Below are positions 1 to 64,000 of a stretch of 64,000 bases of DNA, in pieces. The DNA comes from an uncultured virus (IMG/VR IMGVR_UViG_3300047320_000352) (Duplodnaviria > Heunggongvirae > Uroviricota > Caudoviricetes). Where the stretch lies: IMG/VR virus record IMGVR_UViG_3300047320_000352. The stretch is one strand, 5' to 3'. A program made the translations under genes and the position numbers. Within the stretch, counting starts at the first letter, position 1, and every line of letters starts with the position of its first letter. The notes below the pieces were generated by a model. That model worked only from the letters and a program-made list of their open reading frames with translations. It had not been told where the DNA came from and searched no databases.

Positions 1-52
1 ATGTGTGCGAGGGCGGGGTGCCCGGTTGTTTGCGTGCGCGGCGGGACGCCGG

Positions 53-58
53 CTATAC
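53..58 (+). promoter_or_regulatory. CTATAC upstream motif (first of 24 co-oriented copies; full list in findings)
   Basis: ggCTATACgg, 23 nt before the ATG at 82. Confidence 0.6.
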
Positions 59-81
59 GGGAAACCATTGTCGAGAAGAAC

Positions 82-195
82 ATGCCTTCGCCAAACATCA
101 CCTTCGTTCACGTTCCGAGCCTGGCCGCGCGGATTCTCGCCTGGCTGCTGGCGAGGGCGGCGTGGGCAGGCGACCCACTGCCGCGGCGCTATTGA
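82..195 (+). CDS. small hypothetical protein (37 aa)
   Basis: ATG preceded by GAGAAG and a CTATAC motif; MPSPNITF...PRRY. Confidence 0.4.
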   Translation: MPSPNITFVHVPSLAARILAWLLARAAWAGDPLPRRY

Positions 196-219
196 CGAAT
201 CATCAAGAAATAGTATACT
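192..219 (+). promoter_or_regulatory. sigma70-type promoter
   Basis: TTGACG-16 nt-TATACT upstream of the ORF at 262. Confidence 0.6.
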
Positions 220-261
220 AATAGCATCTACTATCTTCTGCAGCTCGCTTGCATCACTCGC

Positions 262-732
262 ATGACGACAATTTACATCGGCCCCTATCTGGTTATCCCG
301 CCTGCGCAGCTCACGAGCACCGCGCGCAAACGCGTCTGCTCGAATCATTGCGCCAAACCCGCAATCGAGCGGCCGGCGAAGTTCTGCTCGAACTGCGGCG
401 GCGCGGTTGTCGACGAGGCCGTAGTGTCGGAAGAGGTGAAGCCGCTGCCCATTACGAAGCTTGATGCTCGATGGGAAGACGTCATGTGGCGCCCGGAATA
501 CGGTCAGCGCCATCCGAAGGGAGACATCTGGTTGCCGAACCGCGGTCGAATCGGCACAACCTATGGCCACGGCTCCGAGGACAGTTACAAGCCCTTGGCG
601 CTCACGGATGTCGACAGCCACGCCATGCTCACGAAGGCGCAAAATCAGTACGACGCGTTTGTGACGGCGCTGCGACATGACTTCGGCATCGCGCCGTTCT
701 GGGAAGTCGGAGTCATCGCCTACGCAAACTGA
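262..732 (+). CDS. hypothetical protein with Cys-pair zinc-ribbon motif
   Basis: CSNHC...FCSNCG; typical codon usage. Confidence 0.75.
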   Translation: MTTIYIGPYLVIPPAQLTSTARKRVCSNHCAKPAIERPAKFCSNCGGAVVDEAVVSEEVKPLPITKLDARWEDVMWRPEYGQRHPKGDIWLPNRGRIGTTYGHGSEDSYKPLALTDVDSHAMLTKAQNQYDAFVTALRHDFGIAPFWEVGVIAYAN

Positions 733-841
733 CCCGGCGCGCGGGCGAGGCGCTCAAGCGGGCAGAGTTTGCGGACGAGCGCAGAGAGCCTCGAGAAATC
801 GGAGGCCCGGCTCAACACGACAAACACTCAAGGAACGGGAA

Positions 842-1264
842 TCACTTGGCCCTTCGCCATGGCCGCGCGAACAGCAAATCATAGAGTTCGAGGAGGGAGT
901 GCCGCCCCCACGGGCTGGCCACACGGATGACCATGATGATGAACGAGGCGAGCCATACCAGAAAAATGGTGACGAAGACCATTTGTATGGTCAGCGAGTA
1001 ATCCGCGAGAAAATATCGCATGCCGCCGACGTAGGCGCCCAGCGCAGTTGCTTCCAGGGTCGGAAGAGGCGTCCCTCTCGCTACTCCAGCGAACCAGCTG
1101 AACAGCAGTAAGCCGAGGACCGCTCCGACGGCCCAGGACGAGTGCGCGCCGGCCATTACCAGGTGCGTCGTGACGCCGAGGTCGCTCACGGATTGTGAGG
1201 TGTTCGCATAGCTCAATGCGGGAACAAGAAACAGGGCTAGCGCGGCGCTCACGATTGCGCGCAT
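842..1264 (-). CDS. membrane protein with signal peptide, paralog of 1249..1617
   Basis: MRAIVSAALALFLVPALSYA signal-like N-terminus; hydrophobic segments; GGAG RBS. Confidence 0.7.
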   Translation of the reverse strand: MRAIVSAALALFLVPALSYANTSQSVSDLGVTTHLVMAGAHSSWAVGAVLGLLLFSWFAGVARGTPLPTLEATALGAYVGGMRYFLADYSLTIQMVFVTIFLVWLASFIIMVIRVASPWGRHSLLELYDLLFARPWRRAK

Positions 1265-1617
1265 GTCGACTCCTTCGCCTTCTTCGTCCACATCTTCTTG
1301 AAATCTAAAATCAACTGGACGAACGAAGGTGCATTCCAGTCAATCCACTGGTTCGACGAGCAAGCGAAGCGAGCAACCATAACCAGGCACGATGTCGTCC
1401 AGCACAAAAGCAGAATCGCGCTCAGATACTGAATGTCCGGTGTTGTCGTCGCGAGCAAGGCAGGCAGTTTAAAAAGGGCACCAGCGAGCGCCAGGCATTC
1501 CAGGGCCGGTATCGCTGTTCCGGAAGCCACACCGATAAAGCTGCCTACAGGCGGCAGAAATCCCCAAAACCAGGGGCTGGTTGTCAGCGCAAAAAGCTGG
1601 GTCAGTACTGAATGCAT
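1249..1617 (-). CDS. membrane protein, paralog of 842..1264
   Basis: Starts MHSVLTQ; hydrophobic; GVASGTAIPALE matches GVARGTPLPTLE of the neighbour. Confidence 0.65.
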   Translation of the reverse strand: MHSVLTQLFALTTSPWFWGFLPPVGSFIGVASGTAIPALECLALAGALFKLPALLATTTPDIQYLSAILLLCWTTSCLVMVARFACSSNQWIDWNAPSFVQLILDFKKMWTKKAKESTCAQS

Positions 1618-1812
1618 GTCTTGTCCAACACAAGTTGAGGAGCGACCGGGCTCCGAAGCAGTGGTATAGCTCCGACAAGGAGTCATCTCGGCCGATGACT
1701 TGCGCACAGCGCCCTGAACGCTATACGGGTTGAGGCCATTACCGATAGCTGCGGCAAGCGCCGGGCCTTTTTAATCGAAAGAACGCGCGCCGCTCAACAC
1801 AGAGGAACCAAT

Positions 1813-2049
1813 ATGAAACCTGTCAGCAAGAAAGTCGAGGACCTGGTCCAAGGTGACCGTGTCGACCTCGAGTCGTGCCCTTTCCTGAAGCACGACCCGC
1901 TCGCTCCGTATGAGTATGGGCGCGTCGAGCAAGTCGAACTGGAAGACAACGGCAACTGCGTCGTCGTCTACTACGAAAACTTCACCGCCACCGGCTATCC
2001 GGCCGGCACCGAGCTCAACGTGGCAGTCGAAGAAGCGGAGGTAGCATGA
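1813..2049 (+). CDS. hypothetical acidic protein
   Basis: GAGG RBS; stop overlaps the NADAR start (ATGA). Confidence 0.75.
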   Translation: MKPVSKKVEDLVQGDRVDLESCPFLKHDPLAPYEYGRVEQVELEDNGNCVVVYYENFTATGYPAGTELNVAVEEAEVA

Positions 2050-2552
2050 AAACGACTTTCAAGATGGTGCTGTTTTATGGCAAGTCGGAGTGCTATTCGA
2101 ACTGGAACCCGACCGGTTTCTCGGTAAAGGGCATCCCGTTCGCCAACGGCGAGCAGTACATGATGTATTGCAAGGCGATGTTCTTCAAGGACACGGACAC
2201 GGCGAAGCTGATTCTGGCTGAACCGGACCCCGCCAATGTGAAGGCGCTCGGCCGCAAGGTGAAGGGCTACGTCGAAAAGGACTGGGCCGATAACCGGCTT
2301 CGATTCGTTCGTCGAGGTCTGCTCGAAAAGGCTCGCCAGAACCCGGAAATCGCGCGCCAGCTTCTGGCTACCGGTAACCGTATCCTGGTCGAAGCAAGCC
2401 CGAGCGACAAAATCTGGGGCATCGGCTTGGGCGAGACGGACCCGCTCGCGCTGGACCCGACGAAGTGGAAGGGTCAGAATCTTCTGGGTCAGGCCTGGAT
2501 GTGGGTTCGCGACCAGCTGCGTGCAGAACAACAGTTGCCGCTTGCCGCATAA
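2046..2552 (+). CDS. NADAR (YbiA/DUF1768) family N-glycosidase
   Basis: SNW, EQYMMYCKAMFFKD, KALGRKV and ILVEASPSDKIWGIG motifs. Confidence 0.92.
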   Translation: MKTTFKMVLFYGKSECYSNWNPTGFSVKGIPFANGEQYMMYCKAMFFKDTDTAKLILAEPDPANVKALGRKVKGYVEKDWADNRLRFVRRGLLEKARQNPEIARQLLATGNRILVEASPSDKIWGIGLGETDPLALDPTKWKGQNLLGQAWMWVRDQLRAEQQLPLAA

Positions 2553-2571
2553 AAATTTTGGAATCAAACTC

Positions 2572-2599
2572 AAACCGCGCATCATTGCGCGGTTTTTTT
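2572..2599 (+). terminator. Rho-independent terminator
   Basis: AAACCGCGCA/TGCGCGGTTT stem followed by a T-run. Confidence 0.85.
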
Positions 2600-2736
2600 C
2601 TGTGTAAGCGAGAAAGACGTAAGCAGAGTCGGCAGGCCGTTGTTAGCAGCGGCCTTTACAGTTCCGGTCCCAGGTGGAGTGCGTACGAATAGGACCCTTT
2701 CATAGTATAATTAGCCCCATTCAAAGGGAGATTTGG

Positions 2737-3108
2737 ATGTCGCTGACGGCGCGGGACCTGGAACTTCTGAACATGTCGACCATTGCTGAGCAGATGCCGC
2801 TTCAGTTCGACAACGGCTTTCGGTGGACCACACTCTCGTGCAACTGCTTTCGATGTGGCCAGGAGATGGTCGACGAACGCGTCAAAGGCATGCTGACCAA
2901 GCACACGCCGCACATGGCTGTGCTTGAAGCCATCGGAAACTGCCCGACGTGCGACCTGTACACGCGATTCCTCTATCGCCTCTACGATGACAAACGCATC
3001 ATGGGGCCACGCAACGGTAAATGGCAGACCTGGCAGGCTCGGCGCAACCCTCTTCACAAGCGGGTGTGGTACTCACTTCGACGTGCACTCAGCCGTGTTT
3101 CGCAGTAG
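2737..3108 (+). CDS. hypothetical zinc-binding protein
   Basis: CFRC and CPTC pairs; GGGAG RBS. Confidence 0.7.
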   Translation: MSLTARDLELLNMSTIAEQMPLQFDNGFRWTTLSCNCFRCGQEMVDERVKGMLTKHTPHMAVLEAIGNCPTCDLYTRFLYRLYDDKRIMGPRNGKWQTWQARRNPLHKRVWYSLRRALSRVSQ

Positions 3109-3126
3109 CCCGGCCGGCGGCGCGCT

Positions 3127-3438
3127 TCAGCGCTTGAACAGCGCAGCAGTGCTCGACGTCATCTTCCACGCAATACGCCCGCGCAGCGATGCCTGCTCCG
3201 TAATCGGAGGCAGCGCGTAGCGACATTCCCACAGCTCGATGCCTGCGAAACGCTTGAAGCGTGCGCGGCGCCATTCACAATACTCGTCAGGCGCGGGTAT
3301 CTCCGCCAGCTCGAGAGAGGTCAACGACACATGCGCAATGTCGCTCATGGACACCGGCTTCTTCGGGTCTAGCGGGAGGTTCTGGTTCAACCAGGGTATC
3401 AGGTCGGCTAGCAGCCGCTCAAGGGTGGGCGTAGGCAT
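3127..3438 (-). CDS. hypothetical protein
   Basis: ORF immediately downstream of 3469..4233. Confidence 0.6.
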   Translation of the reverse strand: MPTPTLERLLADLIPWLNQNLPLDPKKPVSMSDIAHVSLTSLELAEIPAPDEYCEWRRARFKRFAGIELWECRYALPPITEQASLRGRIAWKMTSSTAALFKR

Positions 3439-3468
3439 TTCGAATCTCTTATCAAGCTCGACAGTTCA

Positions 3469-4233
3469 TTATGCGGCGGGCGGCGCGGGCAACAGCATGG
3501 CGCCGCCGTTTGCGATGGCGGCGAGCATCCGATGCTCGTCGTGGGCGAATTCCTGGATACGGCGCGATAGCTCCGCCATGCCGAGCAGCAGTCGATGGAA
3601 GAACAGGGCGGCTTCGGGCGTGTAGGGCATCTCCGAGCACTCTTCTTCGTCCGGCAGCGAGAACGCCGCCCACGACTGCAGCAGATACAGCGGGGCTGTG
3701 CGCTCGCCCTCCGCGCCGACGCGTTCGTATTTGACGGTAACGGTATTCCCGCGCTTGAGTGTCGTTTTGTCGACCACGCGCGCGCCGATAACAAGCGAGT
3801 AGCCGTCTTGGGACGGTTTCCCAGCGTGGTGCTCGCCATACCACTCATTGGACGCCCAGCTGGCGTCCGGCCACGACGCATTCGGAACGATGGTCCCGTC
3901 CGGCGTCTGTGCGAACGAGACGTGCGAGCCGAGGTGATAGAGGATGACCCGTTCAACGGCTACCTCGGGCGTCAATGCCTGAAGGTACGCCTGCTGAAGC
4001 GCATCGCGAAGGGTGGCCAGCACCGGCCCGCGCAGATGCGTATGTCCCCGTACGCTAACGTTCGCAATGGTCCTTCCATCAAAGCGGGTCGCGCGCACGA
4101 CTTCGAGCAGCTCTTCCGGCACCCGCACCTGGAACACGCCTGCATCGTCGACACTCGTGACGCACTTCAGCTCGAGCCGCTCGTCGGTGGCGGGGTCCTT
4201 GATGACAATCCTGGTATCTTGAATCTTGGCCAC
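3469..4233 (-). CDS. hypothetical protein
   Basis: 254-aa ORF; GGGAG RBS; TGGTATAAT on the minus strand at 4270-4278. Confidence 0.75.
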   Translation of the reverse strand: MAKIQDTRIVIKDPATDERLELKCVTSVDDAGVFQVRVPEELLEVVRATRFDGRTIANVSVRGHTHLRGPVLATLRDALQQAYLQALTPEVAVERVILYHLGSHVSFAQTPDGTIVPNASWPDASWASNEWYGEHHAGKPSQDGYSLVIGARVVDKTTLKRGNTVTVKYERVGAEGERTAPLYLLQSWAAFSLPDEEECSEMPYTPEAALFFHRLLLGMAELSRRIQEFAHDEHRMLAAIANGGAMLLPAPPAA

Positions 4234-4269
4234 AGCGGGCTCCCTATTTGAACCTAAATGGTTTGCTTT

Positions 4270-4330
4270 ATTATACCAAATAATGATGATTATGCCGATG
4301 ATTACTTAATCTATTTTTAAATGGTATACT
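4270..4330. promoter_or_regulatory. divergent extended -10 promoters
   Basis: TGGTATAAT (minus, 4270-4278) and TGGTATACT (plus, 4322-4330) in an AT-rich gap. Confidence 0.65.
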
Positions 4331-4389
4331 GCGCGCAGTCAGTGGCCAAGCCGCGCGTTGTGCAACCTTCCTTCACTGGAGAACGGAAA

Positions 4390-5379
4390 ATGAAAGTGCT
4401 CATCGTGGCCGAGAAGCCCGCTATTGCCCGCGCCATCGCGCCGTTTGCGAAAAAGCAATGGCCGGACGCCCACATTACCTTCGTACACGCCGTGCCCTAC
4501 GGCAACATCAAATTCAGTTACCCGCGCGGGCTGAAGTCGCAAGATTTCCCCTACCTGGCTGAGCCAAAAGACTGCCTGCAATCCTGGGGCGATTGGTCCT
4601 GCAAGCCGGTAGTCTATGGGGCCATAGGTCTGTTTGTTCCGACGGAAATGCGCGAAGAGCTCTTTACTTCCGCAGACATCATCGTATCCGCCTGCGACCC
4701 GGACCCTACTGGAGCGAGCGCCTTTGCGGTGCTGCTGGAGCAGGTGTTTGGCGATGACCGCTTTCTGGCGTGCCCCGCGCTATCGCTCTACGGTCTGGAC
4801 AATGAGTCCATCGTAAGGGCATTCGCACGGATGGCTCCGTTTGGTGAGCTCTGCGCCAGGAGCCTCGAGGCCGGGCGCTTAAAACGCTACTTTGACTGGA
4901 ACTGGAACGTGAACAGCCTCGCCATTCTGGGCGAGACGCAGCGCCGTGCCGGCGTGCCGGCTGACGCACCGCCGCTGTCGAAATATGCGTTGCAGCTGCT
5001 GTACGGTCTGCGCAACCAACAGCCGATGACGGATGGCAAAGTCATTTCCCTGATGCAGCGCTGGCCGGGCACAGGTCGCTACCAGGTGCCGCTTGGCGAG
5101 TGGCGCGCGCAGCTCGGAAGTGCGGCATCGCGGTCGCCGATTCTGGATAACCTCGTCTCAGCAGGGCACCTCGCGCGCACAGAAGTGGATGGCAAGCAGG
5201 GAGTGCTTGTTTCAGCGCGCGGCCGGACATTGCTCGAGCTGTTGCATCCGGATTGCGAGGACCCTGACCTGCCGTTCCGGCTGCACGCCTGGTGCGAGAA
5301 GGGCGCAGCATCAAAACCGGCCATCGACGGTTACATCAAGACATTTTTCGGAAAGCAGACGCGCTTCATGGCGCGTTAA
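4390..5379 (+). CDS. type IA topoisomerase-like protein (TOPRIM plus partial core, internally deleted)
   Basis: MKVLIVAEKPAIARAIA, ACDPDPTG and LGSAASRSPILDNL motifs; only 329 aa. Confidence 0.75.
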   Translation: MKVLIVAEKPAIARAIAPFAKKQWPDAHITFVHAVPYGNIKFSYPRGLKSQDFPYLAEPKDCLQSWGDWSCKPVVYGAIGLFVPTEMREELFTSADIIVSACDPDPTGASAFAVLLEQVFGDDRFLACPALSLYGLDNESIVRAFARMAPFGELCARSLEAGRLKRYFDWNWNVNSLAILGETQRRAGVPADAPPLSKYALQLLYGLRNQQPMTDGKVISLMQRWPGTGRYQVPLGEWRAQLGSAASRSPILDNLVSAGHLARTEVDGKQGVLVSARGRTLLELLHPDCEDPDLPFRLHAWCEKGAASKPAIDGYIKTFFGKQTRFMAR

Positions 5380-5397
5380 TTCCGGAGGAACAGCACT

Positions 5398-6135
5398 ATG
5401 ACGCGCGACAACACCAACGGCCCGCGGCTCATCGTCATCTCTGGCGCGGGGCTCTCCGCCGAAAGCGGTCTCGCCACCTTCCGCGATGCGGGCGGCATCT
5501 GGACACAGTTCAACCTCGAAGAGGTCTGCAACTATCGCGTCTGGAGACGGAACCGCACGAAGGTGTTCGACTTCTACGCGAAACGCAAGGCGGAGGTGCT
5601 GGCCGCGCAGCCCAATGAGGCACACCGGTGCCTCGCGCACTGGCAATCCCAGTGGGGTGTATCGCGCGTACGGCTGTTGACCCAGAACGTCGACGACCTG
5701 CTCGAGCGCGCCGGCGCGAAGGGTGTCACCCACCTGCACGGCGAGCTCACCACGATGCTGTGCGACAACTGCTATCGCAAGTTCGACATCGGGCAGGCGC
5801 CTATCGACCCGACCGTTCCGTGTCCGCGGTGCGGTGACGTCGACCCGGTCAAGCCGGGCGTGGTGTTCTTTGGCGAAACGAGCCCGGGCTATCACATCCT
5901 GGACGAAGAGATGGAGCGGCTGCGCGCCGAAGACATTCTGCTGGTCATCGGCACCTCTATGCGCGTCATCCCCGCCGACATGCTCATTCCGTCGTGGCGT
6001 GCCGGCGACGACCGAGTCTGGCAGGTCAATCCTGAACTCGTCGACCAGCGCTACTTCGGCCGCAACGTGCGCGCGACGGCGAGCGAGGGCCTGGCGCAGC
6101 TCGAGCCGCTGCTCGTGCAATTGATGGGCGACTGA
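5398..6135 (+). CDS. cobB: Sir2/CobB-family NAD-dependent deacylase
   Basis: GAGLSAESGLATFRD, TQNVDDLLERAG, HLHG, two CxxC pairs, KPGVVFFGE. Confidence 0.93.
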   Translation: MTRDNTNGPRLIVISGAGLSAESGLATFRDAGGIWTQFNLEEVCNYRVWRRNRTKVFDFYAKRKAEVLAAQPNEAHRCLAHWQSQWGVSRVRLLTQNVDDLLERAGAKGVTHLHGELTTMLCDNCYRKFDIGQAPIDPTVPCPRCGDVDPVKPGVVFFGETSPGYHILDEEMERLRAEDILLVIGTSMRVIPADMLIPSWRAGDDRVWQVNPELVDQRYFGRNVRATASEGLAQLEPLLVQLMGD

Positions 6136-6243
6136 CCGTTGCTTCGCGTAAGAGGCGCAAATGTGCCCCTTGTCGTCGAAAAACGGACACAAGCGCCCCA
6201 AATGTGCCACTTATGCGCCAGGCATCAAGTCGGCCGGAGCCGC

Positions 6244-6270
6244 AAAAAAAGCCCTGCAAGATGCAGGGCT
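6244..6270 (-). terminator. Rho-independent terminator
   Basis: A7 followed by AGCCCTGCA/TGCAGGGCT stem, downstream of 6287..7285. Confidence 0.8.
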
Positions 6271-6286
6271 CATGAGTTGCGGTAAA

Positions 6287-7285
6287 TCAGACCTCGAAGG
6301 CGGCGCGCAACAGGACGCGTTTGCGCTCCTTCTCGGCAGCGTATTTCCTGTCCTCTTCAGGGTCCGAAAAGTTCAGCCCATCAAGCATCTCCAGAACGGC
6401 CGCGCTTCCTTCAGCCTTTCGTAGCGCCTTCTCCTCGTCGGAGAGTGCTTCGAATGCCGCCATTTGCGCGAGGTGTTCCTGAAACTGCGCTGGTGTTGCG
6501 ACAGGAGGTGCTACCTCGACGGCGACCTTAAGGAACGGGTTTTCAGTTGTAACGACCCGCTCGTAAAGCACCTCGGGCACCTGCAGCTGAGGAAACGCCG
6601 CGTTCAGGTCCTGTACCACCTTGTGGGTGTTGAGGAACTCGGCGATACCCAGGAAGTGGGCGTACACCGCGCCAACGAGCGAATACGAAGCTCTGCGCCC
6701 GTAGTTCTTCTCTTCGCAGATGACGTAGGGCAGTGCGATGCGTCCGGGAAAATCCGCGGACCGCGCGCCCTGCACATTGACACCCTTGAAAAGTTCCTGG
6801 TCCGGCCGCGGGTCATACTCGTCCTGCCCGTCGAAGGCCTTGTAACCGATTTCCATCTCGGCCCAGCCAAGGGGTCGAGCGGACGAAAGGTCTGGGTACT
6901 GCCGGTCGCAAAGTCTGAGCTCCAGATTTCTCACACGGGTTTCGAAGTCCCAGCGCGTCCCGTTAAGCGACCTGCCGACGTCACTCAAGTCACGTGCCTC
7001 GCCGGAGATGCTGTCGAGGAGCGTGTACAGCGCGTCGTACAGGTCGGCGTAAATCATCGGGCCATATGTCTGGCGCAACAACGTTTTGCGCTCCTTCTTC
7101 AGGGCATGCGCGGCTTCCCACAGCGAATGTGACTCGAACCAGCTGCGCGCAGCCTTCATCGCCGCAACGCGGATTTCCGTGAAAAGGGCATCCAGGTTAG
7201 CGATGGGCGTCCACTTCTGGCCAATGAAATCGGCCAGAAGGGTCACTTCTTCGTCGAGATTGATGTCTGCAGTCAGGGTCTTCAT
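6287..7285 (-). CDS. hypothetical protein
   Basis: 332-aa ORF; GAGG RBS; CTATAC motif 34 nt upstream. Confidence 0.8.
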   Translation of the reverse strand: MKTLTADINLDEEVTLLADFIGQKWTPIANLDALFTEIRVAAMKAARSWFESHSLWEAAHALKKERKTLLRQTYGPMIYADLYDALYTLLDSISGEARDLSDVGRSLNGTRWDFETRVRNLELRLCDRQYPDLSSARPLGWAEMEIGYKAFDGQDEYDPRPDQELFKGVNVQGARSADFPGRIALPYVICEEKNYGRRASYSLVGAVYAHFLGIAEFLNTHKVVQDLNAAFPQLQVPEVLYERVVTTENPFLKVAVEVAPPVATPAQFQEHLAQMAAFEALSDEEKALRKAEGSAAVLEMLDGLNFSDPEEDRKYAAEKERKRVLLRAAFEV

Positions 7286-7374
7286 GGTTTGGCCTCAGGA
7301 TGTAGATTAAACACATCCCGTATAGGACGGCCGCGGCCTGGCCTGCCTGAGCCTGCTTCGAGGATGATGCCTCG

Positions 7375-8121
7375 CTACTCGGGCATTGTATCCGCGCGGG
7401 CGATTACACCCTGGCAACCGGGGATTGTATGCAGGTTTCCCAGCCCAATCCAGCTGAAGGCCTTGTCCGGATGTTTGGATTCGAGCAGCCGCACATTCGC
7501 CGTCGGACCCACGGGCCCGTGGAAAAGCTCCGTGATGACGGCGGGCGCCGGCGCCAGGTCTTCGCGACCGCGGTAGATGACATTCACTCGCTGGTCGACG
7601 CTGAAGCCACCCAAGGTGCGAAAAAGCGGCGTGCCATTCGGATGGTGGCCGACAATCTCCGGTCCGGGTACGAGGCGGCGAAGGAATGCACCCAGCTGCT
7701 GGCGCTGGTAACCAATGCCGCCGGACGTTTCCAACACATTCACGGTGCTTGCAAGTCGCCCACGCTCGAGCTGGCGCTGTACCGCGGCGCGCATCACGCG
7801 CCGATATTCCAGCCCACCCGCGAGGAGCACCTTACTCGCGCCAGGGGGAATCGGGCCATGCATGAATGCGTCGAGCTTCGCGAGCATCTCGTTGGCGCGC
7901 TCGGGCGTCAGGCGTTGCTCATAGGGCTCGATGACTGCATTGCCCGGAATGAACCCATGCTGCGCCGAAAGAATGACGACATGAGGACGCGCCTCGCGCT
8001 TCACATTCGCGCGAAAGGTGCTGTACATGACGCCCTGGTACAGGTCGAGGGCGGGCGCAGCGTGCGCCTGCTTGGTCGCCGAACACGCCATGATGACGAC
8101 AGCCGAAGAGTCTCGTTCCAT
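7375..8121 (-). CDS. DUF6884-like protein with extra C-terminal domain
   Basis: IMACSATK, ALDLYQG, ILSAQHGFI and IEPYEQRL motifs. Confidence 0.7.
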   Translation of the reverse strand: MERDSSAVVIMACSATKQAHAAPALDLYQGVMYSTFRANVKREARPHVVILSAQHGFIPGNAVIEPYEQRLTPERANEMLAKLDAFMHGPIPPGASKVLLAGGLEYRRVMRAAVQRQLERGRLASTVNVLETSGGIGYQRQQLGAFLRRLVPGPEIVGHHPNGTPLFRTLGGFSVDQRVNVIYRGREDLAPAPAVITELFHGPVGPTANVRLLESKHPDKAFSWIGLGNLHTIPGCQGVIARADTMPE

Positions 8122-8154
8122 GTGCGAAGTATGAGTTTGGACTTGGATTGCCGG

Positions 8155-8751
8155 CTACGCGTGCGTGAGCCGGAACGTGAGGTTGATGCGCGGCCGCGCG
8201 CCGGGCTGCTTGGTAATCCCGTGGCGCCACTCTTCCTGAGTCGCACCCTTCATCACGAGAAGCGAGCCGCCGCGCAAGTCGTACGCCAGCTTCGTCCTGG
8301 TCGCCATGTGCTCCATGTCAAACGCACGCCCGGCACCCAGGGAAACCGACGCGATGACAGGATGCTTGCCGAGCTGGGTTTCCTTATCCGCATGCATGCC
8401 GATAGAGTCGTTTCCGTCACGGTAGTAGTTCATCAGGACACTGTTGAATCGGGCGGCCAGTCCCTGGCCAGCCAGAACACGCTCGACCTTTTCCTGGAGT
8501 GCGCGCAGCTCCTGTGGCATCGGACAGGCAGGGTGATAGAGGCCCGAATAGCGGTAATCGACCTCGCCGAACCACGCGAGCAGGCGCGGAATCTGAACCT
8601 GGCGTTCCTGCCAGAAGAGGGACTTCTGCTGCCAGTCAATCTGGTCGCGGCAGAAGTCGAACAGCGACTGGTGTTCGTCCGGTGACAGGAACTCGGGCAA
8701 CCACAGCACATCCGGTCGAGGCAGCGCCAGCTCAGGGAAAAGGGAATCCAT
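8155..8751 (-). CDS. alkB: AlkB-family 2OG-Fe(II) dioxygenase (ALKBH2/3-like)
   Basis: NSVLMNYYRDGNDSIGMHAD, IASVSLG, WRHGI and RINLTFR motifs. Confidence 0.92.
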   Translation of the reverse strand: MDSLFPELALPRPDVLWLPEFLSPDEHQSLFDFCRDQIDWQQKSLFWQERQVQIPRLLAWFGEVDYRYSGLYHPACPMPQELRALQEKVERVLAGQGLAARFNSVLMNYYRDGNDSIGMHADKETQLGKHPVIASVSLGAGRAFDMEHMATRTKLAYDLRGGSLLVMKGATQEEWRHGITKQPGARPRINLTFRLTHA

Positions 8752-8774
8752 GTGAAGCTCCATGTATATGACAA

Positions 8775-8856
8775 ATTATACCAAAAATAGCCCGTATTCT
8801 CAAGTTAACTTTGCCGATAGCCCCCGGTTGGAATAAACGTATTTTAATGGTATACT
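8775..8856. promoter_or_regulatory. divergent sigma70-type promoters (alkB / RNA ligase)
   Basis: Minus: TTGAGA-17-TATAAT (8803-8775). Plus: TTGGAA-17-TATACT (8828-8856). Both have the TG extension. Confidence 0.7.
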
Positions 8857-8884
8857 TGCGGCATCTCAAAAACGCAATATCACC

Positions 8885-9952
8885 ATGCTCCTGCGTAAAT
8901 TCTCGGAAATCGAGCAGTTCCGCCACGTCGTTGGCGATGTAACTCACAATGCCGAATACATCGGCCAGGACTCGAACAACGAGCCCATGTATGATGCGAG
9001 TCGCCGCAAGCCGGTGCTGACATTCAAGGGCACCGTCAAGCTGCACGGCAGCAACTGCGGCGTAGCCTTTGACGTACTCACCGGGGAGGTGGAGGCTCAG
9101 AGCCACTTCCGCTACCTGAGCGTCGAGGATGACAACTTCGGCTTCTGCGCGTGGATGAAGTCCCCGAGCGGCACAGCGGACTTGTGGAACCTGCGGCTTC
9201 TCATTCTCGCGGCGGCCCTTGAGCACGTGAGCCAGCCCATTCTGGCCATCCGCACGTTCGGAGAATGGTGCGGTGAGGGCATTTACGGCAAGACCGCTAT
9301 CGGCTATCTGCCTGTACGGTGGGTCGTATTTGGCGTGCTGATTACGCTCGCGGACGGGAGCGAAAAGTGGATTCCGGTCGACGAGGTGGCGGGAAAGTGG
9401 GCCGAGCATATCGTCGGCAAGGAAGGCTCACTCGTCCACTTCATCACGGACTTTCCGACGTACGCCATCGACATCGACTTCAACAACCCGGCCGCGAGTC
9501 TCGACGAGCTGGAGCGGTTGACGCTCGAGGTCGAAGCAGAGTGTCCGGTTGCGAAGGCGCGGGGTCTCAGCGGCATGGGTGAGGGCATCGTATGGGAATG
9601 CTTCCATCCGAAGCTCGGCCGCCTCACGTTCAAGACCAAGGGCGCCAAGCACAAAGGCACGAAGAACTCACGCATCGTCCAGATTGAACCCGAGGTGCTC
9701 GCGAGCATGGAGGCGTTCACGGACGCCGTGCTGACCGACAGCAGGCTCGAGCAGGGCTACGGGATTCTGCTTGCCGACCACGGTGAAGTTACCGAGAAGC
9801 ACATCGGCACATTCCTGAAGTGGGTGGGTCAGGACGTGCTCAAGGAAGAGACGGACACGATGGAAGCGAGCGGCCTCGAGCGCAAACAGGTGATGGGCCG
9901 CATTAACCATCGCGCGAAACAGTGGCTGATGCCGCGACTTGCGCGCGACTGA
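8885..9952 (+). CDS. RNA ligase, Rnl2-like
   Basis: Motif I KLHGSN, motif III FGEWCG, motif IV EGIVW, motif V FKTK, plus a C-terminal helical domain. Confidence 0.85.
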   Translation: MLLRKFSEIEQFRHVVGDVTHNAEYIGQDSNNEPMYDASRRKPVLTFKGTVKLHGSNCGVAFDVLTGEVEAQSHFRYLSVEDDNFGFCAWMKSPSGTADLWNLRLLILAAALEHVSQPILAIRTFGEWCGEGIYGKTAIGYLPVRWVVFGVLITLADGSEKWIPVDEVAGKWAEHIVGKEGSLVHFITDFPTYAIDIDFNNPAASLDELERLTLEVEAECPVAKARGLSGMGEGIVWECFHPKLGRLTFKTKGAKHKGTKNSRIVQIEPEVLASMEAFTDAVLTDSRLEQGYGILLADHGEVTEKHIGTFLKWVGQDVLKEETDTMEASGLERKQVMGRINHRAKQWLMPRLARD

Positions 9953-9979
9953 CACAAACAAACACACACGGGATTGCGT

Positions 9980-10993
9980 ATGTCACGCCCATATCTGCTC
10001 TCTGGTTCCTTTGCCTACGACACGGTTTTTTCGCATCCCCACGCATTCGGGGCTCGCATCAAGCCCGACGCCATCGACAAGCTGAACGCATCCTTTCAGC
10101 TCGATTCTGTGGTCGAGGCGTACGGCGGTTGCGCCGGCAACATCGCCTACAACGCGGCCCAACTCTGCGACAAGCCGATGCTTTTGGGCAACGTCGGCGC
10201 CGACGGTGAGCGATACCTGCGCCGCATCGAGAGCTGGGGCCTGGACGCATCCACAATCGGGGTTGTGCACGAACAGCCGACCGCGCACGCGTGGGTGCTC
10301 ACGGATAAAGATGGGAACCAGCTGACCTCGTTTTATGCGGGCGCAATGGCCACGCCGCTACAGTCAGTCCACAGCGGCGCGCTGCCGACCAGTATCTACG
10401 GCAAGGCGCCATCGCTTTGGCATATTGCGCCTGAAGACCCCGTCAACATGGTCAAGCTGGCGTCGACTGCGCGCGCTGTAGGCGCGGAATACCTCTTTGA
10501 CCCGGGGCAGGCATTACCGTCCTTGCTCAACAAGGACGCATCGCACATTTCGCCCCTGAGCGTCGTACTGCGGGAGGCAAAGGGCATTTTCCTGAACGAG
10601 TACGAGGCGGAGCTCCTGCGCTCGGAAGTCATTGACCTGAAGCATCTGCTGACCGGGAGCGACCAGTTCATTGTGCGCACGCGCGGTGCGAAGGGTGTCG
10701 ACCTTATCCGTCGGGATGGCCAGGTTTCCCTGCCGCCTGCGACGCCGGACAGGGTGCTGGACCCAACGGGATGCGGAGACGCCTTCCGCGCTGGCTTCCT
10801 TCACGCCTACACGCGCGGACACCGCCTCGAGGATTGCGTGGCGCTCGGCGCCGTCATGGGCGCGGTCGTGGTGGGCTGTGAGGGTGGCCAGAACTACATC
10901 GCTTCTCGCGAGGACCTCTATGCGCGTTGGAATAGCTATCGCGCGGTCGTGCTCGGCGCCATGGACGAAGTGCCGGTTGCAGACCTGGGCTGA
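9980..10993 (+). CDS. PfkB-family carbohydrate/nucleoside kinase (adenosine kinase-like)
   Basis: GGCAGNIAY, FDPGQ and DPTGCGDAFRAG signatures. Confidence 0.92.
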   Translation: MSRPYLLSGSFAYDTVFSHPHAFGARIKPDAIDKLNASFQLDSVVEAYGGCAGNIAYNAAQLCDKPMLLGNVGADGERYLRRIESWGLDASTIGVVHEQPTAHAWVLTDKDGNQLTSFYAGAMATPLQSVHSGALPTSIYGKAPSLWHIAPEDPVNMVKLASTARAVGAEYLFDPGQALPSLLNKDASHISPLSVVLREAKGIFLNEYEAELLRSEVIDLKHLLTGSDQFIVRTRGAKGVDLIRRDGQVSLPPATPDRVLDPTGCGDAFRAGFLHAYTRGHRLEDCVALGAVMGAVVVGCEGGQNYIASREDLYARWNSYRAVVLGAMDEVPVADLG

Positions 10994-11005
10994 CCAGAAA
11001 AGGAG

Positions 11006-11677
11006 ATGGACATGCATTGCAAGGTAATTCCAGTCATTCACTACGAGAACGACGCGCAGGCGATGCGCAACGCAGAGCGCGCATTTGACGCAGATTGCGA
11101 TGGCGTATTCCTGATTCACATGGACGGCGACAACGAGCTGCTCGCACCAATTGCGCGCCGTATCAAATCGCGCTGGACTGACCACCTCCTGGTGGGCATC
11201 AACTATCTGGGCATGGACCCCGCGAAGGCCGTACTCGCCAACATCGCAAACGGTCTCGACATGACCTGGACGGACGTGCAGCTTACGCACAGTTCGGCGG
11301 ACCCGTGGACGTACGCGGAGATGATTCAGACGGCGCTTGCGAAGCACCCGACGCATCTGGTCTTCGCCGGCGTTGCATTCAAGCATCAACGCCCGGAACC
11401 GAACCCGGAACTGGCGGCGCGCATGGCCGACAAATTCGGCTTCATCGCGACCACGAGCGGCTCGGCAACGGGTGTCGCCGCGGAGCTCGACAAGATTGCA
11501 CGGCTGCGCACGGCGCTGGGGGATGCGCCTCTGGCCATCGCAAGCGGCGTCACGCCCGAGAATGTGCACGAATACGCACCACACCTCAGCCACATCCTCG
11601 TCGCGACCGGTGTGTCCGAGTCGTTTCACGAGTTCGACTACGAAAAGTTGTACCGGTTGCGCAGTCTCTGCCAGTGA
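11006..11677 (+). CDS. BtpA/SgcQ-family TIM-barrel protein
   Basis: IPVIH, VGINYL, FAGVAFK, TSGSATG, LAIASGVTPENV and ILVATG motifs. Confidence 0.75.
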   Translation: MDMHCKVIPVIHYENDAQAMRNAERAFDADCDGVFLIHMDGDNELLAPIARRIKSRWTDHLLVGINYLGMDPAKAVLANIANGLDMTWTDVQLTHSSADPWTYAEMIQTALAKHPTHLVFAGVAFKHQRPEPNPELAARMADKFGFIATTSGSATGVAAELDKIARLRTALGDAPLAIASGVTPENVHEYAPHLSHILVATGVSESFHEFDYEKLYRLRSLCQ

Positions 11678-11697
11678 TTGACGGTCTGTGAAGTTAC

Positions 11698-11725
11698 TTG
11701 CAAAAAACGAATAAGGTGGTATAAT
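11698..11725 (+). promoter_or_regulatory. sigma70-type promoter
   Basis: TTGCAA-16-TATAAT with TG extension. Confidence 0.7.
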
Positions 11726-11751
11726 GCAAGGAACTTTTCAAGGACTGTCAC

Positions 11752-12174
11752 ATGGACAACACCCTTCCTCGTCCCACATCTGAATGGCAGCACAGCAACG
11801 GCGTCCTTTACGTCGTGCTGTGCATTGCCAACGAATTCACCGAGCAACCTGACCGCTATCCGCAGACCGTCGTCTACATGGGGCTGAACGGTCGCGTGTG
11901 GTCACGCCCTGCTACGGACTGGCACCGCTCCATGACGCTGGTGCGAGATGCCGCCGACGCGCCGGCGGAGCAGGCGCAAGACTCGCAGTACGACCCGAGC
12001 CGCCCGGTGTCAGCCTCGAACCTGCCTGACAGCATGAGAATCACGCCGGATGCGGCGAAGACGTTTCTGTCGCGCTGGCGCGCCGTTATTCAGGAACTGC
12101 CGGTCAGCCGCATTGCGCGTGCTCGCGGCCTGCCGGGTACGATTGTGGGCGAGCCGGATGGTGAAAGCGAATGA
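11752..12174 (+). CDS. DUF1653-like protein
   Basis: WQHSNGVLYVVLCIA...VVYMGLNGRVWSRP pattern. Confidence 0.6.
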   Translation: MDNTLPRPTSEWQHSNGVLYVVLCIANEFTEQPDRYPQTVVYMGLNGRVWSRPATDWHRSMTLVRDAADAPAEQAQDSQYDPSRPVSASNLPDSMRITPDAAKTFLSRWRAVIQELPVSRIARARGLPGTIVGEPDGESE

Positions 12175-12383
12175 AGGATGGCCGCGATACCCCGCAGGTC
12201 GCGGCGTCGGCCGTACCCGAATGCCCGGTTTTTGACCCCTATAGCCACGCGCGACCATTCGAAGACCGGCGGTTTCCTGCCGGCGGTGACAAGCCGTTCA
12301 CTCGCTGGCGCGATGTCGAGCCAAAGCAGGTCCACGACCGTGATTTTGTTGCGCCCAGCGCGACCGATGGAGCCATGGCATGA
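12171..12383 (+). CDS. hypothetical protein
   Basis: ATGA overlaps at both ends. Confidence 0.55.
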   Translation: MKDGRDTPQVAASAVPECPVFDPYSHARPFEDRRFPAGGDKPFTRWRDVEPKQVHDRDFVAPSATDGAMA

Positions 12384-12811
12384 AGGACATCGAAGTCAAC
12401 GTATTTGACAAGCCATCGGGCAACATCATTGCGCTCGTGAATGGCTCGGTAGCGGCAGAAAGCGGTCGGCGCGCTGCGCTCTGCACGGCCAACGCCATCA
12501 TTTTCACGGACCGGTCGCCGGACGTCACCGTCAACACGTCGCGCGGCCTGAGCCTGGCTTCGCTTGCGCAGACCATCGACATGTTGCAACGCTTCGAGGC
12601 CAAGGTGCGTGACCTGGCTGCGGCCTATGGCCCGAGCGGAACGCTTTCCGAGCCGTCCAAGGCGGCTGCGATTGCGAGTGCCGCGAACGTGCTGGTGCGA
12701 CATCACCTGGATTCTGTCGAGGTGCATCCTTGCGACGAGCACAACGACGATGTGCGGGCAGCCCGCTGTATCAAGGAAATTCAAGACATGCACGCGGCAC
12801 TTCAGCGCTGA
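12380..12811 (+). CDS. hypothetical protein
   Basis: Translationally coupled ORF. Confidence 0.7.
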   Translation: MKDIEVNVFDKPSGNIIALVNGSVAAESGRRAALCTANAIIFTDRSPDVTVNTSRGLSLASLAQTIDMLQRFEAKVRDLAAAYGPSGTLSEPSKAAAIASAANVLVRHHLDSVEVHPCDEHNDDVRAARCIKEIQDMHAALQR

Positions 12812-12857
12812 ACCTATACCGGATAGCAGCGTTTTGCTGTTAACCTGAGGACATATC

Positions 12858-13259
12858 ATGCTGAAAGCCGACTTCGCAATTCTGGCGCAGGTGCGTCACC
12901 AACCGGTAACGGTCCGCGCGCGTGACCTGGCCGACCAGACCCCGCGCACGCTCGCACACGGATTCACCAACAAAGGCACCTTCCACGTCTACCTCGCGGC
13001 AGATGGAATTCACAAAGTGGTATATCAAAATACGGTGCCGGCCGTGCTGCTGTCGCACAAGCACGAACGCGACGGACTGCAGCCGAGTGAATGCGTACCG
13101 AACGGGCATCTCTACCCGGAAGCGTGCGACTTCGCGTTCTGTACTCTGCTCAAGACCCGTGGTGTCGAGCTGCCATTCCTGGAATGGAATGACCGCCAGA
13201 TGGTCCGGCGCTATCACGCCCAGATTCTGGACGAGCTGGCAACCGGCCTCGCTGCGTGA
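12858..13259 (+). CDS. hypothetical protein
   Basis: GAGG RBS; CTATAC motif 38 nt upstream. Confidence 0.75.
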   Translation: MLKADFAILAQVRHQPVTVRARDLADQTPRTLAHGFTNKGTFHVYLAADGIHKVVYQNTVPAVLLSHKHERDGLQPSECVPNGHLYPEACDFAFCTLLKTRGVELPFLEWNDRQMVRRYHAQILDELATGLAA

Positions 13260-13283
13260 CCCGACCCTACAAGGAACCATGCC

Positions 13284-13463
13284 GTGAACATCAACCAGGC
13301 CATTGAGCGGCTTCAACAGCGCAAGGAAGAGTTCGGTGGAGATACCGACCTGACCACGCTGGAGTACGCCGGCGGCGATGACCGCCCGTGCGACGTCGTG
13401 GACTTCGAGTATGACAACGAGACCGGCTCGCTTCGCATCCGGACCCGTTTCCAGCCGCGATAG
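13284..13463 (+). CDS. small acidic hypothetical protein (59 aa, not in the ORF track)
   Basis: AAGGA RBS, GTG start, [19 protein letters not shown]...QPR, followed by a terminator. Confidence 0.65.
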
Positions 13464-13482
13464 TTTCCTTTCTCTTCTCCAG

Positions 13483-13512
13483 AAGCCGCAGATTCTTTCT
13501 GCGGCTTTTTTT
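13483..13512 (+). terminator. Rho-independent terminator
   Basis: AAGCCGCAGA/TCTGCGGCTT stem followed by a T-run. Confidence 0.85.
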
Positions 13513-13645
13513 CGTCTGGAAACTATCAATTTCCCCACGCTTGGCTAAAGATTTTCGAACATCTGCCGTTATTTTTGGCCATGCCGGGGCGCACCTCAAC
13601 CATTTCCGTGGTCGGTGGGTGTGCTTACACACTGTTGAGGAAGTA

Positions 13646-15235
13646 ATGAAGTTGCAGGACATCTCCGTCGCAAGGAAGTTTTTGGCGTCAAACATCGTTG
13701 TTCTCGTGATTCTCAGCCTTGCGGGCCTATGGCTTGAGCATTCTGTTTCCGCGGCCCAGAAAGAGGCGACTTCCCAGGTCGAGCAGATTGAGCGCGTGAT
13801 AACGCTGGGCACCGAGTGGAAAGGGCTATCGGATGCGACGACACAGCGTGTGATAACAGCAGCGCTGCTCACCGAAGCCCCGTCGTTCGCACAAAAACTT
13901 GACTTCGAAGCTAACCGCGGCATCAAAGCCATCTCCACTTTGCAGGAGGAGCTGAAGAAAACGGCCAACAAATCGGGCGACCAGGAAGCGATTGCCCGAA
14001 TCGGGGACCTGCGCCAAACCGTGCTGTCGGACCTGAAAAATATGGCCGAGCTTAAGGCGGCCGGAAATTCGCAAGAGCTGCAGGCGTTCATCGAAGGGCG
14101 GTTGATGGCCGACCTCGGGCCCTATTTTGAGCTGCTCGACAGGTTCGTCAGCATGCAGGAGCAGCACCGCGTGCACGCCAAGAAGGCGGCCGCCGCGGCG
14201 ACTCGCACGGCGGAAGTTACCAGCTATAGTCTGATGGTTCTGGCCGCGGTAGGCAGCTTCCTGTGGATGTGGATGCTGTCCCGCTCTATCGTGGTCCCAC
14301 TGCAGCGCGCAGTCGGAGTGGCCAACGCCATTGCTGCAGGTGACCTGACGCAGACCCTGACTGTCGATGACCGCAAGGATGAGGTCGGCGCCCTGATGAC
14401 GTCACTTGGTGCAATGAACGCCCGGTTGCGGCGCGTGGTCTCGGAGGTGCGCCGCGGGGTCGAGACAGTCAGCACAGCTTCATCCGAAATAGCGGCCAGC
14501 AACGCCGACCATTCCCTGCGTACCGAGCGCGCGGCCGCTAATCTGCAGGAGGCGGCAGCCTCTATGGAGGAACTCACGGGTGTCGTCTCGCACTCGGCCG
14601 ATTCCGCGCGGCAGGCGAGCACGCTGGTCAACTCGGCGGCGCAGGCGGCGCGCCGGGGACACGAAGTCGTCGACCAGGTGGTCGCGCGTATGAATGATAT
14701 ATCAGATAGTTCGCATAAAATATCAGAAATTACCAGCACCATCGACGGTATTGCGTTCCAGACCAATCTTCTCGCGCTCAATGCTGCCGTTGAAGCGGCG
14801 CGTGCCGGGGCACAGGGAAAAGGCTTTGCCGTGGTAGCATCCGAGGTTCGGGCGTTAGCCTCTCGCAGTGCAGAGGCGGCCAAGCAAATCAAGGCGCTTA
14901 TCGCAGCCTCCGTAGATAAAGTGGACACCGGAGCGGCTCTTGTGGCCCAGACAGGCGAGGTAATGTCCGAGATTGTCCTGAGCGTAAAACGCGCGACGGA
15001 TATGATGAACGAAATCTCGGCTGCGACGACTGAGCAGCTCGAAGGTATTACCCAGGTCAACAGGTCTGTCACTCATCTGGACGAGGTAACGCAGCAGAAT
15101 GCCGCACTCGTCGAACAGTCGGTGGCCGCGGCGACGTCGCTGCGAGACCAGGCAACGAATCTTTTTGACCTGGTTGGAATTTTCAATGTTGGCGCGGACG
15201 TTCGTTCACAGAATCCTGGCGGACCGGGGGAGTAA
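13646..15235 (+). CDS. methyl-accepting chemotaxis protein
   Basis: Two TM segments, [24 protein letters not shown]...[10 protein letters not shown] signalling hairpin. Confidence 0.95.
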
Positions 15236-15308
15236 GTAGCGGGCTGCTGCGTCCGGAGACAGACGCCGGCCGGCGGCTGGCGGCACACTCGAATTTCATC
15301 AAGACAAC

Positions 15309-16787
15309 ATGAAGAAAGCAAAGCTGTTTGAACTCCTGCGGGAACGTACCCGGGAACGCGGAGAGTTTCCAGCGCTCAAGAAAGCGCTCAGCGCCATCGC
15401 CGAGTCGATGAATGACGAAAAGGCGAGCAACGCCGAGCTAGCGGCCACCGTGCTGGGTGATTTCACGCTTACCCAGAAGGTTCTGAAGCTTGCCAACTCG
15501 GCGACGTACCACGCCTACGCGCGGGACGTGACCACCGTGTCGCGGGCCCTGCTTATTCTCGGTTCGGCCACGGTGGCCTACACGGCCATAAACATTCAGC
15601 TGATTGATACCTTCGAAGGCCTGGCCGAGTCGCGTGTGGAAGCGACCGAAGAGCTGACGATGGCCTCTTTTGCCGGCAAGCTTGCCAGAGAGTTCGCGAC
15701 CAAGAGCGGTGAGGCTTTCGGAGAGGAAGCGGCCGTCGCCACCCTCCTGTATCAACTGGCCCGACTGCTGGTCGTCTTCTATTTCCCGGAGGAGTGGGAG
15801 CGTATTCGTGAGCTGCTCAAGCTGGGGCTCGGCGAAGAGGATGCTTTTCTTCAGGTATTGGGAGTCACCCCGGACGAGCTGAGCGAAGAGACCCTAAAAG
15901 AATGGTCTTTACCGCATCAAGTCATCCATAAGTCGGCGGCCCGACCCAAGGCGCCAGGTCAGCTCGTGGCCAATCATGCTGAATATCTGGCCTGTCTAGC
16001 GGGGTTGTCTACTGAGCTTTCTCAGGAGCTAACGCGCGGTGGAGATGAGGCACGCGTGCAGGCGGTGCTGCAGACCTATGCTCCCTCGCTGGGGCAGGAC
16101 CCGATAGAGCTTGAGCAACTGGCTCGCGAGATGTTTGCAGCCGAGACACGGGAAAAAGAGCCGCAGGAAAAAGTTGAATTGCCAAGCCTGTCTGGAGGCA
16201 AGCCACTGGACGCAGAAATGCGTCTGGGCACGGCCGTAGAAGAGTTGGCGTCGACCGCGAAAGGCACAGAAGTCTCGTCGCTGACACAGATGGTTCTGGA
16301 ATCCATGATGCAGGGCCTGGGCCTTGCCACGTGTGTCGCCTTCTTCCGAATACCGGCGAAGCAAAACTTTGAGGCGCGACTTGGGTTCGGAATGGCCAAG
16401 GACAGTCTTCCAAAGATGGCTTTTGAAGAAGCATTTGTGCCGGACATCTTCCATCTCGCGTTGGCTCAAGGCCGCTCGATTTTCATGGACGAAATCCATA
16501 ACTCAAAGAATGATTCACGCATTCCGGAGTGGCACAAAAAAGTGTTCCCCAATGTGCGTTCAGTCTTGCTGGTGCCGCTTCAACTGAACGACCGCGCTAT
16601 CGGACTGCTCTATGGAAACTGGGGCGAGCAGAGCTGCTCGAGTTTGAGCGACCAGGAATATGAGCATCTGCATGCGATGCGCAACATGGTGTCCACGGCC
16701 TTCGAAGAAGCGCTGAAGGCCCCACTGGGGGCCTTCTCTTTGATTGACGCGACCCAGAGAAAACGGGGCCGCAAGCCAACGGTTTAA
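15309..16787 (+). CDS. HDOD domain protein with C-terminal GAF-like domain
   Basis: DFTLTQKVLKLANSA...TTVSRALLILG (HDOD); SVLLVPLQLNDRAIGLLY (GAF). Confidence 0.85.
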   Translation: MKKAKLFELLRERTRERGEFPALKKALSAIAESMNDEKASNAELAATVLGDFTLTQKVLKLANSATYHAYARDVTTVSRALLILGSATVAYTAINIQLIDTFEGLAESRVEATEELTMASFAGKLAREFATKSGEAFGEEAAVATLLYQLARLLVVFYFPEEWERIRELLKLGLGEEDAFLQVLGVTPDELSEETLKEWSLPHQVIHKSAARPKAPGQLVANHAEYLACLAGLSTELSQELTRGGDEARVQAVLQTYAPSLGQDPIELEQLAREMFAAETREKEPQEKVELPSLSGGKPLDAEMRLGTAVEELASTAKGTEVSSLTQMVLESMMQGLGLATCVAFFRIPAKQNFEARLGFGMAKDSLPKMAFEEAFVPDIFHLALAQGRSIFMDEIHNSKNDSRIPEWHKKVFPNVRSVLLVPLQLNDRAIGLLYGNWGEQSCSSLSDQEYEHLHAMRNMVSTAFEEALKAPLGAFSLIDATQRKRGRKPTV

Positions 16788-16826
16788 CGCGCGGGATGGT
16801 CGAGCCGGCGTCCGCCGGCCGACAGC

Positions 16827-17411
16827 TCAGGCGGGGCGCTTGTCAATGACCTTGTCGACGAGACCATACTCCATGGCGCCGGGGGCGCTCATGTAGCAGT
16901 CACGGTCTGTATCCTGCTCGATACGTTCGAGGGGCTGGCCGGTGCGCTCGGCAAGAATGCGATTCAGGTCCCCCTTCAGGCGCAGGATTTCACGCGCCGT
17001 GATTTCGATGTCACTCGCCTGGCCCTGGGCACCGCCCAGCGGCTGGTGAATCATCACGCGAGCGTTCGGCAGAGCATAGCGCTTGCCTTTCGCGCCGGCG
17101 GCGAGCAGGAATGCGCCCATGCTGGCGGCCATACCCATACACAGCGTCGAGACATCCGGCTTGACGAACTGCATAGTGTCGAAAATGGCGAGCCCAGCGC
17201 TCACGCTTCCGCCCGGCGAGTTGACGTAGAGGAAGATGTCCTTGTCCGGGTTGACGCTCTCGAGATAGAGCAGCTGGGCAACCACGAGATTGGCGGACTG
17301 GTCGTTCACCTGGCCGTTGAGAAAGACGATGCGTTCCTTGAGCAGGCGGCTGTAGATGTCATAGGCGCGTTCGCCACGGCCGGACTGTTCGACAACGGTT
17401 GGGACCAGCAT
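16827..17411 (-). CDS. clpP: ATP-dependent Clp protease proteolytic subunit
   Basis: [45 protein letters not shown] and MIHQP motifs. Confidence 0.97.
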
Positions 17412-17519
17412 GAATATGTCCTTGCGGTGATAGTTAACAACGATGGTGAATAGTCTACCATAAAAAACAACATAATTCCACATCGAGCAATAGTTAACCT
17501 TGTCCGGAAGGACATCCCT

Positions 17520-17774
17520 TCACTTTGCGTAGGCCTGGACCATTTCCAGGGCCTGAGACCAGTCCTGTGCGTAATGGTCGTCCTCGTACGGGTCATGGCC
17601 GGCAAATCCGCGGGGCGGCCATACGTTGAAGCCACTGTCGATGGGCTCGATTTCGATGTCGTGCTCTTTCGCCAGCGCCTTGGCGGTCTCCCGGGCCTTG
17701 CGATGTGTGTCCGGTCGGCGCGCAGCTGGCGCCTTGAACGTGCGCGAAATCATACTGGAGAGGGTTTTCGGCAT
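17520..17774 (-). CDS. hypothetical protein
   Basis: 84-aa ORF upstream of clpP. Confidence 0.65.
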   Translation of the reverse strand: MPKTLSSMISRTFKAPAARRPDTHRKARETAKALAKEHDIEIEPIDSGFNVWPPRGFAGHDPYEDDHYAQDWSQALEMVQAYAK

Positions 17775-17780
17775 CGCGGA

Positions 17781-17933
17781 TTACGCTTTATTAACGTTGA
17801 GCCCGTCGGCCACGCGCTGGGCCAGCTCCTTCGAGCCGCTCACATGGATGCTGACGTTGTCGTCAGTGCCGTTCTCATCGTACAGCAGCCATTTGCCGGC
17901 GTCCTGCACGTCATCCACTATCCAGTGTTCCAT
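17781..17933 (-). CDS. small hypothetical protein (50 aa, not in the ORF track)
   Basis: GGAGG RBS; MEHWIVDDVQDAGKWLLYDE...; promoter TTGACT-17-TATAGT at 17995-17967. Confidence 0.65.
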   Translation of the reverse strand: MEHWIVDDVQDAGKWLLYDENGTDDNVSIHVSGSKELAQRVADGLNVNKA

Positions 17934-18162
17934 AGGGCCTCCAAGCGCGCCAATGAGAGAAATGACACTATAGTAATAAATATCGTTGAAGTCAAATTAT
18001 CCTACCAGTTGGCCCGTTTTTGAGTTCGCCCCACGATACAGTGGGCTGCAAAGGCCAGGTGAACGGACGGCTCAGACTTTGTCGCGTTTTGCGAAAAAGA
18101 CTCGGTAATACGGATGTTTTGTGATATACTGAACTCATCGTAAATCACATCAGGACACGAAC

Positions 18163-18531
18163 ATGTCGCACGCAGGAATGACCACTGCGCATCCGGACTG
18201 GCTGGGCCAGGTCAAGGAAGTCAATGTCACGCCGGAACACGCTGAAGGCCGCTCGGAAACGGGGGCGGTGCTGGCCGCGGTGGCGGACACAATGGACCAG
18301 GAGAACGAACCGTTTGCTGCCGGCGAGGTGATGGGTGTCGAAATCGACAAAGGGCCGGTCGGCGGACTCGCCTTCGCCATGATGGTGTCAACGGGGTGCG
18401 TCAATGACGACTTGCAACGAATTGCGAATGCGTTTGCGGTGACACCCAAGGATATTTCGCTGATGTCTCCGGGCGTGTTGCTGAAGCAGGGACCGTTTAC
18501 GGGTCTGGGTCACATCACGCCTCTTCGCTGA
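18163..18531 (+). CDS. hypothetical protein
   Basis: AGGA RBS; TGATATACT at 18122-18130. Confidence 0.7.
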   Translation: MSHAGMTTAHPDWLGQVKEVNVTPEHAEGRSETGAVLAAVADTMDQENEPFAAGEVMGVEIDKGPVGGLAFAMMVSTGCVNDDLQRIANAFAVTPKDISLMSPGVLLKQGPFTGLGHITPLR

Positions 18532-18541
18532 GGTCACGTTC

Positions 18542-18778
18542 ATGAAAAAGATAACGCTCGACGAAATGATTGCCGAACTGCAGAAGCAGAAGGACGCTGG
18601 CGTCGCAGGCGAAACGGTCCTGGCGCTGCCGGGCACCGACAACAACGCGCGCGGCGGCTTCGTCAACTTCGAAGTGAAGCCGCATCTGGTGTCCGTCGCA
18701 AAGACCGACTACGAAAAAGGTTGGACCATCGCGAAGGTCGTGTCACAGCGCGGCGTTCAGGTTCTGGTGCTGGGTTAA
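18542..18778 (+). CDS. hypothetical protein
   Basis: GAGG RBS; operonic spacing. Confidence 0.7.
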   Translation: MKKITLDEMIAELQKQKDAGVAGETVLALPGTDNNARGGFVNFEVKPHLVSVAKTDYEKGWTIAKVVSQRGVQVLVLG

Positions 18779-18789
18779 GGAGAGTCAGG

Positions 18790-19119
18790 ATGGGCTTCAG
18801 AACTGTGGTGCTGCTCGAAAACGACCGGGCATCCGAGTGGGAAAACGACCCGACACTGGGCAAGAAAATCGTGCACGCATCGATGTTTGCATCGGCGCGC
18901 ATCGAAGCCAGCGACAAAGCATCGTTCGTCGGCGGCCGCGTGCTCGAATGCACGCACGCTGACACGCAGACCCTGGCCGTGCTCGACAGCTACAACATGG
19001 ATGCGCTGGCGCATTCGAACTGGCAACGAGGGCAAACCGCTGAAGATGTCGCTATCCAACTGCTGCGCCAGGCGGCCGACAAGCTCGGTTACACGCTCTC
19101 GAAGAAACCGACGCGATGA
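18790..19119 (+). CDS. hypothetical protein
   Basis: AAGGAG RBS; starts MGFRTVVLLEND. Confidence 0.75.
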   Translation: MGFRTVVLLENDRASEWENDPTLGKKIVHASMFASARIEASDKASFVGGRVLECTHADTQTLAVLDSYNMDALAHSNWQRGQTAEDVAIQLLRQAADKLGYTLSKKPTR

Positions 19120-19174
19120 CATGTGCGGCTCCCGCTCACACCGGGCAGTCGTCGCGTAAATAGAGGAAAAAGCT

Positions 19175-19381
19175 ATGTACACCGTCGTTGTTGAAGTCAA
19201 GGTCGTGAATACCGAGGGCGAGGTGGTCGACCATCACGGCTGGCCGCACATGAATCCAGAACGCAAGTTCTCGCCGCTCAGGGCAGAGCAACGCTTCGTC
19301 ACGTTCGAAGACGTCGAGAAAGCGCACAAGGCGATGAATGATGTGCACCGCCTCGTTGGCGCTGCCAAAGAACTCGTTTAA
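19175..19381 (+). CDS. hypothetical protein
   Basis: GAGG RBS. Confidence 0.7.
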   Translation: MYTVVVEVKVVNTEGEVVDHHGWPHMNPERKFSPLRAEQRFVTFEDVEKAHKAMNDVHRLVGAAKELV

Positions 19382-19402
19382 GCGAAATACAAGGAATACA
19401 CG

Positions 19403-19843
19403 ATGAATCTGGGTGACCAACTCAAGGCTGCGACGGTTGTGGAATCGGAATTTGCGCGACGGGCAGCGCTGCTGAAGGCAGCTGACGATGGCGAGAAGAA
19501 TCTCGAGAAGACGTTGTTCGCACAGCACTTCTTCGACCACGCTTACCACATCTTCGCGCATCGCCTGATGAATGAACAGTTGCCGGGAAAGATGAAGCTC
19601 GGCGGACCGACGTTCCGCGAGGCCGCGACCGCACTCGGAACTTCGAGCTGGCACATCCCGGTCGGCGTTGGCTGTCACGGACATGCGGGTGGCCGCGGTG
19701 TCTGGTCAGCGGGCCATCCGTTGTTCCACGTCTGGAATGAGTTCCTCGAACGCTGCAAGGCGGCCGGGCTCGAACCGGAATGGTCGTCCAGCTATAACGG
19801 CAATGAGTCCTGGTACGAACTGACGGTCACGGCGGCGGCCTGA
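19403..19843 (+). CDS. hypothetical protein, paralog of 55887..56315
   Basis: AAGGA RBS; shared NLG..LK, VW.EF and SWYEL motifs. Confidence 0.75.
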   Translation: MNLGDQLKAATVVESEFARRAALLKAADDGEKNLEKTLFAQHFFDHAYHIFAHRLMNEQLPGKMKLGGPTFREAATALGTSSWHIPVGVGCHGHAGGRGVWSAGHPLFHVWNEFLERCKAAGLEPEWSSSYNGNESWYELTVTAAA

Positions 19844-19845
19844 GT

Positions 19846-20259
19846 ATGCACCACGAAGATGACGTCGCCCGCCAGGTGTTCCGTGCTGCATGGGTCGGCC
19901 ACGTTCAGCAAGTCGCGAGGCGTGCTCCGGTGCAGGATTACGATGGGACGATTCCGTGGGCGCTGCACCTCGAAGCCTACGAGGTGTACTGCAAGCGCTA
20001 CCGTCCTCAGCCGCGCCTGATTGAAGGAAACTGCCGCGGAGGATTCAGCGCCGGCGAGCTCGATGACTTCATTCCTGGCTGGCGCGCGAGGGTGTCGGTC
20101 GCCGCGGTGGGCCGGCCAGGTGATGAGGGCCGGGTGTGTAGCGCCTTCGTGAAATTCATCGAGGCCACGGGTGTGGCGCCTGGCGCCGCGGTGGCCACCG
20201 CTTTCATTCAAGCCACGCTGCCATTGATTGCAGACCAGATGGCTACGTCCGGAACCTGA
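19846..20259 (+). CDS. hypothetical protein
   Basis: 2-nt gap after the previous gene. Confidence 0.65.
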   Translation: MHHEDDVARQVFRAAWVGHVQQVARRAPVQDYDGTIPWALHLEAYEVYCKRYRPQPRLIEGNCRGGFSAGELDDFIPGWRARVSVAAVGRPGDEGRVCSAFVKFIEATGVAPGAAVATAFIQATLPLIADQMATSGT

Positions 20260-20270
20260 GTGTCTACGAG

Positions 20271-20654
20271 GTGGTTATGAAAAAGCTTCTTCCCCACGCC
20301 AAACCGATGTCGGTGTGCCTGGCCATGGTGTTCGGCCTGGCGATGTATCTCATCGTTGCGGCGCCTCTCTTGCCGGCGATTGCCCAGCATGCAGGCTCGG
20401 CGTCGGCGTTCGTGTTTGGACTTGTCGGCATCAGCGCAGCGACTGTTTTCTTCGGCTGCGTGGTGTTCTTTCTGGCGCTGGCAGCGCTTGTCGTTGCGGC
20501 CCGCGGACGGTCCTTCATCGCGTACACCCGAGTTTCGCGATGCAACAGCCTGGCGGGTTGGCTCTGCGCCAGCTGGAATTTCTTCGGCGCCGGCGGACAG
20601 CAGGAAGGCGTACGGTTCTTCGGTCTCGAAGTCGCGCTGCAAGGCCGGCTGTAA
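20271..20654 (+). CDS. membrane protein
   Basis: Two long hydrophobic segments. Confidence 0.65.
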   Translation: MVMKKLLPHAKPMSVCLAMVFGLAMYLIVAAPLLPAIAQHAGSASAFVFGLVGISAATVFFGCVVFFLALAALVVAARGRSFIAYTRVSRCNSLAGWLCASWNFFGAGGQQEGVRFFGLEVALQGRL

Positions 20655-20670
20655 CCGCGGCCGCGCCCCC

Positions 20671-21150
20671 ATGTCTGTCATTCCCAACCTCGAGCTTTCG
20701 CGCGAACGGGCGTTTCAGCTGTCGAACGACCTGCGTGCGCATGTCGAGACCTTCGACTCGAACCAGACCGACGTGCATCATGGCCCGGTCGAGCTGACAG
20801 TGATGGGTATCACGCCCGACATCGTGCAAGCGAAAGAGGCGTGGCCACACCGGGACCCTCACTGGGAGGGTTATGTGTTCTTCACGATGACCGCCGACGG
20901 CAGCATGTACGATTTCGGGACGTCGACCAGACCGGATGGCATCATCGTTCATCCAGGCAAGGTGTTTCGCGTCGACCCGCTCGAGCTGCACTGGCTTCGC
21001 CCGGACCCGACGGTCTCGTACACGTGGACGGCGCTTCAATGGGTGGTGCCGCTCGAGCAGGAGCCAGCCTTCGTCGATGCCCTGGCTGCCGCCATCCGCG
21101 CCTGGAACGAGCCCGGCTTTGAACTTCCGGTTCTCGAATTCCGAAGCTAG
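20671..21150 (+). CDS. hypothetical protein, possible cupin/2OG-Fe(II) fold
   Basis: WPHRDPHW (HxD) and distal ELHWL. Confidence 0.6.
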   Translation: MSVIPNLELSRERAFQLSNDLRAHVETFDSNQTDVHHGPVELTVMGITPDIVQAKEAWPHRDPHWEGYVFFTMTADGSMYDFGTSTRPDGIIVHPGKVFRVDPLELHWLRPDPTVSYTWTALQWVVPLEQEPAFVDALAAAIRAWNEPGFELPVLEFRS

Positions 21151-21198
21151 TTTGAGCCGGATTAATCACATTCGCAGTGGAGAATTCAGGAGAATCAG

Positions 21199-21471
21199 AT
21201 GTTCAACATTCCAGCCAACGCTCGAAGCGTGAATATTGCGCAACTGTATGCGCGTCACCGGCCGTCGGGCGCGGACCGGGCAATCCAGCTTGCGAGCGAG
21301 CGCGCAGCGGAAATGGCGGCGCGCATCTCGGTGGCGCGTGCTGACTCGACGCGCGTCATGAATGAGCTGATGCGGCGGCAGTTCGAGCAGGCGGATAAGA
21401 TTGCTTCTGTGAGTCGCCTTTTTGTTGGTTCGACGCAAAATGCACTTGGCAATTGCACGCAGAAATGTTAG
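21199..21471 (+). CDS. hypothetical protein
   Basis: AGGAG RBS. Confidence 0.6.
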   Translation: MFNIPANARSVNIAQLYARHRPSGADRAIQLASERAAEMAARISVARADSTRVMNELMRRQFEQADKIASVSRLFVGSTQNALGNCTQKC

Positions 21472-21550
21472 GACCCGCTTGGTCGATTTTGCGTTATGTG
21501 ATATACTGCGTCCCAACAGTTAACAAGGCATCACCAGGAAGAGACCAGAC

Positions 21551-22039
21551 ATGAACTTCTTCACCCGTATCGACTACATGAGCCTGAAGCCGGGCAACAA
21601 GACCGCAGGTTTTTTCCTCGCGGTCGCGGTGTCTGCGCTGAAGACGCTCGGCACGGTGCAGGTCACGGATGAAGAGCGTGCGCGCCTGCTCGAAGACGCA
21701 AAGACGCGGGTTCGCCGCGCGGAGCTGCTTCCCGCCGAGCTGGTCGAGGAGTGCGGTCTGGAGCTGCTTTCCGGCAGCGGGATTCCGCGATACTTCTGGG
21801 TGAACCAGATGTTCGGAGGCAGCCTCGGCGCCAATCCTGATGAGCTGGACAAGGTCTCGCGACCCGACCAGGCCGACTGGCTGGGCGAAGAGATGATGTA
21901 CACGCCGCATAACGTAGATGCGCCCAAGCAGGCGCTGGTGCTCATGATTCTGGTCCAGACCTGGGCAGAATGGGCATGGGGCAAAATTCTGGTCGCAGAG
22001 CACGCGCTGCTGCGGCAGGAAAAGGAGAATAAATCATGA
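21551..22039 (+). CDS. hypothetical protein
   Basis: Promoter TTGGTC-17-TATACT (21479-21507); coupled to the next ORF. Confidence 0.75.
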   Translation: MNFFTRIDYMSLKPGNKTAGFFLAVAVSALKTLGTVQVTDEERARLLEDAKTRVRRAELLPAELVEECGLELLSGSGIPRYFWVNQMFGGSLGANPDELDKVSRPDQADWLGEEMMYTPHNVDAPKQALVLMILVQTWAEWAWGKILVAEHALLRQEKENKS

Positions 22040-22254
22040 CCGTTCGACGGCTCGACGACCTGCGCGCAGCCGTACTGGGTATCGGCGGCGCGCTGGCGGT
22101 GTACTACGGCTTTGCCACCACCCAGGTGCTCGCCGGCAACAGCTCGCTGGACCGGCCGGTGACCTGGCTGGGACTCGTTGCTGGTGTCGCTGCTCTGGGA
22201 TGGGTCCTGACGTCGGGCATCTCGGCCCGACGCCGGAACCAGGCAGGCCTGTGA
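22036..22254 (+). CDS. small two-TM membrane protein
   Basis: AAGGAG RBS; two hydrophobic helices. Confidence 0.7.
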   Translation: MTVRRLDDLRAAVLGIGGALAVYYGFATTQVLAGNSSLDRPVTWLGLVAGVAALGWVLTSGISARRRNQAGL

Positions 22255-22466
22255 TGCAGCTGAAGACCAACATCGAGCCGATGGACCCGGGTGTCTGCAC
22301 TCCTGGCTATTCGAAGGGCTGGAAGTACGCGGAGTGGTTTCTGTCGATGGGTGGCGCCACGCAGGCTGACGCGCCAGACAACTGGGCAGAGGACCGCGTC
22401 AATGGATTCAGCGACCGGCTCGTGCGAGAGCGCGATGTGCGGGCCGCGGTACCGCAACTGCAGTAA
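22254..22466 (+). CDS. hypothetical protein
   Basis: TGATG overlap with the previous gene. Confidence 0.65.
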   Translation: MQLKTNIEPMDPGVCTPGYSKGWKYAEWFLSMGGATQADAPDNWAEDRVNGFSDRLVRERDVRAAVPQLQ

Positions 22467-22536
22467 GCAACGGGGCCAGCAAGCCCCGTTTTCTATTTGA
22501 GGCTACGTTTTCGGCGCGGATGCAAAGGAGAGGGCG

Positions 22537-22803
22537 ATGAAGGAAAAATACATCAATGAGGCGTACCCGGAGTGGATGGTGTTTGGGGCGTATCCGAACG
22601 GGAACGTGAACCTGACGGATGCCAACAGCGCCTTCGACGCCGAGATGTCCGCGGCCGCCGCAGACGCCATCCTGAAGCAGCATCAACACCTGTACCGTGC
22701 TTTCGTGCGCATGGCTTCCGCCTTCGAAGCGGCATCTCCTGAAGCTTTCAAGCAGTTCTGGTATGGCGGCGGACGCACAGACGTACAGCCGAATCAGCCG
22801 TAG
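22537..22803 (+). CDS. hypothetical protein
   Basis: AAGGAG RBS. Confidence 0.7.
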   Translation: MKEKYINEAYPEWMVFGAYPNGNVNLTDANSAFDAEMSAAAADAILKQHQHLYRAFVRMASAFEAASPEAFKQFWYGGGRTDVQPNQP

Positions 22804-23003
22804 CCCGCGATAGTCCCCTGCCAGCGCTCCTCCTTCCCGGCAAATGCGTCGTCGTCGCGCGATTCTGCCAATTCCCGATTCCTATACTGAACGTTGCAGC
22901 TTGACACGGAAAGTTAACTCTTCCGTGCCATTCACGCAAACAGCTTAAATTGTGATATACTACTTGCGTCCAATTCAAAACCTTCGTAAGTGTAATTCGC
23001 ACT

Positions 23004-23438
23004 ATGCCTAACTCCACCCTGCGTGTTCTGCCGTCGTTCGCCTGGCACGTGGCTCAGCTGCTGAGCTTTCAGCACGACGGTCGCGGTTTGCCCCGTAACG
23101 GCAGCCCGTCGCTGATGTTGATGGTGGGACTCAAGCTGGCGCTGACCTGCATGGTCATCACGATGATGATGCCCGAGGTGGGGGTGGTATCTGGTTTCCT
23201 GAAGTCGCTCATGGCGGTTGCCGCGCTCTATGCGTGCGCCAGCGCTTCGCGACGGTTTTACGCGTTCTCGGGCTATCTGTTGCTGTGGTCGGGAGTCGAT
23301 GTCGGTCTGCTGGTACTGAACCTGGCAGTCGACCACGTCCCGGAGGCATTCATCACGACCTGCTATGCCTGGGGTCTTTCAGCTTTTATCGTGCTGCTCA
23401 TGCGGGCAGCGACACTACATGAGAAAAACACAAGTTAA
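23004..23438 (+). CDS. multi-pass membrane protein
   Basis: About four hydrophobic segments; TGATATACT upstream. Confidence 0.7.
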   Translation: MPNSTLRVLPSFAWHVAQLLSFQHDGRGLPRNGSPSLMLMVGLKLALTCMVITMMMPEVGVVSGFLKSLMAVAALYACASASRRFYAFSGYLLLWSGVDVGLLVLNLAVDHVPEAFITTCYAWGLSAFIVLLMRAATLHEKNTS

Positions 23439-23474
23439 TAATCGCGCTTTGGCGCCCCATGGAGAGGTGCGCTG

Positions 23475-25490
23475 ATGCTTCGCCGCAAATTTTCCTCTAA
23501 CGACAGCCTCGACGGCATCATCCTCAGCGTCGACCCCCGCAGCCAGGGCCCAGCGCATCTGCCCGTCGTCAAGCCGCATGTGAAGGTCGCGGCACTCTCC
23601 GGTACCGTCTCTCTCAACCCCCGCGGTTTCGGTTTCATCACCGGCACCGACGGCGAGTCGTACTTCCTGCGCGCGAATCTCGCGCGGTTCCTCCTCACTG
23701 GTGATACGGTCCGGTTCATTCCGCTCGAAGGCGGAGATGGTGACAGCCGCGAAGTTCGCGCGCTCTCTTCGGTCTCGCGGCCGGCGGGGCGCCTGCTGTG
23801 CGAAGTGCATCAGGTGGCCGACCTCACACACCTGGTTCCGGATGACCCGTGCTTCCTCCCGCTGCAGCTCGCTGCCGGCGAGGCCATGGCGCATGTGCCG
23901 GGCGACGTCGTCGCCGTGCGCGTGCCGGCATACGAAGGTGCGCCGATTGCCCGGCCGCTGAACGTCACGCTCGAGCGCAATCTCGGTCCGCGTACGCGGG
24001 AAGGCTTTGACCTCGACTACGCGCTCGTGCGCTTCCAGTTCGACGAAGTGATGTCGGAAGACCTCGTGTCATTGCGAGGCCTGGCTGCCAGCGAGCTCGA
24101 TGCGCCGGACGGAAGTGACATCCCCTTTGTCACTATCGACGGCGAGAGCACGCGTGACTTCGATGATGCTGTCTACGGCCGCGCGCTGCCTCACGGTGGC
24201 TGGGAAGTCCAGGTGGCCATCGCGGATGTCTCCTGGTACGTCACAGAGGACTCCGACCTCGACAAGTGGTCGGCCAAGCGCTGCACGTCGCTCTACCTGC
24301 CGGGCCGCACGTATCCGATGTTGCCTGAGGGTCTGTCGACGGACCGCTGCTCGCTCGTTCCGGGCAAGCCGCGGCGCGCAGTCGTGCTGAAGCTCGAGCT
24401 GGATGCTGCCGGTAACGTCGTCAAGACCGAGCTCGAGCGCACGCTCATCGAGTCCGCAGCTCGGCTGACGTACACACAGGTCGCGGGCTTTATGGCCAAC
24501 AAGCCGGATGTACGTTTCGCCATGCATGTCGAGCACAGCTTGCAGGCGCTGACCGATGTCTACGGCGTACTCTCCGAGCGTCGCGAGAAGGCAGGGCGCC
24601 TCGATTTCGACGAGCCGGAGCCGACGATGGTGCAGGCCGAGGATGGCACGTGGTCGTTGAAGTGGGAAAGCCGCAACGATGCGCACAAGCTCGTCGAAGA
24701 GCTGATGCTGCTCGCGAACCGCACCGCGGCCGCGATGCTCATCAAGCGCTATGGGGCGGGTCTCTTCCGCTTCCAGCCGGCGCCGGACGCACAGGCCTGG
24801 GGCGAACTCAAGGACTGGGCGTTTGCGCACAGCTTCACACTGCCGGATGCACCGAGCCTGCGCGCGATGTCGGAGCTCGTATCGTCGCAGCCGGACGCCG
24901 AAGCACAGGCCGCTGCCTCGCTCAAGATTCGCTCGGCGATGCAGCCGGCGCGCTACGTGGTTCAGCGCAGCACAGAGCAGGGTGGTCACTTCTCGCTCTC
25001 CGTGGACTGGTACACCCACTTCACAAGCCCGATTCGTCGGTATGCCGACCTGCTCGTGCACCGTCTGCTGCTGGCGCCGGAAGGCCATCAGCTTTCGGCT
25101 GCAGACTGGGCCGCGCTATCCGCACAGGTGGAGCACTGCTCCGAACGGGCGCACGGGGCACGCCTCGCGGAGCGTATGGTCTGGGACCGCCTGAAGCTGC
25201 AAAGCTTCATGACGGCGAACTCGAACGAGGATGTCGTGGCGGCGCGCATCGTGCGCACCAACCAGCGTGGTCTTCGCGTGGTGGTATCCGGCTGGCAGTG
25301 CAGTGCCTGGCTGCCTGCGGCTGACCTGCGCGAAAACGGACACCAGTGGCTCGACGATGTCTGGGTCGGCGGCGACCCGGGCGCGGCGCGGGTGCTCAAC
25401 GAGGGCGTACAGGTTGCGGTTTCCTGGACGTCGCTGTCCCTGGCTCGACCTGCATATCCGGAATTGCAGGTGAAACTGAACAGGGGGTAA
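23475..25490 (+). CDS. rnr: RNase R / RNase II family exoribonuclease
   Basis: N-terminal CSD (RGFGFI), TIDGESTRDFDDAV, LVEELMLLAN and YTHFTSPIRRYADLLVHR motifs. Confidence 0.92.
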   Translation: MLRRKFSSNDSLDGIILSVDPRSQGPAHLPVVKPHVKVAALSGTVSLNPRGFGFITGTDGESYFLRANLARFLLTGDTVRFIPLEGGDGDSREVRALSSVSRPAGRLLCEVHQVADLTHLVPDDPCFLPLQLAAGEAMAHVPGDVVAVRVPAYEGAPIARPLNVTLERNLGPRTREGFDLDYALVRFQFDEVMSEDLVSLRGLAASELDAPDGSDIPFVTIDGESTRDFDDAVYGRALPHGGWEVQVAIADVSWYVTEDSDLDKWSAKRCTSLYLPGRTYPMLPEGLSTDRCSLVPGKPRRAVVLKLELDAAGNVVKTELERTLIESAARLTYTQVAGFMANKPDVRFAMHVEHSLQALTDVYGVLSERREKAGRLDFDEPEPTMVQAEDGTWSLKWESRNDAHKLVEELMLLANRTAAAMLIKRYGAGLFRFQPAPDAQAWGELKDWAFAHSFTLPDAPSLRAMSELVSSQPDAEAQAAASLKIRSAMQPARYVVQRSTEQGGHFSLSVDWYTHFTSPIRRYADLLVHRLLLAPEGHQLSAADWAALSAQVEHCSERAHGARLAERMVWDRLKLQSFMTANSNEDVVAARIVRTNQRGLRVVVSGWQCSAWLPAADLRENGHQWLDDVWVGGDPGAARVLNEGVQVAVSWTSLSLARPAYPELQVKLNRG

Positions 25491-25493
25491 CCG

Positions 25494-26183
25494 ATGACGG
25501 CTATCCCGATGATTCAGACTTCCACCTTCTCGGCCCGGTTGACGAGCCTGCTCTCCGGGGTACTGATGAGCGCGGTCGCGCTCGCGAGCATCCCGGGACT
25601 CGACTATACGACGCACCTGCCTTTCGGTCTCGAGCGCACACAAGTCGAAGTGGTGACCCAGGTTACGGATGCGAAACCCGTCCCGCAGACGACGTTGCCG
25701 TTCAACCAGGGCACCGTGGCGAACTATCTCTCGCGCGAGTGGAACCTGGATGGCTCCTACGCCAGCCAGGTCGCCTCAGCCGTCCTCTCGGCTTCCCAGC
25801 GCCACGGCGTGGACCCGTTGCTCCTCATGGCGGTGGCGGCGACCGAATCGTCGTTCAACCACAAGGTAGGCAACCCCGGAGGCGGTCAGGACCCGATGAA
25901 GCCCTTCGGCATCATGCAGGTGGCCGGGCGCTACCACACGGACCTCTTTCCCGGCGGCAACGTGAAGGCGACCTCCGTCGGCGAGAACGTAGACATCGGT
26001 GCTCAGGTGCTCAAGGAGTATCTCGAGAACGAGGGTGGCAACGAGCGGCGCGCGCTCCTGCGCTACAACGGTTCTCTCCATGTGAGCGACAAATATTTTC
26101 GACGCGTGAATGAGCTCAAACGGCGCCTGATGCGCGGCCTGATGGCGCAGCGCAGTATCGACGATGATGATGAGCCTGCGTAA
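25494..26183 (+). CDS. SLT-family lytic transglycosylase
   Basis: LLMAVAATESSFN, GIMQV, NVDIGAQVL and ALLRYNG motifs; N-terminal hydrophobic anchor. Confidence 0.9.
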   Translation: MTAIPMIQTSTFSARLTSLLSGVLMSAVALASIPGLDYTTHLPFGLERTQVEVVTQVTDAKPVPQTTLPFNQGTVANYLSREWNLDGSYASQVASAVLSASQRHGVDPLLLMAVAATESSFNHKVGNPGGGQDPMKPFGIMQVAGRYHTDLFPGGNVKATSVGENVDIGAQVLKEYLENEGGNERRALLRYNGSLHVSDKYFRRVNELKRRLMRGLMAQRSIDDDDEPA

Positions 26184-26211
26184 GCGCTTGAGGACAAAAG
26201 CATTCCCAATC

Positions 26212-26241
26212 AACGGCAACCTCGGGTTGCCGTTTTCTTTT
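26212..26241 (+). terminator. Rho-independent terminator
   Basis: AACGGCAACC/GGTTGCCGTT stem followed by a T-run. Confidence 0.85.
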
Positions 26242-26377
26242 GCACTTCAGTGTTGACATCGGGCTGGAAACGAGAGTTTGAAAAGCAGTTGCGAAAACTC
26301 TATTTCATGCTATACTATTTCTCATCGCAGTCGAACAAATCTCTGCGACCCGAAACCTACACTGGAGTAACACTAGC

Positions 26378-26665
26378 ATGACCACCCCGACGTTCAACAT
26401 GAAAGACCTGTCCGATGCTGTCGCCGAGCGTTTCGACCTGACGCATCAAGCCGGCGCCGAAGTCGCGCGCTTCGTGTTCGACCGAATCAAGGACGAACTG
26501 GCAGCAGGCAAGCAAGTCCGTCTGCACAAGTTCGGCACGTTCGAAGCGCGTCAGCGCGCAGCCGGCGTTGCACGCAATCCGGTGACGGGCGACCGCATCA
26601 CGGTCCCGGCACGCCGCGTGGTCAAGCTGACGGTTTCGCCGGCACTGAAGGGCGCGCTGCACTGA
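26378..26665 (+). CDS. HU/IHF-family DNA-binding protein
   Basis: FGTFEARQRAAGVARNPVTG motif; promoter TTGCGA-16-TATACT (26289-26316). Confidence 0.93.
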   Translation: MTTPTFNMKDLSDAVAERFDLTHQAGAEVARFVFDRIKDELAAGKQVRLHKFGTFEARQRAAGVARNPVTGDRITVPARRVVKLTVSPALKGALH

Positions 26666-26786
26666 GCAGTACATCGTTGTAGGCCAGGCGCGTTCTGCGT
26701 CTGGCATCACCCCCATTTCTCGCTATACGGTTTGCTGGCGCTACGCAAGTGTCGCCGTATTTCCCCATAGAAAGGAGCTCACTCAC

Positions 26787-27548
26787 ATGAAGTTGAAACA
26801 TCTGGCCGTTGCTGCCGTAGTTGGTCTGGGTCTCGTCGGTTCCGCGATGGCGGCCGACAGCCTGGCCGGCATGAAGGCGCTGGCCCAGTCGGAAAATGGC
26901 CTGACCGTGTCGGGCGACGTGCACGCGCAGTCGTCGTATCAATACCGCGGCATGCAGTTCTCGGACGGTAACCCGTCCATCGGCGCAAGCATCACCGCGC
27001 GCCACTCGTCGGGCCTGTACGGCACCCTCGAGAGCGACACCATCAACCTGACGCCGGGCGCGTCGAACCTGCACCAGCTGCAAAACCAGGTGACCGTCGG
27101 CTACGACTTCCGTCTGCCCCACGACGTGACCGTCGGCGGTGGTTTCACCCGCAACATCTTCACGGGCCAGAACCACGTGAACGACCTGTCGTTCAGTGAA
27201 GCGTTCGTCGGCGCCGACTGGAATGGTCTGTATGCGAAGGTCTCGACCGTCATCGAAAGCGCGTCGGCTCCCATCGCAGGTTTTCAGACGGGCGACACTT
27301 TCGGTGAAATCGGCTACACGTACCACCTGAACCAGTTCAGCCTGGGCGGTGACGTCGGCTACGGCCTGCACAACCACGCGGACGTTGGCCAGAAGAACGG
27401 CCTGTCGCTCGCGCAGGTTCGCGTCGGTTATTCGTTCAACGACCACGTCGACGTAGGCGTGACGTACCAGTTCGCGGGCAACGACGCGTACGGGTTCACG
27501 AACACCGGCACGCACAAGGTTTTCGGCAAGGTCGACTACAAGTTCTGA
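26787..27548 (+). CDS. outer-membrane beta-barrel protein (TorF/Gcw_chp-like putative porin)
   Basis: Signal peptide, SSYQYRGMQFSDGNPSI motif, alternating beta pattern, C-terminal Phe. Confidence 0.8.
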   Translation: MKLKHLAVAAVVGLGLVGSAMAADSLAGMKALAQSENGLTVSGDVHAQSSYQYRGMQFSDGNPSIGASITARHSSGLYGTLESDTINLTPGASNLHQLQNQVTVGYDFRLPHDVTVGGGFTRNIFTGQNHVNDLSFSEAFVGADWNGLYAKVSTVIESASAPIAGFQTGDTFGEIGYTYHLNQFSLGGDVGYGLHNHADVGQKNGLSLAQVRVGYSFNDHVDVGVTYQFAGNDAYGFTNTGTHKVFGKVDYKF

Positions 27549-27568
27549 CCACCGGCGGCTGTACGCGG

Positions 27569-27600
27569 AAAAACCCACCATTTGGAATGGTGGGTTTTTT
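27569..27600. terminator. bidirectional terminator
   Basis: AAAAACCCACCATT/AATGGTGGGTTTTT perfect inverted repeat. Confidence 0.85.
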
Positions 27601-27967
27601 GTTTTTTGGCTGTGGTATACCTAATAGTATGATGAAAGTCGACTGCGCACTCCACCTTGGACGGTTCTGTCGTGGCGCGGCAACCACAATTGTCAAGTAG
27701 CACAAATTCATCGGAATTCTCCTCCAATAGTAGTCATTTGGGAGCGGTTCCAAAAGCGTTAAAGTTCTAAAAAAAGTTGCCGTTACACACAACTATCTTG
27801 TGACGAGAGATGAATCGCCGTTGAGGAGAATTGACTGCATGAATGGGGTCAGATTGCGCCAGTTTGCGCATCGGTAAGAACGGCCTGATGCCTTGTCGTA
27901 CAAGTAGAAAAGGTTTAATCTTTTGTGTTTTTGAATCGGAGGGATTCGTCCTTCCTGGAACGTGCGT

Positions 27968-29464
27968 ATGGGTTGGCAGGCTTGGTTCAAATGGCTTGTG
28001 CCCCGGAAAAGCGGTACTGCTGTTGAGTCGTCCACATTCCCTGTCGAAGTCTTCTGGCGGTCGGTATGCAGTCTCAAGCAGCCTGTGTTGCTTGTAACCG
28101 GTGCGAGCGTACTGAATGTTCTCGCGGCAACTGAGGAAGCGCATGCGCTTCTTCGTTGTCGCAATGCGTCGGAAATCTGCAATCTGGTTCACAGCGGGCT
28201 GGACCCGCATACGCTGTCGCGTATACAGATTGCAGTTGCGAACCCGGGAAACATCGTGAACGACCTGCCAATCCGGATGCACACTTCGGATAACTACGTC
28301 ACGGTCAATGTCTCGGTTTCGGCGCTGCCGGAGTATCCGGAAAAGAACGCCGCGCTGCTCTTTCTGAAGGACAGCAAGGACGCGCTGTTTCCGGGCTGGT
28401 CGAGTCTTACTCGCGACCTCCTGTCGGCACTGCCGCATCCGTGCTGGGTCGTCGATGCCGCCGGCAGCACTGTGTTTTCGAACGCGGCGTTTGGTGGCTC
28501 TCCGATGGATGTGTTGCGTGCGCGCACGTCGTCCGGTCAGAGTCGCGACCAGGCGGAGCTTGAGCTGCTGGTTACCTTGCGGACGGACCTGAGGGACCGT
28601 CCGGCGCAGGTGCGCAATGGGGATTCGATTGCCTCGCACATTTACGACCTCGGGGTCGACGGCCGCTGGAATGTCTTGCACTTTCCGCTGACGGGCCGGG
28701 ATGGTGATGGGTTTGTCGGTGTGATGGCTCTTTCGCTTGAGCCGCGTGAAGGGATGCGCTACGTGATACAGAACGGGGCGCTTGGCAAGCAGGAGCTGCA
28801 ACGCATGCTCGCAGTGAAGGAAGCCGAGCGTACGATGCTGGCGCGCGAGATACACGACTCTCTGGGCCAGCAGTTTACGGTGCTCAAGCTCGCGATGCGC
28901 CGGCTGGACCAGCTGGTGCTGGGTTCGAACACAGCGTCCGCGGAAGCGGTCCAGCAGTTCCAGTCCGTGCGTGAGCTTGTCGACACGCTCGCCAAGGCGG
29001 CACGTCGTATCGCGTTTGAGATGCGCGAAGACAACGTGACGCTGCAGGGTCTCGCGCACTCCATTCACGAGCTGGTGTCGGACCTGCGCACCCGGCTCGG
29101 GATACAGATTCAGTTCGAGCTGGCGCCGGGCTTTGTGGAGCCGGAGCAGAAGTTGGCGCAGAACATGCACCGCAGCGTGCAGGAACTGCTCAACAACGTG
29201 AGCAAACACGCCAAAGCGAGCCGGTGTCTCGTCCGAATGGGCCTCGACGAGAACACCTACTGGCTCGAAGTGCAGGACAACGGGGTGGGCATGCCGTCCC
29301 ACGTGAAAACGCGGTCGATGGGGCTGCGTAGTATGAGAGAACGAGCGGACCTCTACGGCGGCAAGGTCAGCTTCACGACCCGGCCAGACGTCGACGGAAC
29401 GCTTGCGCGTATGGAGCTGCCCGAGCGACGTATGCACCCTGCAGGAGTACCAGCAGGGGATTAG
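27968..29464 (+). CDS. soluble sensor histidine kinase (HisKA_3 type, PAS-like input)
   Basis: ERTMLAREIHDSLGQ H-box, QELLNNVSKHA, VQDNGVG and MGLRSMRERA motifs. Confidence 0.92.
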   Translation: MGWQAWFKWLVPRKSGTAVESSTFPVEVFWRSVCSLKQPVLLVTGASVLNVLAATEEAHALLRCRNASEICNLVHSGLDPHTLSRIQIAVANPGNIVNDLPIRMHTSDNYVTVNVSVSALPEYPEKNAALLFLKDSKDALFPGWSSLTRDLLSALPHPCWVVDAAGSTVFSNAAFGGSPMDVLRARTSSGQSRDQAELELLVTLRTDLRDRPAQVRNGDSIASHIYDLGVDGRWNVLHFPLTGRDGDGFVGVMALSLEPREGMRYVIQNGALGKQELQRMLAVKEAERTMLAREIHDSLGQQFTVLKLAMRRLDQLVLGSNTASAEAVQQFQSVRELVDTLAKAARRIAFEMREDNVTLQGLAHSIHELVSDLRTRLGIQIQFELAPGFVEPEQKLAQNMHRSVQELLNNVSKHAKASRCLVRMGLDENTYWLEVQDNGVGMPSHVKTRSMGLRSMRERADLYGGKVSFTTRPDVDGTLARMELPERRMHPAGVPAGD

Positions 29465-29515
29465 TGGGGCATTCCGCGGTATTACAACAACACAAAATTG
29501 AACGAGGGATTGAGC

Positions 29516-30154
29516 GTGAGTGTGCCAGAGGTTGTAGTTGTCGATGACCACAGCATGGTGCGCAAAGGCATCGCCATGCTTGTGCAGGAACTGGGCTGGT
29601 CGATTTGCTATGAAGCGTCTTCGCTTCAGCAGGCGCGGATGGCTGTCCGGACGACGGGTTGGACCATGATGGTGCTGGACCTGCAATTGCCCGACGGCGA
29701 TGGGCTGGAACTGATTCAGGAGTTGCGCTCGGCCGGCTACAAGCAGCCGATTCTCGTGCACAGTCTCATGCCTGATTCCGCGGCGGCCGGCCGGGTGTTC
29801 AAGGTCGGCGGAAGCGGCTTCATCAACAAGACGTGCGACCCGTCGGAATTCCTTGCGGCGTGCCAGAAGGTGGCCGCGGGCGGCCGGTACGTGAGCCCGG
29901 AGTATGCGGAAGCGCTGGTCATGCAGGCTGGTGGCATGCCGTCGACCAATCCGCATGAAAAGCTCTCGGAACGGGAGTACCAGGTGATGTGCCACCTCGC
30001 GGCGGGCAAGTCACCCTCCGAGGTCGCGGCCGCCATCAGCGTTGAGGTGGGTACCATCTCGACCTTCCGCTCGCGCGTGCTGAAAAAACTCGGGCTGAAA
30101 ACCAACGCTGACATCATGCGTTACGCGCTGAGCCGCAAGCTGGTCACCATTTAA
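29516..30154 (+). CDS. NarL/LuxR-family response regulator
   Basis: VVDDH, VLDLQLPDGDG and LSEREYQV...HTH motifs. Confidence 0.95.
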   Translation: MSVPEVVVVDDHSMVRKGIAMLVQELGWSICYEASSLQQARMAVRTTGWTMMVLDLQLPDGDGLELIQELRSAGYKQPILVHSLMPDSAAAGRVFKVGGSGFINKTCDPSEFLAACQKVAAGGRYVSPEYAEALVMQAGGMPSTNPHEKLSEREYQVMCHLAAGKSPSEVAAAISVEVGTISTFRSRVLKKLGLKTNADIMRYALSRKLVTI

Positions 30155-30331
30155 CCCGGCCGACTAGCCTGCGACCGGTACCCACCGGCGGTATCGTGGA
30201 GGGAGCGTAGACCCTCTTTTGAACCTCCTGCTTCGACCGTGAAGCGCAAAAACGCGGTCTTTTTAACCCTGCATCCTTCAATGCAGGGCGCCAGGCGCTA
30301 TACCACTGCAGACCTCAAGGTATACCGCCAA

Positions 30332-32275
30332 ATGTCCACCACATCTTTCCTTCGCAAGACCGTCCTCGCTGCTGCCCTGGCTGCCAGCATGTCGGCATTC
30401 GCCTCCAGCTATTACGTCGTCGTGCCGGTTCCCGCGCGCACCGACACTGGCGCTGCGAACATCTCCGTATCGCTGAGCGCCTATTCCCCGCCTGCGGGCT
30501 TCGTGGGCGACGCCTATCCCGGCTTCGATTTCAACCAGGCGTTGCAAGTCACCGGAGACCAGAACTTCAATCCATCGAACGTGCGCTGGTACGTATCCGG
30601 CGGCGCGCTGCCAGCGGGGCTCACGCTGAACGCTACCGGCAAACTCACCGGGACGCCGACCGCAGCCGGCACGTCAAGCTTCGTGGTCACGGCGGTGTAT
30701 CGCACAAAATCAGGCACGAACACTTTTCAGGTCAGCGTGACGAACCTGCAGGTGAGTCTCGGCAGTGCGGTATTGCCCAATGCGACCCAGGGCGCAACGT
30801 ACAGCTACGACATGAAGACGCGCCTGTCGGTGACAGGCGACTCGAGCTACTCGGGCGCAGGAGTCAGCTGGAGCATCGAGAGCGGCAACCTTCCCGCGGG
30901 CCTGAGCCTGGGCGCGAATGGCGTCATCACGGGCGTGGCCACCGCGGAAGGCACGTATCCTTTCACAGTCAAGGCAGCCTATCGGACAAAGTCCGGCATC
31001 CAGGGCTACCAGGTTGTCGTCGGCGCCATCACGGTCGGACTGCAAACCGCGACCTTGCCTGATGCGAAGCAGGGCACAGCTTACAGCTACGACCTGAAGA
31101 CGCTTCTCACGGTCGGCGGAGACGCGGCCTACTCGGGCGCAGGCGTGAGCTGGAGCGTCACGAGCGGCGCGCTGCCCGCCGGGCTGAGCATCGGAGCCGA
31201 CGGCGTCATCACAGGGAGTGCCACTGCGGAAGGCACGTTTCCGTTCACAGTGAAGGCTGCGTACAAAACGAAGTCCGGCACCCAGGGCTATCAGGTCGTG
31301 GTCGGGGCAATCACGGTCGAGTTGCAGCAAGCCACGCCACCGGGCGGCATTGTGGGCATTGCCTACAACAATGGCGCAGGATTCGACCTGAAGCCATCGG
31401 TGACCGTGAGCGGCGACGGAGCATATGCTGGCAGCGGCGCCGGCGTGCTGTGGTCGGTCACGAGCGGCACGTTGCCAGCGGGTCTGAGCCTGACGAACGC
31501 GGGTGTCATCGCAGGGACGCCGACTACCGCGGCGGTTTCGGCCACGGTCCAGGTCCAGGCATCGTACAAAGGCAAGACAGCCACGCAGTCGTACTCGGTG
31601 CCCATCACCGGCTCCATCCAGCAGTTCAGCGGCTATCGCGCGTACGCAGATGGCACCTATGCGAGCACCTGTAACGGCTACCGCAACCCAAGCGCGCCGC
31701 ACTACTACCAGGGCGCAACGGGAGATGGCATTTATCGCATCACCCCCGGCGGTGTGCCGTACGACGTCTATTGCGACATGACGACGAATGGCGGCGGCTA
31801 CACGGTCATCGAGGCGCTGCACGACACCCGTTACTACACGACCGCGACGTTCCTCCAAGCACCTGCGGGTTCTCCGCCTGTCCCGGGCGAGGCCAACGGT
31901 ACATACCTGCCGGCCGCGATTGCCATTGCATTGGCCAATCTGTCATCAGAGGTGCGCATCTCCGAATACGGTACCAGCAACGCAGCCTGGACAACCAGCG
32001 CGACGATGCTGAACAACCTGCGTCAAGGGCTGGTCGCCAACAACAACACGCAAACGGCCTATGACCCAACGGCACTGTGGGCGGTTAGCTCGGCTGGCCT
32101 GACGCAATTCAACACGACCCAAAGCATTGCCGGACAGGGCGCCGTCAACTACCCGACGATTTTCTGGGCAGGCGGCAACAGCCGCGGACTGCATGTCACG
32201 GGGGGTGGTGGCGTGTCCAACGCGTCATGGCACTACGACACCCAGAACGGTCCGATGGTTGTCAGCTATCGTTGA
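30332..32275 (+). CDS. secreted Ig-repeat (He_PIG-like) protein with fibrinogen-C-like tip
   Basis: Signal peptide, four SGxLPAGLxL...GTPT-type repeats, DGIYRI...VYCDMTTNGGGYTVI. Confidence 0.85.
   Translation: MSTTSFLRKTVLAAALAASMSAFASSYYVVVPVPARTDTGAANISVSLSAYSPPAGFVGDAYPGFDFNQALQVTGDQNFNPSNVRWYVSGGALPAGLTLNATGKLTGTPTAAGTSSFVVTAVYRTKSGTNTFQVSVTNLQVSLGSAVLPNATQGATYSYDMKTRLSVTGDSSYSGAGVSWSIESGNLPAGLSLGANGVITGVATAEGTYPFTVKAAYRTKSGIQGYQVVVGAITVGLQTATLPDAKQGTAYSYDLKTLLTVGGDAAYSGAGVSWSVTSGALPAGLSIGADGVITGSATAEGTFPFTVKAAYKTKSGTQGYQVVVGAITVELQQATPPGGIVGIAYNNGAGFDLKPSVTVSGDGAYAGSGAGVLWSVTSGTLPAGLSLTNAGVIAGTPTTAAVSATVQVQASYKGKTATQSYSVPITGSIQQFSGYRAYADGTYASTCNGYRNPSAPHYYQGATGDGIYRITPGGVPYDVYCDMTTNGGGYTVIEALHDTRYYTTATFLQAPAGSPPVPGEANGTYLPAAIAIALANLSSEVRISEYGTSNAAWTTSATMLNNLRQGLVANNNTQTAYDPTALWAVSSAGLTQFNTTQSIAGQGAVNYPTIFWAGGNSRGLHVTGGGGVSNASWHYDTQNGPMVVSYR
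30790..31320 (+). repeat. intragenic tandem duplication, 282-bp period
   Basis: ACAGCTACGAC.TGAAGACGC at 30801 and 31083; near-identical 94-aa units. Confidence 0.85.
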
Positions 32276-32294
32276 GGCATACCCGAGCTGAAAG

Positions 32295-32324
32295 AAAAAC
32301 GCCGCGAGACTTTCGCGGCGTTTG
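32295..32324. terminator. terminator between convergent genes
   Basis: AAACGCCGCGA/TCGCGGCGTTT stem. Confidence 0.8.
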
Positions 32325-32330
32325 AGTCAT

Positions 32331-32837
32331 TCAGTCTGTAGCACCGGTCAATCGTTCTGACCGCAAAACATGTAGCAATCGCCGGATGGCGATACCATCC
32401 GGGCAGGTTTTTCTGAGGTCGTAAATCCCGCAAAAGAAGAAACAGAGCCCGAAAATAGTTGCCTCATAAAAATGGGCATGCCGGAACAGCAGAAAAAACA
32501 CGGGTCCCGCACAAAGGACCGCCAACGGTCCGCAAAGATAGGTCAACAGCACCTGCCACGTGTCCGGGAAGTTTCCTTCATCCACAAACGTCGTGTGGCC
32601 GTTGTTAGGCAACCAGCCCAACGTGAAGGAATAGCCTCGCACGACAACCGTAAAAATCGGCTTTGTTCCAATCCGGATACCCGTTGAGCGAACGCCAAGC
32701 AGCGCGCCAGCAACGGCATGGCCGACTTCATGAATCGCAAACACCATGTGCGCAAACAGGATGTACACGACAATGGCGAATTGATACTGCCTGACCGCGT
32801 CTTCGAAATTCCACCAGAAAAGCTGAAACGAAACCAT
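32331..32837 (-). CDS. M50 (site-2 protease)-like membrane metallopeptidase
   Basis: IHEVGHA (HExxH), CGP and PDG motifs; TM segments. Confidence 0.8.
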   Translation of the reverse strand: MVSFQLFWWNFEDAVRQYQFAIVVYILFAHMVFAIHEVGHAVAGALLGVRSTGIRIGTKPIFTVVVRGYSFTLGWLPNNGHTTFVDEGNFPDTWQVLLTYLCGPLAVLCAGPVFFLLFRHAHFYEATIFGLCFFFCGIYDLRKTCPDGIAIRRLLHVLRSERLTGATD

Positions 32838-32917
32838 TTGTGTACCTCATTGAATTGGCCTAATCAGTATAAGGGGACACGTCGCGTGCAAGCATTGCGC
32901 ATCGGGACCACAGCAAT

Positions 32918-32945
32918 AAAAAAGCGCCCAGAAAAAGGGCGCTTT
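32918..32945 (-). terminator. Rho-independent terminator
   Basis: A6 followed by GCGCCC/GGGCGC stem. Confidence 0.75.
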
Positions 32946-32965
32946 AATAAAGAGAGAAGCGTCGG

Positions 32966-33355
32966 TTACTGGAGCGCACCGACGATGAAGATGCCCAGTT
33001 CGTTGGCCGTTTCTTTTGCCTCGGACTTGCGCATATCCCACGGCTGGACCAGGTCGGAACCTGCTTCAGTCACGATGCGCCACGCGGTCACGAACCAGCC
33101 TCGCTTCGTGTTGAAGCGTTCCATGCGGTCACGCTTGAAGTAGCCGACTTTCTCGAAGCCACCCTCGCGCGGGCGGAAGGTTTCCAGCAGTTCCGCGCCA
33201 CCATTGTTGCGCAACTGCTGCAAGAGGCACTGGTCGGCAGGGCTCGTGGTCACCGGATAGATGCCACAGGTCCAGCTCGAAAAAAGCCGGTCCTTCCAGC
33301 CGCGTTTGTGTTCGAGAGCAAAACGGTTCAGCGCATTGATTTGGTCGACGTTCAT
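32966..33355 (-). CDS. hypothetical protein
   Basis: GAGG RBS; CTATAC motif 37 nt upstream. Confidence 0.75.
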   Translation of the reverse strand: MNVDQINALNRFALEHKRGWKDRLFSSWTCGIYPVTTSPADQCLLQQLRNNGGAELLETFRPREGGFEKVGYFKRDRMERFNTKRGWFVTAWRIVTEAGSDLVQPWDMRKSEAKETANELGIFIVGALQ

Positions 33356-33416
33356 AGATTCCTCGCAAAAAAGTAGTTGGCCTTGCAGACCCGTATAGGC
33401 TGCGGCCGCGCGAATG

Positions 33417-33441
33417 AAAAAACCCGGGCAGAAGCCCGGGT
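33417..33441 (-). terminator. Rho-independent terminator
   Basis: A6 followed by CCCGGGC/GCCCGGG stem. Confidence 0.8.
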
Positions 33442-33468
33442 GCGAGGAGAAGTACTTGACGAAGCGCC

Positions 33469-34266
33469 TTACTTCGACGGCTTCGGAGGTTTCTGCGGCA
33501 GCTGCGCGATTTCCGCCAGTTCGTAGATGTAGACCTCGACACTGCGCATCTTGAAACCGGACGAGTGGCCCTGGTGATTTTCGAACGACGTCACTTTCGA
33601 CGAAGGCAGGCGCTGGGCAAAAAGCTTCATCAGTGCGTCACGACTCGCGTCGCAGTCACGGATTTCCCAGTCACGGCCGTCCTGTTCCAGCACGAAGCCA
33701 CGCTCCCGGAGACTTGCATGCCAGAGGACACGGCGTTCCTTGTCCGACACGGGAGTGTCCGACTGGAAGCTGAAATCGCCGAAGAGCGAACAGCTGAACT
33801 TGGCCTTGCAACCATACTTGCCGAACGACAGGTCACTGATGTGGCCAAACCCTTCGAGGTCCCACCAGCTATTGAGCTGCTCGTCCAACTTTTTCAGACA
33901 GGCTTTCGTCACGTCTGGGCCTTGTGCAGCACCGAGCTGTGCCTCGAGCTCGCGAACGCGCATGTTTGCCGCGCGCACCCGTGCAAAACGGTTCTCCATC
34001 TCGGCCGCAGAATCGGTCTCGATGCCAAGCAATTTTCCCAGGTCGGCCATGCGATGCTCCGCGACCGACAGGCAATTGGTCGCGAGTCCGCGCGGCAAAC
34101 CGTCCTTGAACACACTCGCGTCGGGCCCTTTGAGGACGCTTGCGATTGTGCCCATCGCCTGCTGCAGGTCGAGGATGTGCTTCAAAGCGACCGCTTTCTG
34201 GTCGGCATTCAGCTCGATGATGTGGTCGTCACCATCTTCAAGCGGGAGGGTGATTTCGAGTGTCAT
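33469..34266 (-). CDS. hypothetical protein
   Basis: AAGGA RBS; CTATAC motif 34 nt upstream. Confidence 0.8.
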   Translation of the reverse strand: MTLEITLPLEDGDDHIIELNADQKAVALKHILDLQQAMGTIASVLKGPDASVFKDGLPRGLATNCLSVAEHRMADLGKLLGIETDSAAEMENRFARVRAANMRVRELEAQLGAAQGPDVTKACLKKLDEQLNSWWDLEGFGHISDLSFGKYGCKAKFSCSLFGDFSFQSDTPVSDKERRVLWHASLRERGFVLEQDGRDWEIRDCDASRDALMKLFAQRLPSSKVTSFENHQGHSSGFKMRSVEVYIYELAEIAQLPQKPPKPSK

Positions 34267-34375
34267 GGTGTTCCTTTCATGTGTGAGTTGCCCTGACTCT
34301 GTATAGCCCGGCGCCCACGATAATATCTAATTACATGGTATACTAATTTCCATCAAACATCTGGAGTTGTCGCGC

Positions 34376-34999
34376 GTGAGCACTGAAACAAATGAGTCCC
34401 CATCGTGGGGTTCGCGGCTGCTGGACACCGCAAAATCGGCCCTGACTTCGGTGTTTCCGGCGCTTGGCGCCGTCGACGCTGCCAGGGAATTCATCTCGGA
34501 AGCCGTGGCGCAAAAGATTCGTAATGAGGCGAGCGTCAAGGCGCAGGCGCTGATTTCGCAGGCCCACCGCAAGGTCATCTTCTCCATCGTCTGGCAAAAC
34601 GGCCTGCTCATGCTCTCGCTGGTGCCGGTGTACTTCCTGCGCGCGCCGTGGCCGTTCTACGTGGCGTACGCCTGCGTGTTCGGCTACTCCACGTATTCGG
34701 CTTACGAGTATCGCGGCATCATCTGGCGCCTGTGCAAGACGTTCAGCGTAACCCAGACGTTGGCGCTCGAGGTGCGCGAAGCCATCGAGACCGAACTGAC
34801 CTCGCGTCAGTTTTTTGAGCGTAAGGCCGTCGAGTGGCTCGGCCCGGACATGAAACGACTGGCGGAAGACGTCGCGCGCAAACTCAAGCCGGATGTCATG
34901 ATGGCCGCGTTCAATATGGCATTTACGCTCTTCACGGCGTTTATCGCGTTCCGGGTGTTCGTGATTCCGCTGCTCGAGCATCGCGCGCTGATGCATTGA
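34376..34999 (+). CDS. membrane protein
   Basis: Three hydrophobic segments; TGGTATACT upstream. Confidence 0.75.
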   Translation: MSTETNESPSWGSRLLDTAKSALTSVFPALGAVDAAREFISEAVAQKIRNEASVKAQALISQAHRKVIFSIVWQNGLLMLSLVPVYFLRAPWPFYVAYACVFGYSTYSAYEYRGIIWRLCKTFSVTQTLALEVREAIETELTSRQFFERKAVEWLGPDMKRLAEDVARKLKPDVMMAAFNMAFTLFTAFIAFRVFVIPLLEHRALMH

Positions 35000-35093
35000 G
35001 CGACCTTCGCCGGCATCTTCGCCAGAATGGACGAAATAGCATTAAAAGGCTATATTATTATTTCCTGCAACCATCAGTACAAAGTAAATCCGT

Positions 35094-35474
35094 ATGAACA
35101 CTGCAAGTGCACAAGGTCTCGTTTCGTTCGCCCCCGGCAAGGTCGTGGCCAGTCTTTCCGCCGACGAGGTTCGCTGCGCGCTGTCCACCGCAATGGGCTT
35201 GGGCGTGGCCCTGGTCCACGTCTCGTATCCGAATGTGGATAGCCGTAATCACAAGAGCCTCGAGTCGCTGGTGTCGAAGCTCTCGGGTCACGGTTTCGCC
35301 GAAACGGCGACGATGGTTCACGAAGAAGTGCCGTATATGGTCTTCAAAGACCTGAAGAAGGCCCTGAATGTGTACCACGAAATCCAGAAGGATTCGGTGG
35401 CCATCTCTGCATCGCTGTATTACGCCGGCGTCACTGGCCTGCAAGCCGAAGCCGCCATTCTGGCCGCTGCCTAA
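35094..35474 (+). CDS. hypothetical protein
   Basis: Clean ORF after an AT-rich promoter-like gap. Confidence 0.75.
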   Translation: MNTASAQGLVSFAPGKVVASLSADEVRCALSTAMGLGVALVHVSYPNVDSRNHKSLESLVSKLSGHGFAETATMVHEEVPYMVFKDLKKALNVYHEIQKDSVAISASLYYAGVTGLQAEAAILAAA

Positions 35475-35533
35475 GGTCGCCTGCCGCCGCGCAAGGTGCG
35501 CGGCTTAACTGTTGGCGTTTGCTGGAGAGCGAG

Positions 35534-35899
35534 ATGGCGATAGAGGATGTTGTGTACAACGTGGACGGCAGCGTTGCTGCGTACCGGATGTCGGATGGTC
35601 GCATGCGGGTAAAGCTGCCCACGAGGGCACCGTCTGCGCCGGCAGCTCCAATGGAGCACTCGTGCACGCCTGACAGCATGGGCGAGATTCCTGCGAGCGC
35701 TCACGCCCGCAGGGACCGGGTCCTGGTGTACGCCATCATCCTGCTGGGTTCCGCCGCGCTGGGACTGTTGGGTGATGTGCCTGGCGGGTACATTCTGCCG
35801 CGCGGAATCATGGGGTTCTTCGCCGTGGTCGGCATCACTTCCGTTGTCGTGGACATTCAGCTGCGTGCTTCTAAGCGCAAGCCGCGCTCGCCTTCGTAA
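35534..35899 (+). CDS. two-TM membrane protein
   Basis: GGAG RBS; two C-terminal hydrophobic helices. Confidence 0.65.
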   Translation: MAIEDVVYNVDGSVAAYRMSDGRMRVKLPTRAPSAPAAPMEHSCTPDSMGEIPASAHARRDRVLVYAIILLGSAALGLLGDVPGGYILPRGIMGFFAVVGITSVVVDIQLRASKRKPRSPS

Positions 35900-35953
35900 A
35901 TCCGGTGGCCGGTCGACGATATACCGAACAACGACACTTCTGAAGGAACACGC

Positions 35954-37171
35954 ATGACTGCAACTCCGCGCAAGCGCCGCTCGAGCGCAAAGGATAGGAC
36001 GGACACCGCGCCGCCGGCGCTCGCGCCCATCGTCTCTCCGGTTGCGCAGGCCGGTGAGCCGGTCGAAGACCGTGCGCTGCGCCCCAAGCGCCTCGCAGAC
36101 TACATCGGTCAGCAGGCGCTGCGCGCGCAGCTTGGCATTTTCCTTAACGCGGCCAAGCATCGCGCTGAGGCACTCGACCATGTCCTGCTGTCCGGCCCGC
36201 CGGGCCTGGGCAAGACGACGCTCGCGCAAATCATCGCTGCCGAGCTCGGCGTCGGCCTCAAGGTGACGACGGGGCCGGTGCTCGAGAAACCAGGCGACAT
36301 TGCAGCGCTCCTCACGGGCCTGAACGCGAACGACGTGCTCTTCATCGACGAGATTCACCGGCTGCCGCCCGTCGTCGAGGAGGTGCTGTATCCGGCGATG
36401 GAAGACTACAAGCTCGACATCCTGGTCGGGGAAGGGCAGGAGGCGCGCACGGTGACCGTGCCGCTGTCGCCCTTTACGCTCGTGGGTGCCACGACGCGCG
36501 CGGGCAGTCTCTCGGCGCCGTTGCGCGACCGTTTTGGCATTACCGGTCGCATGGAGTTTTACACAGACGCGGAACTCGAATCCATCGTGACCCGCTCGGC
36601 AGGGCTTCTTGGCGTCGGTATGGCGCCGGGCGCCGCGCTCGAGGTCGCCATGCGTTCGCGCGGCACACCACGTATCGCCAACCGGCTGCTGCGTCGCGTG
36701 CGCGACTACGCGACCGTCACCGGGCCGAACCCGAACGAAGTCAGCAACGCCGATGCACAAGCGGCTCTCGCCATGCTTGGCGTCGACTCGCGCGGGCTGG
36801 ACTCGATTGACCGCCGGCTACTTCAGGCGATGGTCGACTTTTACGGCGGCGGCCCCGTCGGCCTGAATACGTTGTGCGCGGCCATCAGCGAAGTAGAAGA
36901 CACGATTGAGGATGCGGTCGAGCCGTTCCTCATCCAGCAGGGTTTCCTGCAGCGCACGCCGCGCGGACGCGTCATCACCGAGCTCGGACGCACGCATCTC
37001 GGTGCATGTCCTGGTCAGCCACCCGTGCAGGCCTCGCGCAGTGGTGGCCCGGTGTATGTGGGCGGTATCCAGCCGGCCGGGCAAGGGAAGGGCGCAGTGC
37101 TGAAGTTGGACCCGAATGGACTTGGTGTCGTGCGCGACCCGAAAACGGGCGAATACCTGCCGACGTATTGA
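35954..37171 (+). CDS. ruvB: Holliday junction branch-migration helicase RuvB
   Basis: [53 protein letters not shown] and RTPRGR motifs. Confidence 0.97.
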
Positions 37172-37193
37172 ATACATAAACCGGAGCCAGGAG

Positions 37194-37487
37194 ATGAATC
37201 GAATCAAGCAGATGAGCCACGGAATGGATGTCGCGTTCTATGAGCGGCTCGCCACGGTCTTCGCATACTACGGCGCGATTATGGCGACGGCTCGCTTCTG
37301 GCTGGTTCCGGCGTTCGCCTGGGTGGACCAGCATCACCCGCAAGCCCACGAGTACGCGGTGTGGGCCATGGTATTGCTGCTTTCGCTCGTCGGGGCGGTC
37401 CTCCTGGCGCGGACGCTGGCGGCTCCCGCGCCGACGCTCCAACAACCCGCAAGGTACCCGGAGGTGGTGCGTCCGTTCAGGAATTGA
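37194..37487 (+). CDS. membrane protein
   Basis: Two hydrophobic segments. Confidence 0.65.
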   Translation: MNRIKQMSHGMDVAFYERLATVFAYYGAIMATARFWLVPAFAWVDQHHPQAHEYAVWAMVLLLSLVGAVLLARTLAAPAPTLQQPARYPEVVRPFRN

Positions 37488-37546
37488 TACGGGCTTTCTA
37501 TACAGGAAAGCAGGACCCATTCAATCAAGGACAGACGGAGCACATC

Positions 37547-38023
37547 ATGCAAAACTGGAAGGTATGCGGCTCGACTTACAATGGAGCCGTAGCCGTTTTC
37601 ATTCAGGCTCAGAGCCGCACGGCTGCCATCGAAATCAGCAGCAAGGCGCCACACCTGCTACTGGTTGTTCGTAGCGCCGAGCTGCGGACTGAAGAGGACG
37701 TCTGGCATATCGCCACGAGCCATCTCTGCAGGCAGCACGGCTGGCGCGCCGAGAGCGTACTCGACAACGTTGTGATGAAGGACTACGACGGTGCTGACGG
37801 CTTTACGGAAGCACTTGCCAGCATCCGTTACGGCGTGAAAAGTTCGCAGTTCGTCATGAGCTGCTCTTACACGCTCGAAGACGGCCATGGCGATTCGTTG
37901 CAGCTCATGGCCATTCCGGAATCTGCTTCGAAGGAAGAAATCGAAGCATGTGTGGACGCGTTCGCTGCCAAGGCGGACACGTTTGTCACCGCGAGCGCTG
38001 CCACAGCTTTCGCTCACGGTTGA
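37547..38023 (+). CDS. hypothetical protein
   Basis: GGAG RBS; CTATAC motif 43 nt upstream; terminator 38040-38070. Confidence 0.75.
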   Translation: MQNWKVCGSTYNGAVAVFIQAQSRTAAIEISSKAPHLLLVVRSAELRTEEDVWHIATSHLCRQHGWRAESVLDNVVMKDYDGADGFTEALASIRYGVKSSQFVMSCSYTLEDGHGDSLQLMAIPESASKEEIEACVDAFAAKADTFVTASAATAFAHG

Positions 38024-38173
38024 GATTTGTCTCTCCCTCGCCCAGCGATTCTGCTGGGCTTTTTCATTTTCAACGCCAGCTGACGTGTTGCCGGTCCTGA
38101 GGATTCGGGCGATGTCGGCTATACGCTCACGTAGGAACCTTTAATATTGAGTGAATTGCCCAGAGGACACATC

Positions 38174-38674
38174 ATGAAAGAATGGCGAGTACGCGGCAGA
38201 AGAGATGACTCCATCAAGATTGTGGAAATCATCGTTGAAGCAAAGAGCTGGGCAGGTGCAGTCGCCGAAGCACAATCGGGAGCGCATCAGCTCAAGGTAC
38301 GTGATGCGGTGCGTATCGACCTCGAAGCACTGGCAATCGGCCGACTCATCACCGAGCATGGCTGGATGTCGTACGCGCAGCACCCGTGGAAGTCGTACCG
38401 CGACAATCCGATTTTCACTACGAAAGACTTTCCGACCGCAGTCGGCCCGCAAATGGCCGTGATTCGCCCGGTTGTGCCCGACAATGGCCTGGCTCAATTG
38501 TGGCTCGTTGGCGAGTACATCAGTGAAGGCAATAACGCACTGGTGGGCACGATGGCCATCATCCCGCAAGACGCTGACGACGCCGAGGTTTTCCGGCACG
38601 TCGACGACTTCGCAGCTTGCGTGGCTCAACGCATCTCCGAAACATACGCCGCGCGCCTTCTGAAGGCAGTCTGA
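38174..38674 (+). CDS. hypothetical protein
   Basis: GAGG RBS; CTATAC motif 49 nt upstream; terminator 38698-38722. Confidence 0.75.
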   Translation: MKEWRVRGRRDDSIKIVEIIVEAKSWAGAVAEAQSGAHQLKVRDAVRIDLEALAIGRLITEHGWMSYAQHPWKSYRDNPIFTTKDFPTAVGPQMAVIRPVVPDNGLAQLWLVGEYISEGNNALVGTMAIIPQDADDAEVFRHVDDFAACVAQRISETYAARLLKAV

Positions 38675-38833
38675 TTCGCACTGACGCAACACCCTCGAGC
38701 CCGGCATTCGCTGGGCTTTTTTCTTTGAGAGCCAAGCCCAGTGCGGCTCTCAAGACAATGACACACGCTCTATACCGAATTACGCGAGCGTAACGCTCAT
38801 CTCGTGCAATCCAGTTCGGAGTATTCATCGACT

Positions 38834-39082
38834 ATGCTTCTCATCATCGCGGCCGCCAGCGTCACTGGCGGGTTCCTGTTCATTCTCATCGGTGCAATTC
38901 TTGAGGTCCGCGCGGCGGTCAAGTTCCAGGCCACGCTGAAAACAAAACTCGGCTTCCTCTCATTTCGCCAGCAAATCAAGAAATCCGAATTCGGTCAGAT
39001 GCATCGCAACGGTCGCATCCTGCGCGCGCTCGGCGTGCTGACCTTCGCGGGTTTCTTTCTCTGGGCCGGCCTGCACCGGTAA
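38834..39082 (+). CDS. small two-TM membrane protein
   Basis: Hydrophobic ends; CTATAC motif 58 nt upstream. Confidence 0.65.
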   Translation: MLLIIAAASVTGGFLFILIGAILEVRAAVKFQATLKTKLGFLSFRQQIKKSEFGQMHRNGRILRALGVLTFAGFFLWAGLHR

Positions 39083-39136
39083 CCCACGGCGCAAAAGAAA
39101 ATCGCCCCATCAAGGAGCGATTTTGAGTTTTGCAGC

Positions 39137-39517
39137 CTAGTCGTAGCGGCGGTTGCAATGCAGCAGGTCATACGTCTTCATCAGGTCTTGCAGGTTTGCA
39201 CCTACACGCTTGTCCATCGTGGTGTCCAGAACGCCAATCTGCCGGCAGTTCTTCACATACTGCGAGTCGATGGAGTAGAGCGCTGCTTCCTTGATGTTGA
39301 TGATGATTGTGTCCGCATGAAAACCGGTTGCAGCATGAGCAGGGCTCTTGCTGGTCATCAGAACGCAACCTTGACGGACTTCACCAGTACGCTCCGGGTT
39401 GGTCGACACGGGTGCGACCGCGATGCGGCCGTTGACCATGCCAAGCACAACTGCGGGACGACGCTTGCCGTTCGGGTCAGTCGGACGAATAAGGCCAGTG
39501 ACAACGACGAATTTCAT
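39137..39517 (-). CDS. PemK/MazF-like endoribonuclease fold protein
   Basis: GKRRPAVVL...IAVAPVST pattern and late IGVLD; GGAGG RBS. Confidence 0.65.
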   Translation of the reverse strand: MKFVVVTGLIRPTDPNGKRRPAVVLGMVNGRIAVAPVSTNPERTGEVRQGCVLMTSKSPAHAATGFHADTIIINIKEAALYSIDSQYVKNCRQIGVLDTTMDKRVGANLQDLMKTYDLLHCNRRYD

Positions 39518-39657
39518 GATGTTTGCCTCCAGTAGGCAGCTATTTCCACATAGCCGTATAGCGCCAAATGCGGCAAAATAGCGTGTAATCGGAGGTGTCG
39601 CTGGCGCGCCGCGCTGTTCTATACGGAACATGGCAACAATTAACCAGCGAGGAAGCT

Positions 39658-40146
39658 ATGAATCAGGTAATGAGCAGTGCAGTTCACGCAGAGATGGAAC
39701 AACTTTTCGGTTCGGACGACGCAATCGGCATGCGCGTCATCGTGGATGAGCGGCACCCCGTGCTGACGATGTCCGAGTTCGAAGCGTTCAAGCAGCAGAA
39801 CCCCGGTTTCGCAGGCGACTGGCGTGTCGCAATGCCCGACGGCTCGAGTTCGGTCGTTTGTACGAACTACGCGAAGCACATCAAGGCCACGCTGAAGCAG
39901 CGTAACGTCGAAATCGTAGGCTTCATGTGCTCGGATAATCAGGACTGCACGTTCACGCGTATGGACCTGGCTGAAGGGCACGATTTCGCGCTCGTCGACG
40001 GTCGCTACCTGGTCGACCCGTGGATGCGTCTTGTCTGCGGCTACGACAACATCCCGATGGTCTACGACCTGACGAATCAGGCCGAAGCCCAGCAGGCGCA
40101 TCACATGTACGGTGCGCGTGACCGCTGGGTTCGCGTGGACAAGTAA
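39658..40146 (+). CDS. hypothetical protein with candidate Cys-His-Asp triad
   Basis: VCTNYA, GHDFALVD and YLVDPW motifs; terminator 40165-40188. Confidence 0.7.
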   Translation: MNQVMSSAVHAEMEQLFGSDDAIGMRVIVDERHPVLTMSEFEAFKQQNPGFAGDWRVAMPDGSSSVVCTNYAKHIKATLKQRNVEIVGFMCSDNQDCTFTRMDLAEGHDFALVDGRYLVDPWMRLVCGYDNIPMVYDLTNQAEAQQAHHMYGARDRWVRVDK

Positions 40147-40254
40147 GCCTTTCTTAACCTCGGACCCCGCTTAACCGCGGGGTTTTTTCTTTCCTGCTTC
40201 ACGGGCGCGCAAGCGTTTTGAGCTATACCACAGACGCCACTTATCGCTTCGACC

Positions 40255-42186
40255 ATGCACCTCACAAACCTGTTTAAAGCTTCGCTGCTGAGCGCGGCGC
40301 TCGCGGCAAGCCTCCCGGCATTCGCCTCCGACTATTACGTCGTTGTTCCGGTACCCAATCGCACCGCTGCCGGCAACGTTTCGGTGTCGCTCGCCGGGTT
40401 CGGCCTGCCCGCGGCGCAGGTCGGTTTGCCGTACGCGGGTTTCGACTTCAGGTCGCTGCTTTCCGTCACCGGCGACGCCAGCTACAACGGCTATGGCGTT
40501 CGCTGGAGTGTGGTCTCGGGCAGCCTGCCGGCGGGCCTGACACTTAACAGCGATGGGACGCTCACCGGTACGCCGAGCGCGGGGGGCTCGTCGACTTTCC
40601 AGGTGATGGCCAGCTACAAGAGCAAGGCGGGCCAGCAGGCGTACCAGATTTATACGGCGGCCGTCACGGTCGGACTGGCGAGCGGCGCGCCGCCAGTGGG
40701 TCTGGTCGGTCAGGCCTATAGCTACGACCTGCGGCCGCTCCTGTCGGTCGCCGGCGACTCGGCATACACCGGCGCGGGTGTCACGTGGACTGTCGTGTCC
40801 AACACGCTGCCCGCGGGCCTCTATCTCACGAGCGACGGATTCATCGGCGGCACGCCGACAGCGAGCGGTACGGGAAGCGTCACCGCGCGCGCATCATACA
40901 AGGGCGTAAACGGCCAGCAGACCTATCAGGTGGTCACGCAGGCCATCAGCGTGACACTCGGCAGCACGACGCTGCCTGCGGCCTCGCAAGGGATGCCGTA
41001 CGCTGGCTACGACTTCCGCTCGCTCGTCAGCAGCAACGAGCCGACGTTCCAGCCGGGCAGCACAACCTGGTCCGTCGTGGGCACGCTTCCCGCGGGCCTC
41101 GCGCTCGATGCGAGCGGGGTGCTAAGCGGCACGCCGACGGCGTCCGGTTCGCAACCCTTCACGCTCAAGGCGAGTTACAAGGGCTACGTCGGCCAGCAGA
41201 CCTACACGCTTATCAGCGCGCCGAGTTCACTGCTTTCCACGTCGACGCCCCCGCTCGCATTCCCTGGGGTGAGCGACTACACGGTGGCCACGCAACCGGT
41301 CACCTTGACCAACAGTGGTGACGCAGCGGGCACCCTGTCCCTGGCCTCCGACTCGCCGAACTTCACGGTAAGCGGCTGCGCGACGATTGCGGCAAAAAGC
41401 AGCTGCACGGCGAACGTCACCTTCTATCCGACTGGCGTTACCAGCTACTCGGCCCAGTTGACCGTCAGCGGTGCGACGAGTGGCGACATCAAAGTCGCGC
41501 TCTCCGGCTCTGCGGTGGCAAACGTGAAGACGTTTGCTGCGAGCACGAACTGGACGGTGCCCGCCAAACTCACGCACGCGCAGGTGTTGGTGGTCGGCGG
41601 TGGCGGCGGCCCGATGGCCACAGGAAACTTCGTCCCTGGCCTTGGCGGCATTGCCGGGGGTGGCGGACAGGTCATCTATAACGCGAGCTATTCGCTCACG
41701 CCTAACGCCAATATGCCAGTCACCGTGGGTGTTGGCGGCAGTGTCGGGCCGGATGCGCAGGAGAATGGCACGCCTTCTGTGTTCGGCGCTATTACGGCCT
41801 CGGGCGGCTACTCCGGCTACGAAGGTGGTGCATCCGGCGCGGGCTATCCGAGCGGCGGCGGCGCACAAAACAACCTGCAGGGTGGCGGGGGCGGTGGCGC
41901 GGGTGGCGCGGGCGGCGTGCCAAGCGCGACGACGGGCGGCAAGGGCGGAGCAGGTCTTTGCTACGCCCTGACCGGGACGATGACCTGCTACGGTGGCGGT
42001 GGTGGTGGCGGAGTCGGTACCGACCCGGCGACGCAGACCCCGGGGGGTAACGGAGGCGGTGGTTTGGGCGGTACGCCAACCATCGTAGGCGGACCGGGCG
42101 CGGACAATACCGGCGGTGGCGCGGGCGGCGCGGGCGGCGGCGGTCGCAGTGTTGGCGGCAGCGGTGTCGTGATTGTCGTGTACTGA
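40255..42186 (+). CDS. secreted Ig-repeat protein with ASH/choice-of-anchor-D-like domain and Gly-rich tip
   Basis: Signal peptide, SDYYVVVPVPNR, three Ig repeats, VTLTNSG...CTANVTFYPT, VLVVGGGGG...GGSGVVIVVY. Confidence 0.85.
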   Translation: MHLTNLFKASLLSAALAASLPAFASDYYVVVPVPNRTAAGNVSVSLAGFGLPAAQVGLPYAGFDFRSLLSVTGDASYNGYGVRWSVVSGSLPAGLTLNSDGTLTGTPSAGGSSTFQVMASYKSKAGQQAYQIYTAAVTVGLASGAPPVGLVGQAYSYDLRPLLSVAGDSAYTGAGVTWTVVSNTLPAGLYLTSDGFIGGTPTASGTGSVTARASYKGVNGQQTYQVVTQAISVTLGSTTLPAASQGMPYAGYDFRSLVSSNEPTFQPGSTTWSVVGTLPAGLALDASGVLSGTPTASGSQPFTLKASYKGYVGQQTYTLISAPSSLLSTSTPPLAFPGVSDYTVATQPVTLTNSGDAAGTLSLASDSPNFTVSGCATIAAKSSCTANVTFYPTGVTSYSAQLTVSGATSGDIKVALSGSAVANVKTFAASTNWTVPAKLTHAQVLVVGGGGGPMATGNFVPGLGGIAGGGGQVIYNASYSLTPNANMPVTVGVGGSVGPDAQENGTPSVFGAITASGGYSGYEGGASGAGYPSGGGAQNNLQGGGGGGAGGAGGVPSATTGGKGGAGLCYALTGTMTCYGGGGGGGVGTDPATQTPGGNGGGGLGGTPTIVGGPGADNTGGGAGGAGGGGRSVGGSGVVIVVY

Positions 42187-42204
42187 CGCGCACCAGGAAA
42201 TCGA

Positions 42205-42238
42205 GACGCCTGTTCTTCGGAGCAGGCGTTTTTCTTTT
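42205..42238 (+). terminator. Rho-independent terminator
   Basis: ACGCCTGTTC-TTCG-GAGCAGGCGT followed by a T-run. Confidence 0.85.
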
Positions 42239-42289
42239 GTGCTCGCGAAAGAAAACGGCCACGTGGGCCGTTTGAGAGGGGAGGTATGC

Positions 42290-42610
42290 CTAAAGCATAC
42301 GGACGTATTTCGCGGCTTCCTGCATCGAAATTTCGAGCCGGTCGCGCAATTTCACGCAGGCCGATGAGGGGCTGTGCTGTTTCAGGTCCCGGCAGTCGTC
42401 GAGGAGGTGCTCGAAGTCAGCCAGTGTGATGATGGCTCCAACCCTCAACGCTTCCCACCATTTCCGCGCCAGCAGCGCGCGGTCTTCGGCGGTCTCGGCG
42501 CTGTGAAGGGCCTCGAGCTCTTCCTCGAGCCCGGCCGCACGTTGACGGAGTTCAGCCAGCTCAGTTTCAAGCTTCTGGATACGCAACTGTCGCTGTTCCG
42601 CAGTACTCAT
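42290..42610 (-). CDS. hypothetical protein with N-terminal coiled coil
   Basis: Heptad pattern; 1-nt gap to the upstream gene. Confidence 0.7.
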   Translation of the reverse strand: MSTAEQRQLRIQKLETELAELRQRAAGLEEELEALHSAETAEDRALLARKWWEALRVGAIITLADFEHLLDDCRDLKQHSPSSACVKLRDRLEISMQEAAKYVRML

Positions 42611-42611
42611 C

Positions 42612-42818
42612 TCAGTCCACCTGTTGGCCGCGTATCGACAGAAACTTCCCGTCCTGGTCGAAGTTGAAAATCGTCATGCCGTCGACCCGTTGGTCTCCCC
42701 GGCAGATGATTTGATGCCCCAGTTCGTTGTCGATACATTCGACACCAAAGTCAGCAAGCAGCGCCTTCAGTTTTTCCTTGTGCGTTGCTGCGGTCGTGTC
42801 GTCAATTTGCGTGCTCAT
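42612..42818 (-). CDS. hypothetical protein
   Basis: AAGGAG RBS; CTATAC motif 31 nt upstream. Confidence 0.7.
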   Translation of the reverse strand: MSTQIDDTTAATHKEKLKALLADFGVECIDNELGHQIICRGDQRVDGMTIFNFDQDGKFLSIRGQQVD

Positions 42819-42879
42819 GGCCGCTCCTTTTTTGTGTTTGCCTGCAAGCGTATAGCAGCCTGGCAGCTTGCGCGAAAAG

Positions 42880-42918
42880 AAAACCTCCACGGCAGTGCTG
42901 CGCGTGGAGGTGGTGAGG
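42880..42918 (-). terminator. terminator hairpin, repeated at 50998..51035
   Basis: AAAACCTCCAC...GTGGAGGT. Confidence 0.75.
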
Positions 42919-42927
42919 TGCTACGTG

Positions 42928-43299
42928 TCAGCCGCAGAGGTATTCTTCGGCGGCAGTCACAACCTGGCGTGCATCGTCGACAGCTACGCGAGTGGCAGCC
43001 TGAACTGCTTCCTCGGTGCCGGCAACCTTGCCGCTGGCGATTTGACCTTCGATGAGCTGCGTTGCAACTGAACGGATACGTTCCTGGTTGGCTGCCGGGT
43101 AGTGCGCCAGCTGACGCATGCACGCGTCCAGAGTGACAACGACCTGGCAAGCCTCCATGAAAGCTTGGGGCAATGCTGCCTTGATGGCGGTCTCGGACTC
43201 GGCAACCGTACCCTTGTTCACCTTGAGTTCGAGCAGGCGCGTGAAGGTAGCCTTGATACGCGGTTGCTCGTCTTCGGTGTAACCGGACAACTTCGACAT
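42928..43299 (-). CDS. hypothetical protein with two internal ~60-aa repeats
   Basis: AGGAGG RBS; LSGY...QPRI / LAHY...QERI repeats. Confidence 0.75.
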   Translation of the reverse strand: MSKLSGYTEDEQPRIKATFTRLLELKVNKGTVAESETAIKAALPQAFMEACQVVVTLDACMRQLAHYPAANQERIRSVATQLIEGQIASGKVAGTEEAVQAATRVAVDDARQVVTAAEEYLCG

Positions 43300-43310
43300 G
43301 AAACCTCCTT

Positions 43311-43676
43311 TTATATCCTGAGACCCGTTCCAGCGAGCAGTGCCGCCTCGCCAACAACAGGATGCAACCTTGCGTTTTCTCCCGCGTGGCCTGCATGACC
43401 CGGCAGCTTCGTCGTCCAGATTTCCTTGACGCCTTCGAGCTTCTCCTGCTCGGTGAGCTCGCGCACACCAAACAGGATGCCGTAGTCGTACGAGTAGCTC
43501 ACGCGGCGGCCGCTCCAGTCTTCGCCCGGATACGTATGGGGCAGAATCATGTCGAGTGTCACGGCGTGCAGCTTTGCCTTGACAATCGCGCGGGCGCGCG
43601 TTCGTGCCGTTGCGCGGAACATCGTCGCGCCGCGGCAGATAGGCCATTGAAGCCAGACTTCAGCAACAAAGCTCAC
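43311..43676 (-). CDS. hypothetical protein
   Basis: GTGA overlap with the upstream gene; GAGG RBS. Confidence 0.6.
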   Translation of the reverse strand: MSFVAEVWLQWPICRGATMFRATARTRARAIVKAKLHAVTLDMILPHTYPGEDWSGRRVSYSYDYGILFGVRELTEQEKLEGVKEIWTTKLPGHAGHAGENARLHPVVGEAALLAGTGLRI

Positions 43677-44116
43677 GCTGACACCTCGTCGCCATAAATC
43701 GTGACGACGCGCAGCACCCAGAACCAGTAGTCCCGCGGGCTGTCCGCACATTCCTCGACCAGCGGCCAGTTGCTGCGTGGATGCGCCAGGTGCTCGCCGA
43801 GCTCGTTGCCGTTGGCATGCTTGTCGATGAGCGCCTGAACCTTCACATCCAGTTCCTTGCGCACACGAGCCGCGATGTCGAGAAGCCACTTCTCCTGCTT
43901 CTCCGACAGCGGCAGGTACGTGTTCAGACGCTGCTGGCAGTTGCGAACGAGACTACGCTCGTTTTCCGCGAGCGTCTCGCATGCTTCCTGACAGAGATTC
44001 AGCGCGCGACGCAGCACCTTCTCGTGCGCGGCCGCTTTCGCCTCCGCTGCCTCGCGTTCAACGCGCATCTGCTCACGCACGGCCGGGTCATTCAATCGAG
44101 CGAAATCAATAGCCAT
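43673..44116 (-). CDS. hypothetical protein, paralog of 44145..44720
   Basis: KWLLDIA, ANGN..GEH..PR..WP and YW.W motifs shared. Confidence 0.8.
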   Translation of the reverse strand: MAIDFARLNDPAVREQMRVEREAAEAKAAAHEKVLRRALNLCQEACETLAENERSLVRNCQQRLNTYLPLSEKQEKWLLDIAARVRKELDVKVQALIDKHANGNELGEHLAHPRSNWPLVEECADSPRDYWFWVLRVVTIYGDEVSA

Positions 44117-44144
44117 CTTCTTCCTCCGTTATCGGTTTTTCTGG

Positions 44145-44720
44145 TTACATAGCCAACTGTTCGCGAGTGACCTCGCCGCTTTCCACGCGGTCGGCGCAGT
44201 TGCCGCACAGACCGTCCCAGCCTTCATCGTCGAGCTGAGCGCCGCATTCATCACAGTGCTCTTCCTCACCGCCGTTGCGCACGAGTTCGCTGAGCGCCCA
44301 ATGCCAGTACGCCGTGGGCTTCAGGCCCTTGACGCCGGCCAGCGGCCACTTTTCGCGCGGATACGTGGGGTGCTCGCCGTCAGCATTGCCGTTGGCCCAC
44401 TTGTGGACCAGCCGGTCAATGTCTTCGGCCACTTCCCCGTTGGTGCGTTGGGCGATGTCGAGCAGCCACTTCTGCTGCCCAGCGGTCAACGGCACCACCG
44501 CCTTGAGCAGCTCGCGACACGAACGCACGAGCCCCAATTCAGGCTGCGTGAGGTCTTCACGGGCCGCGAGACACGTATGAATCGCAACGCGCAGCGTGTA
44601 GTACTGCGCACGCTCCGCATTGCTCATCGCATCGACCTTCGCCTGACGCTGCAGTACTTCGCGGCGTTGATGCAACTCAGCCACATTTGCGGGGTCATCC
44701 AGCTTGGCGTTGTGTTTCAT
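44145..44720 (-). CDS. hypothetical protein with C-terminal zinc ribbon
   Basis: CDEC...CGNC; GGAGG RBS. Confidence 0.8.
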   Translation of the reverse strand: MKHNAKLDDPANVAELHQRREVLQRQAKVDAMSNAERAQYYTLRVAIHTCLAAREDLTQPELGLVRSCRELLKAVVPLTAGQQKWLLDIAQRTNGEVAEDIDRLVHKWANGNADGEHPTYPREKWPLAGVKGLKPTAYWHWALSELVRNGGEEEHCDECGAQLDDEGWDGLCGNCADRVESGEVTREQLAM

Positions 44721-44739
44721 TTTTCTATCCTCCGGGTTG

Positions 44740-45375
44740 TCATTCAAAATAAAAGCGGGGCGTCGTCAGCGCGATGTAGCAGGTCTGGTCATCGAGGTCG
44801 CCCACCTGCTCCTTCTTTGCGGTGTTCACGTACTCGATGACCCCATAACCGCGGGCCACCAGGATGTCGCGGTACGCCTGCGCGATGTCCGTCATCAACT
44901 GCGTCTCAGCGCCTTCAGCCTTGAGCATGCTCACGCGCGGCCAGTCCTTCTCTGCCGTCATTACATCGAGACAGGCCTGCGGGCTTGCATGACCCCGGAG
45001 GGCTGCATACCGCGCGAGCAGGTCAGGACGCTCAGTCAAGGTGACCTTGCCGATGTCATGGGCCAGTGCGTGATAGTCCGCACCCACAAACGCGACGTGA
45101 CCGCCGGTTTCCGGATGCGACAGCATGCAAGTCGAGCCTGGAAAATCCACGAAACGCTGGTTCAGTTTGTAGACTTCGCCTACGAGCCGCACCGGAATGA
45201 CCCGGCCGCCCGTCCGCTTGCCATGACCCTTTCGCCCTGGATTTCTCAAGGCAAACTTGTTGGCGAGCGCGGGCGTCTTCGAGAAGTGTGGCCCGACCAC
45301 GCGGTCGATTGAAAATGTGCCCGGCTCGAACGTGTCGAAATCGACCTTCGTGCCGTGATAACCAATAATTTCCAT
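44740..45375 (-). CDS. ADP-ribosyltransferase-like protein (ART-PolyVal-like)
   Basis: GYHGT..FDTF...GPHFS...A.KFA, GRVIPVRL and RGYGVIEY motifs. Confidence 0.65.
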   Translation of the reverse strand: MEIIGYHGTKVDFDTFEPGTFSIDRVVGPHFSKTPALANKFALRNPGRKGHGKRTGGRVIPVRLVGEVYKLNQRFVDFPGSTCMLSHPETGGHVAFVGADYHALAHDIGKVTLTERPDLLARYAALRGHASPQACLDVMTAEKDWPRVSMLKAEGAETQLMTDIAQAYRDILVARGYGVIEYVNTAKKEQVGDLDDQTCYIALTTPRFYFE

Positions 45376-45567
45376 ACCCTACCTCCAGATGTGTTGTTTC
45401 CTCTGGAGTCGTATAGAGAAATACGAAGGCTCGAACTTGCCCGGAAGTTGACAAATACGTATTGTACGGTAATCTATGTGACGTTGCCAGTTAACGCTGA
45501 GGCTCCGTCCGGATGGATGTTGCTGTCAAAACGCTATACGATTGACCCAACAATCAAGGAGTGCCCC

Positions 45568-45870
45568 GTGGCTGACCGCCTGCGTGAGAGTTACCAGAAG
45601 CTGATGCGCGAGCCGTTCTATCGGGCCCGCGCCGCCAACGCCCGCGCGAAGAAGCTCGAGCAGCGCGTCTACTCGCTCATCACCGCCGTGCTGCTCTTCG
45701 GGCTGTTCGGCTCGGGCGCGGTGTGGGAGCTGCAGGGGCCCGATACGTTCTGGTTTGGCGTGGCGGCCGCGGTCGTCGCGCTCTACAGCCTGGCCGTATT
45801 CCTGATTGACTGGCCGGCCCTCGCCATCGACCTGCGCGCGCGGGAAGCGCTCGACGCGGGCTCGCGCTGA
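45568..45870 (+). CDS. two-TM membrane protein
   Basis: AAGGAG RBS with GTG start; CTATAC motif 28 nt upstream. Confidence 0.7.
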   Translation: MADRLRESYQKLMREPFYRARAANARAKKLEQRVYSLITAVLLFGLFGSGAVWELQGPDTFWFGVAAAVVALYSLAVFLIDWPALAIDLRAREALDAGSR

Positions 45871-45958
45871 GCCCTCCCCCTTGCGCGCCTCAATGAAAAA
45901 ACCGCGACCATGAAGGCCGCGGTTGAGGTGCAGTTTGAGTCCGAGGTTACGCCAGAGA

Positions 45959-47047
45959 TTAAGCCGCCGGCGCCATCATTGCCTCGCGCAATGCGACGGC
46001 GCGCTCGAGTTTGCCCTTGGCGAGCCTCTGGTAGTCATCCTTGTTGGTCTTCACGTACGCGTTCGCGCCGGTGACCTCGACGAAATCGCGCAGCACATCC
46101 ATGGCGAGCAGGAAGTGCGACAGGTCGAGGTAGTTCAGCGCATCCGTCATACCAAGCCACATCGAGGATGCCGGTTGCGTCAGGGTGTCTTCGAACGCGA
46201 GCGCGAGGTAGATGCAGAACGACAGGCCGTACTGCTCGCCCATCCCCAGCATGAACCACGCGATGTCCGAGCGACGCCCGTGCCGCTCAATCATCACATC
46301 CCAGCGACCTTCCCACAGTTCGTACTCGGCACCCATGACCCGTTTCACGAGCGTGTTGGCCAGCGCTGTGATGCGCGCGCGTTCCGGGTGGTCCAGCAGC
46401 TTCTGCAGCCAGACTTCCGTGTCAGCGACGCGCACAAACGGATGCGTGACGGTGCTCACGAAATCGCGTGGCGCCGGCTCGAATGAGTGCGGGTCCATGC
46501 GCTGCACTTCGAACATCGGAAGCTTCTCCGACGCACGCGGTTCGCCGAACACATTGGTGAGCCGCGTCTTCAGCTCAGCGGGTGTGCACACGATTTTGCG
46601 AACGCCGCGTGTCTCGTGCAGGAGATTGCGCGCCATTTCCTGGTTGCCCGGCACCTTCAGCCAGTCATCCAGGTCCACGAGATACAGATAAGCGTGAGGA
46701 CCGTACCAGTCGTCAGACTTGTCCAGCCACATCCCGATTTTCATGCGAAAGGTCTCGGCGGCTACATCCTGCCAGACCTTCGAGGTGCCGCGCGAGCGCC
46801 AGCGCTCAACTTCCGCGGCAGCGTTCGCTTCGGCTGCGGTGCCGAGTAGCTCGGTGAGCGACACGAACACGACGCCGCCCGGTTTGGCCGCAACCGGCTC
46901 AACCAGATGCACGAGCCCTTCTTTCTCGACACCCGACAACCCCAGCTGCGTGAGCAGCTCGAGGATGCGCGCGGGTCCGGTTTCGTCCGGCGCCGGCAGC
47001 TTGTAGCCAGCGTGCGCGTTGCGAATCTTTTCCCAGTTCGACGTCAT
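45959..47047 (-). CDS. hypothetical protein with degenerate ABC/SMC-ATPase-like C-terminus
   Basis: LGMGEQ...YLALA...WLGMTDALNYLD; GGAGG RBS. Confidence 0.7.
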   Translation of the reverse strand: MTSNWEKIRNAHAGYKLPAPDETGPARILELLTQLGLSGVEKEGLVHLVEPVAAKPGGVVFVSLTELLGTAAEANAAAEVERWRSRGTSKVWQDVAAETFRMKIGMWLDKSDDWYGPHAYLYLVDLDDWLKVPGNQEMARNLLHETRGVRKIVCTPAELKTRLTNVFGEPRASEKLPMFEVQRMDPHSFEPAPRDFVSTVTHPFVRVADTEVWLQKLLDHPERARITALANTLVKRVMGAEYELWEGRWDVMIERHGRRSDIAWFMLGMGEQYGLSFCIYLALAFEDTLTQPASSMWLGMTDALNYLDLSHFLLAMDVLRDFVEVTGANAYVKTNKDDYQRLAKGKLERAVALREAMMAPAA

Positions 47048-47184
47048 ATTTTTCCTCCGGTTATTGAACGTTCCTGGAACGGTATAGCTCGTGGCCACAC
47101 GCGCGCCGCCGGCCGGCGCATCCGAGGGCAGAACATGACCGGGTGCGCGAGCTATACGAATGACTTCAATTTCGGGGGCTCTCC

Positions 47185-47505
47185 ATGTCCGACCGCCAGG
47201 CTCGCGCGTATCGCGTGATGATGACCGACTCCTACATGCGCGAACGCGCGCGGCGCAGTCGTCTGTTGCCGCTTCGTGCGCGCATGGCCAGCGTGGTAGC
47301 GAGTGCGATGGCGTTTGGTGCGCTCACCCCGGCCGTGCCTCTCGTACTCGACCTGCCACTGGGTGGCCTGCTCGCCGTGGGTACTGCTGCGGCCGCACTC
47401 TTCAGCCTGCAGCGGTTCCTCTTTGACTCGACGATTCTTTACGTCGACCTGCGCCGGCTTGACGCCGAGCTGCGCGGCCGTGGCCCGGTAGACGACAAAG
47501 CCTAG
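47185..47505 (+). CDS. two-TM membrane protein
   Basis: Hydrophobic hairpin; CTATAC motif 27 nt upstream. Confidence 0.7.
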   Translation: MSDRQARAYRVMMTDSYMRERARRSRLLPLRARMASVVASAMAFGALTPAVPLVLDLPLGGLLAVGTAAAALFSLQRFLFDSTILYVDLRRLDAELRGRGPVDDKA

Positions 47506-47894
47506 CTGTTTTCGCGGATGAATTCTCGGTTTCGCCGCGCGAGGTTGATGCCCGTGCCCTTGACGCTCGGGCGTCGACGGATAGCCGCCTGATGCCGCGC
47601 CACGCGTTTTTTCTCAAGCATGCGTTCGCGCAGCCGCAGCCAGAGGAGCTGGTTTGCTTCCCCGTTTGCCTCGCCGGATGCCTCGTCTGATGCGCGGCGC
47701 GTCGCCCGGCGTATCGCGAGACGGGCCATTGCCACGACGTAGTGCGACGAGTGATTGCCAGACGGCGCGCCACGTTGCGCCTTGACGGCGGCCTTAAGCG
47801 CCTGCCGGTCGAGACGGTGCAGCAGCCTGCGATTGGCTACCCGGTTGACGGGCCGGTCGACGTGCCGGATGCGTTGTTCCCAGACGATGCTCAT
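47502..47894 (-). CDS. Arg-rich basic hypothetical protein
   Basis: GGGAG RBS; starts MSIVWEQRIRH. Confidence 0.5.
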   Translation of the reverse strand: MSIVWEQRIRHVDRPVNRVANRRLLHRLDRQALKAAVKAQRGAPSGNHSSHYVVAMARLAIRRATRRASDEASGEANGEANQLLWLRLRERMLEKKRVARHQAAIRRRPSVKGTGINLARRNREFIRENS

Positions 47895-48006
47895 TGCGCG
47901 GCGCACTCCCTGTTTTTCACGACGCCTGGATTTGGGCGGCGTCCCGTTCGAAGTATATGTGAGCGCGCTGCCGTGACCGCCTGGCCACCCCCGCGGCGAG
48001 AGCGAA

Positions 48007-48232
48007 TTTTCCGGAGCGGACCGTTTCGGGACCGACATGTTTTTTTCCGAGGTAGACGCGTTTTTCCGCCCCCGAAATCTCCCTGCCTCAAAAGTCAATT
48101 TACGGACAGAGCCCGGCGGACCGCGAACTTCGACCCCTTTGCCGAGCGCTTTTTCGGAAATGCCGGGACCCGGATAGCCCGAATCTGGAAATGCCATTTT
48201 ACGGAAATGCCGGTTAAGGCTATTCCGGAAAA
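48007..48232. repeat. cluster of short direct and inverted repeats in a non-coding gap
   Basis: TTTTCCG at 48007, 48043 and 48062; GGAAATGCC at 48156, 48187 and 48203; CCGGAAAA at 48225. Confidence 0.65.
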
Positions 48233-48493
48233 GCGAAAGGCGGCGTCAATCCAGAGGGACGAGGGGTTTGGCTGAGCCTGATGTCCGTAAATTGACTTCT
48301 AGTTATAGGGCGATTTTTGAGGCGGACGGGGGCGGGAGGCCGTGATGCTGAAGCAGTTATTCGCGCTACGCGTGCAAGCAACGCAAAGTCTGTCGGGCCG
48401 AACAATAAAGTCTGTCGCGGCAACGCACGCGGAATGTTCTCGTTGCTTTCGCTGAACCTGGCGTGCAGCATGAATTTTTCGACGGAGGATGTC

Positions 48494-48757
48494 ATGCGCA
48501 CATCGGAGCGCAATGCTCGCGACGAAAACATAGAGGCCCTGGCAGGCGCTCTTTTTCATGTTCTGGCTACCAACCCAATGGGATGCCGCTGGACCGAAAT
48601 TCCAGAGGCAATTGGTCTGCTGCTCAAGCTCTTTGGCACCACGCTCATCACGATTACAGATGCCAATAACGAGGAGGCGGAGAACATCTTGAACGACATG
48701 AATTCCCGCTTCGACAAGGGCTACAAAAGACCTACATCCATCTTTTTCACGAAGTAA
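48494..48757 (+). CDS. hypothetical protein
   Basis: GGAGG RBS; 87 aa. Confidence 0.6.
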   Translation: MRTSERNARDENIEALAGALFHVLATNPMGCRWTEIPEAIGLLLKLFGTTLITITDANNEEAENILNDMNSRFDKGYKRPTSIFFTK

Positions 48758-48763
48758 CCACGC

Positions 48764-48878
48764 CGGGACTTGAGCGCGGATGAGCCGACGGCCACATATT
48801 CTGTGGCACGCCAGCAACAGCCACGCTCAAGTCCCGACAGACTTTATTGTTCGAGGCCCGACAGACTTAATTGTTTGA
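48764..48878. repeat. 16-bp inverted repeat plus 22-bp tandem direct repeat
   Basis: Inverted repeat 48764-48779/48821-48836 (15/16); direct repeat 48833-48854/48857-48878 (20/22). Confidence 0.8.
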
Positions 48879-48879
48879 A

Positions 48880-50901
48880 TCACGGTGCAAGTGCGTCGAC
48901 AGGCACAGAGCTGCTGTTGAGCGTTCCATCGCCGAGTGCGCCTGTCGTGTTATCACCCCAGCACTTCAAGCCAGTGCCCAGCTGCGCGCAGCTGAAGTAA
49001 TACCCGTCCAGCACGCGCGTCACGCCTGCGCCCAGGCCGATGACCGTCGAAGGCAATGACACGTTCGTGCGTGTGTTGTTGCCAATTTGGCCCCAGTTGT
49101 TATAGCCCCAGCACAAGGCCGCAGAATTTGCCGTGGCGCAGGCGTGGATGTTTCCCGCGCTCACGCTCGTGACGCCGGCGCCCAGGCCAGTGACCGCAAC
49201 GGGCACGTTGCTGTTGGTCAGGCTGCCGTTACCCAGTTGACCGGCGCTATTCAGCCCCCAGCAATAGAGTCCGCTGTTGACAATCGCGCAAGTAAAGTTG
49301 GCGCCAAGCGCAAAGCCCGTGACGCCCGACGTCATTCCGGTCACCTGAACAGGAACGCCGCTTTGCACGGTATTGCCGTTGCCCAGCTGCCCAGACGTGC
49401 CGGCTCCCCAACATTTCAGCCCGCCCGAGACCAGGGCGCAGGTGTGATACCACGTTCCCGCAACCCGGGTCACGCCGGAGGTGAGTCCGATAACCTGAAC
49501 CGGCACGGAGCTATCGGTCAGCGTGTTGTTGCCCAACTGATAGTTCCCGTTAAGGCCCCAGCATTTCGCGCTGCCAGATACCGTTGCGCACGTATGGTAG
49601 TACCCGGCCGACAGCGTCGACACACCGCTCGCCAGTCCGCTCACCAACGTCAGGACGCCGCTGCTCGCCGTCGAATTGTTGCCCAGCTGGCCGTAGCCGT
49701 TGTATCCCCAACAGTACGCGCCCCCGTTAATCTGTGCGCACGTGTGATAGTAGCCGGCCGTGATGCTTGTCACAGGCCCTGGCAGCCCGACAACGTTGAC
49801 CGGGACGAGACTGTCCGTCGTGGTTCCATTGCCAAGCTGGCCATAACCGTTAGAGCCCCAGCACTGCAGACTGCCCGACGGAGTGACGACGCAGGTGTGG
49901 TGGCCGCCGGTCGCAACCTGCACCGCCTGAATGGGCGCGCCGTTAACCGTGAGCGTGTAGACCTGCTGACCTGTTTTGGCCCGGTAGCTGGCCACGACCT
50001 GGAACGACGACCCTGCATCGTTGCGCGCGGTCGGCGTGCCGCTGAGCAGCCCATCGGCCGACACGCTCAAGCCCGCGGGCAGCCCGGTTGCGGTGAAGCT
50101 TGCCTTGCTCGCGTCAAACGAATCGTCGCCGCTCACGCTGAGCTGTGTCTTGAAGTCGTAGGGCGTGTAGGCGGTGTTCGCGCGCGCCGCGGGCAGCGTT
50201 GCCGTCGCGAGGCTCACCGCAATATCGAGCGTCACCACCTGATAGGTTTGCTGCCCATTGAAGCCGCGGTACGTCGCGCGGGCGGTTACTGAGCCGGAAC
50301 CCGAGGTCACCGGTGTGCCGCCAATCCAGCCATCGCTGGTGAGATACAGCCCCGAGGGCAGCGTGCTCGACACCACAGACCACGTGACACCTGTGCCGTT
50401 GTATGAGGCATCGCCGGTAACCGACAGAAGCGAGCGCAGGTCATAGCTGTAGGCTTCCCCCACGATGGCCTGGGGCGGCGCGCCGGCCGAGAGTGCGACC
50501 GTGATGCTGGCTACGTAAATCTGGTATCCCTGCTGACCCGCTTTGGTTTTGTACGAGGCCATCACCTGGAAGCTCGATGTGCCCCCGGCCGTCGGTGTGC
50601 CGCTGACCGTACCATCGCTGTTGAGTGTGAGCCCCGCAGGCAGGCTGCCGGAGGTCAGACTCCAGCGCACGCCATAGCCGGTGTACGCAGCGTCGCCGGT
50701 GACCGCGAGCAGGCTTTTCAGGTTAGCGCCCGCGTACGGCTGACCGACAAGCCCACTGGGTAGGGCGCTGGCGCTGAGAGAAACTCCGATATTGCTTGTC
50801 GTTGTGCGATTGGGGACTGGCACCACGACAAAGTAGGAACTGGCGAGCGAGCCTAGGCTAGTCAGCGCGAGTGTCGCGGCCAGCAATGAGTGTTTAAGCA
50901 T
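48880..50901 (-). CDS. secreted Ig-repeat protein with RCC1-repeat beta-propeller tip
   Basis: Signal peptide, SSYFVVVPVPNR, three Ig repeats, seven HTCA...CWGxNxxGQLG-type repeats. Confidence 0.9.
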   Translation of the reverse strand: MLKHSLLAATLALTSLGSLASSYFVVVPVPNRTTTSNIGVSLSASALPSGLVGQPYAGANLKSLLAVTGDAAYTGYGVRWSLTSGSLPAGLTLNSDGTVSGTPTAGGTSSFQVMASYKTKAGQQGYQIYVASITVALSAGAPPQAIVGEAYSYDLRSLLSVTGDASYNGTGVTWSVVSSTLPSGLYLTSDGWIGGTPVTSGSGSVTARATYRGFNGQQTYQVVTLDIAVSLATATLPAARANTAYTPYDFKTQLSVSGDDSFDASKASFTATGLPAGLSVSADGLLSGTPTARNDAGSSFQVVASYRAKTGQQVYTLTVNGAPIQAVQVATGGHHTCVVTPSGSLQCWGSNGYGQLGNGTTTDSLVPVNVVGLPGPVTSITAGYYHTCAQINGGAYCWGYNGYGQLGNNSTASSGVLTLVSGLASGVSTLSAGYYHTCATVSGSAKCWGLNGNYQLGNNTLTDSSVPVQVIGLTSGVTRVAGTWYHTCALVSGGLKCWGAGTSGQLGNGNTVQSGVPVQVTGMTSGVTGFALGANFTCAIVNSGLYCWGLNSAGQLGNGSLTNSNVPVAVTGLGAGVTSVSAGNIHACATANSAALCWGYNNWGQIGNNTRTNVSLPSTVIGLGAGVTRVLDGYYFSCAQLGTGLKCWGDNTTGALGDGTLNSSSVPVDALAP

Positions 50902-50997
50902 GAAAAATCCCTTTGGGACGGACGTGCGTCAGCGACCTGGGTTACAGGCCAACTTGGTAGTTGGTATAGCGTTGAAAGAGCTCAGCGTTTCGATGAA

Positions 50998-51035
50998 AAA
51001 ACCTCCATGGCATCGCTGCGCATGGAGGTGTGAGG
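50998..51035 (-). terminator. terminator hairpin, repeated at 42880..42918
   Basis: AAAACCTCCAT...ATGGAGGT. Confidence 0.75.
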
Positions 51036-51053
51036 GTTGGTGCTTGAAGTGGC

Positions 51054-51740
51054 CTAGAAGTCTAGGACGATGACCTTCAGCGGTTCAATCGTGCGCGGCT
51101 CGGGCGGCTGCTTGTCGAGCCACGTCCGGTACGGCCCTTGGGCATAGCCGAACAGCTCGTGTTCGCGGATGATGGTCCAGGACCACGGACCGATTTTCCC
51201 GAGCGTCAAGGCCACCTGTCGCAGCCAGTGGCTGAGTGCGGGACTTGCGTCTATACGCGCCTTGAGGCTTGCGGTTGCGGCTTCATCACGTCCCATCTTG
51301 TTTTCGCCGGCGGGCACGCGACACGCGACGGCACCATATCTTCGCCGGTTGCGGTCCCGTTCGTTGCAGACTTGGATGTCGCAGCGTTCGGTTTGATGCG
51401 CTGTAAAAAACGCCTTCATTTCGAACAGCATCTCGCGGAACTCGACGAGCTCCAGCGACGGATGCACCGCGGGTAGCAGCAGGAGCTTTGCCAGGTTCAG
51501 CGTGAGCATCGTGCCGCGTTCAACGGGCGTCAACTCGAGGTCAATTTCCGTAATGGCTTTCTTGATGGCATCCAGTCGCAGGTTTGCGGTCGGCAGGTCC
51601 ATGAACATGGCGGCTAGATACTCGCGCGCCTGGTCTTTCGTGCGCACGGGTTCCCGGTCATCTGCGATAAAGATGATTTTGCCATCTGCGTCGGCCGAGG
51701 CGATGAGAGTCAGCAGTGTGTCGGTGTTGGTTCTGAGCAT
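51054..51740 (-). CDS. hypothetical protein
   Basis: GGAGG RBS; CTATAC motif 36 nt upstream. Confidence 0.75.
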   Translation of the reverse strand: MLRTNTDTLLTLIASADADGKIIFIADDREPVRTKDQAREYLAAMFMDLPTANLRLDAIKKAITEIDLELTPVERGTMLTLNLAKLLLLPAVHPSLELVEFREMLFEMKAFFTAHQTERCDIQVCNERDRNRRRYGAVACRVPAGENKMGRDEAATASLKARIDASPALSHWLRQVALTLGKIGPWSWTIIREHELFGYAQGPYRTWLDKQPPEPRTIEPLKVIVLDF

Positions 51741-51885
51741 GATGTTTCCTCCGTGAATGTTAGACTAATCCAATCCGTATAGAAGAAAAACGAGAGCCTC
51801 CAAACGCAAGGCGTAGGGAGGCTCAAGGTGTTGGACTGCGTCAGTCTGGACGAACAGTTAGCACGCGCCGACGGACATCGTCGGC

Positions 51886-52020
51886 CTAGCCAAGAGAGGA
51901 CACGTCGCCAGGCGCTTCCTCTTTCACCGTTTCGCACCGTTCGCATCGAACGAGGCTGTCGTACCCGCTGCCGTAGCGTTCCCAGACGTGCTCGCAAAAG
52001 AGTCGTTTGAGCCAGTTCAT
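51886..52020 (-). CDS. small Cys/His protein (44 aa)
   Basis: MNWLKRLFCEHVW...CERC; ATGA overlap with the NMNAT stop. Confidence 0.6.
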   Translation of the reverse strand: MNWLKRLFCEHVWERYGSGYDSLVRCERCETVKEEAPGDVSSLG

Positions 52021-52619
52021 GCGGGCGAAGTCTCCAGCGCACGCTGCGTATATTCGTCCGCGAGGACCTGATACCCGGGCGTCGACATCCACTGCTCGAG
52101 GAAGCCGAGCGCGCCGGCGGGAACCATTTCCTGCATTTCGGCAAGACGCGCCTCGAGCGGCCGGCGTTGGTCGAACATCACATTGCGCACGGTCGTGGCA
52201 TCGAGGTCGTTCGCCCGCGGGACGCTCTCGAGCTGCCAGTCCGGGAAGAAGTTGAGGTAGTAGCTCGAATCGTCCTTGAAGTGGCCGATAAGCGCGACGC
52301 GCCCCGCGCCTGGAACTGCCTGCGCTACAACATCCTGAACCTTCGCGACCCAGCTTTCGTTGTCACCGAAGTCCGGCACCGGCGCAAACAGAACGCGGTT
52401 CACGGCATCGCCGGCGATACAGCTCGCAATCATGACCATGCGCTGGTCAGCGCACAGCGGATTCTTGAGGCTGCTTGGCGCGCCGTCCGAGCCGAGCACC
52501 ATGACGACCCACTTTCCCAGGGCGAGCGCCTGCAGCACGAGCGCGTCGTGGCCATTGTGATAAGGCTCGAAGCGGCCGATATAAACGACCACGTCATACG
52601 GATAGTTTTTCTCTTGCAT
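52017..52619 (-). CDS. nadM: NadM-type nicotinamide-nucleotide adenylyltransferase (no Nudix domain)
   Basis: YIGRFEPYHNGH, KNPL, IGHFKDDSSYYLNFFPDW and DATTVR motifs. Confidence 0.85.
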   Translation of the reverse strand: MQEKNYPYDVVVYIGRFEPYHNGHDALVLQALALGKWVVMVLGSDGAPSSLKNPLCADQRMVMIASCIAGDAVNRVLFAPVPDFGDNESWVAKVQDVVAQAVPGAGRVALIGHFKDDSSYYLNFFPDWQLESVPRANDLDATTVRNVMFDQRRPLEARLAEMQEMVPAGALGFLEQWMSTPGYQVLADEYTQRALETSPA

Positions 52620-52620
52620 A

Positions 52621-53271
52621 TCAACCCTGTGCGGCAACGCGCGCGAGCGCCTGCGTGAATCGCGGCAAGGCGAGCGCCGTGCCGTAGAGGTACGACTGGC
52701 CTTTGAAATGCCGCAAGCCGTAGGAGCCGACCTCGAGACCGGCGACGACCAGGTCCGTCTGCGCTGCGCCGCATTCTTCCCGGTCGATGCGCATCCCGAT
52801 AGGACCTTCCGCATAGAGCGCCACCGCACGGAACATCATCTCCTGCGCGGCCATCAGCTCATCGAGGCGCGTCCGCCATCCGGACACATCGGTGCGCTCG
52901 AGCGACACATACCACTCAGCCTTCATGAAGCCGTGCTGATGAGTCTCGTCGAGCACCGACTCGTCACGAAGGCAGGGCGTCCAGCCGATGAATCCCGGCG
53001 CGCCGCCAGCCAAAAGGCCCTGTTCGCGCAACATCAGGAAACTCTGTTCGCCCGAGCCCACGAATGAACCGTGCGGGGTGGAGATGTCCCGGCAGAATGC
53101 AGGTCGGTGCGCAGCGGCGTACCCACCCGGAACCATCCACGGCAGGTCGACATACATGAAGCCTTGCGTCTGCCACCACTGGATGGCCAGATGCAGAAGC
53201 AGGAGGCTGTTCGGGGGAAAGGGGCCCGTTACGGCGGGCGCACGTGGTTCAGTTCGAAGTACGACGGCCAT
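52621..53271 (-). CDS. stand-alone class II aminoacyl-tRNA synthetase-like catalytic domain
   Basis: GSGEQSF, motif-2-like TPCLRDE...H...FMKAE, EVGSYG, motif-3-like GTALALPR. Confidence 0.7.
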   Translation of the reverse strand: MAVVLRTEPRAPAVTGPFPPNSLLLLHLAIQWWQTQGFMYVDLPWMVPGGYAAAHRPAFCRDISTPHGSFVGSGEQSFLMLREQGLLAGGAPGFIGWTPCLRDESVLDETHQHGFMKAEWYVSLERTDVSGWRTRLDELMAAQEMMFRAVALYAEGPIGMRIDREECGAAQTDLVVAGLEVGSYGLRHFKGQSYLYGTALALPRFTQALARVAAQG

Positions 53272-53545
53272 TGACGAATGCTCGCTGGGTGATGTTGGAG
53301 AACGTGAGAAGGTCTTGCATCGTCAGGCCGGGCAGGTGGCGCTCCATGAACTTCTGGATGGCGCCCACCATGTCCGAAAGCTCGACGGCCGCCATCACGC
53401 GCGAGCCTTGCTCCATCGCGTCGCGCAACTCGTCGAGTTCTTCCTGAATCTTCGAGAGCTCGCCGAGCTCTCCCTTGGGGATTGCCACCAGGTGATAGCC
53501 GGGCTTCGCCACAGCGACTGCGGGCAGGGGTACGTGTGAGGTCAT
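53249..53545 (-). CDS. MazG-like all-alpha NTP pyrophosphohydrolase
   Basis: KIQEELDEL...VELSD acidic motif; about 98 aa. Confidence 0.7.
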   Translation of the reverse strand: MTSHVPLPAVAVAKPGYHLVAIPKGELGELSKIQEELDELRDAMEQGSRVMAAVELSDMVGAIQKFMERHLPGLTMQDLLTFSNITQRAFVNGRRTSN

Positions 53546-53558
53546 GGGTTCAATCTCT

Positions 53559-54005
53559 TCAGTCATCGGTTGGCACGTGCGATTCTTCAATGTCCTCGCG
53601 ACTGCGGTCCTGCTGCCGACGAGCATTTGCGTATTCGTTGAGGTAACAGGCTTCCCGGACCGTGAGCGGGCGGCAGAGCTTTTGCACTTTGGCGAGGTAG
53701 CTGGCGACTTGCTCGTACCTCCGCGCGCCTTCGTCGATGCCACCTGTCCACGGCTGTAGTTCCATCAGCGCGAGGTCATAGCGGTGAGTCACCCAGAAGG
53801 CACAGGCGAACACAGGGGCGCCCGCGAGTAGCACGAACCAGGGGTAGGTGCTTGCCTCATAGAGGAAGCCATAGGCAAGGCACAAGCCAACGGTCAGCGT
53901 CCAGAAAAACGTCAGCGCAAGCCGCGCCCGACCACGCAATGGAACGCGCTCGGCGTCCAGCTGCTCTGTTGCCGGCGGCGCGGCGCGAAGGTCGATGGAC
54001 TTCAT
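53559..54005 (-). CDS. two-TM membrane protein, paralog of 54002..54478
   Basis: IDL.A.PP....L.AER and VASYL......R.LT..EA motifs shared. Confidence 0.75.
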   Translation of the reverse strand: MKSIDLRAAPPATEQLDAERVPLRGRARLALTFFWTLTVGLCLAYGFLYEASTYPWFVLLAGAPVFACAFWVTHRYDLALMELQPWTGGIDEGARRYEQVASYLAKVQKLCRPLTVREACYLNEYANARRQQDRSREDIEESHVPTDD

Positions 54006-54478
54006 GCGGCAGGCTTCTCGACGCCTGTACCATGAACCGCCCGCCAGGCCTCGACCGCGCGCTCGTGGTCGACGAGCTCAATGGTCTTGCGGGCATACCG
54101 CCGGATTTCGCCCGCTTCCAGTCGTGTCAGTTCTCGCCCTTGGTGCTGAAGCGCGCCAAGGTAACTCGCTACCACCGGCTCCCGCTTCGCTGTCTCGAGC
54201 GGCAGACACTGGAGCGGCGTCACCGGAGACAGCAGCTCCCGCTCAAACGAAAACCGCATGAGGAATACGGCGACAGCCCCCAACGACAAGGCGAAACCGA
54301 ACCCGGCAAGGCCGCCGCCCATGAACGAATCTCGCGTGAGCCAGACCACAGGCACCATGCCCACTACGAGAGGGATAAGGCGCAGCAGCCACCGGCGCTG
54401 AAGCACAGCGATGTGCTGGCGCTCTGCCTCGAGCACGTCCTGTGTAGGTGGCGTCGCAGTCAGGTCAATCTTCAGCAT
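54002..54478 (-). CDS. two-TM membrane protein
   Basis: Paralog of the downstream gene; ATGA overlap. Confidence 0.75.
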   Translation of the reverse strand: MLKIDLTATPPTQDVLEAERQHIAVLQRRWLLRLIPLVVGMVPVVWLTRDSFMGGGLAGFGFALSLGAVAVFLMRFSFERELLSPVTPLQCLPLETAKREPVVASYLGALQHQGRELTRLEAGEIRRYARKTIELVDHERAVEAWRAVHGTGVEKPAA

Positions 54479-54487
54479 GCCGCCCCC

Positions 54488-55012
54488 TTACGCCGGCTCG
54501 CGCTTCGCAGGCGCATCTTCACCGAAGAGCGCGTGGTACCGCTCGGGCGTAAACTGGTCGCTGTCAAAGTACCAGCGCTTGGCCGAGTCAATGCTGACCG
54601 GACGTGTGCTCGCGAAGCGCCGGCATCCGGCATCGAGGCAGGGCTTGGCCACATCGAAGATGCCTTCGGTTTCCGTCTCCAGGTCCGATTCGTAGCTGAA
54701 CACGAACCAACGGCCGCTTTTGGTGACCGCCAGGCCGGGTTGGCTCATCCACGTGTTGAAGCGGTCGTGAAGATACGGCTTGCCGACAGCGATGATGGTC
54801 GAGTCGGCGCCCCTGAAAACGAGCGTCGGAGCGGGCTTGCCGTTAAAGGGGGGCGGCTCTTCGAATTCGAGTTTGCTGAAATCCTTCGGTAGCGCGACAT
54901 CCATGGCGTGGGTGACGTCAGCTTTCAGCATGTCCTGCGTGGGGCCGCCACATCCCGTGAGGGCCGCGGCTAGCGCGCCGGCAAGCGCCAGTGTCTTGAG
55001 AAATTTTTGCAT
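54488..55012 (-). CDS. lipoprotein
   Basis: Signal peptide with LTGC lipobox. Confidence 0.8.
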   Translation of the reverse strand: MQKFLKTLALAGALAAALTGCGGPTQDMLKADVTHAMDVALPKDFSKLEFEEPPPFNGKPAPTLVFRGADSTIIAVGKPYLHDRFNTWMSQPGLAVTKSGRWFVFSYESDLETETEGIFDVAKPCLDAGCRRFASTRPVSIDSAKRWYFDSDQFTPERYHALFGEDAPAKREPA

Positions 55013-55033
55013 TGAAAACGAATCCCTTTGAAC

Positions 55034-55369
55034 TCAGCTGTGCGCCGGCGTGCGGCTCGCTATCACAAGTGCTGCGAGTACTGTGATGAAAATCGCCTTG
55101 CGAAGGGCGAAGATGAGTGCGATACCGACGACGAGTGCCATCAGTACATTGCCGTCGGCCAGGAGCCGGCCATTGGATGTGACTTCGGCTGCCAGCGTCA
55201 GATGCGTCCATTGCGCAAGCATCGCGATGCACGCCCAGACGCCAATCAGCGCGACAGTCATCACGCCGCGATGGAAAGCGGGCGGCGTGATAGCGCCGTT
55301 TTGTTGGCCCGCGACGTAAGCAACACGTGCCTCGCGCGCCGGAGAGAAAAAGCGCTTCAGTCTGTTCAT
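55034..55369 (-). CDS. membrane protein
   Basis: ATGA overlap with DUF1643; hydrophobic segments. Confidence 0.65.
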   Translation of the reverse strand: MNRLKRFFSPAREARVAYVAGQQNGAITPPAFHRGVMTVALIGVWACIAMLAQWTHLTLAAEVTSNGRLLADGNVLMALVVGIALIFALRKAIFITVLAALVIASRTPAHS

Positions 55370-55869
55370 GCTGGGAGTTCCTCGGTGACCCACGCAAACG
55401 GCTGCGGTGTCAGTGTCTTGGGCAAATAAAGCGGATGCCCTGGATGCCCGTCTTTCGTCAGGCGCAGGTAGCGCATTTCCGGGATGAGCTGCTTCACCCG
55501 TGAGTCGCGCTCCATGTGGGTGCCGTGCACACCCCACGCAGCCACGACAAGGCCCGCGCGCCGCGCGAGTCGCTCAAGCCAGACATCGTTTTCTGGTCCT
55601 ACCGGGTCATTGGCCGCGAGCATGGCTGCGGGGTCCGTTGAGCGGAAGGCAAAGAGATTGACCATGCACACGCCGCTATATCCCCAGGCCTTCGCGAACG
55701 CGATGCATCGGCGGATAGTCGGGTCATCGTTATTTTCGTCTGCCGTGCTCGGGTTGAGCCCGATAAACAGGACGTATCCGCGGTCGACAGCGCCAGCCTG
55801 CGCGCCCCATGCGCGCCAGAGCGCGTAACGGTAGAGCCGACAGGGCGAGAAGTGGGCGCTTCGGTCCAT
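55366..55869 (-). CDS. DUF1643 family protein
   Basis: YRYALWR.W, FIGLNPSTAD, DDPTIRRC, NLFAFRST, AAWG and HPLY motifs. Confidence 0.88.
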   Translation of the reverse strand: MDRSAHFSPCRLYRYALWRAWGAQAGAVDRGYVLFIGLNPSTADENNDDPTIRRCIAFAKAWGYSGVCMVNLFAFRSTDPAAMLAANDPVGPENDVWLERLARRAGLVVAAWGVHGTHMERDSRVKQLIPEMRYLRLTKDGHPGHPLYLPKTLTPQPFAWVTEELPA

Positions 55870-55886
55870 GGCAAAGTCTCCAGTTG

Positions 55887-56315
55887 TCAGAGTGCTACGC
55901 CGCGCAACTCGTACCACGAGTCTTCCGGGCCGGCCTCATTGCATTCATCCGAGAAGTCATACTCGATGCTCACGCCCAGGCCCTGTTCGCGAGCCCAAGC
56001 CGTAAATTCGAGCCAGACGTCGTGATTTGCATGCGTTGCTGCGTCGATTCGCTTGCCGTTGTCGTAGATGCCGAGGAGTTGCTGGATATGCCCCGCGCGG
56101 TCCGCGCGCCGCAGCTCAATGGGGATAAACCGGCCCGAATTACGTATCGAGCTTTCAATTCGCACCTTGTACGATTCAAAGAGTGCAACCGTCTCATCGC
56201 GCCGAGCGGCTCGATGAACTGCGGCTTGCCTCTGCTCGCGCTGAACCCGCGCCGCCGCGGCAGCGGGTTCAGCCGCGGCGGTTTGCTTGAGGATAGTTCC
56301 CAGATTCGTAGTCAT
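55887..56315 (-). CDS. hypothetical protein, paralog of 19403..19843
   Basis: NLG..LK, VWLEF and SWYEL motifs. Confidence 0.75.
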   Translation of the reverse strand: MTTNLGTILKQTAAAEPAAAAARVQREQRQAAVHRAARRDETVALFESYKVRIESSIRNSGRFIPIELRRADRAGHIQQLLGIYDNGKRIDAATHANHDVWLEFTAWAREQGLGVSIEYDFSDECNEAGPEDSWYELRGVAL

Positions 56316-56356
56316 ATCTGCCCTTTTTTTGAGGTTGAGTGGCCGGTGGTGCGCGC

Positions 56357-57454
56357 TCAGGCGGCTGCCGGCAGGTCGTAGTTGACTGCGCCTCGGGCGA
56401 ACCGTTGACGCGAGAACTGGACCACGACTTCCGGGTCATGGGTCGCAAACACGAAACGACCCTCGTCGATGTTCACTTCCTTGAGCAGGTTGATGTCCAA
56501 GGTGTAGGACTCGGGTTCGCTCAGCCCATCTGCGGGAACCTCACCTTCATCGAATCCGTAGAAGGTCACTTCCATGCCGTTCAGGCTGAGCGGGCTCCGG
56601 TTTACCTCGTTGTGGCTCTGGCCATCACACAAAATGGGCGCGCCGTTGCGCAGCCCCTTGATGTTGTACTGGCCACCTTCGTCGTTCTGCGGACGCATGT
56701 TCAGCATCTGCATCGCGTCGGTTGCATTCTCGTTGTAGCGGTTCATTTCCTCGACGAGCGCCTGCAGCATGTCGAACGTGAACTCGGTGAAGAACGCCGC
56801 GACGTTCAAAACGCCGCTCAGGTTCGACTTGTTTTCCAGATTGTCGACGCAGTATTCCTCGACGAAAGCGCGCGGCAGGCCTGCGAAGTCCAGCGAGTAG
56901 AACAGGCGGCCTGGTCGGTTAATCATGTGCTTGTCGATGCGGCTGCGGTCGTTGACCGTCAGCAGGAACAACTTCTTCGACGGATACAGGCCGTCGAGCA
57001 GCGTCAGCAGGTGCGGCTGTTTTTCATGGTCGTACACCTTTTCGAATTCGTCGAAGAGGATGATGGCCGACTGCGACATGCCGCCGATGAAGGCGTTAAA
57101 TTCGTCGCCACAGAAGGGTTCATTGACCACCAGTGTCGGGATGTCCAGTTCCTGCCCGAGCTGCGAGACGCGCTTGGTCAGCATCGTCTTGCCTGCGCCC
57201 TTGTGGCCCGAAAGCAGCACGCCAGTGCCCGACGGACGGCAGCCGAACGTGTTCAGGATGCGGTGCGCACGGCTGTTTACGTCGCCGTAGAGCTTCGCCG
57301 GCAGCTTGAAGTCTTCGATGCGCTCCAGATAGAAACCAATCAGCGCGCCATGGCGCACTGCGTACGTGCCCGGCGGCAGGACCGGCTCGACGGCGAGCGC
57401 TTCAGTGCTGGTCGGAAAGTATTCGTTGCCGTCACGGCGGTAGACACGGGTCAT
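56357..57454 (-). CDS. AAA+ ATPase
   Basis: GHKGAGKT Walker A, IILFDEFEK Walker B, NRPGR Arg finger. Confidence 0.92.
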   Translation of the reverse strand: MTRVYRRDGNEYFPTSTEALAVEPVLPPGTYAVRHGALIGFYLERIEDFKLPAKLYGDVNSRAHRILNTFGCRPSGTGVLLSGHKGAGKTMLTKRVSQLGQELDIPTLVVNEPFCGDEFNAFIGGMSQSAIILFDEFEKVYDHEKQPHLLTLLDGLYPSKKLFLLTVNDRSRIDKHMINRPGRLFYSLDFAGLPRAFVEEYCVDNLENKSNLSGVLNVAAFFTEFTFDMLQALVEEMNRYNENATDAMQMLNMRPQNDEGGQYNIKGLRNGAPILCDGQSHNEVNRSPLSLNGMEVTFYGFDEGEVPADGLSEPESYTLDINLLKEVNIDEGRFVFATHDPEVVVQFSRQRFARGAVNYDLPAAA

Positions 57455-57487
57455 GCGATTCCCTGTAGCGTTCAAGTGATGATTTGA

Positions 57488-57516
57488 ACTATACTATCAA
57501 ATGCGTATAAACGCAA
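57488..57516 (-). promoter_or_regulatory. sigma70-type promoter for the 57454-51886 operon
   Basis: TTGCGT-17-TATAGT on the minus strand. Confidence 0.65.
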
Positions 57517-57650
57517 GTTACCTCTCAATATCGGTCCGCGTACGGTAGGTGTTTTGAGTGACGCATACCGTCAAACGCAAACCTGTCAACCATCGCCTCT
57601 ATACTGATTTGCAGCAATTTCGCTGTTAATAAATAGAGGAAACATTCATC

Positions 57651-59885
57651 ATGACCAACACTATCCAAAATACGTCGCTGGGCAAGCAAATGCTGTCCCA
57701 ATCCAAGTTCTTCATGGGCTATTCCCGCTGGGTCGAAGGCAAAGGCGCCTACGAAACCTGGGCAGAATCCGTGGAACGTGTGATGTCGATGCACCGCGGC
57801 AAGTACGCTGACCGCATGACGCCGGAGCTCGAGGCCTTCATGGCCAAGGCTCAGGCGGCGTACGACTCGCAGCTCGTTCTGGGCGCGCAACGCGCGCTGC
57901 AGTTCGGCGGAGAGCAGCTGCTGCGCCACGAAGCAAAGATGTACAACTGCTCGGTGTCGCACGCGGACCGCGCGGCTTTCTTCCAGGAAGCCATGTATCT
58001 GCTGTTGTGCGGCTGCGGTGTCGGCTTCTCGGTCCAGGAACGTCACGTTTCGAAGCTCCCGCGCATTCAGGCGCGTTCGGCTGACAGCGCGAAGGTGTTC
58101 CAGGTGCCCGATAGCATCGAAGGCTGGGCTGACGCGTTCGGCGTGCTGTTGTCCTCGTACTTCGTGGACGGCGGTACGTTCCCGGAATTCAAGGGCACTC
58201 CGGTCCTCTTCGACTTCTCGAAGATTCGTCCGAAGGGCTCGCTGATTTCGGGCGGCTTCAAGGCGCCGGGCGCGGATGGTCTGCGCAATGCGCTCGTGAA
58301 ATGCGAAACGCTCATCGAGCGTGCGCTGGCCGAAGGTCGCGACAACATGCGCGCTATCGTGGTCTACGACTTCGTGATGCACATGTCGGATGCTGTTCTG
58401 TCGGGTGGTGTGCGCCGTTCGGCCACCATCTGCCTGTTCGACAAGTTCGATGACGAGATGCTGAAGGCGAAGACGGGTAACTGGTTCGTCGACAATCCGC
58501 AGCGCGGCCGTAGCAACAACTCGGTGGTGCTGAAGAAAGACGAACTGACCCGCGAAGAATGGGCCGCCATCATGCGCTCTGTGCGTGATTTCGGCGAACC
58601 CGGTTTCATCTTCGTGGACGACTTCGACTTCGCGTACAACCCATGCGTTGAAATCGGCATGCGTCCGATTTGCGTCGAAACCGGCGAGTCGGGTTTCCAG
58701 TTCTGCAATCTGACCGAGGGCAACGGCGCCAAGTGCACAACGAAGGAAATCTTCTTCGCGATGTGCGAGGCGAGCGCCATTCTCGGTACGCTGCAGGCTG
58801 GGTACACCAACTTCAAGTACCTGAGCGACGCCACGCGCCGCATCACGGAACGCGAGGCACTCATCGGCGTGTCCATCACGGGCTGGATGAACAATCCGCA
58901 TATCCTGTTCGACGAAGAAATCCTGAAACAAGGGGCCGAAATCGTCAAGCGGGTGAACCGTGAAGTCGCCAAGCTGATTGGTACCCGTCCGGCCGCTCGT
59001 ACGACCTGCGCCAAACCTTCGGGCAATGCGTCGGTTCTGCTGCAGACCGAGTCGGGTATCCACGGCGCGCACTCGGCGTTGTACTTCCGCAACGTGCAGA
59101 TGAACGTCGAAGATGAAGTGGCCAAGCTGATTCAGGCCCTCAACCCGAAAATGGTTGAGAAGAGCGTCTGGAGCAGCAACGGCACCGACATCGTCGTGAG
59201 CTTCCCGGTCTTCACGAAGGAAGGTTCGATTTGCAAGGCGGACCTGATGGGCGTGAAGCAGCTGGAATACGTGAAGAAGGCGCAGCAGTTCTGGGTCGAA
59301 AACGGCACCAACGTCGAGCTGTGCGTGCATCCGAAGTTGCGCCACAACATCTCGAACACCATTTCGGTGGACGACTGGGATGAAGTGGAGCAGTACATCT
59401 TCGATAACCGCGAATGGTTCGCTGGCATTTCGCTGCTGTCGGCTTTTGGCGACAAGGCGTATGCACAGGCTCCGTTCACGGAAGTGCAGACCGCAGAGGA
59501 CATCCTGCGCCTGTACGGTGATGCCAGCATGTTTGCATCGGGACTGATTGTCGACGGCCTGGCCGCCTTCAACGGAAACCTGTGGATGGCCTGCGACACG
59601 GCAATGGGCAACGGCCAGGTGCTGTCGGACGAAGCAACCGACCTGCTCAAGCGTGACTGGGTTCGTCGATTCGCAAAGTTCGCGGAAAACTTCTTCGGTG
59701 GTGACGAGCTGAAGACGTCCTTCTGTGTGAAGGATTGCTACAACCTGCACAAGTGGGTAAGCATCCAGAAGACCATGAAGGAAATCGACTTCTCGGAAGC
59801 GCTGGCAAAGCGCGACTATGTCGATGTCGATACGCTCGCCTCGCAAGGTTGCGCTGGCGGTGCGTGCGAAATCAGCTTTGCGTGA
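57651..59885 (+). CDS. ribonucleotide reductase catalytic subunit, RTPR/class II-like
   Basis: YNC, GVGFS, GGVRRSA, GEPG, NPCVEI, FCNL, KPSGN motifs and C-terminal CAGGAC. Confidence 0.9.
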   Translation: MTNTIQNTSLGKQMLSQSKFFMGYSRWVEGKGAYETWAESVERVMSMHRGKYADRMTPELEAFMAKAQAAYDSQLVLGAQRALQFGGEQLLRHEAKMYNCSVSHADRAAFFQEAMYLLLCGCGVGFSVQERHVSKLPRIQARSADSAKVFQVPDSIEGWADAFGVLLSSYFVDGGTFPEFKGTPVLFDFSKIRPKGSLISGGFKAPGADGLRNALVKCETLIERALAEGRDNMRAIVVYDFVMHMSDAVLSGGVRRSATICLFDKFDDEMLKAKTGNWFVDNPQRGRSNNSVVLKKDELTREEWAAIMRSVRDFGEPGFIFVDDFDFAYNPCVEIGMRPICVETGESGFQFCNLTEGNGAKCTTKEIFFAMCEASAILGTLQAGYTNFKYLSDATRRITEREALIGVSITGWMNNPHILFDEEILKQGAEIVKRVNREVAKLIGTRPAARTTCAKPSGNASVLLQTESGIHGAHSALYFRNVQMNVEDEVAKLIQALNPKMVEKSVWSSNGTDIVVSFPVFTKEGSICKADLMGVKQLEYVKKAQQFWVENGTNVELCVHPKLRHNISNTISVDDWDEVEQYIFDNREWFAGISLLSAFGDKAYAQAPFTEVQTAEDILRLYGDASMFASGLIVDGLAAFNGNLWMACDTAMGNGQVLSDEATDLLKRDWVRRFAKFAENFFGGDELKTSFCVKDCYNLHKWVSIQKTMKEIDFSEALAKRDYVDVDTLASQGCAGGACEISFA

Positions 59886-59944
59886 TTTCTGAAAGCGTGG
59901 GCTCTATCTAGTCCATTCTGACAGGTAAGCAAAACTCCTCAACA

Positions 59945-59979
59945 AACCCTCCTTGCTTCGGCATTGGAGGGTTTTTTAT
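59945..59979 (+). terminator. Rho-independent terminator
   Basis: AACCCTCC...GGAGGGTT stem followed by a T-run. Confidence 0.8.
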
Positions 59980-60200
59980 TCGCAGAGCGTTTAGGTTGAG
60001 GGCGAAGACAGGGCGTCAAAAGCCTCCGCTTCGATTCAGATTGTGCTATCTTTTTCGGAACGGCAGTCACCCGTGCCCCCACCGGCGAACGTCGCTCAGC
60101 GACAGACATCTGCATCAAGCGAGTATTCGTCGTACGCAAATCCGCTTCGGGCGGTTTTTTCTTTGCGTATGGACGGTGGGACGTGCGCATGGAGAAGACA

Positions 60201-61151
60201 ATGTCCGAACCGATTGCTGTACATATCGACATCCCCCGCGTCAAGAAGAACGCCCGCCTGCTCGAAAAGTGGGTCGGGCTGCAGACTTCAACGTCCCAGG
60301 AACTCACGGCCAGAATGATGTCGGCGACCAGCTGGCAGAATCTACTCACCCTCGGCGTTTTCGTTCCCGACGATAGTCTGAGAGGCGCGGGCAATCTGGG
60401 CGTTTTCAAGCGTATCCACGAACAAGCCGACCTGCTTGCAGGTCGGCTCAATATTCCGGCCAGCACTGCGACCAAACTCGCAGCGTTCTGGCAGCCAACT
60501 GCGCGACGCAGGTCCCCAGAGGTACTGTTCTCATTCCTCGAGGACATTAAAGCTTTACCGTCCGATACGTCTTTGCCCGCATCATGGCTTAACCACGCCC
60601 CATCCGCGAAGGAACTTCTTAAGCTTGCCGCAGACTGTCCTGCTCTGGCACAGGACCAGGTTGATGAGCCTATAAAGCAGCGGCCGGAAGCATTCTTTTC
60701 AATCGTGCGGGATGGACTCGCCTTCCATGGAATGGCCGACAGCGAGCTCTATCTGAGGGTGGACCGTTTGGGAAAGCGACCATCAATGAGCGACTATCTG
60801 GGCTATGTGTCGTTCGGCCCGGGGAGTATTGAGCCGGACGGAAACGGAGGGTTCATGCTGGCCAAATACACAACTCAGGCGCGCGCAAAACTCGTAGGGC
60901 TCACAGAGCAATCTGCGCGGGAGGTGGCTCATTCTTTCGGATTCTCCGCGCCTGGCGGTTTGGGCGGATTCCTAGGGCACTCCGGCTTCTACGGAAGTCG
61001 AGCAGCTCTCGGACTCGCATCCTGGATTGCACGGCACCCGAGAAAAGCATCAAAGCTCTCTAGCGCTGCAAACCTGTATATGGGCGCCTGGCCCGAAAAC
61101 ACGATGGTTCGGCTCGAGTTTGAGCTCGTCCATGCAGGACTGCTGGTCTAA
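60201..61151 (+). CDS. hypothetical protein
   Basis: 316-aa ORF; GGAG RBS. Confidence 0.75.
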   Translation: MSEPIAVHIDIPRVKKNARLLEKWVGLQTSTSQELTARMMSATSWQNLLTLGVFVPDDSLRGAGNLGVFKRIHEQADLLAGRLNIPASTATKLAAFWQPTARRRSPEVLFSFLEDIKALPSDTSLPASWLNHAPSAKELLKLAADCPALAQDQVDEPIKQRPEAFFSIVRDGLAFHGMADSELYLRVDRLGKRPSMSDYLGYVSFGPGSIEPDGNGGFMLAKYTTQARAKLVGLTEQSAREVAHSFGFSAPGGLGGFLGHSGFYGSRAALGLASWIARHPRKASKLSSAANLYMGAWPENTMVRLEFELVHAGLLV

Positions 61152-61167
61152 CCGGGAGCACTTTCAA

Positions 61168-62337
61168 ATGGAACTGCTACTGAAGATAGTCCGAAAAATG
61201 GCCAGCCCGTGGCCTGTGGTCGTATGCAAGAGGGATAAGAGTGGGAAGGTGCTCAGAATCCAGATGCAGGACGGGCTCTATTACGAAGCGGTGCCCGCCC
61301 GGATGTGGCTCGAACTGAAAAACGGGATGCTCAAGGAGGTGGCTCGAGCGGCGACGCGCGTTCACGCGCAGGGCTTACGCTTTGGCTCTGCAGCATGGAC
61401 AGGTGCTCAAGCGGACTATCCGCTCGTCGACGCCGCTGGCAATATCGTGGGAACGAGCAAGATTCGGCAGGTGCCTGAGGCTAGGGCGCACAAGCCCAAG
61501 ACAAGAGACCCGTTGGTCTGGCACGACCGCCGCGTACGCCTGGCGCGCCAGGCCGCGAAGCAGGGCTACACAATGGTGACGGCGGAATGGCACGGCCAGC
61601 AAAAGAAATATGAGTTCGTTGATTCAGAGGGCGAAACAGTCTGGCTGACCGCTGCACAAATCCAATCCGGCGAGCAAGCGAAATTGAGAGCGCTGGCGCG
61701 GACAGCGGCCGGTGTCGACCCGGGATACACGCTTGTCGCGGCCAAGTGGTACGGCGGCACTCGAAAATATGCGTGGCGCACCCCGGATGGCGAGCATATT
61801 TTCGAATCGCTGGATGCGTTGCGTCAGCGAAGTTGCCGTATCGGTATGCGTGTGCTTGATGAGCAAACAAGTCCATCGCCGTTGCGCGGCTGGCCACGGT
61901 TCAGGTGGACGTTGCCAGATTCATCGTGCATAGAATCGACGTGGCCCGAATTCGAGGCCGCACTCCGGAAGGTATTAGGGCAGCCAGCCACAGAACAGCC
62001 GCCGAAGTACATGCGCACCGGTTTTTCAGCGTCAGTCCGTCGCGAGCTTGTTGAGCAGGTTGCGAGCCAAAGTGCTGCTCCCGAGGACGGCAAGGGTGGC
62101 CACTTCGACGCCGACGACCAGCCCGGTATCGGTCAATCACCGGGCACGCTCTCAGCTATAACGCTCGCGGTTCGGCTAGCGATGCAACCCCGAAAAATTT
62201 TGAAGGGTGTCGAGAGTAATGCGCAACGAATACGCCAACAGACACTAACCGTAGCGCGAGGGCCAAAAGCGCGGCGTTATGCATGGCTTCACGGCCACGG
62301 GAAGCGAGGCAAGGGGATTGCGCAGCAAGGCCGCTAA
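61168..62337 (+). CDS. hypothetical protein with internal GYTL...W.G...KY repeats
   Basis: GGGAG RBS; 3-4 degenerate ~45-aa repeats. Confidence 0.7.
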   Translation: MELLLKIVRKMASPWPVVVCKRDKSGKVLRIQMQDGLYYEAVPARMWLELKNGMLKEVARAATRVHAQGLRFGSAAWTGAQADYPLVDAAGNIVGTSKIRQVPEARAHKPKTRDPLVWHDRRVRLARQAAKQGYTMVTAEWHGQQKKYEFVDSEGETVWLTAAQIQSGEQAKLRALARTAAGVDPGYTLVAAKWYGGTRKYAWRTPDGEHIFESLDALRQRSCRIGMRVLDEQTSPSPLRGWPRFRWTLPDSSCIESTWPEFEAALRKVLGQPATEQPPKYMRTGFSASVRRELVEQVASQSAAPEDGKGGHFDADDQPGIGQSPGTLSAITLAVRLAMQPRKILKGVESNAQRIRQQTLTVARGPKARRYAWLHGHGKRGKGIAQQGR

Positions 62338-62521
62338 GACATCGACAGCCCCCTTGCGGGGCTGCGGCTCGAACACCGGCAGGTCGCCTTCCGTTCGACT
62401 CAAAGTTACAGTTATCCCTTGAAATACGCCAACTTTCTGCCTATGTTCCAAACTTCGAACCGTAAGATGATTGGGTACTATCTCGATATATCCTCAACTC
62501 GCACTACCAACAGGAGATTAA

Positions 62522-63070
62522 ATGGCGACTCTGGAAGCCATCCAGGCACGTATTCAGAAGCTTCAGGACCAGGCAGATGCTTTGCGCTCGAAGGCAAAGC
62601 AGTCGGTAATCGGCAAGATTCATGACCTGATGCTCAAGAATGACTTAACGCCGGAAGACATTGGCAATCCCATCCGGCGCGCATCAAAAGTCATCAAGAC
62701 GGTCAAGGCGAAGAATGCTTCGGCCGGCGCCCACGCCAAAGGCAAACTGCCCGCGAAATACCTGAACCCCAAGACGGGTGAAACGTGGAGTGGCCATGCC
62801 CGTCCGCCGGCATGGATTAAGAACGTCAAGGACCGCTCGAAGTTTCTCATCAACCAGGAAGAACTTCCCGCGTCGGCTCCTGCCTCAAAGACGCACCTGA
62901 AAGTCGTACCGAATGGCGCATCGAATGGTAAAGCGCGCAAGAAGGTGAGCGTCGCGCCGAAGTATCGCGACCCGGAAAGCGGTGTAACCTGGACGGGCCG
63001 GGGCCTGGCACCGGTCTGGATTCGCGACGCCGAAGACCGTACGCCGTTCTTGATTAAGGAAGCAGCCTGA
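62522..63070 (+). CDS. hns: H-NS family protein with two DNA-binding domains
   Basis: Coiled-coil N-terminus; KYLNPKTGETWSGHARPPAWI and KYRDPESGVTWTGRGLAPVWI. Confidence 0.92.
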   Translation: MATLEAIQARIQKLQDQADALRSKAKQSVIGKIHDLMLKNDLTPEDIGNPIRRASKVIKTVKAKNASAGAHAKGKLPAKYLNPKTGETWSGHARPPAWIKNVKDRSKFLINQEELPASAPASKTHLKVVPNGASNGKARKKVSVAPKYRDPESGVTWTGRGLAPVWIRDAEDRTPFLIKEAA

Positions 63071-63157
63071 ACGGTGCGCGCTCTATGCCGCTCACTGCGC
63101 GCATAGCAGGCGACAGTCTTTGCGTAAGGTCGGAATGGCCTCGAGCTAGCGGCCATG

Positions 63158-63187
63158 AAAAAGGACTCCCGGAGAAGGGGAGTCCTT
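63158..63187 (-). terminator. Rho-independent terminator
   Basis: A5 followed by GGACTCCC/GGGAGTCC stem. Confidence 0.8.
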
Positions 63188-63203
63188 AGAGTTGCTACAG
63201 GAC

Positions 63204-63647
63204 TTACGCGGCTTGCGCGAACTCTTCGAACGAGCCGACCGTAAAACCCAATTGCACGAGTGTTTCGCGCAGGGTCCGCAGGCCCATCCCCGCATCCACG
63301 CTCTGAACAGACCCGCCGTTGAAGGCGACGTCCAGGCGATATTCCTCGAGCTGTTCGCTCCAGCGACGCGTGAGCGTGACGTCTCCCAACGACGGCATCG
63401 GGCGCAGATAGGTGACAGGCTTGCTCTTCAGCAAGTCCGACACCGTGTAGCGCGATTCACCGCCTGCCTCGTTGATAAGGCGAACGCTGTTGAAGCCGAG
63501 CAGAATAAGCGCCGGAAGAACAGGGCTTTCCTGGTCTTCGACAACACGAAGGTCGACTACGCCGAGAACCGAATTGTCCAGCAGTACGGTCATGCGGTCC
63601 GACATCGGCGTGATGTCGTTCAACAAAATGCTCACTACGTTCTTCAT
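63204..63647 (-). CDS. hypothetical protein
   Basis: AGGAGG RBS; CTATAC motif 34 nt upstream. Confidence 0.75.
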   Translation of the reverse strand: MKNVVSILLNDITPMSDRMTVLLDNSVLGVVDLRVVEDQESPVLPALILLGFNSVRLINEAGGESRYTVSDLLKSKPVTYLRPMPSLGDVTLTRRWSEQLEEYRLDVAFNGGSVQSVDAGMGLRTLRETLVQLGFTVGSFEEFAQAA

Positions 63648-63729
63648 GGCTGTGTCCTCCTTGGTTGATAAGCCCATAGCCGTATAGCGCGATGCGCCGG
63701 CCGGGCATCAACGAGAAGGTCGTTTTGCG

Positions 63730-64000
63730 TCAGTCTGGACTCTCGACCAGTGAGCGTTTTTTTGCGTTGTGTTCGTGCAGCCAGGCAATGGCGTCTTCCG
63801 GCCTGCCGAGCTCTCCCGTCTCTCGGCGCCGCGCGGTCATCGCGGAGGCCTGCTTCCAGGTAATCGGAATAGCGCCGGCCGCCACGGCAAGCGTTTTCTT
63901 TGACATGCAGATGTCGTAGTGCCTGCGGGGTTTGCCGGGTTTCTGGTGCCACTTGCGTGCGACACCGATGCGCGCCGCCATCGCGTGCAGCTCGTCATCA
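63730..64000 (-). CDS. DUF4031 family protein (5' end outside the window)
   Basis: DELHAMAARIGVARKWHQ...HYDI...AVAAGA. Confidence 0.8.
   Translation of the reverse strand, partial: DDELHAMAARIGVARKWHQKPGKPRRHYDICMSKKTLAVAAGAIPITWKQASAMTARRRETGELGRPEDAIAWLHEHNAKKRSLVESPD

What the first reader, a model, noticed from the sequence alone, without database searches (positions are those of the whole stretch)
53..63687. Element-wide CTATAC motif: candidate promoter class for an element-encoded sigma factor or RNA polymerase
SEEN (manual scan): CTATAC lies in intergenic DNA, co-oriented with the next gene, at 24 sites. Distance to the start codon in nt is in brackets. Plus strand: 53(23), 1721(86), 12814(38), 26723(58), 30298(28), 37498(43), 38119(49), 38770(58), 39619(33), 40223(26), 45534(28), 47152(27), 57599(46). 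Minus strand: 1664(46), 7320(34), 33393(37), 34301(34), 39556(38), 42850(31), 45411(35), 47082(34), 50964(62), 51777(36), 63682(34). Four divergent gene pairs carry one copy per strand, back to back. I found only two copies inside CDSs (25604, 51251) and three at or near sigma70-type promoters (22882, 26310, 57489). Upstream flanks are mostly GC-rich with no shared -35 hexamer. One-off variants precede ruvB (ATATAC, 35919) and the M50 gene (TTATAC, 32867 minus). KNOWN: the RpoS -10 consensus is CTATACT and the final T is nearly invariant for sigma70/RpoS, yet 23 of these 24 sites lack that T. Short promoters without a -35 element are characteristic of phage-encoded transcription systems such as T4 gp55 late promoters and phiKZ non-virion RNAP. 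INFERENCE: the replicon encodes its own sigma factor, RNAP or activator outside this window, controlling the adhesins, porin, RNR, ART and PemK-like genes.
Basis: partly seen in the sequence, partly recalled or inferred. Interest (0 to 1): 0.88.

Follow-up and report, generated by a model that had tools for sequence, protein, structure and literature searches.

The report
Conserved CTATAC promoter class, giant element
A six-base signal, CTATAC, sits just upstream of two dozen genes in this piece of a giant phage-like element from soil and is kept in its distant relatives, so it is most likely a special class of gene start signal read by a factor that has not yet been found.

Summary
CTATAC occurs 29 times against about 5 expected. 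25 of the 29 copies lie, co-oriented, in the 15-100 nt before start codons, which is 4% of positions, and CTATAC is the top hexamer there (z 24). There is no -35, no TG, and T follows the motif at only 1 of 24 sites.

New here:
- True relatives were found in metagenome contigs, one of them 507,881 bp. They keep CTATAC before orthologous genes while the upstream flanks diverge.
- A second, sigma70-type class, TGnTATA(C/A)T, has 10 copies against 0.4 expected. Its bases at -13 and -7 are the reverse of the CTATAC class.
- A lineage-variable AGGAC-like element lies about 6 nt downstream, where transcription would start.
- Two Burkholderiaceae chromosome samples show no such class.

Best reading: CTATAC is a -10-positioned, -35-less promoter class of a novel giant phage-like element family. 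It resembles the RpoS consensus except at -7 and is probably read through an element-specified sigma-like factor. No sigma or RNA polymerase gene was found in the 64 kb window or in about 52 kb of relatives. No RNA data exist, so the factor and the start sites remain inferred.

The parts
53..58 (+). class B site CTATAC-G, 23 nt before a 37-aa ORF (82-195)
1664..1669 (-). class B site CTATAC-C, 46 nt before ORF 1249-1617; divergent partner of 1721
1721..1726 (+). class B site CTATAC-G, 86 nt before ORF 1813-2049 plus the NADAR gene; the unit ends at terminator-like hairpin 2572-2595
7320..7325 (-). class B site, 34 nt before ORF 6287-7285; the unit ends at hairpin 6271-6249
12814..12819 (+). 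class B site, 38 nt before ORF 12858-13259; the unit ends at hairpin 13481-13509
26723..26728 (+). class B site, 58 nt before the outer-membrane beta-barrel gene 26787-27548; the unit ends at hairpin 27568-27600
30298..30303 (+). class B site, 28 nt before the He_PIG/fibrinogen-like gene 30332-32275
33393..33398 (-). class B site, 37 nt before ORF 32966-33355; lies 24 nt after terminator-like hairpin 33441-33422
34301..34306 (-). class B site CTATAC-A, 34 nt before ORF 33469-34266
37498..37503 (+). class B site, 43 nt before ORF 37547-38023; conserved in L217
38119..38124 (+). class B site, 49 nt before ORF 38174-38674; conserved in L217 and L218
38770..38775 (+). class B site, 58 nt before ORF 38834-39082; conserved in L217
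39556..39561 (-). class B site, 38 nt before ORF 39137-39517; conserved in L217 and L218; divergent partner of 39619
39619..39624 (+). class B site, 33 nt before ORF 39658-40146; conserved in L217
40223..40228 (+). class B site, 26 nt before the He_PIG/Gly-rich gene 40255-42186; lies 38 nt after hairpin 40162-40185; conserved in L217
42850..42855 (-). class B site, 31 nt before ORFs 42612-42818 and 42290-42610
45411..45416 (-). class B site, 35 nt before the five-gene run 44740-45375 down to 42928-43299; the first gene has a weak ART-PolyVal hit, E 0.0018; conserved in L217 and L218 with AGGAC 6 nt downstream
45534..45539 (+). class B site, 28 nt before the small membrane protein gene 45568-45870
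47082..47087 (-). class B site, 34 nt before family marker gene 45959-47047; conserved in L217, L218 and L219; divergent partner of 47152
47152..47157 (+). class B site, 27 nt before ORF 47185-47505 (paralogue of 45568-45870)
50964..50969 (-). class B site, 62 nt before the RCC1/He_PIG gene 48880-50901
51777..51782 (-). class B site, 36 nt before ORF 51054-51740; the orthologues in L217, L218 and L219 also carry CTATAC
57599..57604 (+). CTATAC-T, 46 nt before the class II ribonucleotide reductase gene; no -35; the only one of the 24 with T at -7; identical in L217 and L219
63682..63687 (-). class B site, 34 nt before ORF 63204-63647; conserved in L219
22882..22887 (+). CTATAC-T, 116 nt before ORF 23004; in tandem with the class A site at 22953
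26308..26316 (+). hybrid TGCTATACT with TTGCGA 16 nt upstream, before the HU gene; sigma70-type
57489..57494 (+). CTATAC that is the mirror of the minus-strand -10 TATAGT (TTGCGT-N17) serving the ATPase gene 56357-57454
25604..25609 (+). CTATAC inside a CDS; probably not functional
51251..51256 (+). CTATAC antisense inside CDS 51054-51740; probably not functional
35919..35924 (+). variant ATATAC-C, 29 nt before ruvB; the L218 orthologue has TGGTATACT instead
32867..32872 (-). variant TTATAC-T, 29 nt before the M50 peptidase gene 32331-32837
4270..4278 (-). class A extended -10 TGGTATAAT before ORF 3469-4233
4322..4330 (+). class A TGGTATACT before ORF 4390-5379
8775..8783 (-). class A TGGTATAAT with TTGAGA -35, before the 2OG-Fe(II) oxygenase gene
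8848..8856 (+). class A TGGTATACT with TTGGAA -35, before the RNA ligase / PfkB run
11717..11725 (+). class A TGGTATAAT with TTGCAA -35, before ORF 11752
18122..18130 (+). class A TGATATACT before the run of small ORFs starting at 18163
21499..21507 (+). class A TGATATACT before ORF 21551
22953..22961 (+). class A TGATATACT before ORF 23004 and the RNB nuclease and SLT genes
34336..34344 (+). class A TGGTATACT before membrane protein gene 34376-34999

Best explanation
CTATAC is the core of a promoter class that I call class B. Its consensus is K-CTATAC-S-R-n-T, read as positions -14 to -4 in sigma70 numbering. In the most distant relative an AGGAC-like start region follows about 6 nt later.

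Class B needs no -35 box. It drives at least 24 short transcription units in this window, many of one or two genes and many ending in an intrinsic-terminator-like hairpin. It is conserved across a previously undescribed family of giant phage-like elements from soil and rhizosphere, whose host is probably a betaproteobacterium.

It coexists with an ordinary sigma70-type class, class A: TGnTATA(C/A)T, with or without TTGnnn. The two classes differ at exactly the positions that group 1 and 2 sigma factors read: TG at -15/-14, C versus purine at -13, and T versus G/C at -7.

Inferred, not shown:
- Transcription starts 6-8 nt after the motif.
- Class B is read by host core polymerase carrying an element-specified sigma-like factor, or by a modified host holoenzyme. 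That factor would be encoded outside the window, giving a two-tier (early/host versus element-specific) programme.
For: 1. Enrichment and position.
- 29 copies against 4.78 expected.
- 25 of 29 lie in 4.06% of strand positions; z 23.9; 2 antisense.

2. Anatomy.
- No information at -45 to -2 relative to the motif.
- Downstream S, R and T are conserved: in the window plus L218, 38 sites, G/C 30, R 33 and T 19.
- 11 of the 24 units end at a hairpin of 8 or more pairs right after 1-2 genes.
- 4 sites lie 24-60 nt behind such a hairpin.

3. Conservation.
- The relatives have 16, 18 and 7 copies against 2.0, 2.0 and 0.7 expected under a Markov model.
- 13 of 16 copies in L217 and 14 of 18 in L218 lie in promoter zones, and CTATAC is the top hexamer in both.
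- The motif is kept before 11 orthologous genes while the upstream flanks diverge.

4. Two classes.
- TGNTATAMT has 10 copies against 0.40 expected, and 0 of 100 shuffles reach 10.
- -13 and -7 are coupled. With C at -13, 3 sites have T at -7 and 21 do not. Without C at -13, 9 have T and 9 do not. Fisher p is 0.014, or 0.0026 without four palindrome mirror sites.

5. Start-site element.
- [AT]GG[AT][AC] lies 5-8 nt after the motif in 11 of 14 L218 sites, 5 of 13 in L217, 5 of 24 in the window and 1 of 5 in L219.
- The background rate is 3-3.5%.

6. Not a housekeeping signal of the likely host lineage.
- 19 against 13.6 expected and 14 against 10.1 expected in 2 x 200 kb of Burkholderiaceae chromosome.
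- 1 of 19 and 2 of 14 copies lie in promoter zones.

7. Precedent. Single-element promoters read by phage sigma factors, and jumbo phages that carry sigma factors but no polymerase (passages of PMC4331800, and PMC7824862).
Against: - No transcription start has been mapped. No RNA run holds this DNA.
- No sigma, gp55/gp33-like or RNA polymerase gene was found in the window, or among 25 of the 61 ORFs called in L217 and L218, namely those without a counterpart in the window.
- The rest of the replicon and the two long related contigs could not be read.
- The motif matches the RpoS consensus KCTAYRC in 7 of 7 positions. A host stationary-phase sigma with a small regulon is therefore not excluded by my 400 kb control, and the real host is unknown.
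- The downstream AGGAC element is weak in the window itself (5 of 24).
- 5'-UTR hairpins are not general: mean z 0.03, and 5 of 24 have z below -1.
- The terminator scan as a whole is not above shuffles (19 against 19.3, 17 against 16.9, 20 against 18.8).
- That the element is a phage rests on gene content only. No capsid, portal or terminase gene is in view, and the family is absent from the viral contig collection as queried.
Confidence: 0.55

Rival explanations
1. Class B sites are promoters read by a host alternative sigma of the RpoS type with no element factor. The element borrows the host stationary-phase or stress programme for its accessory genes.
For: - The motif equals the RpoS consensus KCTAYRC / CTATAC(T) at every position up to -8.
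- RpoS promoters are described as lacking a -35 consensus (passage of PMC5650638).
- K at -14 in 30 of 38 sites.
- Many class B genes are surface or accessory genes: beta-barrel, He_PIG and RCC1 proteins.
- No element sigma was found.
Against: - T at -7, part of both quoted RpoS consensus forms (CTATACT, KCTAYRCTTAA), is present in 1 of 24 window sites and 5 of 38 with L218. G/C occupies 30 of 38.
- The TTAA tail of the consensus is replaced by S-R-n-T.
- Sites with T at -7 in this element instead go with TG and a purine at -13.
- The density, 0.45-0.86 per kb, is 5-10 times that of two Burkholderiaceae chromosome samples.
Confidence: 0.2
2. Class B sites are promoters of an element-encoded RNA polymerase rather than of a sigma factor on host core. 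That polymerase could be multisubunit like those of phiKZ-type jumbo phages, or single-subunit.
For: - Jumbo phages with their own polymerases have short conserved motifs near -10 before early operons. The phiKZ late promoters are only TATG at the start site, with no upstream conservation (passages of review PMC7598289).
- Here too there is no upstream information, and there is a conserved start-region element.
- One relative's contig is 507,881 bp.
Against: - No polymerase subunit was seen in 64 kb plus the ORFs of relatives that were scanned.
- There are no PHROG or protein matches to phiKZ-type phages. The nearest phage matches, at 43-59% identity, are to other large phages. One of them, Ochrobactrum phage vB_OspM_OC, is T4-like and is placed in the jumbo-phage group that has sigma factors but no polymerase.
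- The shared TATAC core with class A, and the canonical -10 geometry, fit a sigma70-family reader better.
- T7-like promoters need about 17 conserved bases, which are absent here.
Confidence: 0.15
3. CTATAC is not a promoter. It acts instead in the RNA (a processing or protein-binding site in 5' leaders) or as an operator half-site for a DNA-binding regulator.
For: - Strict orientation and a preferred distance of 26-38 nt to the start codon at 16 of 24 sites.
- 5' leaders are better conserved than upstream flanks.
Against: - Four sites lie 24-60 nt behind terminator-like hairpins, and four pairs are back to back between divergent genes, so no upstream transcript is expected to carry them.
- A 6-7 base asymmetric site without a partner is atypical for operators.
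- No other promoter-like signal is present upstream of these genes: best -35 matches are 1-4 of 6.
- No Rfam family matches.
Confidence: 0.07

Closest known systems
RpoS (sigma S) -10 consensus CTATACT / KCTAYRCTTAA of enterobacteria
   Same: K at -14, C at -13, TATAC core with C at -8, and no -35 consensus.
   Different: - The T at -7 and the TTAA tail are replaced by S-R-n-T: T at 1 of 24 sites.
- The density is 0.45-0.86 per kb on the element family.
- Dependence on RpoS is untested.
Single-element promoters of phage-encoded sigma factors (phiEco32 / 7-11: TAATGTATA; T4 late TATAAATA with gp55/gp33, the latter recalled)
   Same: - One short element at about -10 and no -35.
- It coexists with sigma70-type early promoters on the same genome.
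- It lies before many genes of a large phage-like element.
   Different: - The sequence is different: TATAAATA occurs 0 times in the window.
- It is only 6-7 conserved bases in GC-rich flanks.
- No phage sigma gene has been seen so far.
Early and late promoters of jumbo phages with their own multisubunit polymerases (phiKZ, AR9)
   Same: A short motif found by sequence analysis before many operons of a very large element. Little or no upstream information, and a conserved start-site region.
   Different: - Those motifs are about 10 nt and AT-rich (early), or TATG / AACA-N6-TA (late).
- Those phages encode polymerase subunits. None is seen here, and there is no protein similarity to that group.
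Extended -10 sigma70 promoters (TGnTATAAT)
   Same: Class A of this element fits the type: TGnTATA(C/A)T, 10 copies. Class B shares the TATA(C) core and the position relative to genes.
   Different: Class B has no T at -15 (5 of 24), has C instead of a purine at -13, and has no T at -7.

Membership tests
RpoS-type -10 promoter | C at -13 and K at -14 | tested here: met
   C is part of the motif. K at 21 of 24 window sites and 30 of 38 with L218.
RpoS-type -10 promoter | T at -7 (CTATACT) and the TTAA tail | tested here: not met
   T at 1 of 24 and 5 of 38. The following bases are R (33 of 38), n, and T (19 of 38).
RpoS-type -10 promoter | Transcription depends on RpoS | not testable with these tools
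   The host is unknown and no RNA data exist.
sigma70 housekeeping promoter | -35 hexamer TTGACA at 16-18 nt, or TG at -15/-14 | tested here: not met
   The best -35 match is 1-4 of 6 at class B sites. No column from -45 to -2 carries information, and T at -15 occurs in 5 of 24.
sigma70 housekeeping promoter | T at -7 of the -10 hexamer | tested here: not met
   1 of 24. By contrast, class A sites all end in T.
T4-type late promoter (gp55/gp33) | TATAAATA at -10 | tested here: not met
   0 copies in the window.
T4-type late promoter (gp55/gp33) | The genome encodes gp55-like sigma and gp33 | tested here: inconclusive
   None found by Pfam or PHROGs in the window, or among the 25 ORFs of relatives that were scanned. 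Most of the replicon is unseen.
Jumbo-phage own-polymerase promoter (phiKZ-like) | The genome encodes split beta/beta' polymerase subunits | tested here: inconclusive
   None in the sequence in view. The remainder cannot be fetched.
Jumbo-phage own-polymerase promoter (phiKZ-like) | Conserved AT-rich motif of about 10 nt centred at -10 before early operons | tested here: inconclusive
   The motif is conserved and placed at a distance from start codons compatible with -10, but only 6-7 bases are conserved, 4 of them A/T. Start sites are unmapped.
Phage-specific promoter class (generic) | Over-represented, oriented, positioned before genes, conserved in related elements, rare in host-lineage chromosomes | tested here: met
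   The true host is unknown.

The most novel reading that the evidence does not exclude
A family of giant (0.5 Mb or more) phage-like elements of soil betaproteobacteria runs a private promoter code. A sigma-like factor, or a polymerase, of its own reads K-CTATAC-S. This is an RpoS-like -10 in which the otherwise near-universal T-7 contact has been given up and C-13/C-8 have become decisive, so that dozens of element genes are insulated from both host sigma70 and RpoS. A parallel TGnTATACT class hands early control to the host enzyme.
Probability: 0.4. Interest if true: 0.75.

Novelty: new variant of a known kind. Interest (0 to 1): 0.6.

Why it matters
Phage- and element-specific promoters are the handles by which giant mobile elements take over or bypass host transcription. 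Here a very clean six-base signal is conserved from 94% down to 45% protein identity across an undescribed family that reaches half a megabase.

The signal marks out the transcription units of dozens of unknown genes. It splits the genome into two promoter classes and predicts an unidentified specificity factor with an unusual way of reading the -10 region, without T at -7.

This gives three concrete uses:
- a search image for annotating these elements in soil metagenomes;
- a testable prediction for the complete genomes;
- a possible orthogonal promoter/factor pair for GC-rich bacteria.

Tried and rejected
- Source genome: none is held.
- Exact 41-mer of the window: not found in viral, genome or metagenome contigs.
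- Megablast of 25 kb against phages and plasmids: only trivial hits.
- Ribonucleotide reductase and ATPase as probes in viral contigs: 55 and 80 loci, none of which shares more than two window proteins (the probe plus at most one other), with no CTATAC excess.
- Family marker alignments A1 and A2 in viral contigs: nothing.
- Marker protein against plasmids: only 26% hits in Variovorax. Against phages: none.
- Marker protein in 397 scored genomes of the family of a Caballeronia genome: one weak hit, E 3e-4.
- Whole records behind L217-L219: not held.
- RNA evidence: no RNA holder listed.
- Laying contigs of four DNA runs: this showed a diverged co-occurring strain. The few listed indels near class B sites fall in the upstream flanks (34316, 34320, 42865, 42869). 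However, 1172 difference rows were not shown, so no test of motif conservation could be made.
- 5'-UTR hairpins as a general feature: rejected.
- Ochrobactrum phage vB_OspM_OC, a T4-like jumbo phage with similar accessory genes: GC 38%, TTGACA-type promoters, and 0 of 3 co-oriented CTATAC copies in upstream gaps.
- Protein atlas on the marker protein: low-confidence model and weak AAA/SMC-like structural hits, so no function was taken from it.
- Rfam: no family matched.
- Literature: a search for CTATAC with promoter and phage returned 20 papers. From the listing of titles and abstract openings, none describes such a phage motif. A search on jumbo phage, Ralstonia and promoter motifs also gave nothing.

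Full report
**Observation**

CTATAC occurs 29 times in the 64 kb window. Dinucleotide-preserving shuffles give 4.78 +/- 2.25, and none of 100 shuffles reaches 29.

My own crude gene caller placed 21 of the 24 listed sites 26-86 nt before a called, co-oriented start. The other three (53, 1664, 45534) precede ORFs that it missed or started elsewhere: a 37-aa ORF at 82-195, a 122-aa ORF at 1249-1617, and a GTG start at 45568.

As a blind test I counted all hexamers in 75 promoter zones. A zone is the 15-100 nt before a start codon, co-oriented and cut at the neighbouring gene. Together the zones hold 5193 nt, or 4.06% of strand positions.
- CTATAC is first by a wide margin: 25 of its 29 copies are in zones, 1.0 is expected from a first-order model of the zones, and z is 23.9.
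- Only 2 copies lie on the antisense strand of the zones.

- two lie in CDSs (25604, 51251);
- 22882 and 26310 read CTATACT;
- 57489 is the mirror image of a sigma70-type -10 (TTGCGT-N17-TATAGT) on the other strand. That promoter serves the ATPase gene and is conserved in relatives.

**Anatomy**

I aligned the 24 sites on the motif.
- No column from -45 to -2 carries information. The only upstream signal is the base just before the motif: G at 15 sites, T at 6, C at 3 and A at 0.
- The base after the motif is G at 14, C at 7, A at 2 and T at 1.
- The next base is a purine at 22 of 24. Two bases further on, T occurs at 14 of 24.
- With 14 sites from the distant relative L218 added, the consensus is K-CTATAC-S-R-n-T.
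- Best matches to TTGACA at 16-18 nt are 1-4 of 6.

In sigma70 numbering this puts TATAC at -12 to -8, C at -13 and G/C at -7.

Eleven of the 24 units end at a terminator-like hairpin of 8 or more pairs directly after one or two genes. Four sites lie 24-60 nt behind such a hairpin. The permissive terminator scan as a whole is not above shuffles, however. Leaders do not generally begin with a stable hairpin: mean z is 0.03, and 5 of 24 have z below -1.

**A second promoter class**

Listing every TATAC (60 sites) showed that the bases flanking it are coupled.
- With C in front, the base behind is T at 3 promoter-positioned sites and not T at 21.
- Without C in front, the counts are 9 and 9. Four of the nine non-T sites are mirror readings of the palindrome GTATAC.
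- Fisher p is 0.014, or 0.0026 without the mirrors.

The T-ending sites are extended -10 promoters. TGNTATAMT occurs 10 times against 0.40 expected, with 0 of 100 shuffles reaching 10. All 10 lie before genes, several with a TTGnnn -35.

The window therefore carries two classes:
- class A is sigma70-type and lies between 4.2 and 34.3 kb (plus two TTGACx-N16-17 promoters at 0.2 and 18.0 kb);
- class B is CTATAC and is densest at 26-64 kb.

The classes differ at -15/-14, -13 and -7, while both prefer C at -8. TATACT occurs 15 times and TATAAT 4 times. Hybrids exist before the HU gene (TGCTATACT) and before the reductase gene (CTATACT).

**What the element is**

Pfam and PHROGs show an accessory-gene region typical of very large phages. 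It encodes:
- NADAR, SIR2, an RNA ligase, a 2OG-Fe(II) oxygenase and a PfkB kinase;
- a cytidylyltransferase, DUF1643, DUF4031, an AAA ATPase of a phage family and a class II ribonucleotide reductase;
- ClpP, an RNB nuclease, SLT, HU, H-NS, RuvB, a chemoreceptor, HDOD and a two-component pair;
- He_PIG and RCC1 surface-type proteins, and about 50 ORFs without a family.

There are no tRNAs, no Rfam families and no capsid, portal or terminase gene in view.

RuvB is 57-67% identical to those of Betaproteobacteria, mostly Burkholderiales. The DNA is held by rhizosphere and soil metagenome runs only, none of them RNA. Nothing close exists in the phage or plasmid collections.

**Relatives**

Gene 45959-47047 has 22 homologues in the large protein collection. 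One is named from Paraburkholderia aspalathi, and others come from contigs of up to 507,881 bp. An alignment of them retrieved three metagenome loci:

| Locus | Contig length | Relation to the window |
|---|---|---|
| L217 | 114 kb | Syntenic with window 36-59 kb; most shared proteins 60-94% identical (two at 46-48%) |
| L219 | 12 kb | Same kind as L217 |
| L218 | 507,881 bp | 44-75% protein identity |

CTATAC is enriched in all three: 16, 18 and 7 copies against 2.0, 2.0 and 0.7 expected. It is again the top promoter-zone hexamer, with 13 of 16 copies in zones in L217 and 14 of 18 in L218.

In alignments of orthologous upstream regions the motif is kept before 11 genes, while the upstream flank is unalignable in L218.

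In L218 a second element appears. [AT]GG[AT][AC], typically (Y)AGGACA, lies 5-8 nt after the motif at 11 of 14 sites. The corresponding counts are 5 of 13 in L217, 5 of 24 in the window and 1 of 5 in L219, against a background of 3-3.5%. This is where a start site is expected for a -10 element.

**Controls in the likely host lineage**

I took 200 kb each of a Caballeronia and a Cupriavidus chromosome.
- CTATAC occurs 19 and 14 times against 13.6 and 10.1 expected.
- Only 1 of 19 and 2 of 14 copies lie in promoter zones.

This excludes a housekeeping use in these two genomes. It does not exclude a small host regulon, and the real host is unknown.

**Mechanism**

What is shown is an oriented, positioned, conserved, family-specific signal with the geometry of a -10 element and no -35. 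What is inferred is that it is a promoter and who reads it.

A site lacking a -35, TG and T-7 should be very poor for a sigma70 or RpoS holoenzyme (established knowledge of -10 recognition; see the passage in PMC7598289 on the flipped A-11 and T-7). Yet the motif matches the RpoS consensus KCTAYRC at all seven positions (passage of PMC5650638).

The most economical reading is a sigma70-family reader with RpoS-like contacts at -14/-13/-8 but a different -7 specificity.

Two precedents come from passages I read:
- phiEco32 and 7-11 use a single TAATGTATA element with a phage sigma (PMC4331800);
- one large group of jumbo phages carries sigma factors and gp33 but no polymerase (PMC7824862).

An own polymerase, as in phiKZ-type phages, remains possible (PMC7598289). 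No candidate gene was found in the window. Nor was one found among 25 of the 61 ORFs called in L217 and L218, namely those without a counterpart in the window.

**Verdict**

- The promoter interpretation is well supported.
- The claim of an element-encoded sigma factor or polymerase is plausible but untested.

This is a new variant of a known kind, the phage-specific single-element promoter, on a previously undescribed family of giant elements.

Noticed in passing
window 59886-62521: About 2.6 kb lies between the reductase gene and the H-NS gene, where the relative L219 has only about 280 bp. It holds two long ORFs of atypical codon usage (60183-61151 and within 61027-62337) without any Pfam or PHROG family. 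It is probably a strain-specific insertion.
   Followed up: partly
window 45568-45870 and 47185-47505; 43673-44116 and 44145-44720; 37547-38023 and 38174-38674: Three pairs of neighbouring genes look like paralogues. In the first and third pairs each copy has its own class B promoter. In the second pair both copies lie in the gene run behind the site at 45411. In L218 the marker gene 45959-47047 is tandemly duplicated (8360-9451 and 9956-11044), each copy with its own CTATAC.
   Followed up: partly
window, start codons of many class B genes (e.g. 37547, 38174, 39517, 51740, 57651): The translation start regions share GGAG/GAGG followed by (A)ACATCATG. The AGGACA of the start-site element resembles this ribosome-binding region.
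   Followed up: no
window, 21 GTWWAC sites (e.g. 213, 4324, 8850, 34338): GTWWAC is the m6A motif reported to prefer upstream regions in Ralstonia (PMC5390034, passages). It is not over-represented here (21 against 22 expected), but 13 of the 21 copies lie outside called CDSs. Several are the GTATAC inside class A TGGTATACT boxes.
   Followed up: partly
window 33001-52000 in run X9: A diverged relative (contigs under 90-95% alike, depth 40-80) co-occurs with the window's own strain (depth about 10). It shows replaced stretches, for example 35462-35966 (503 bp replaced by 26 other letters) and 50367-50668.
   Followed up: no
window 35954-37171: RuvB is 405 aa, with a C-terminal extension beyond the roughly 350 residues matched by bacterial RuvB. 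A 1.5 kb contig binned with a Rhizobacter MAG (L212) matches through residue 387.
   Followed up: no
window 8750-8880: A 133-bp divergent intergenic region holds four overlapping sigma70-type promoter-like sites, two per strand, between the oxygenase gene and the RNA ligase gene.
   Followed up: no
window 4390-5379: The N-terminus of this 329-aa protein looks like a Toprim / topoisomerase IA start (recalled resemblance; no Pfam hit at E 0.05).
   Followed up: no
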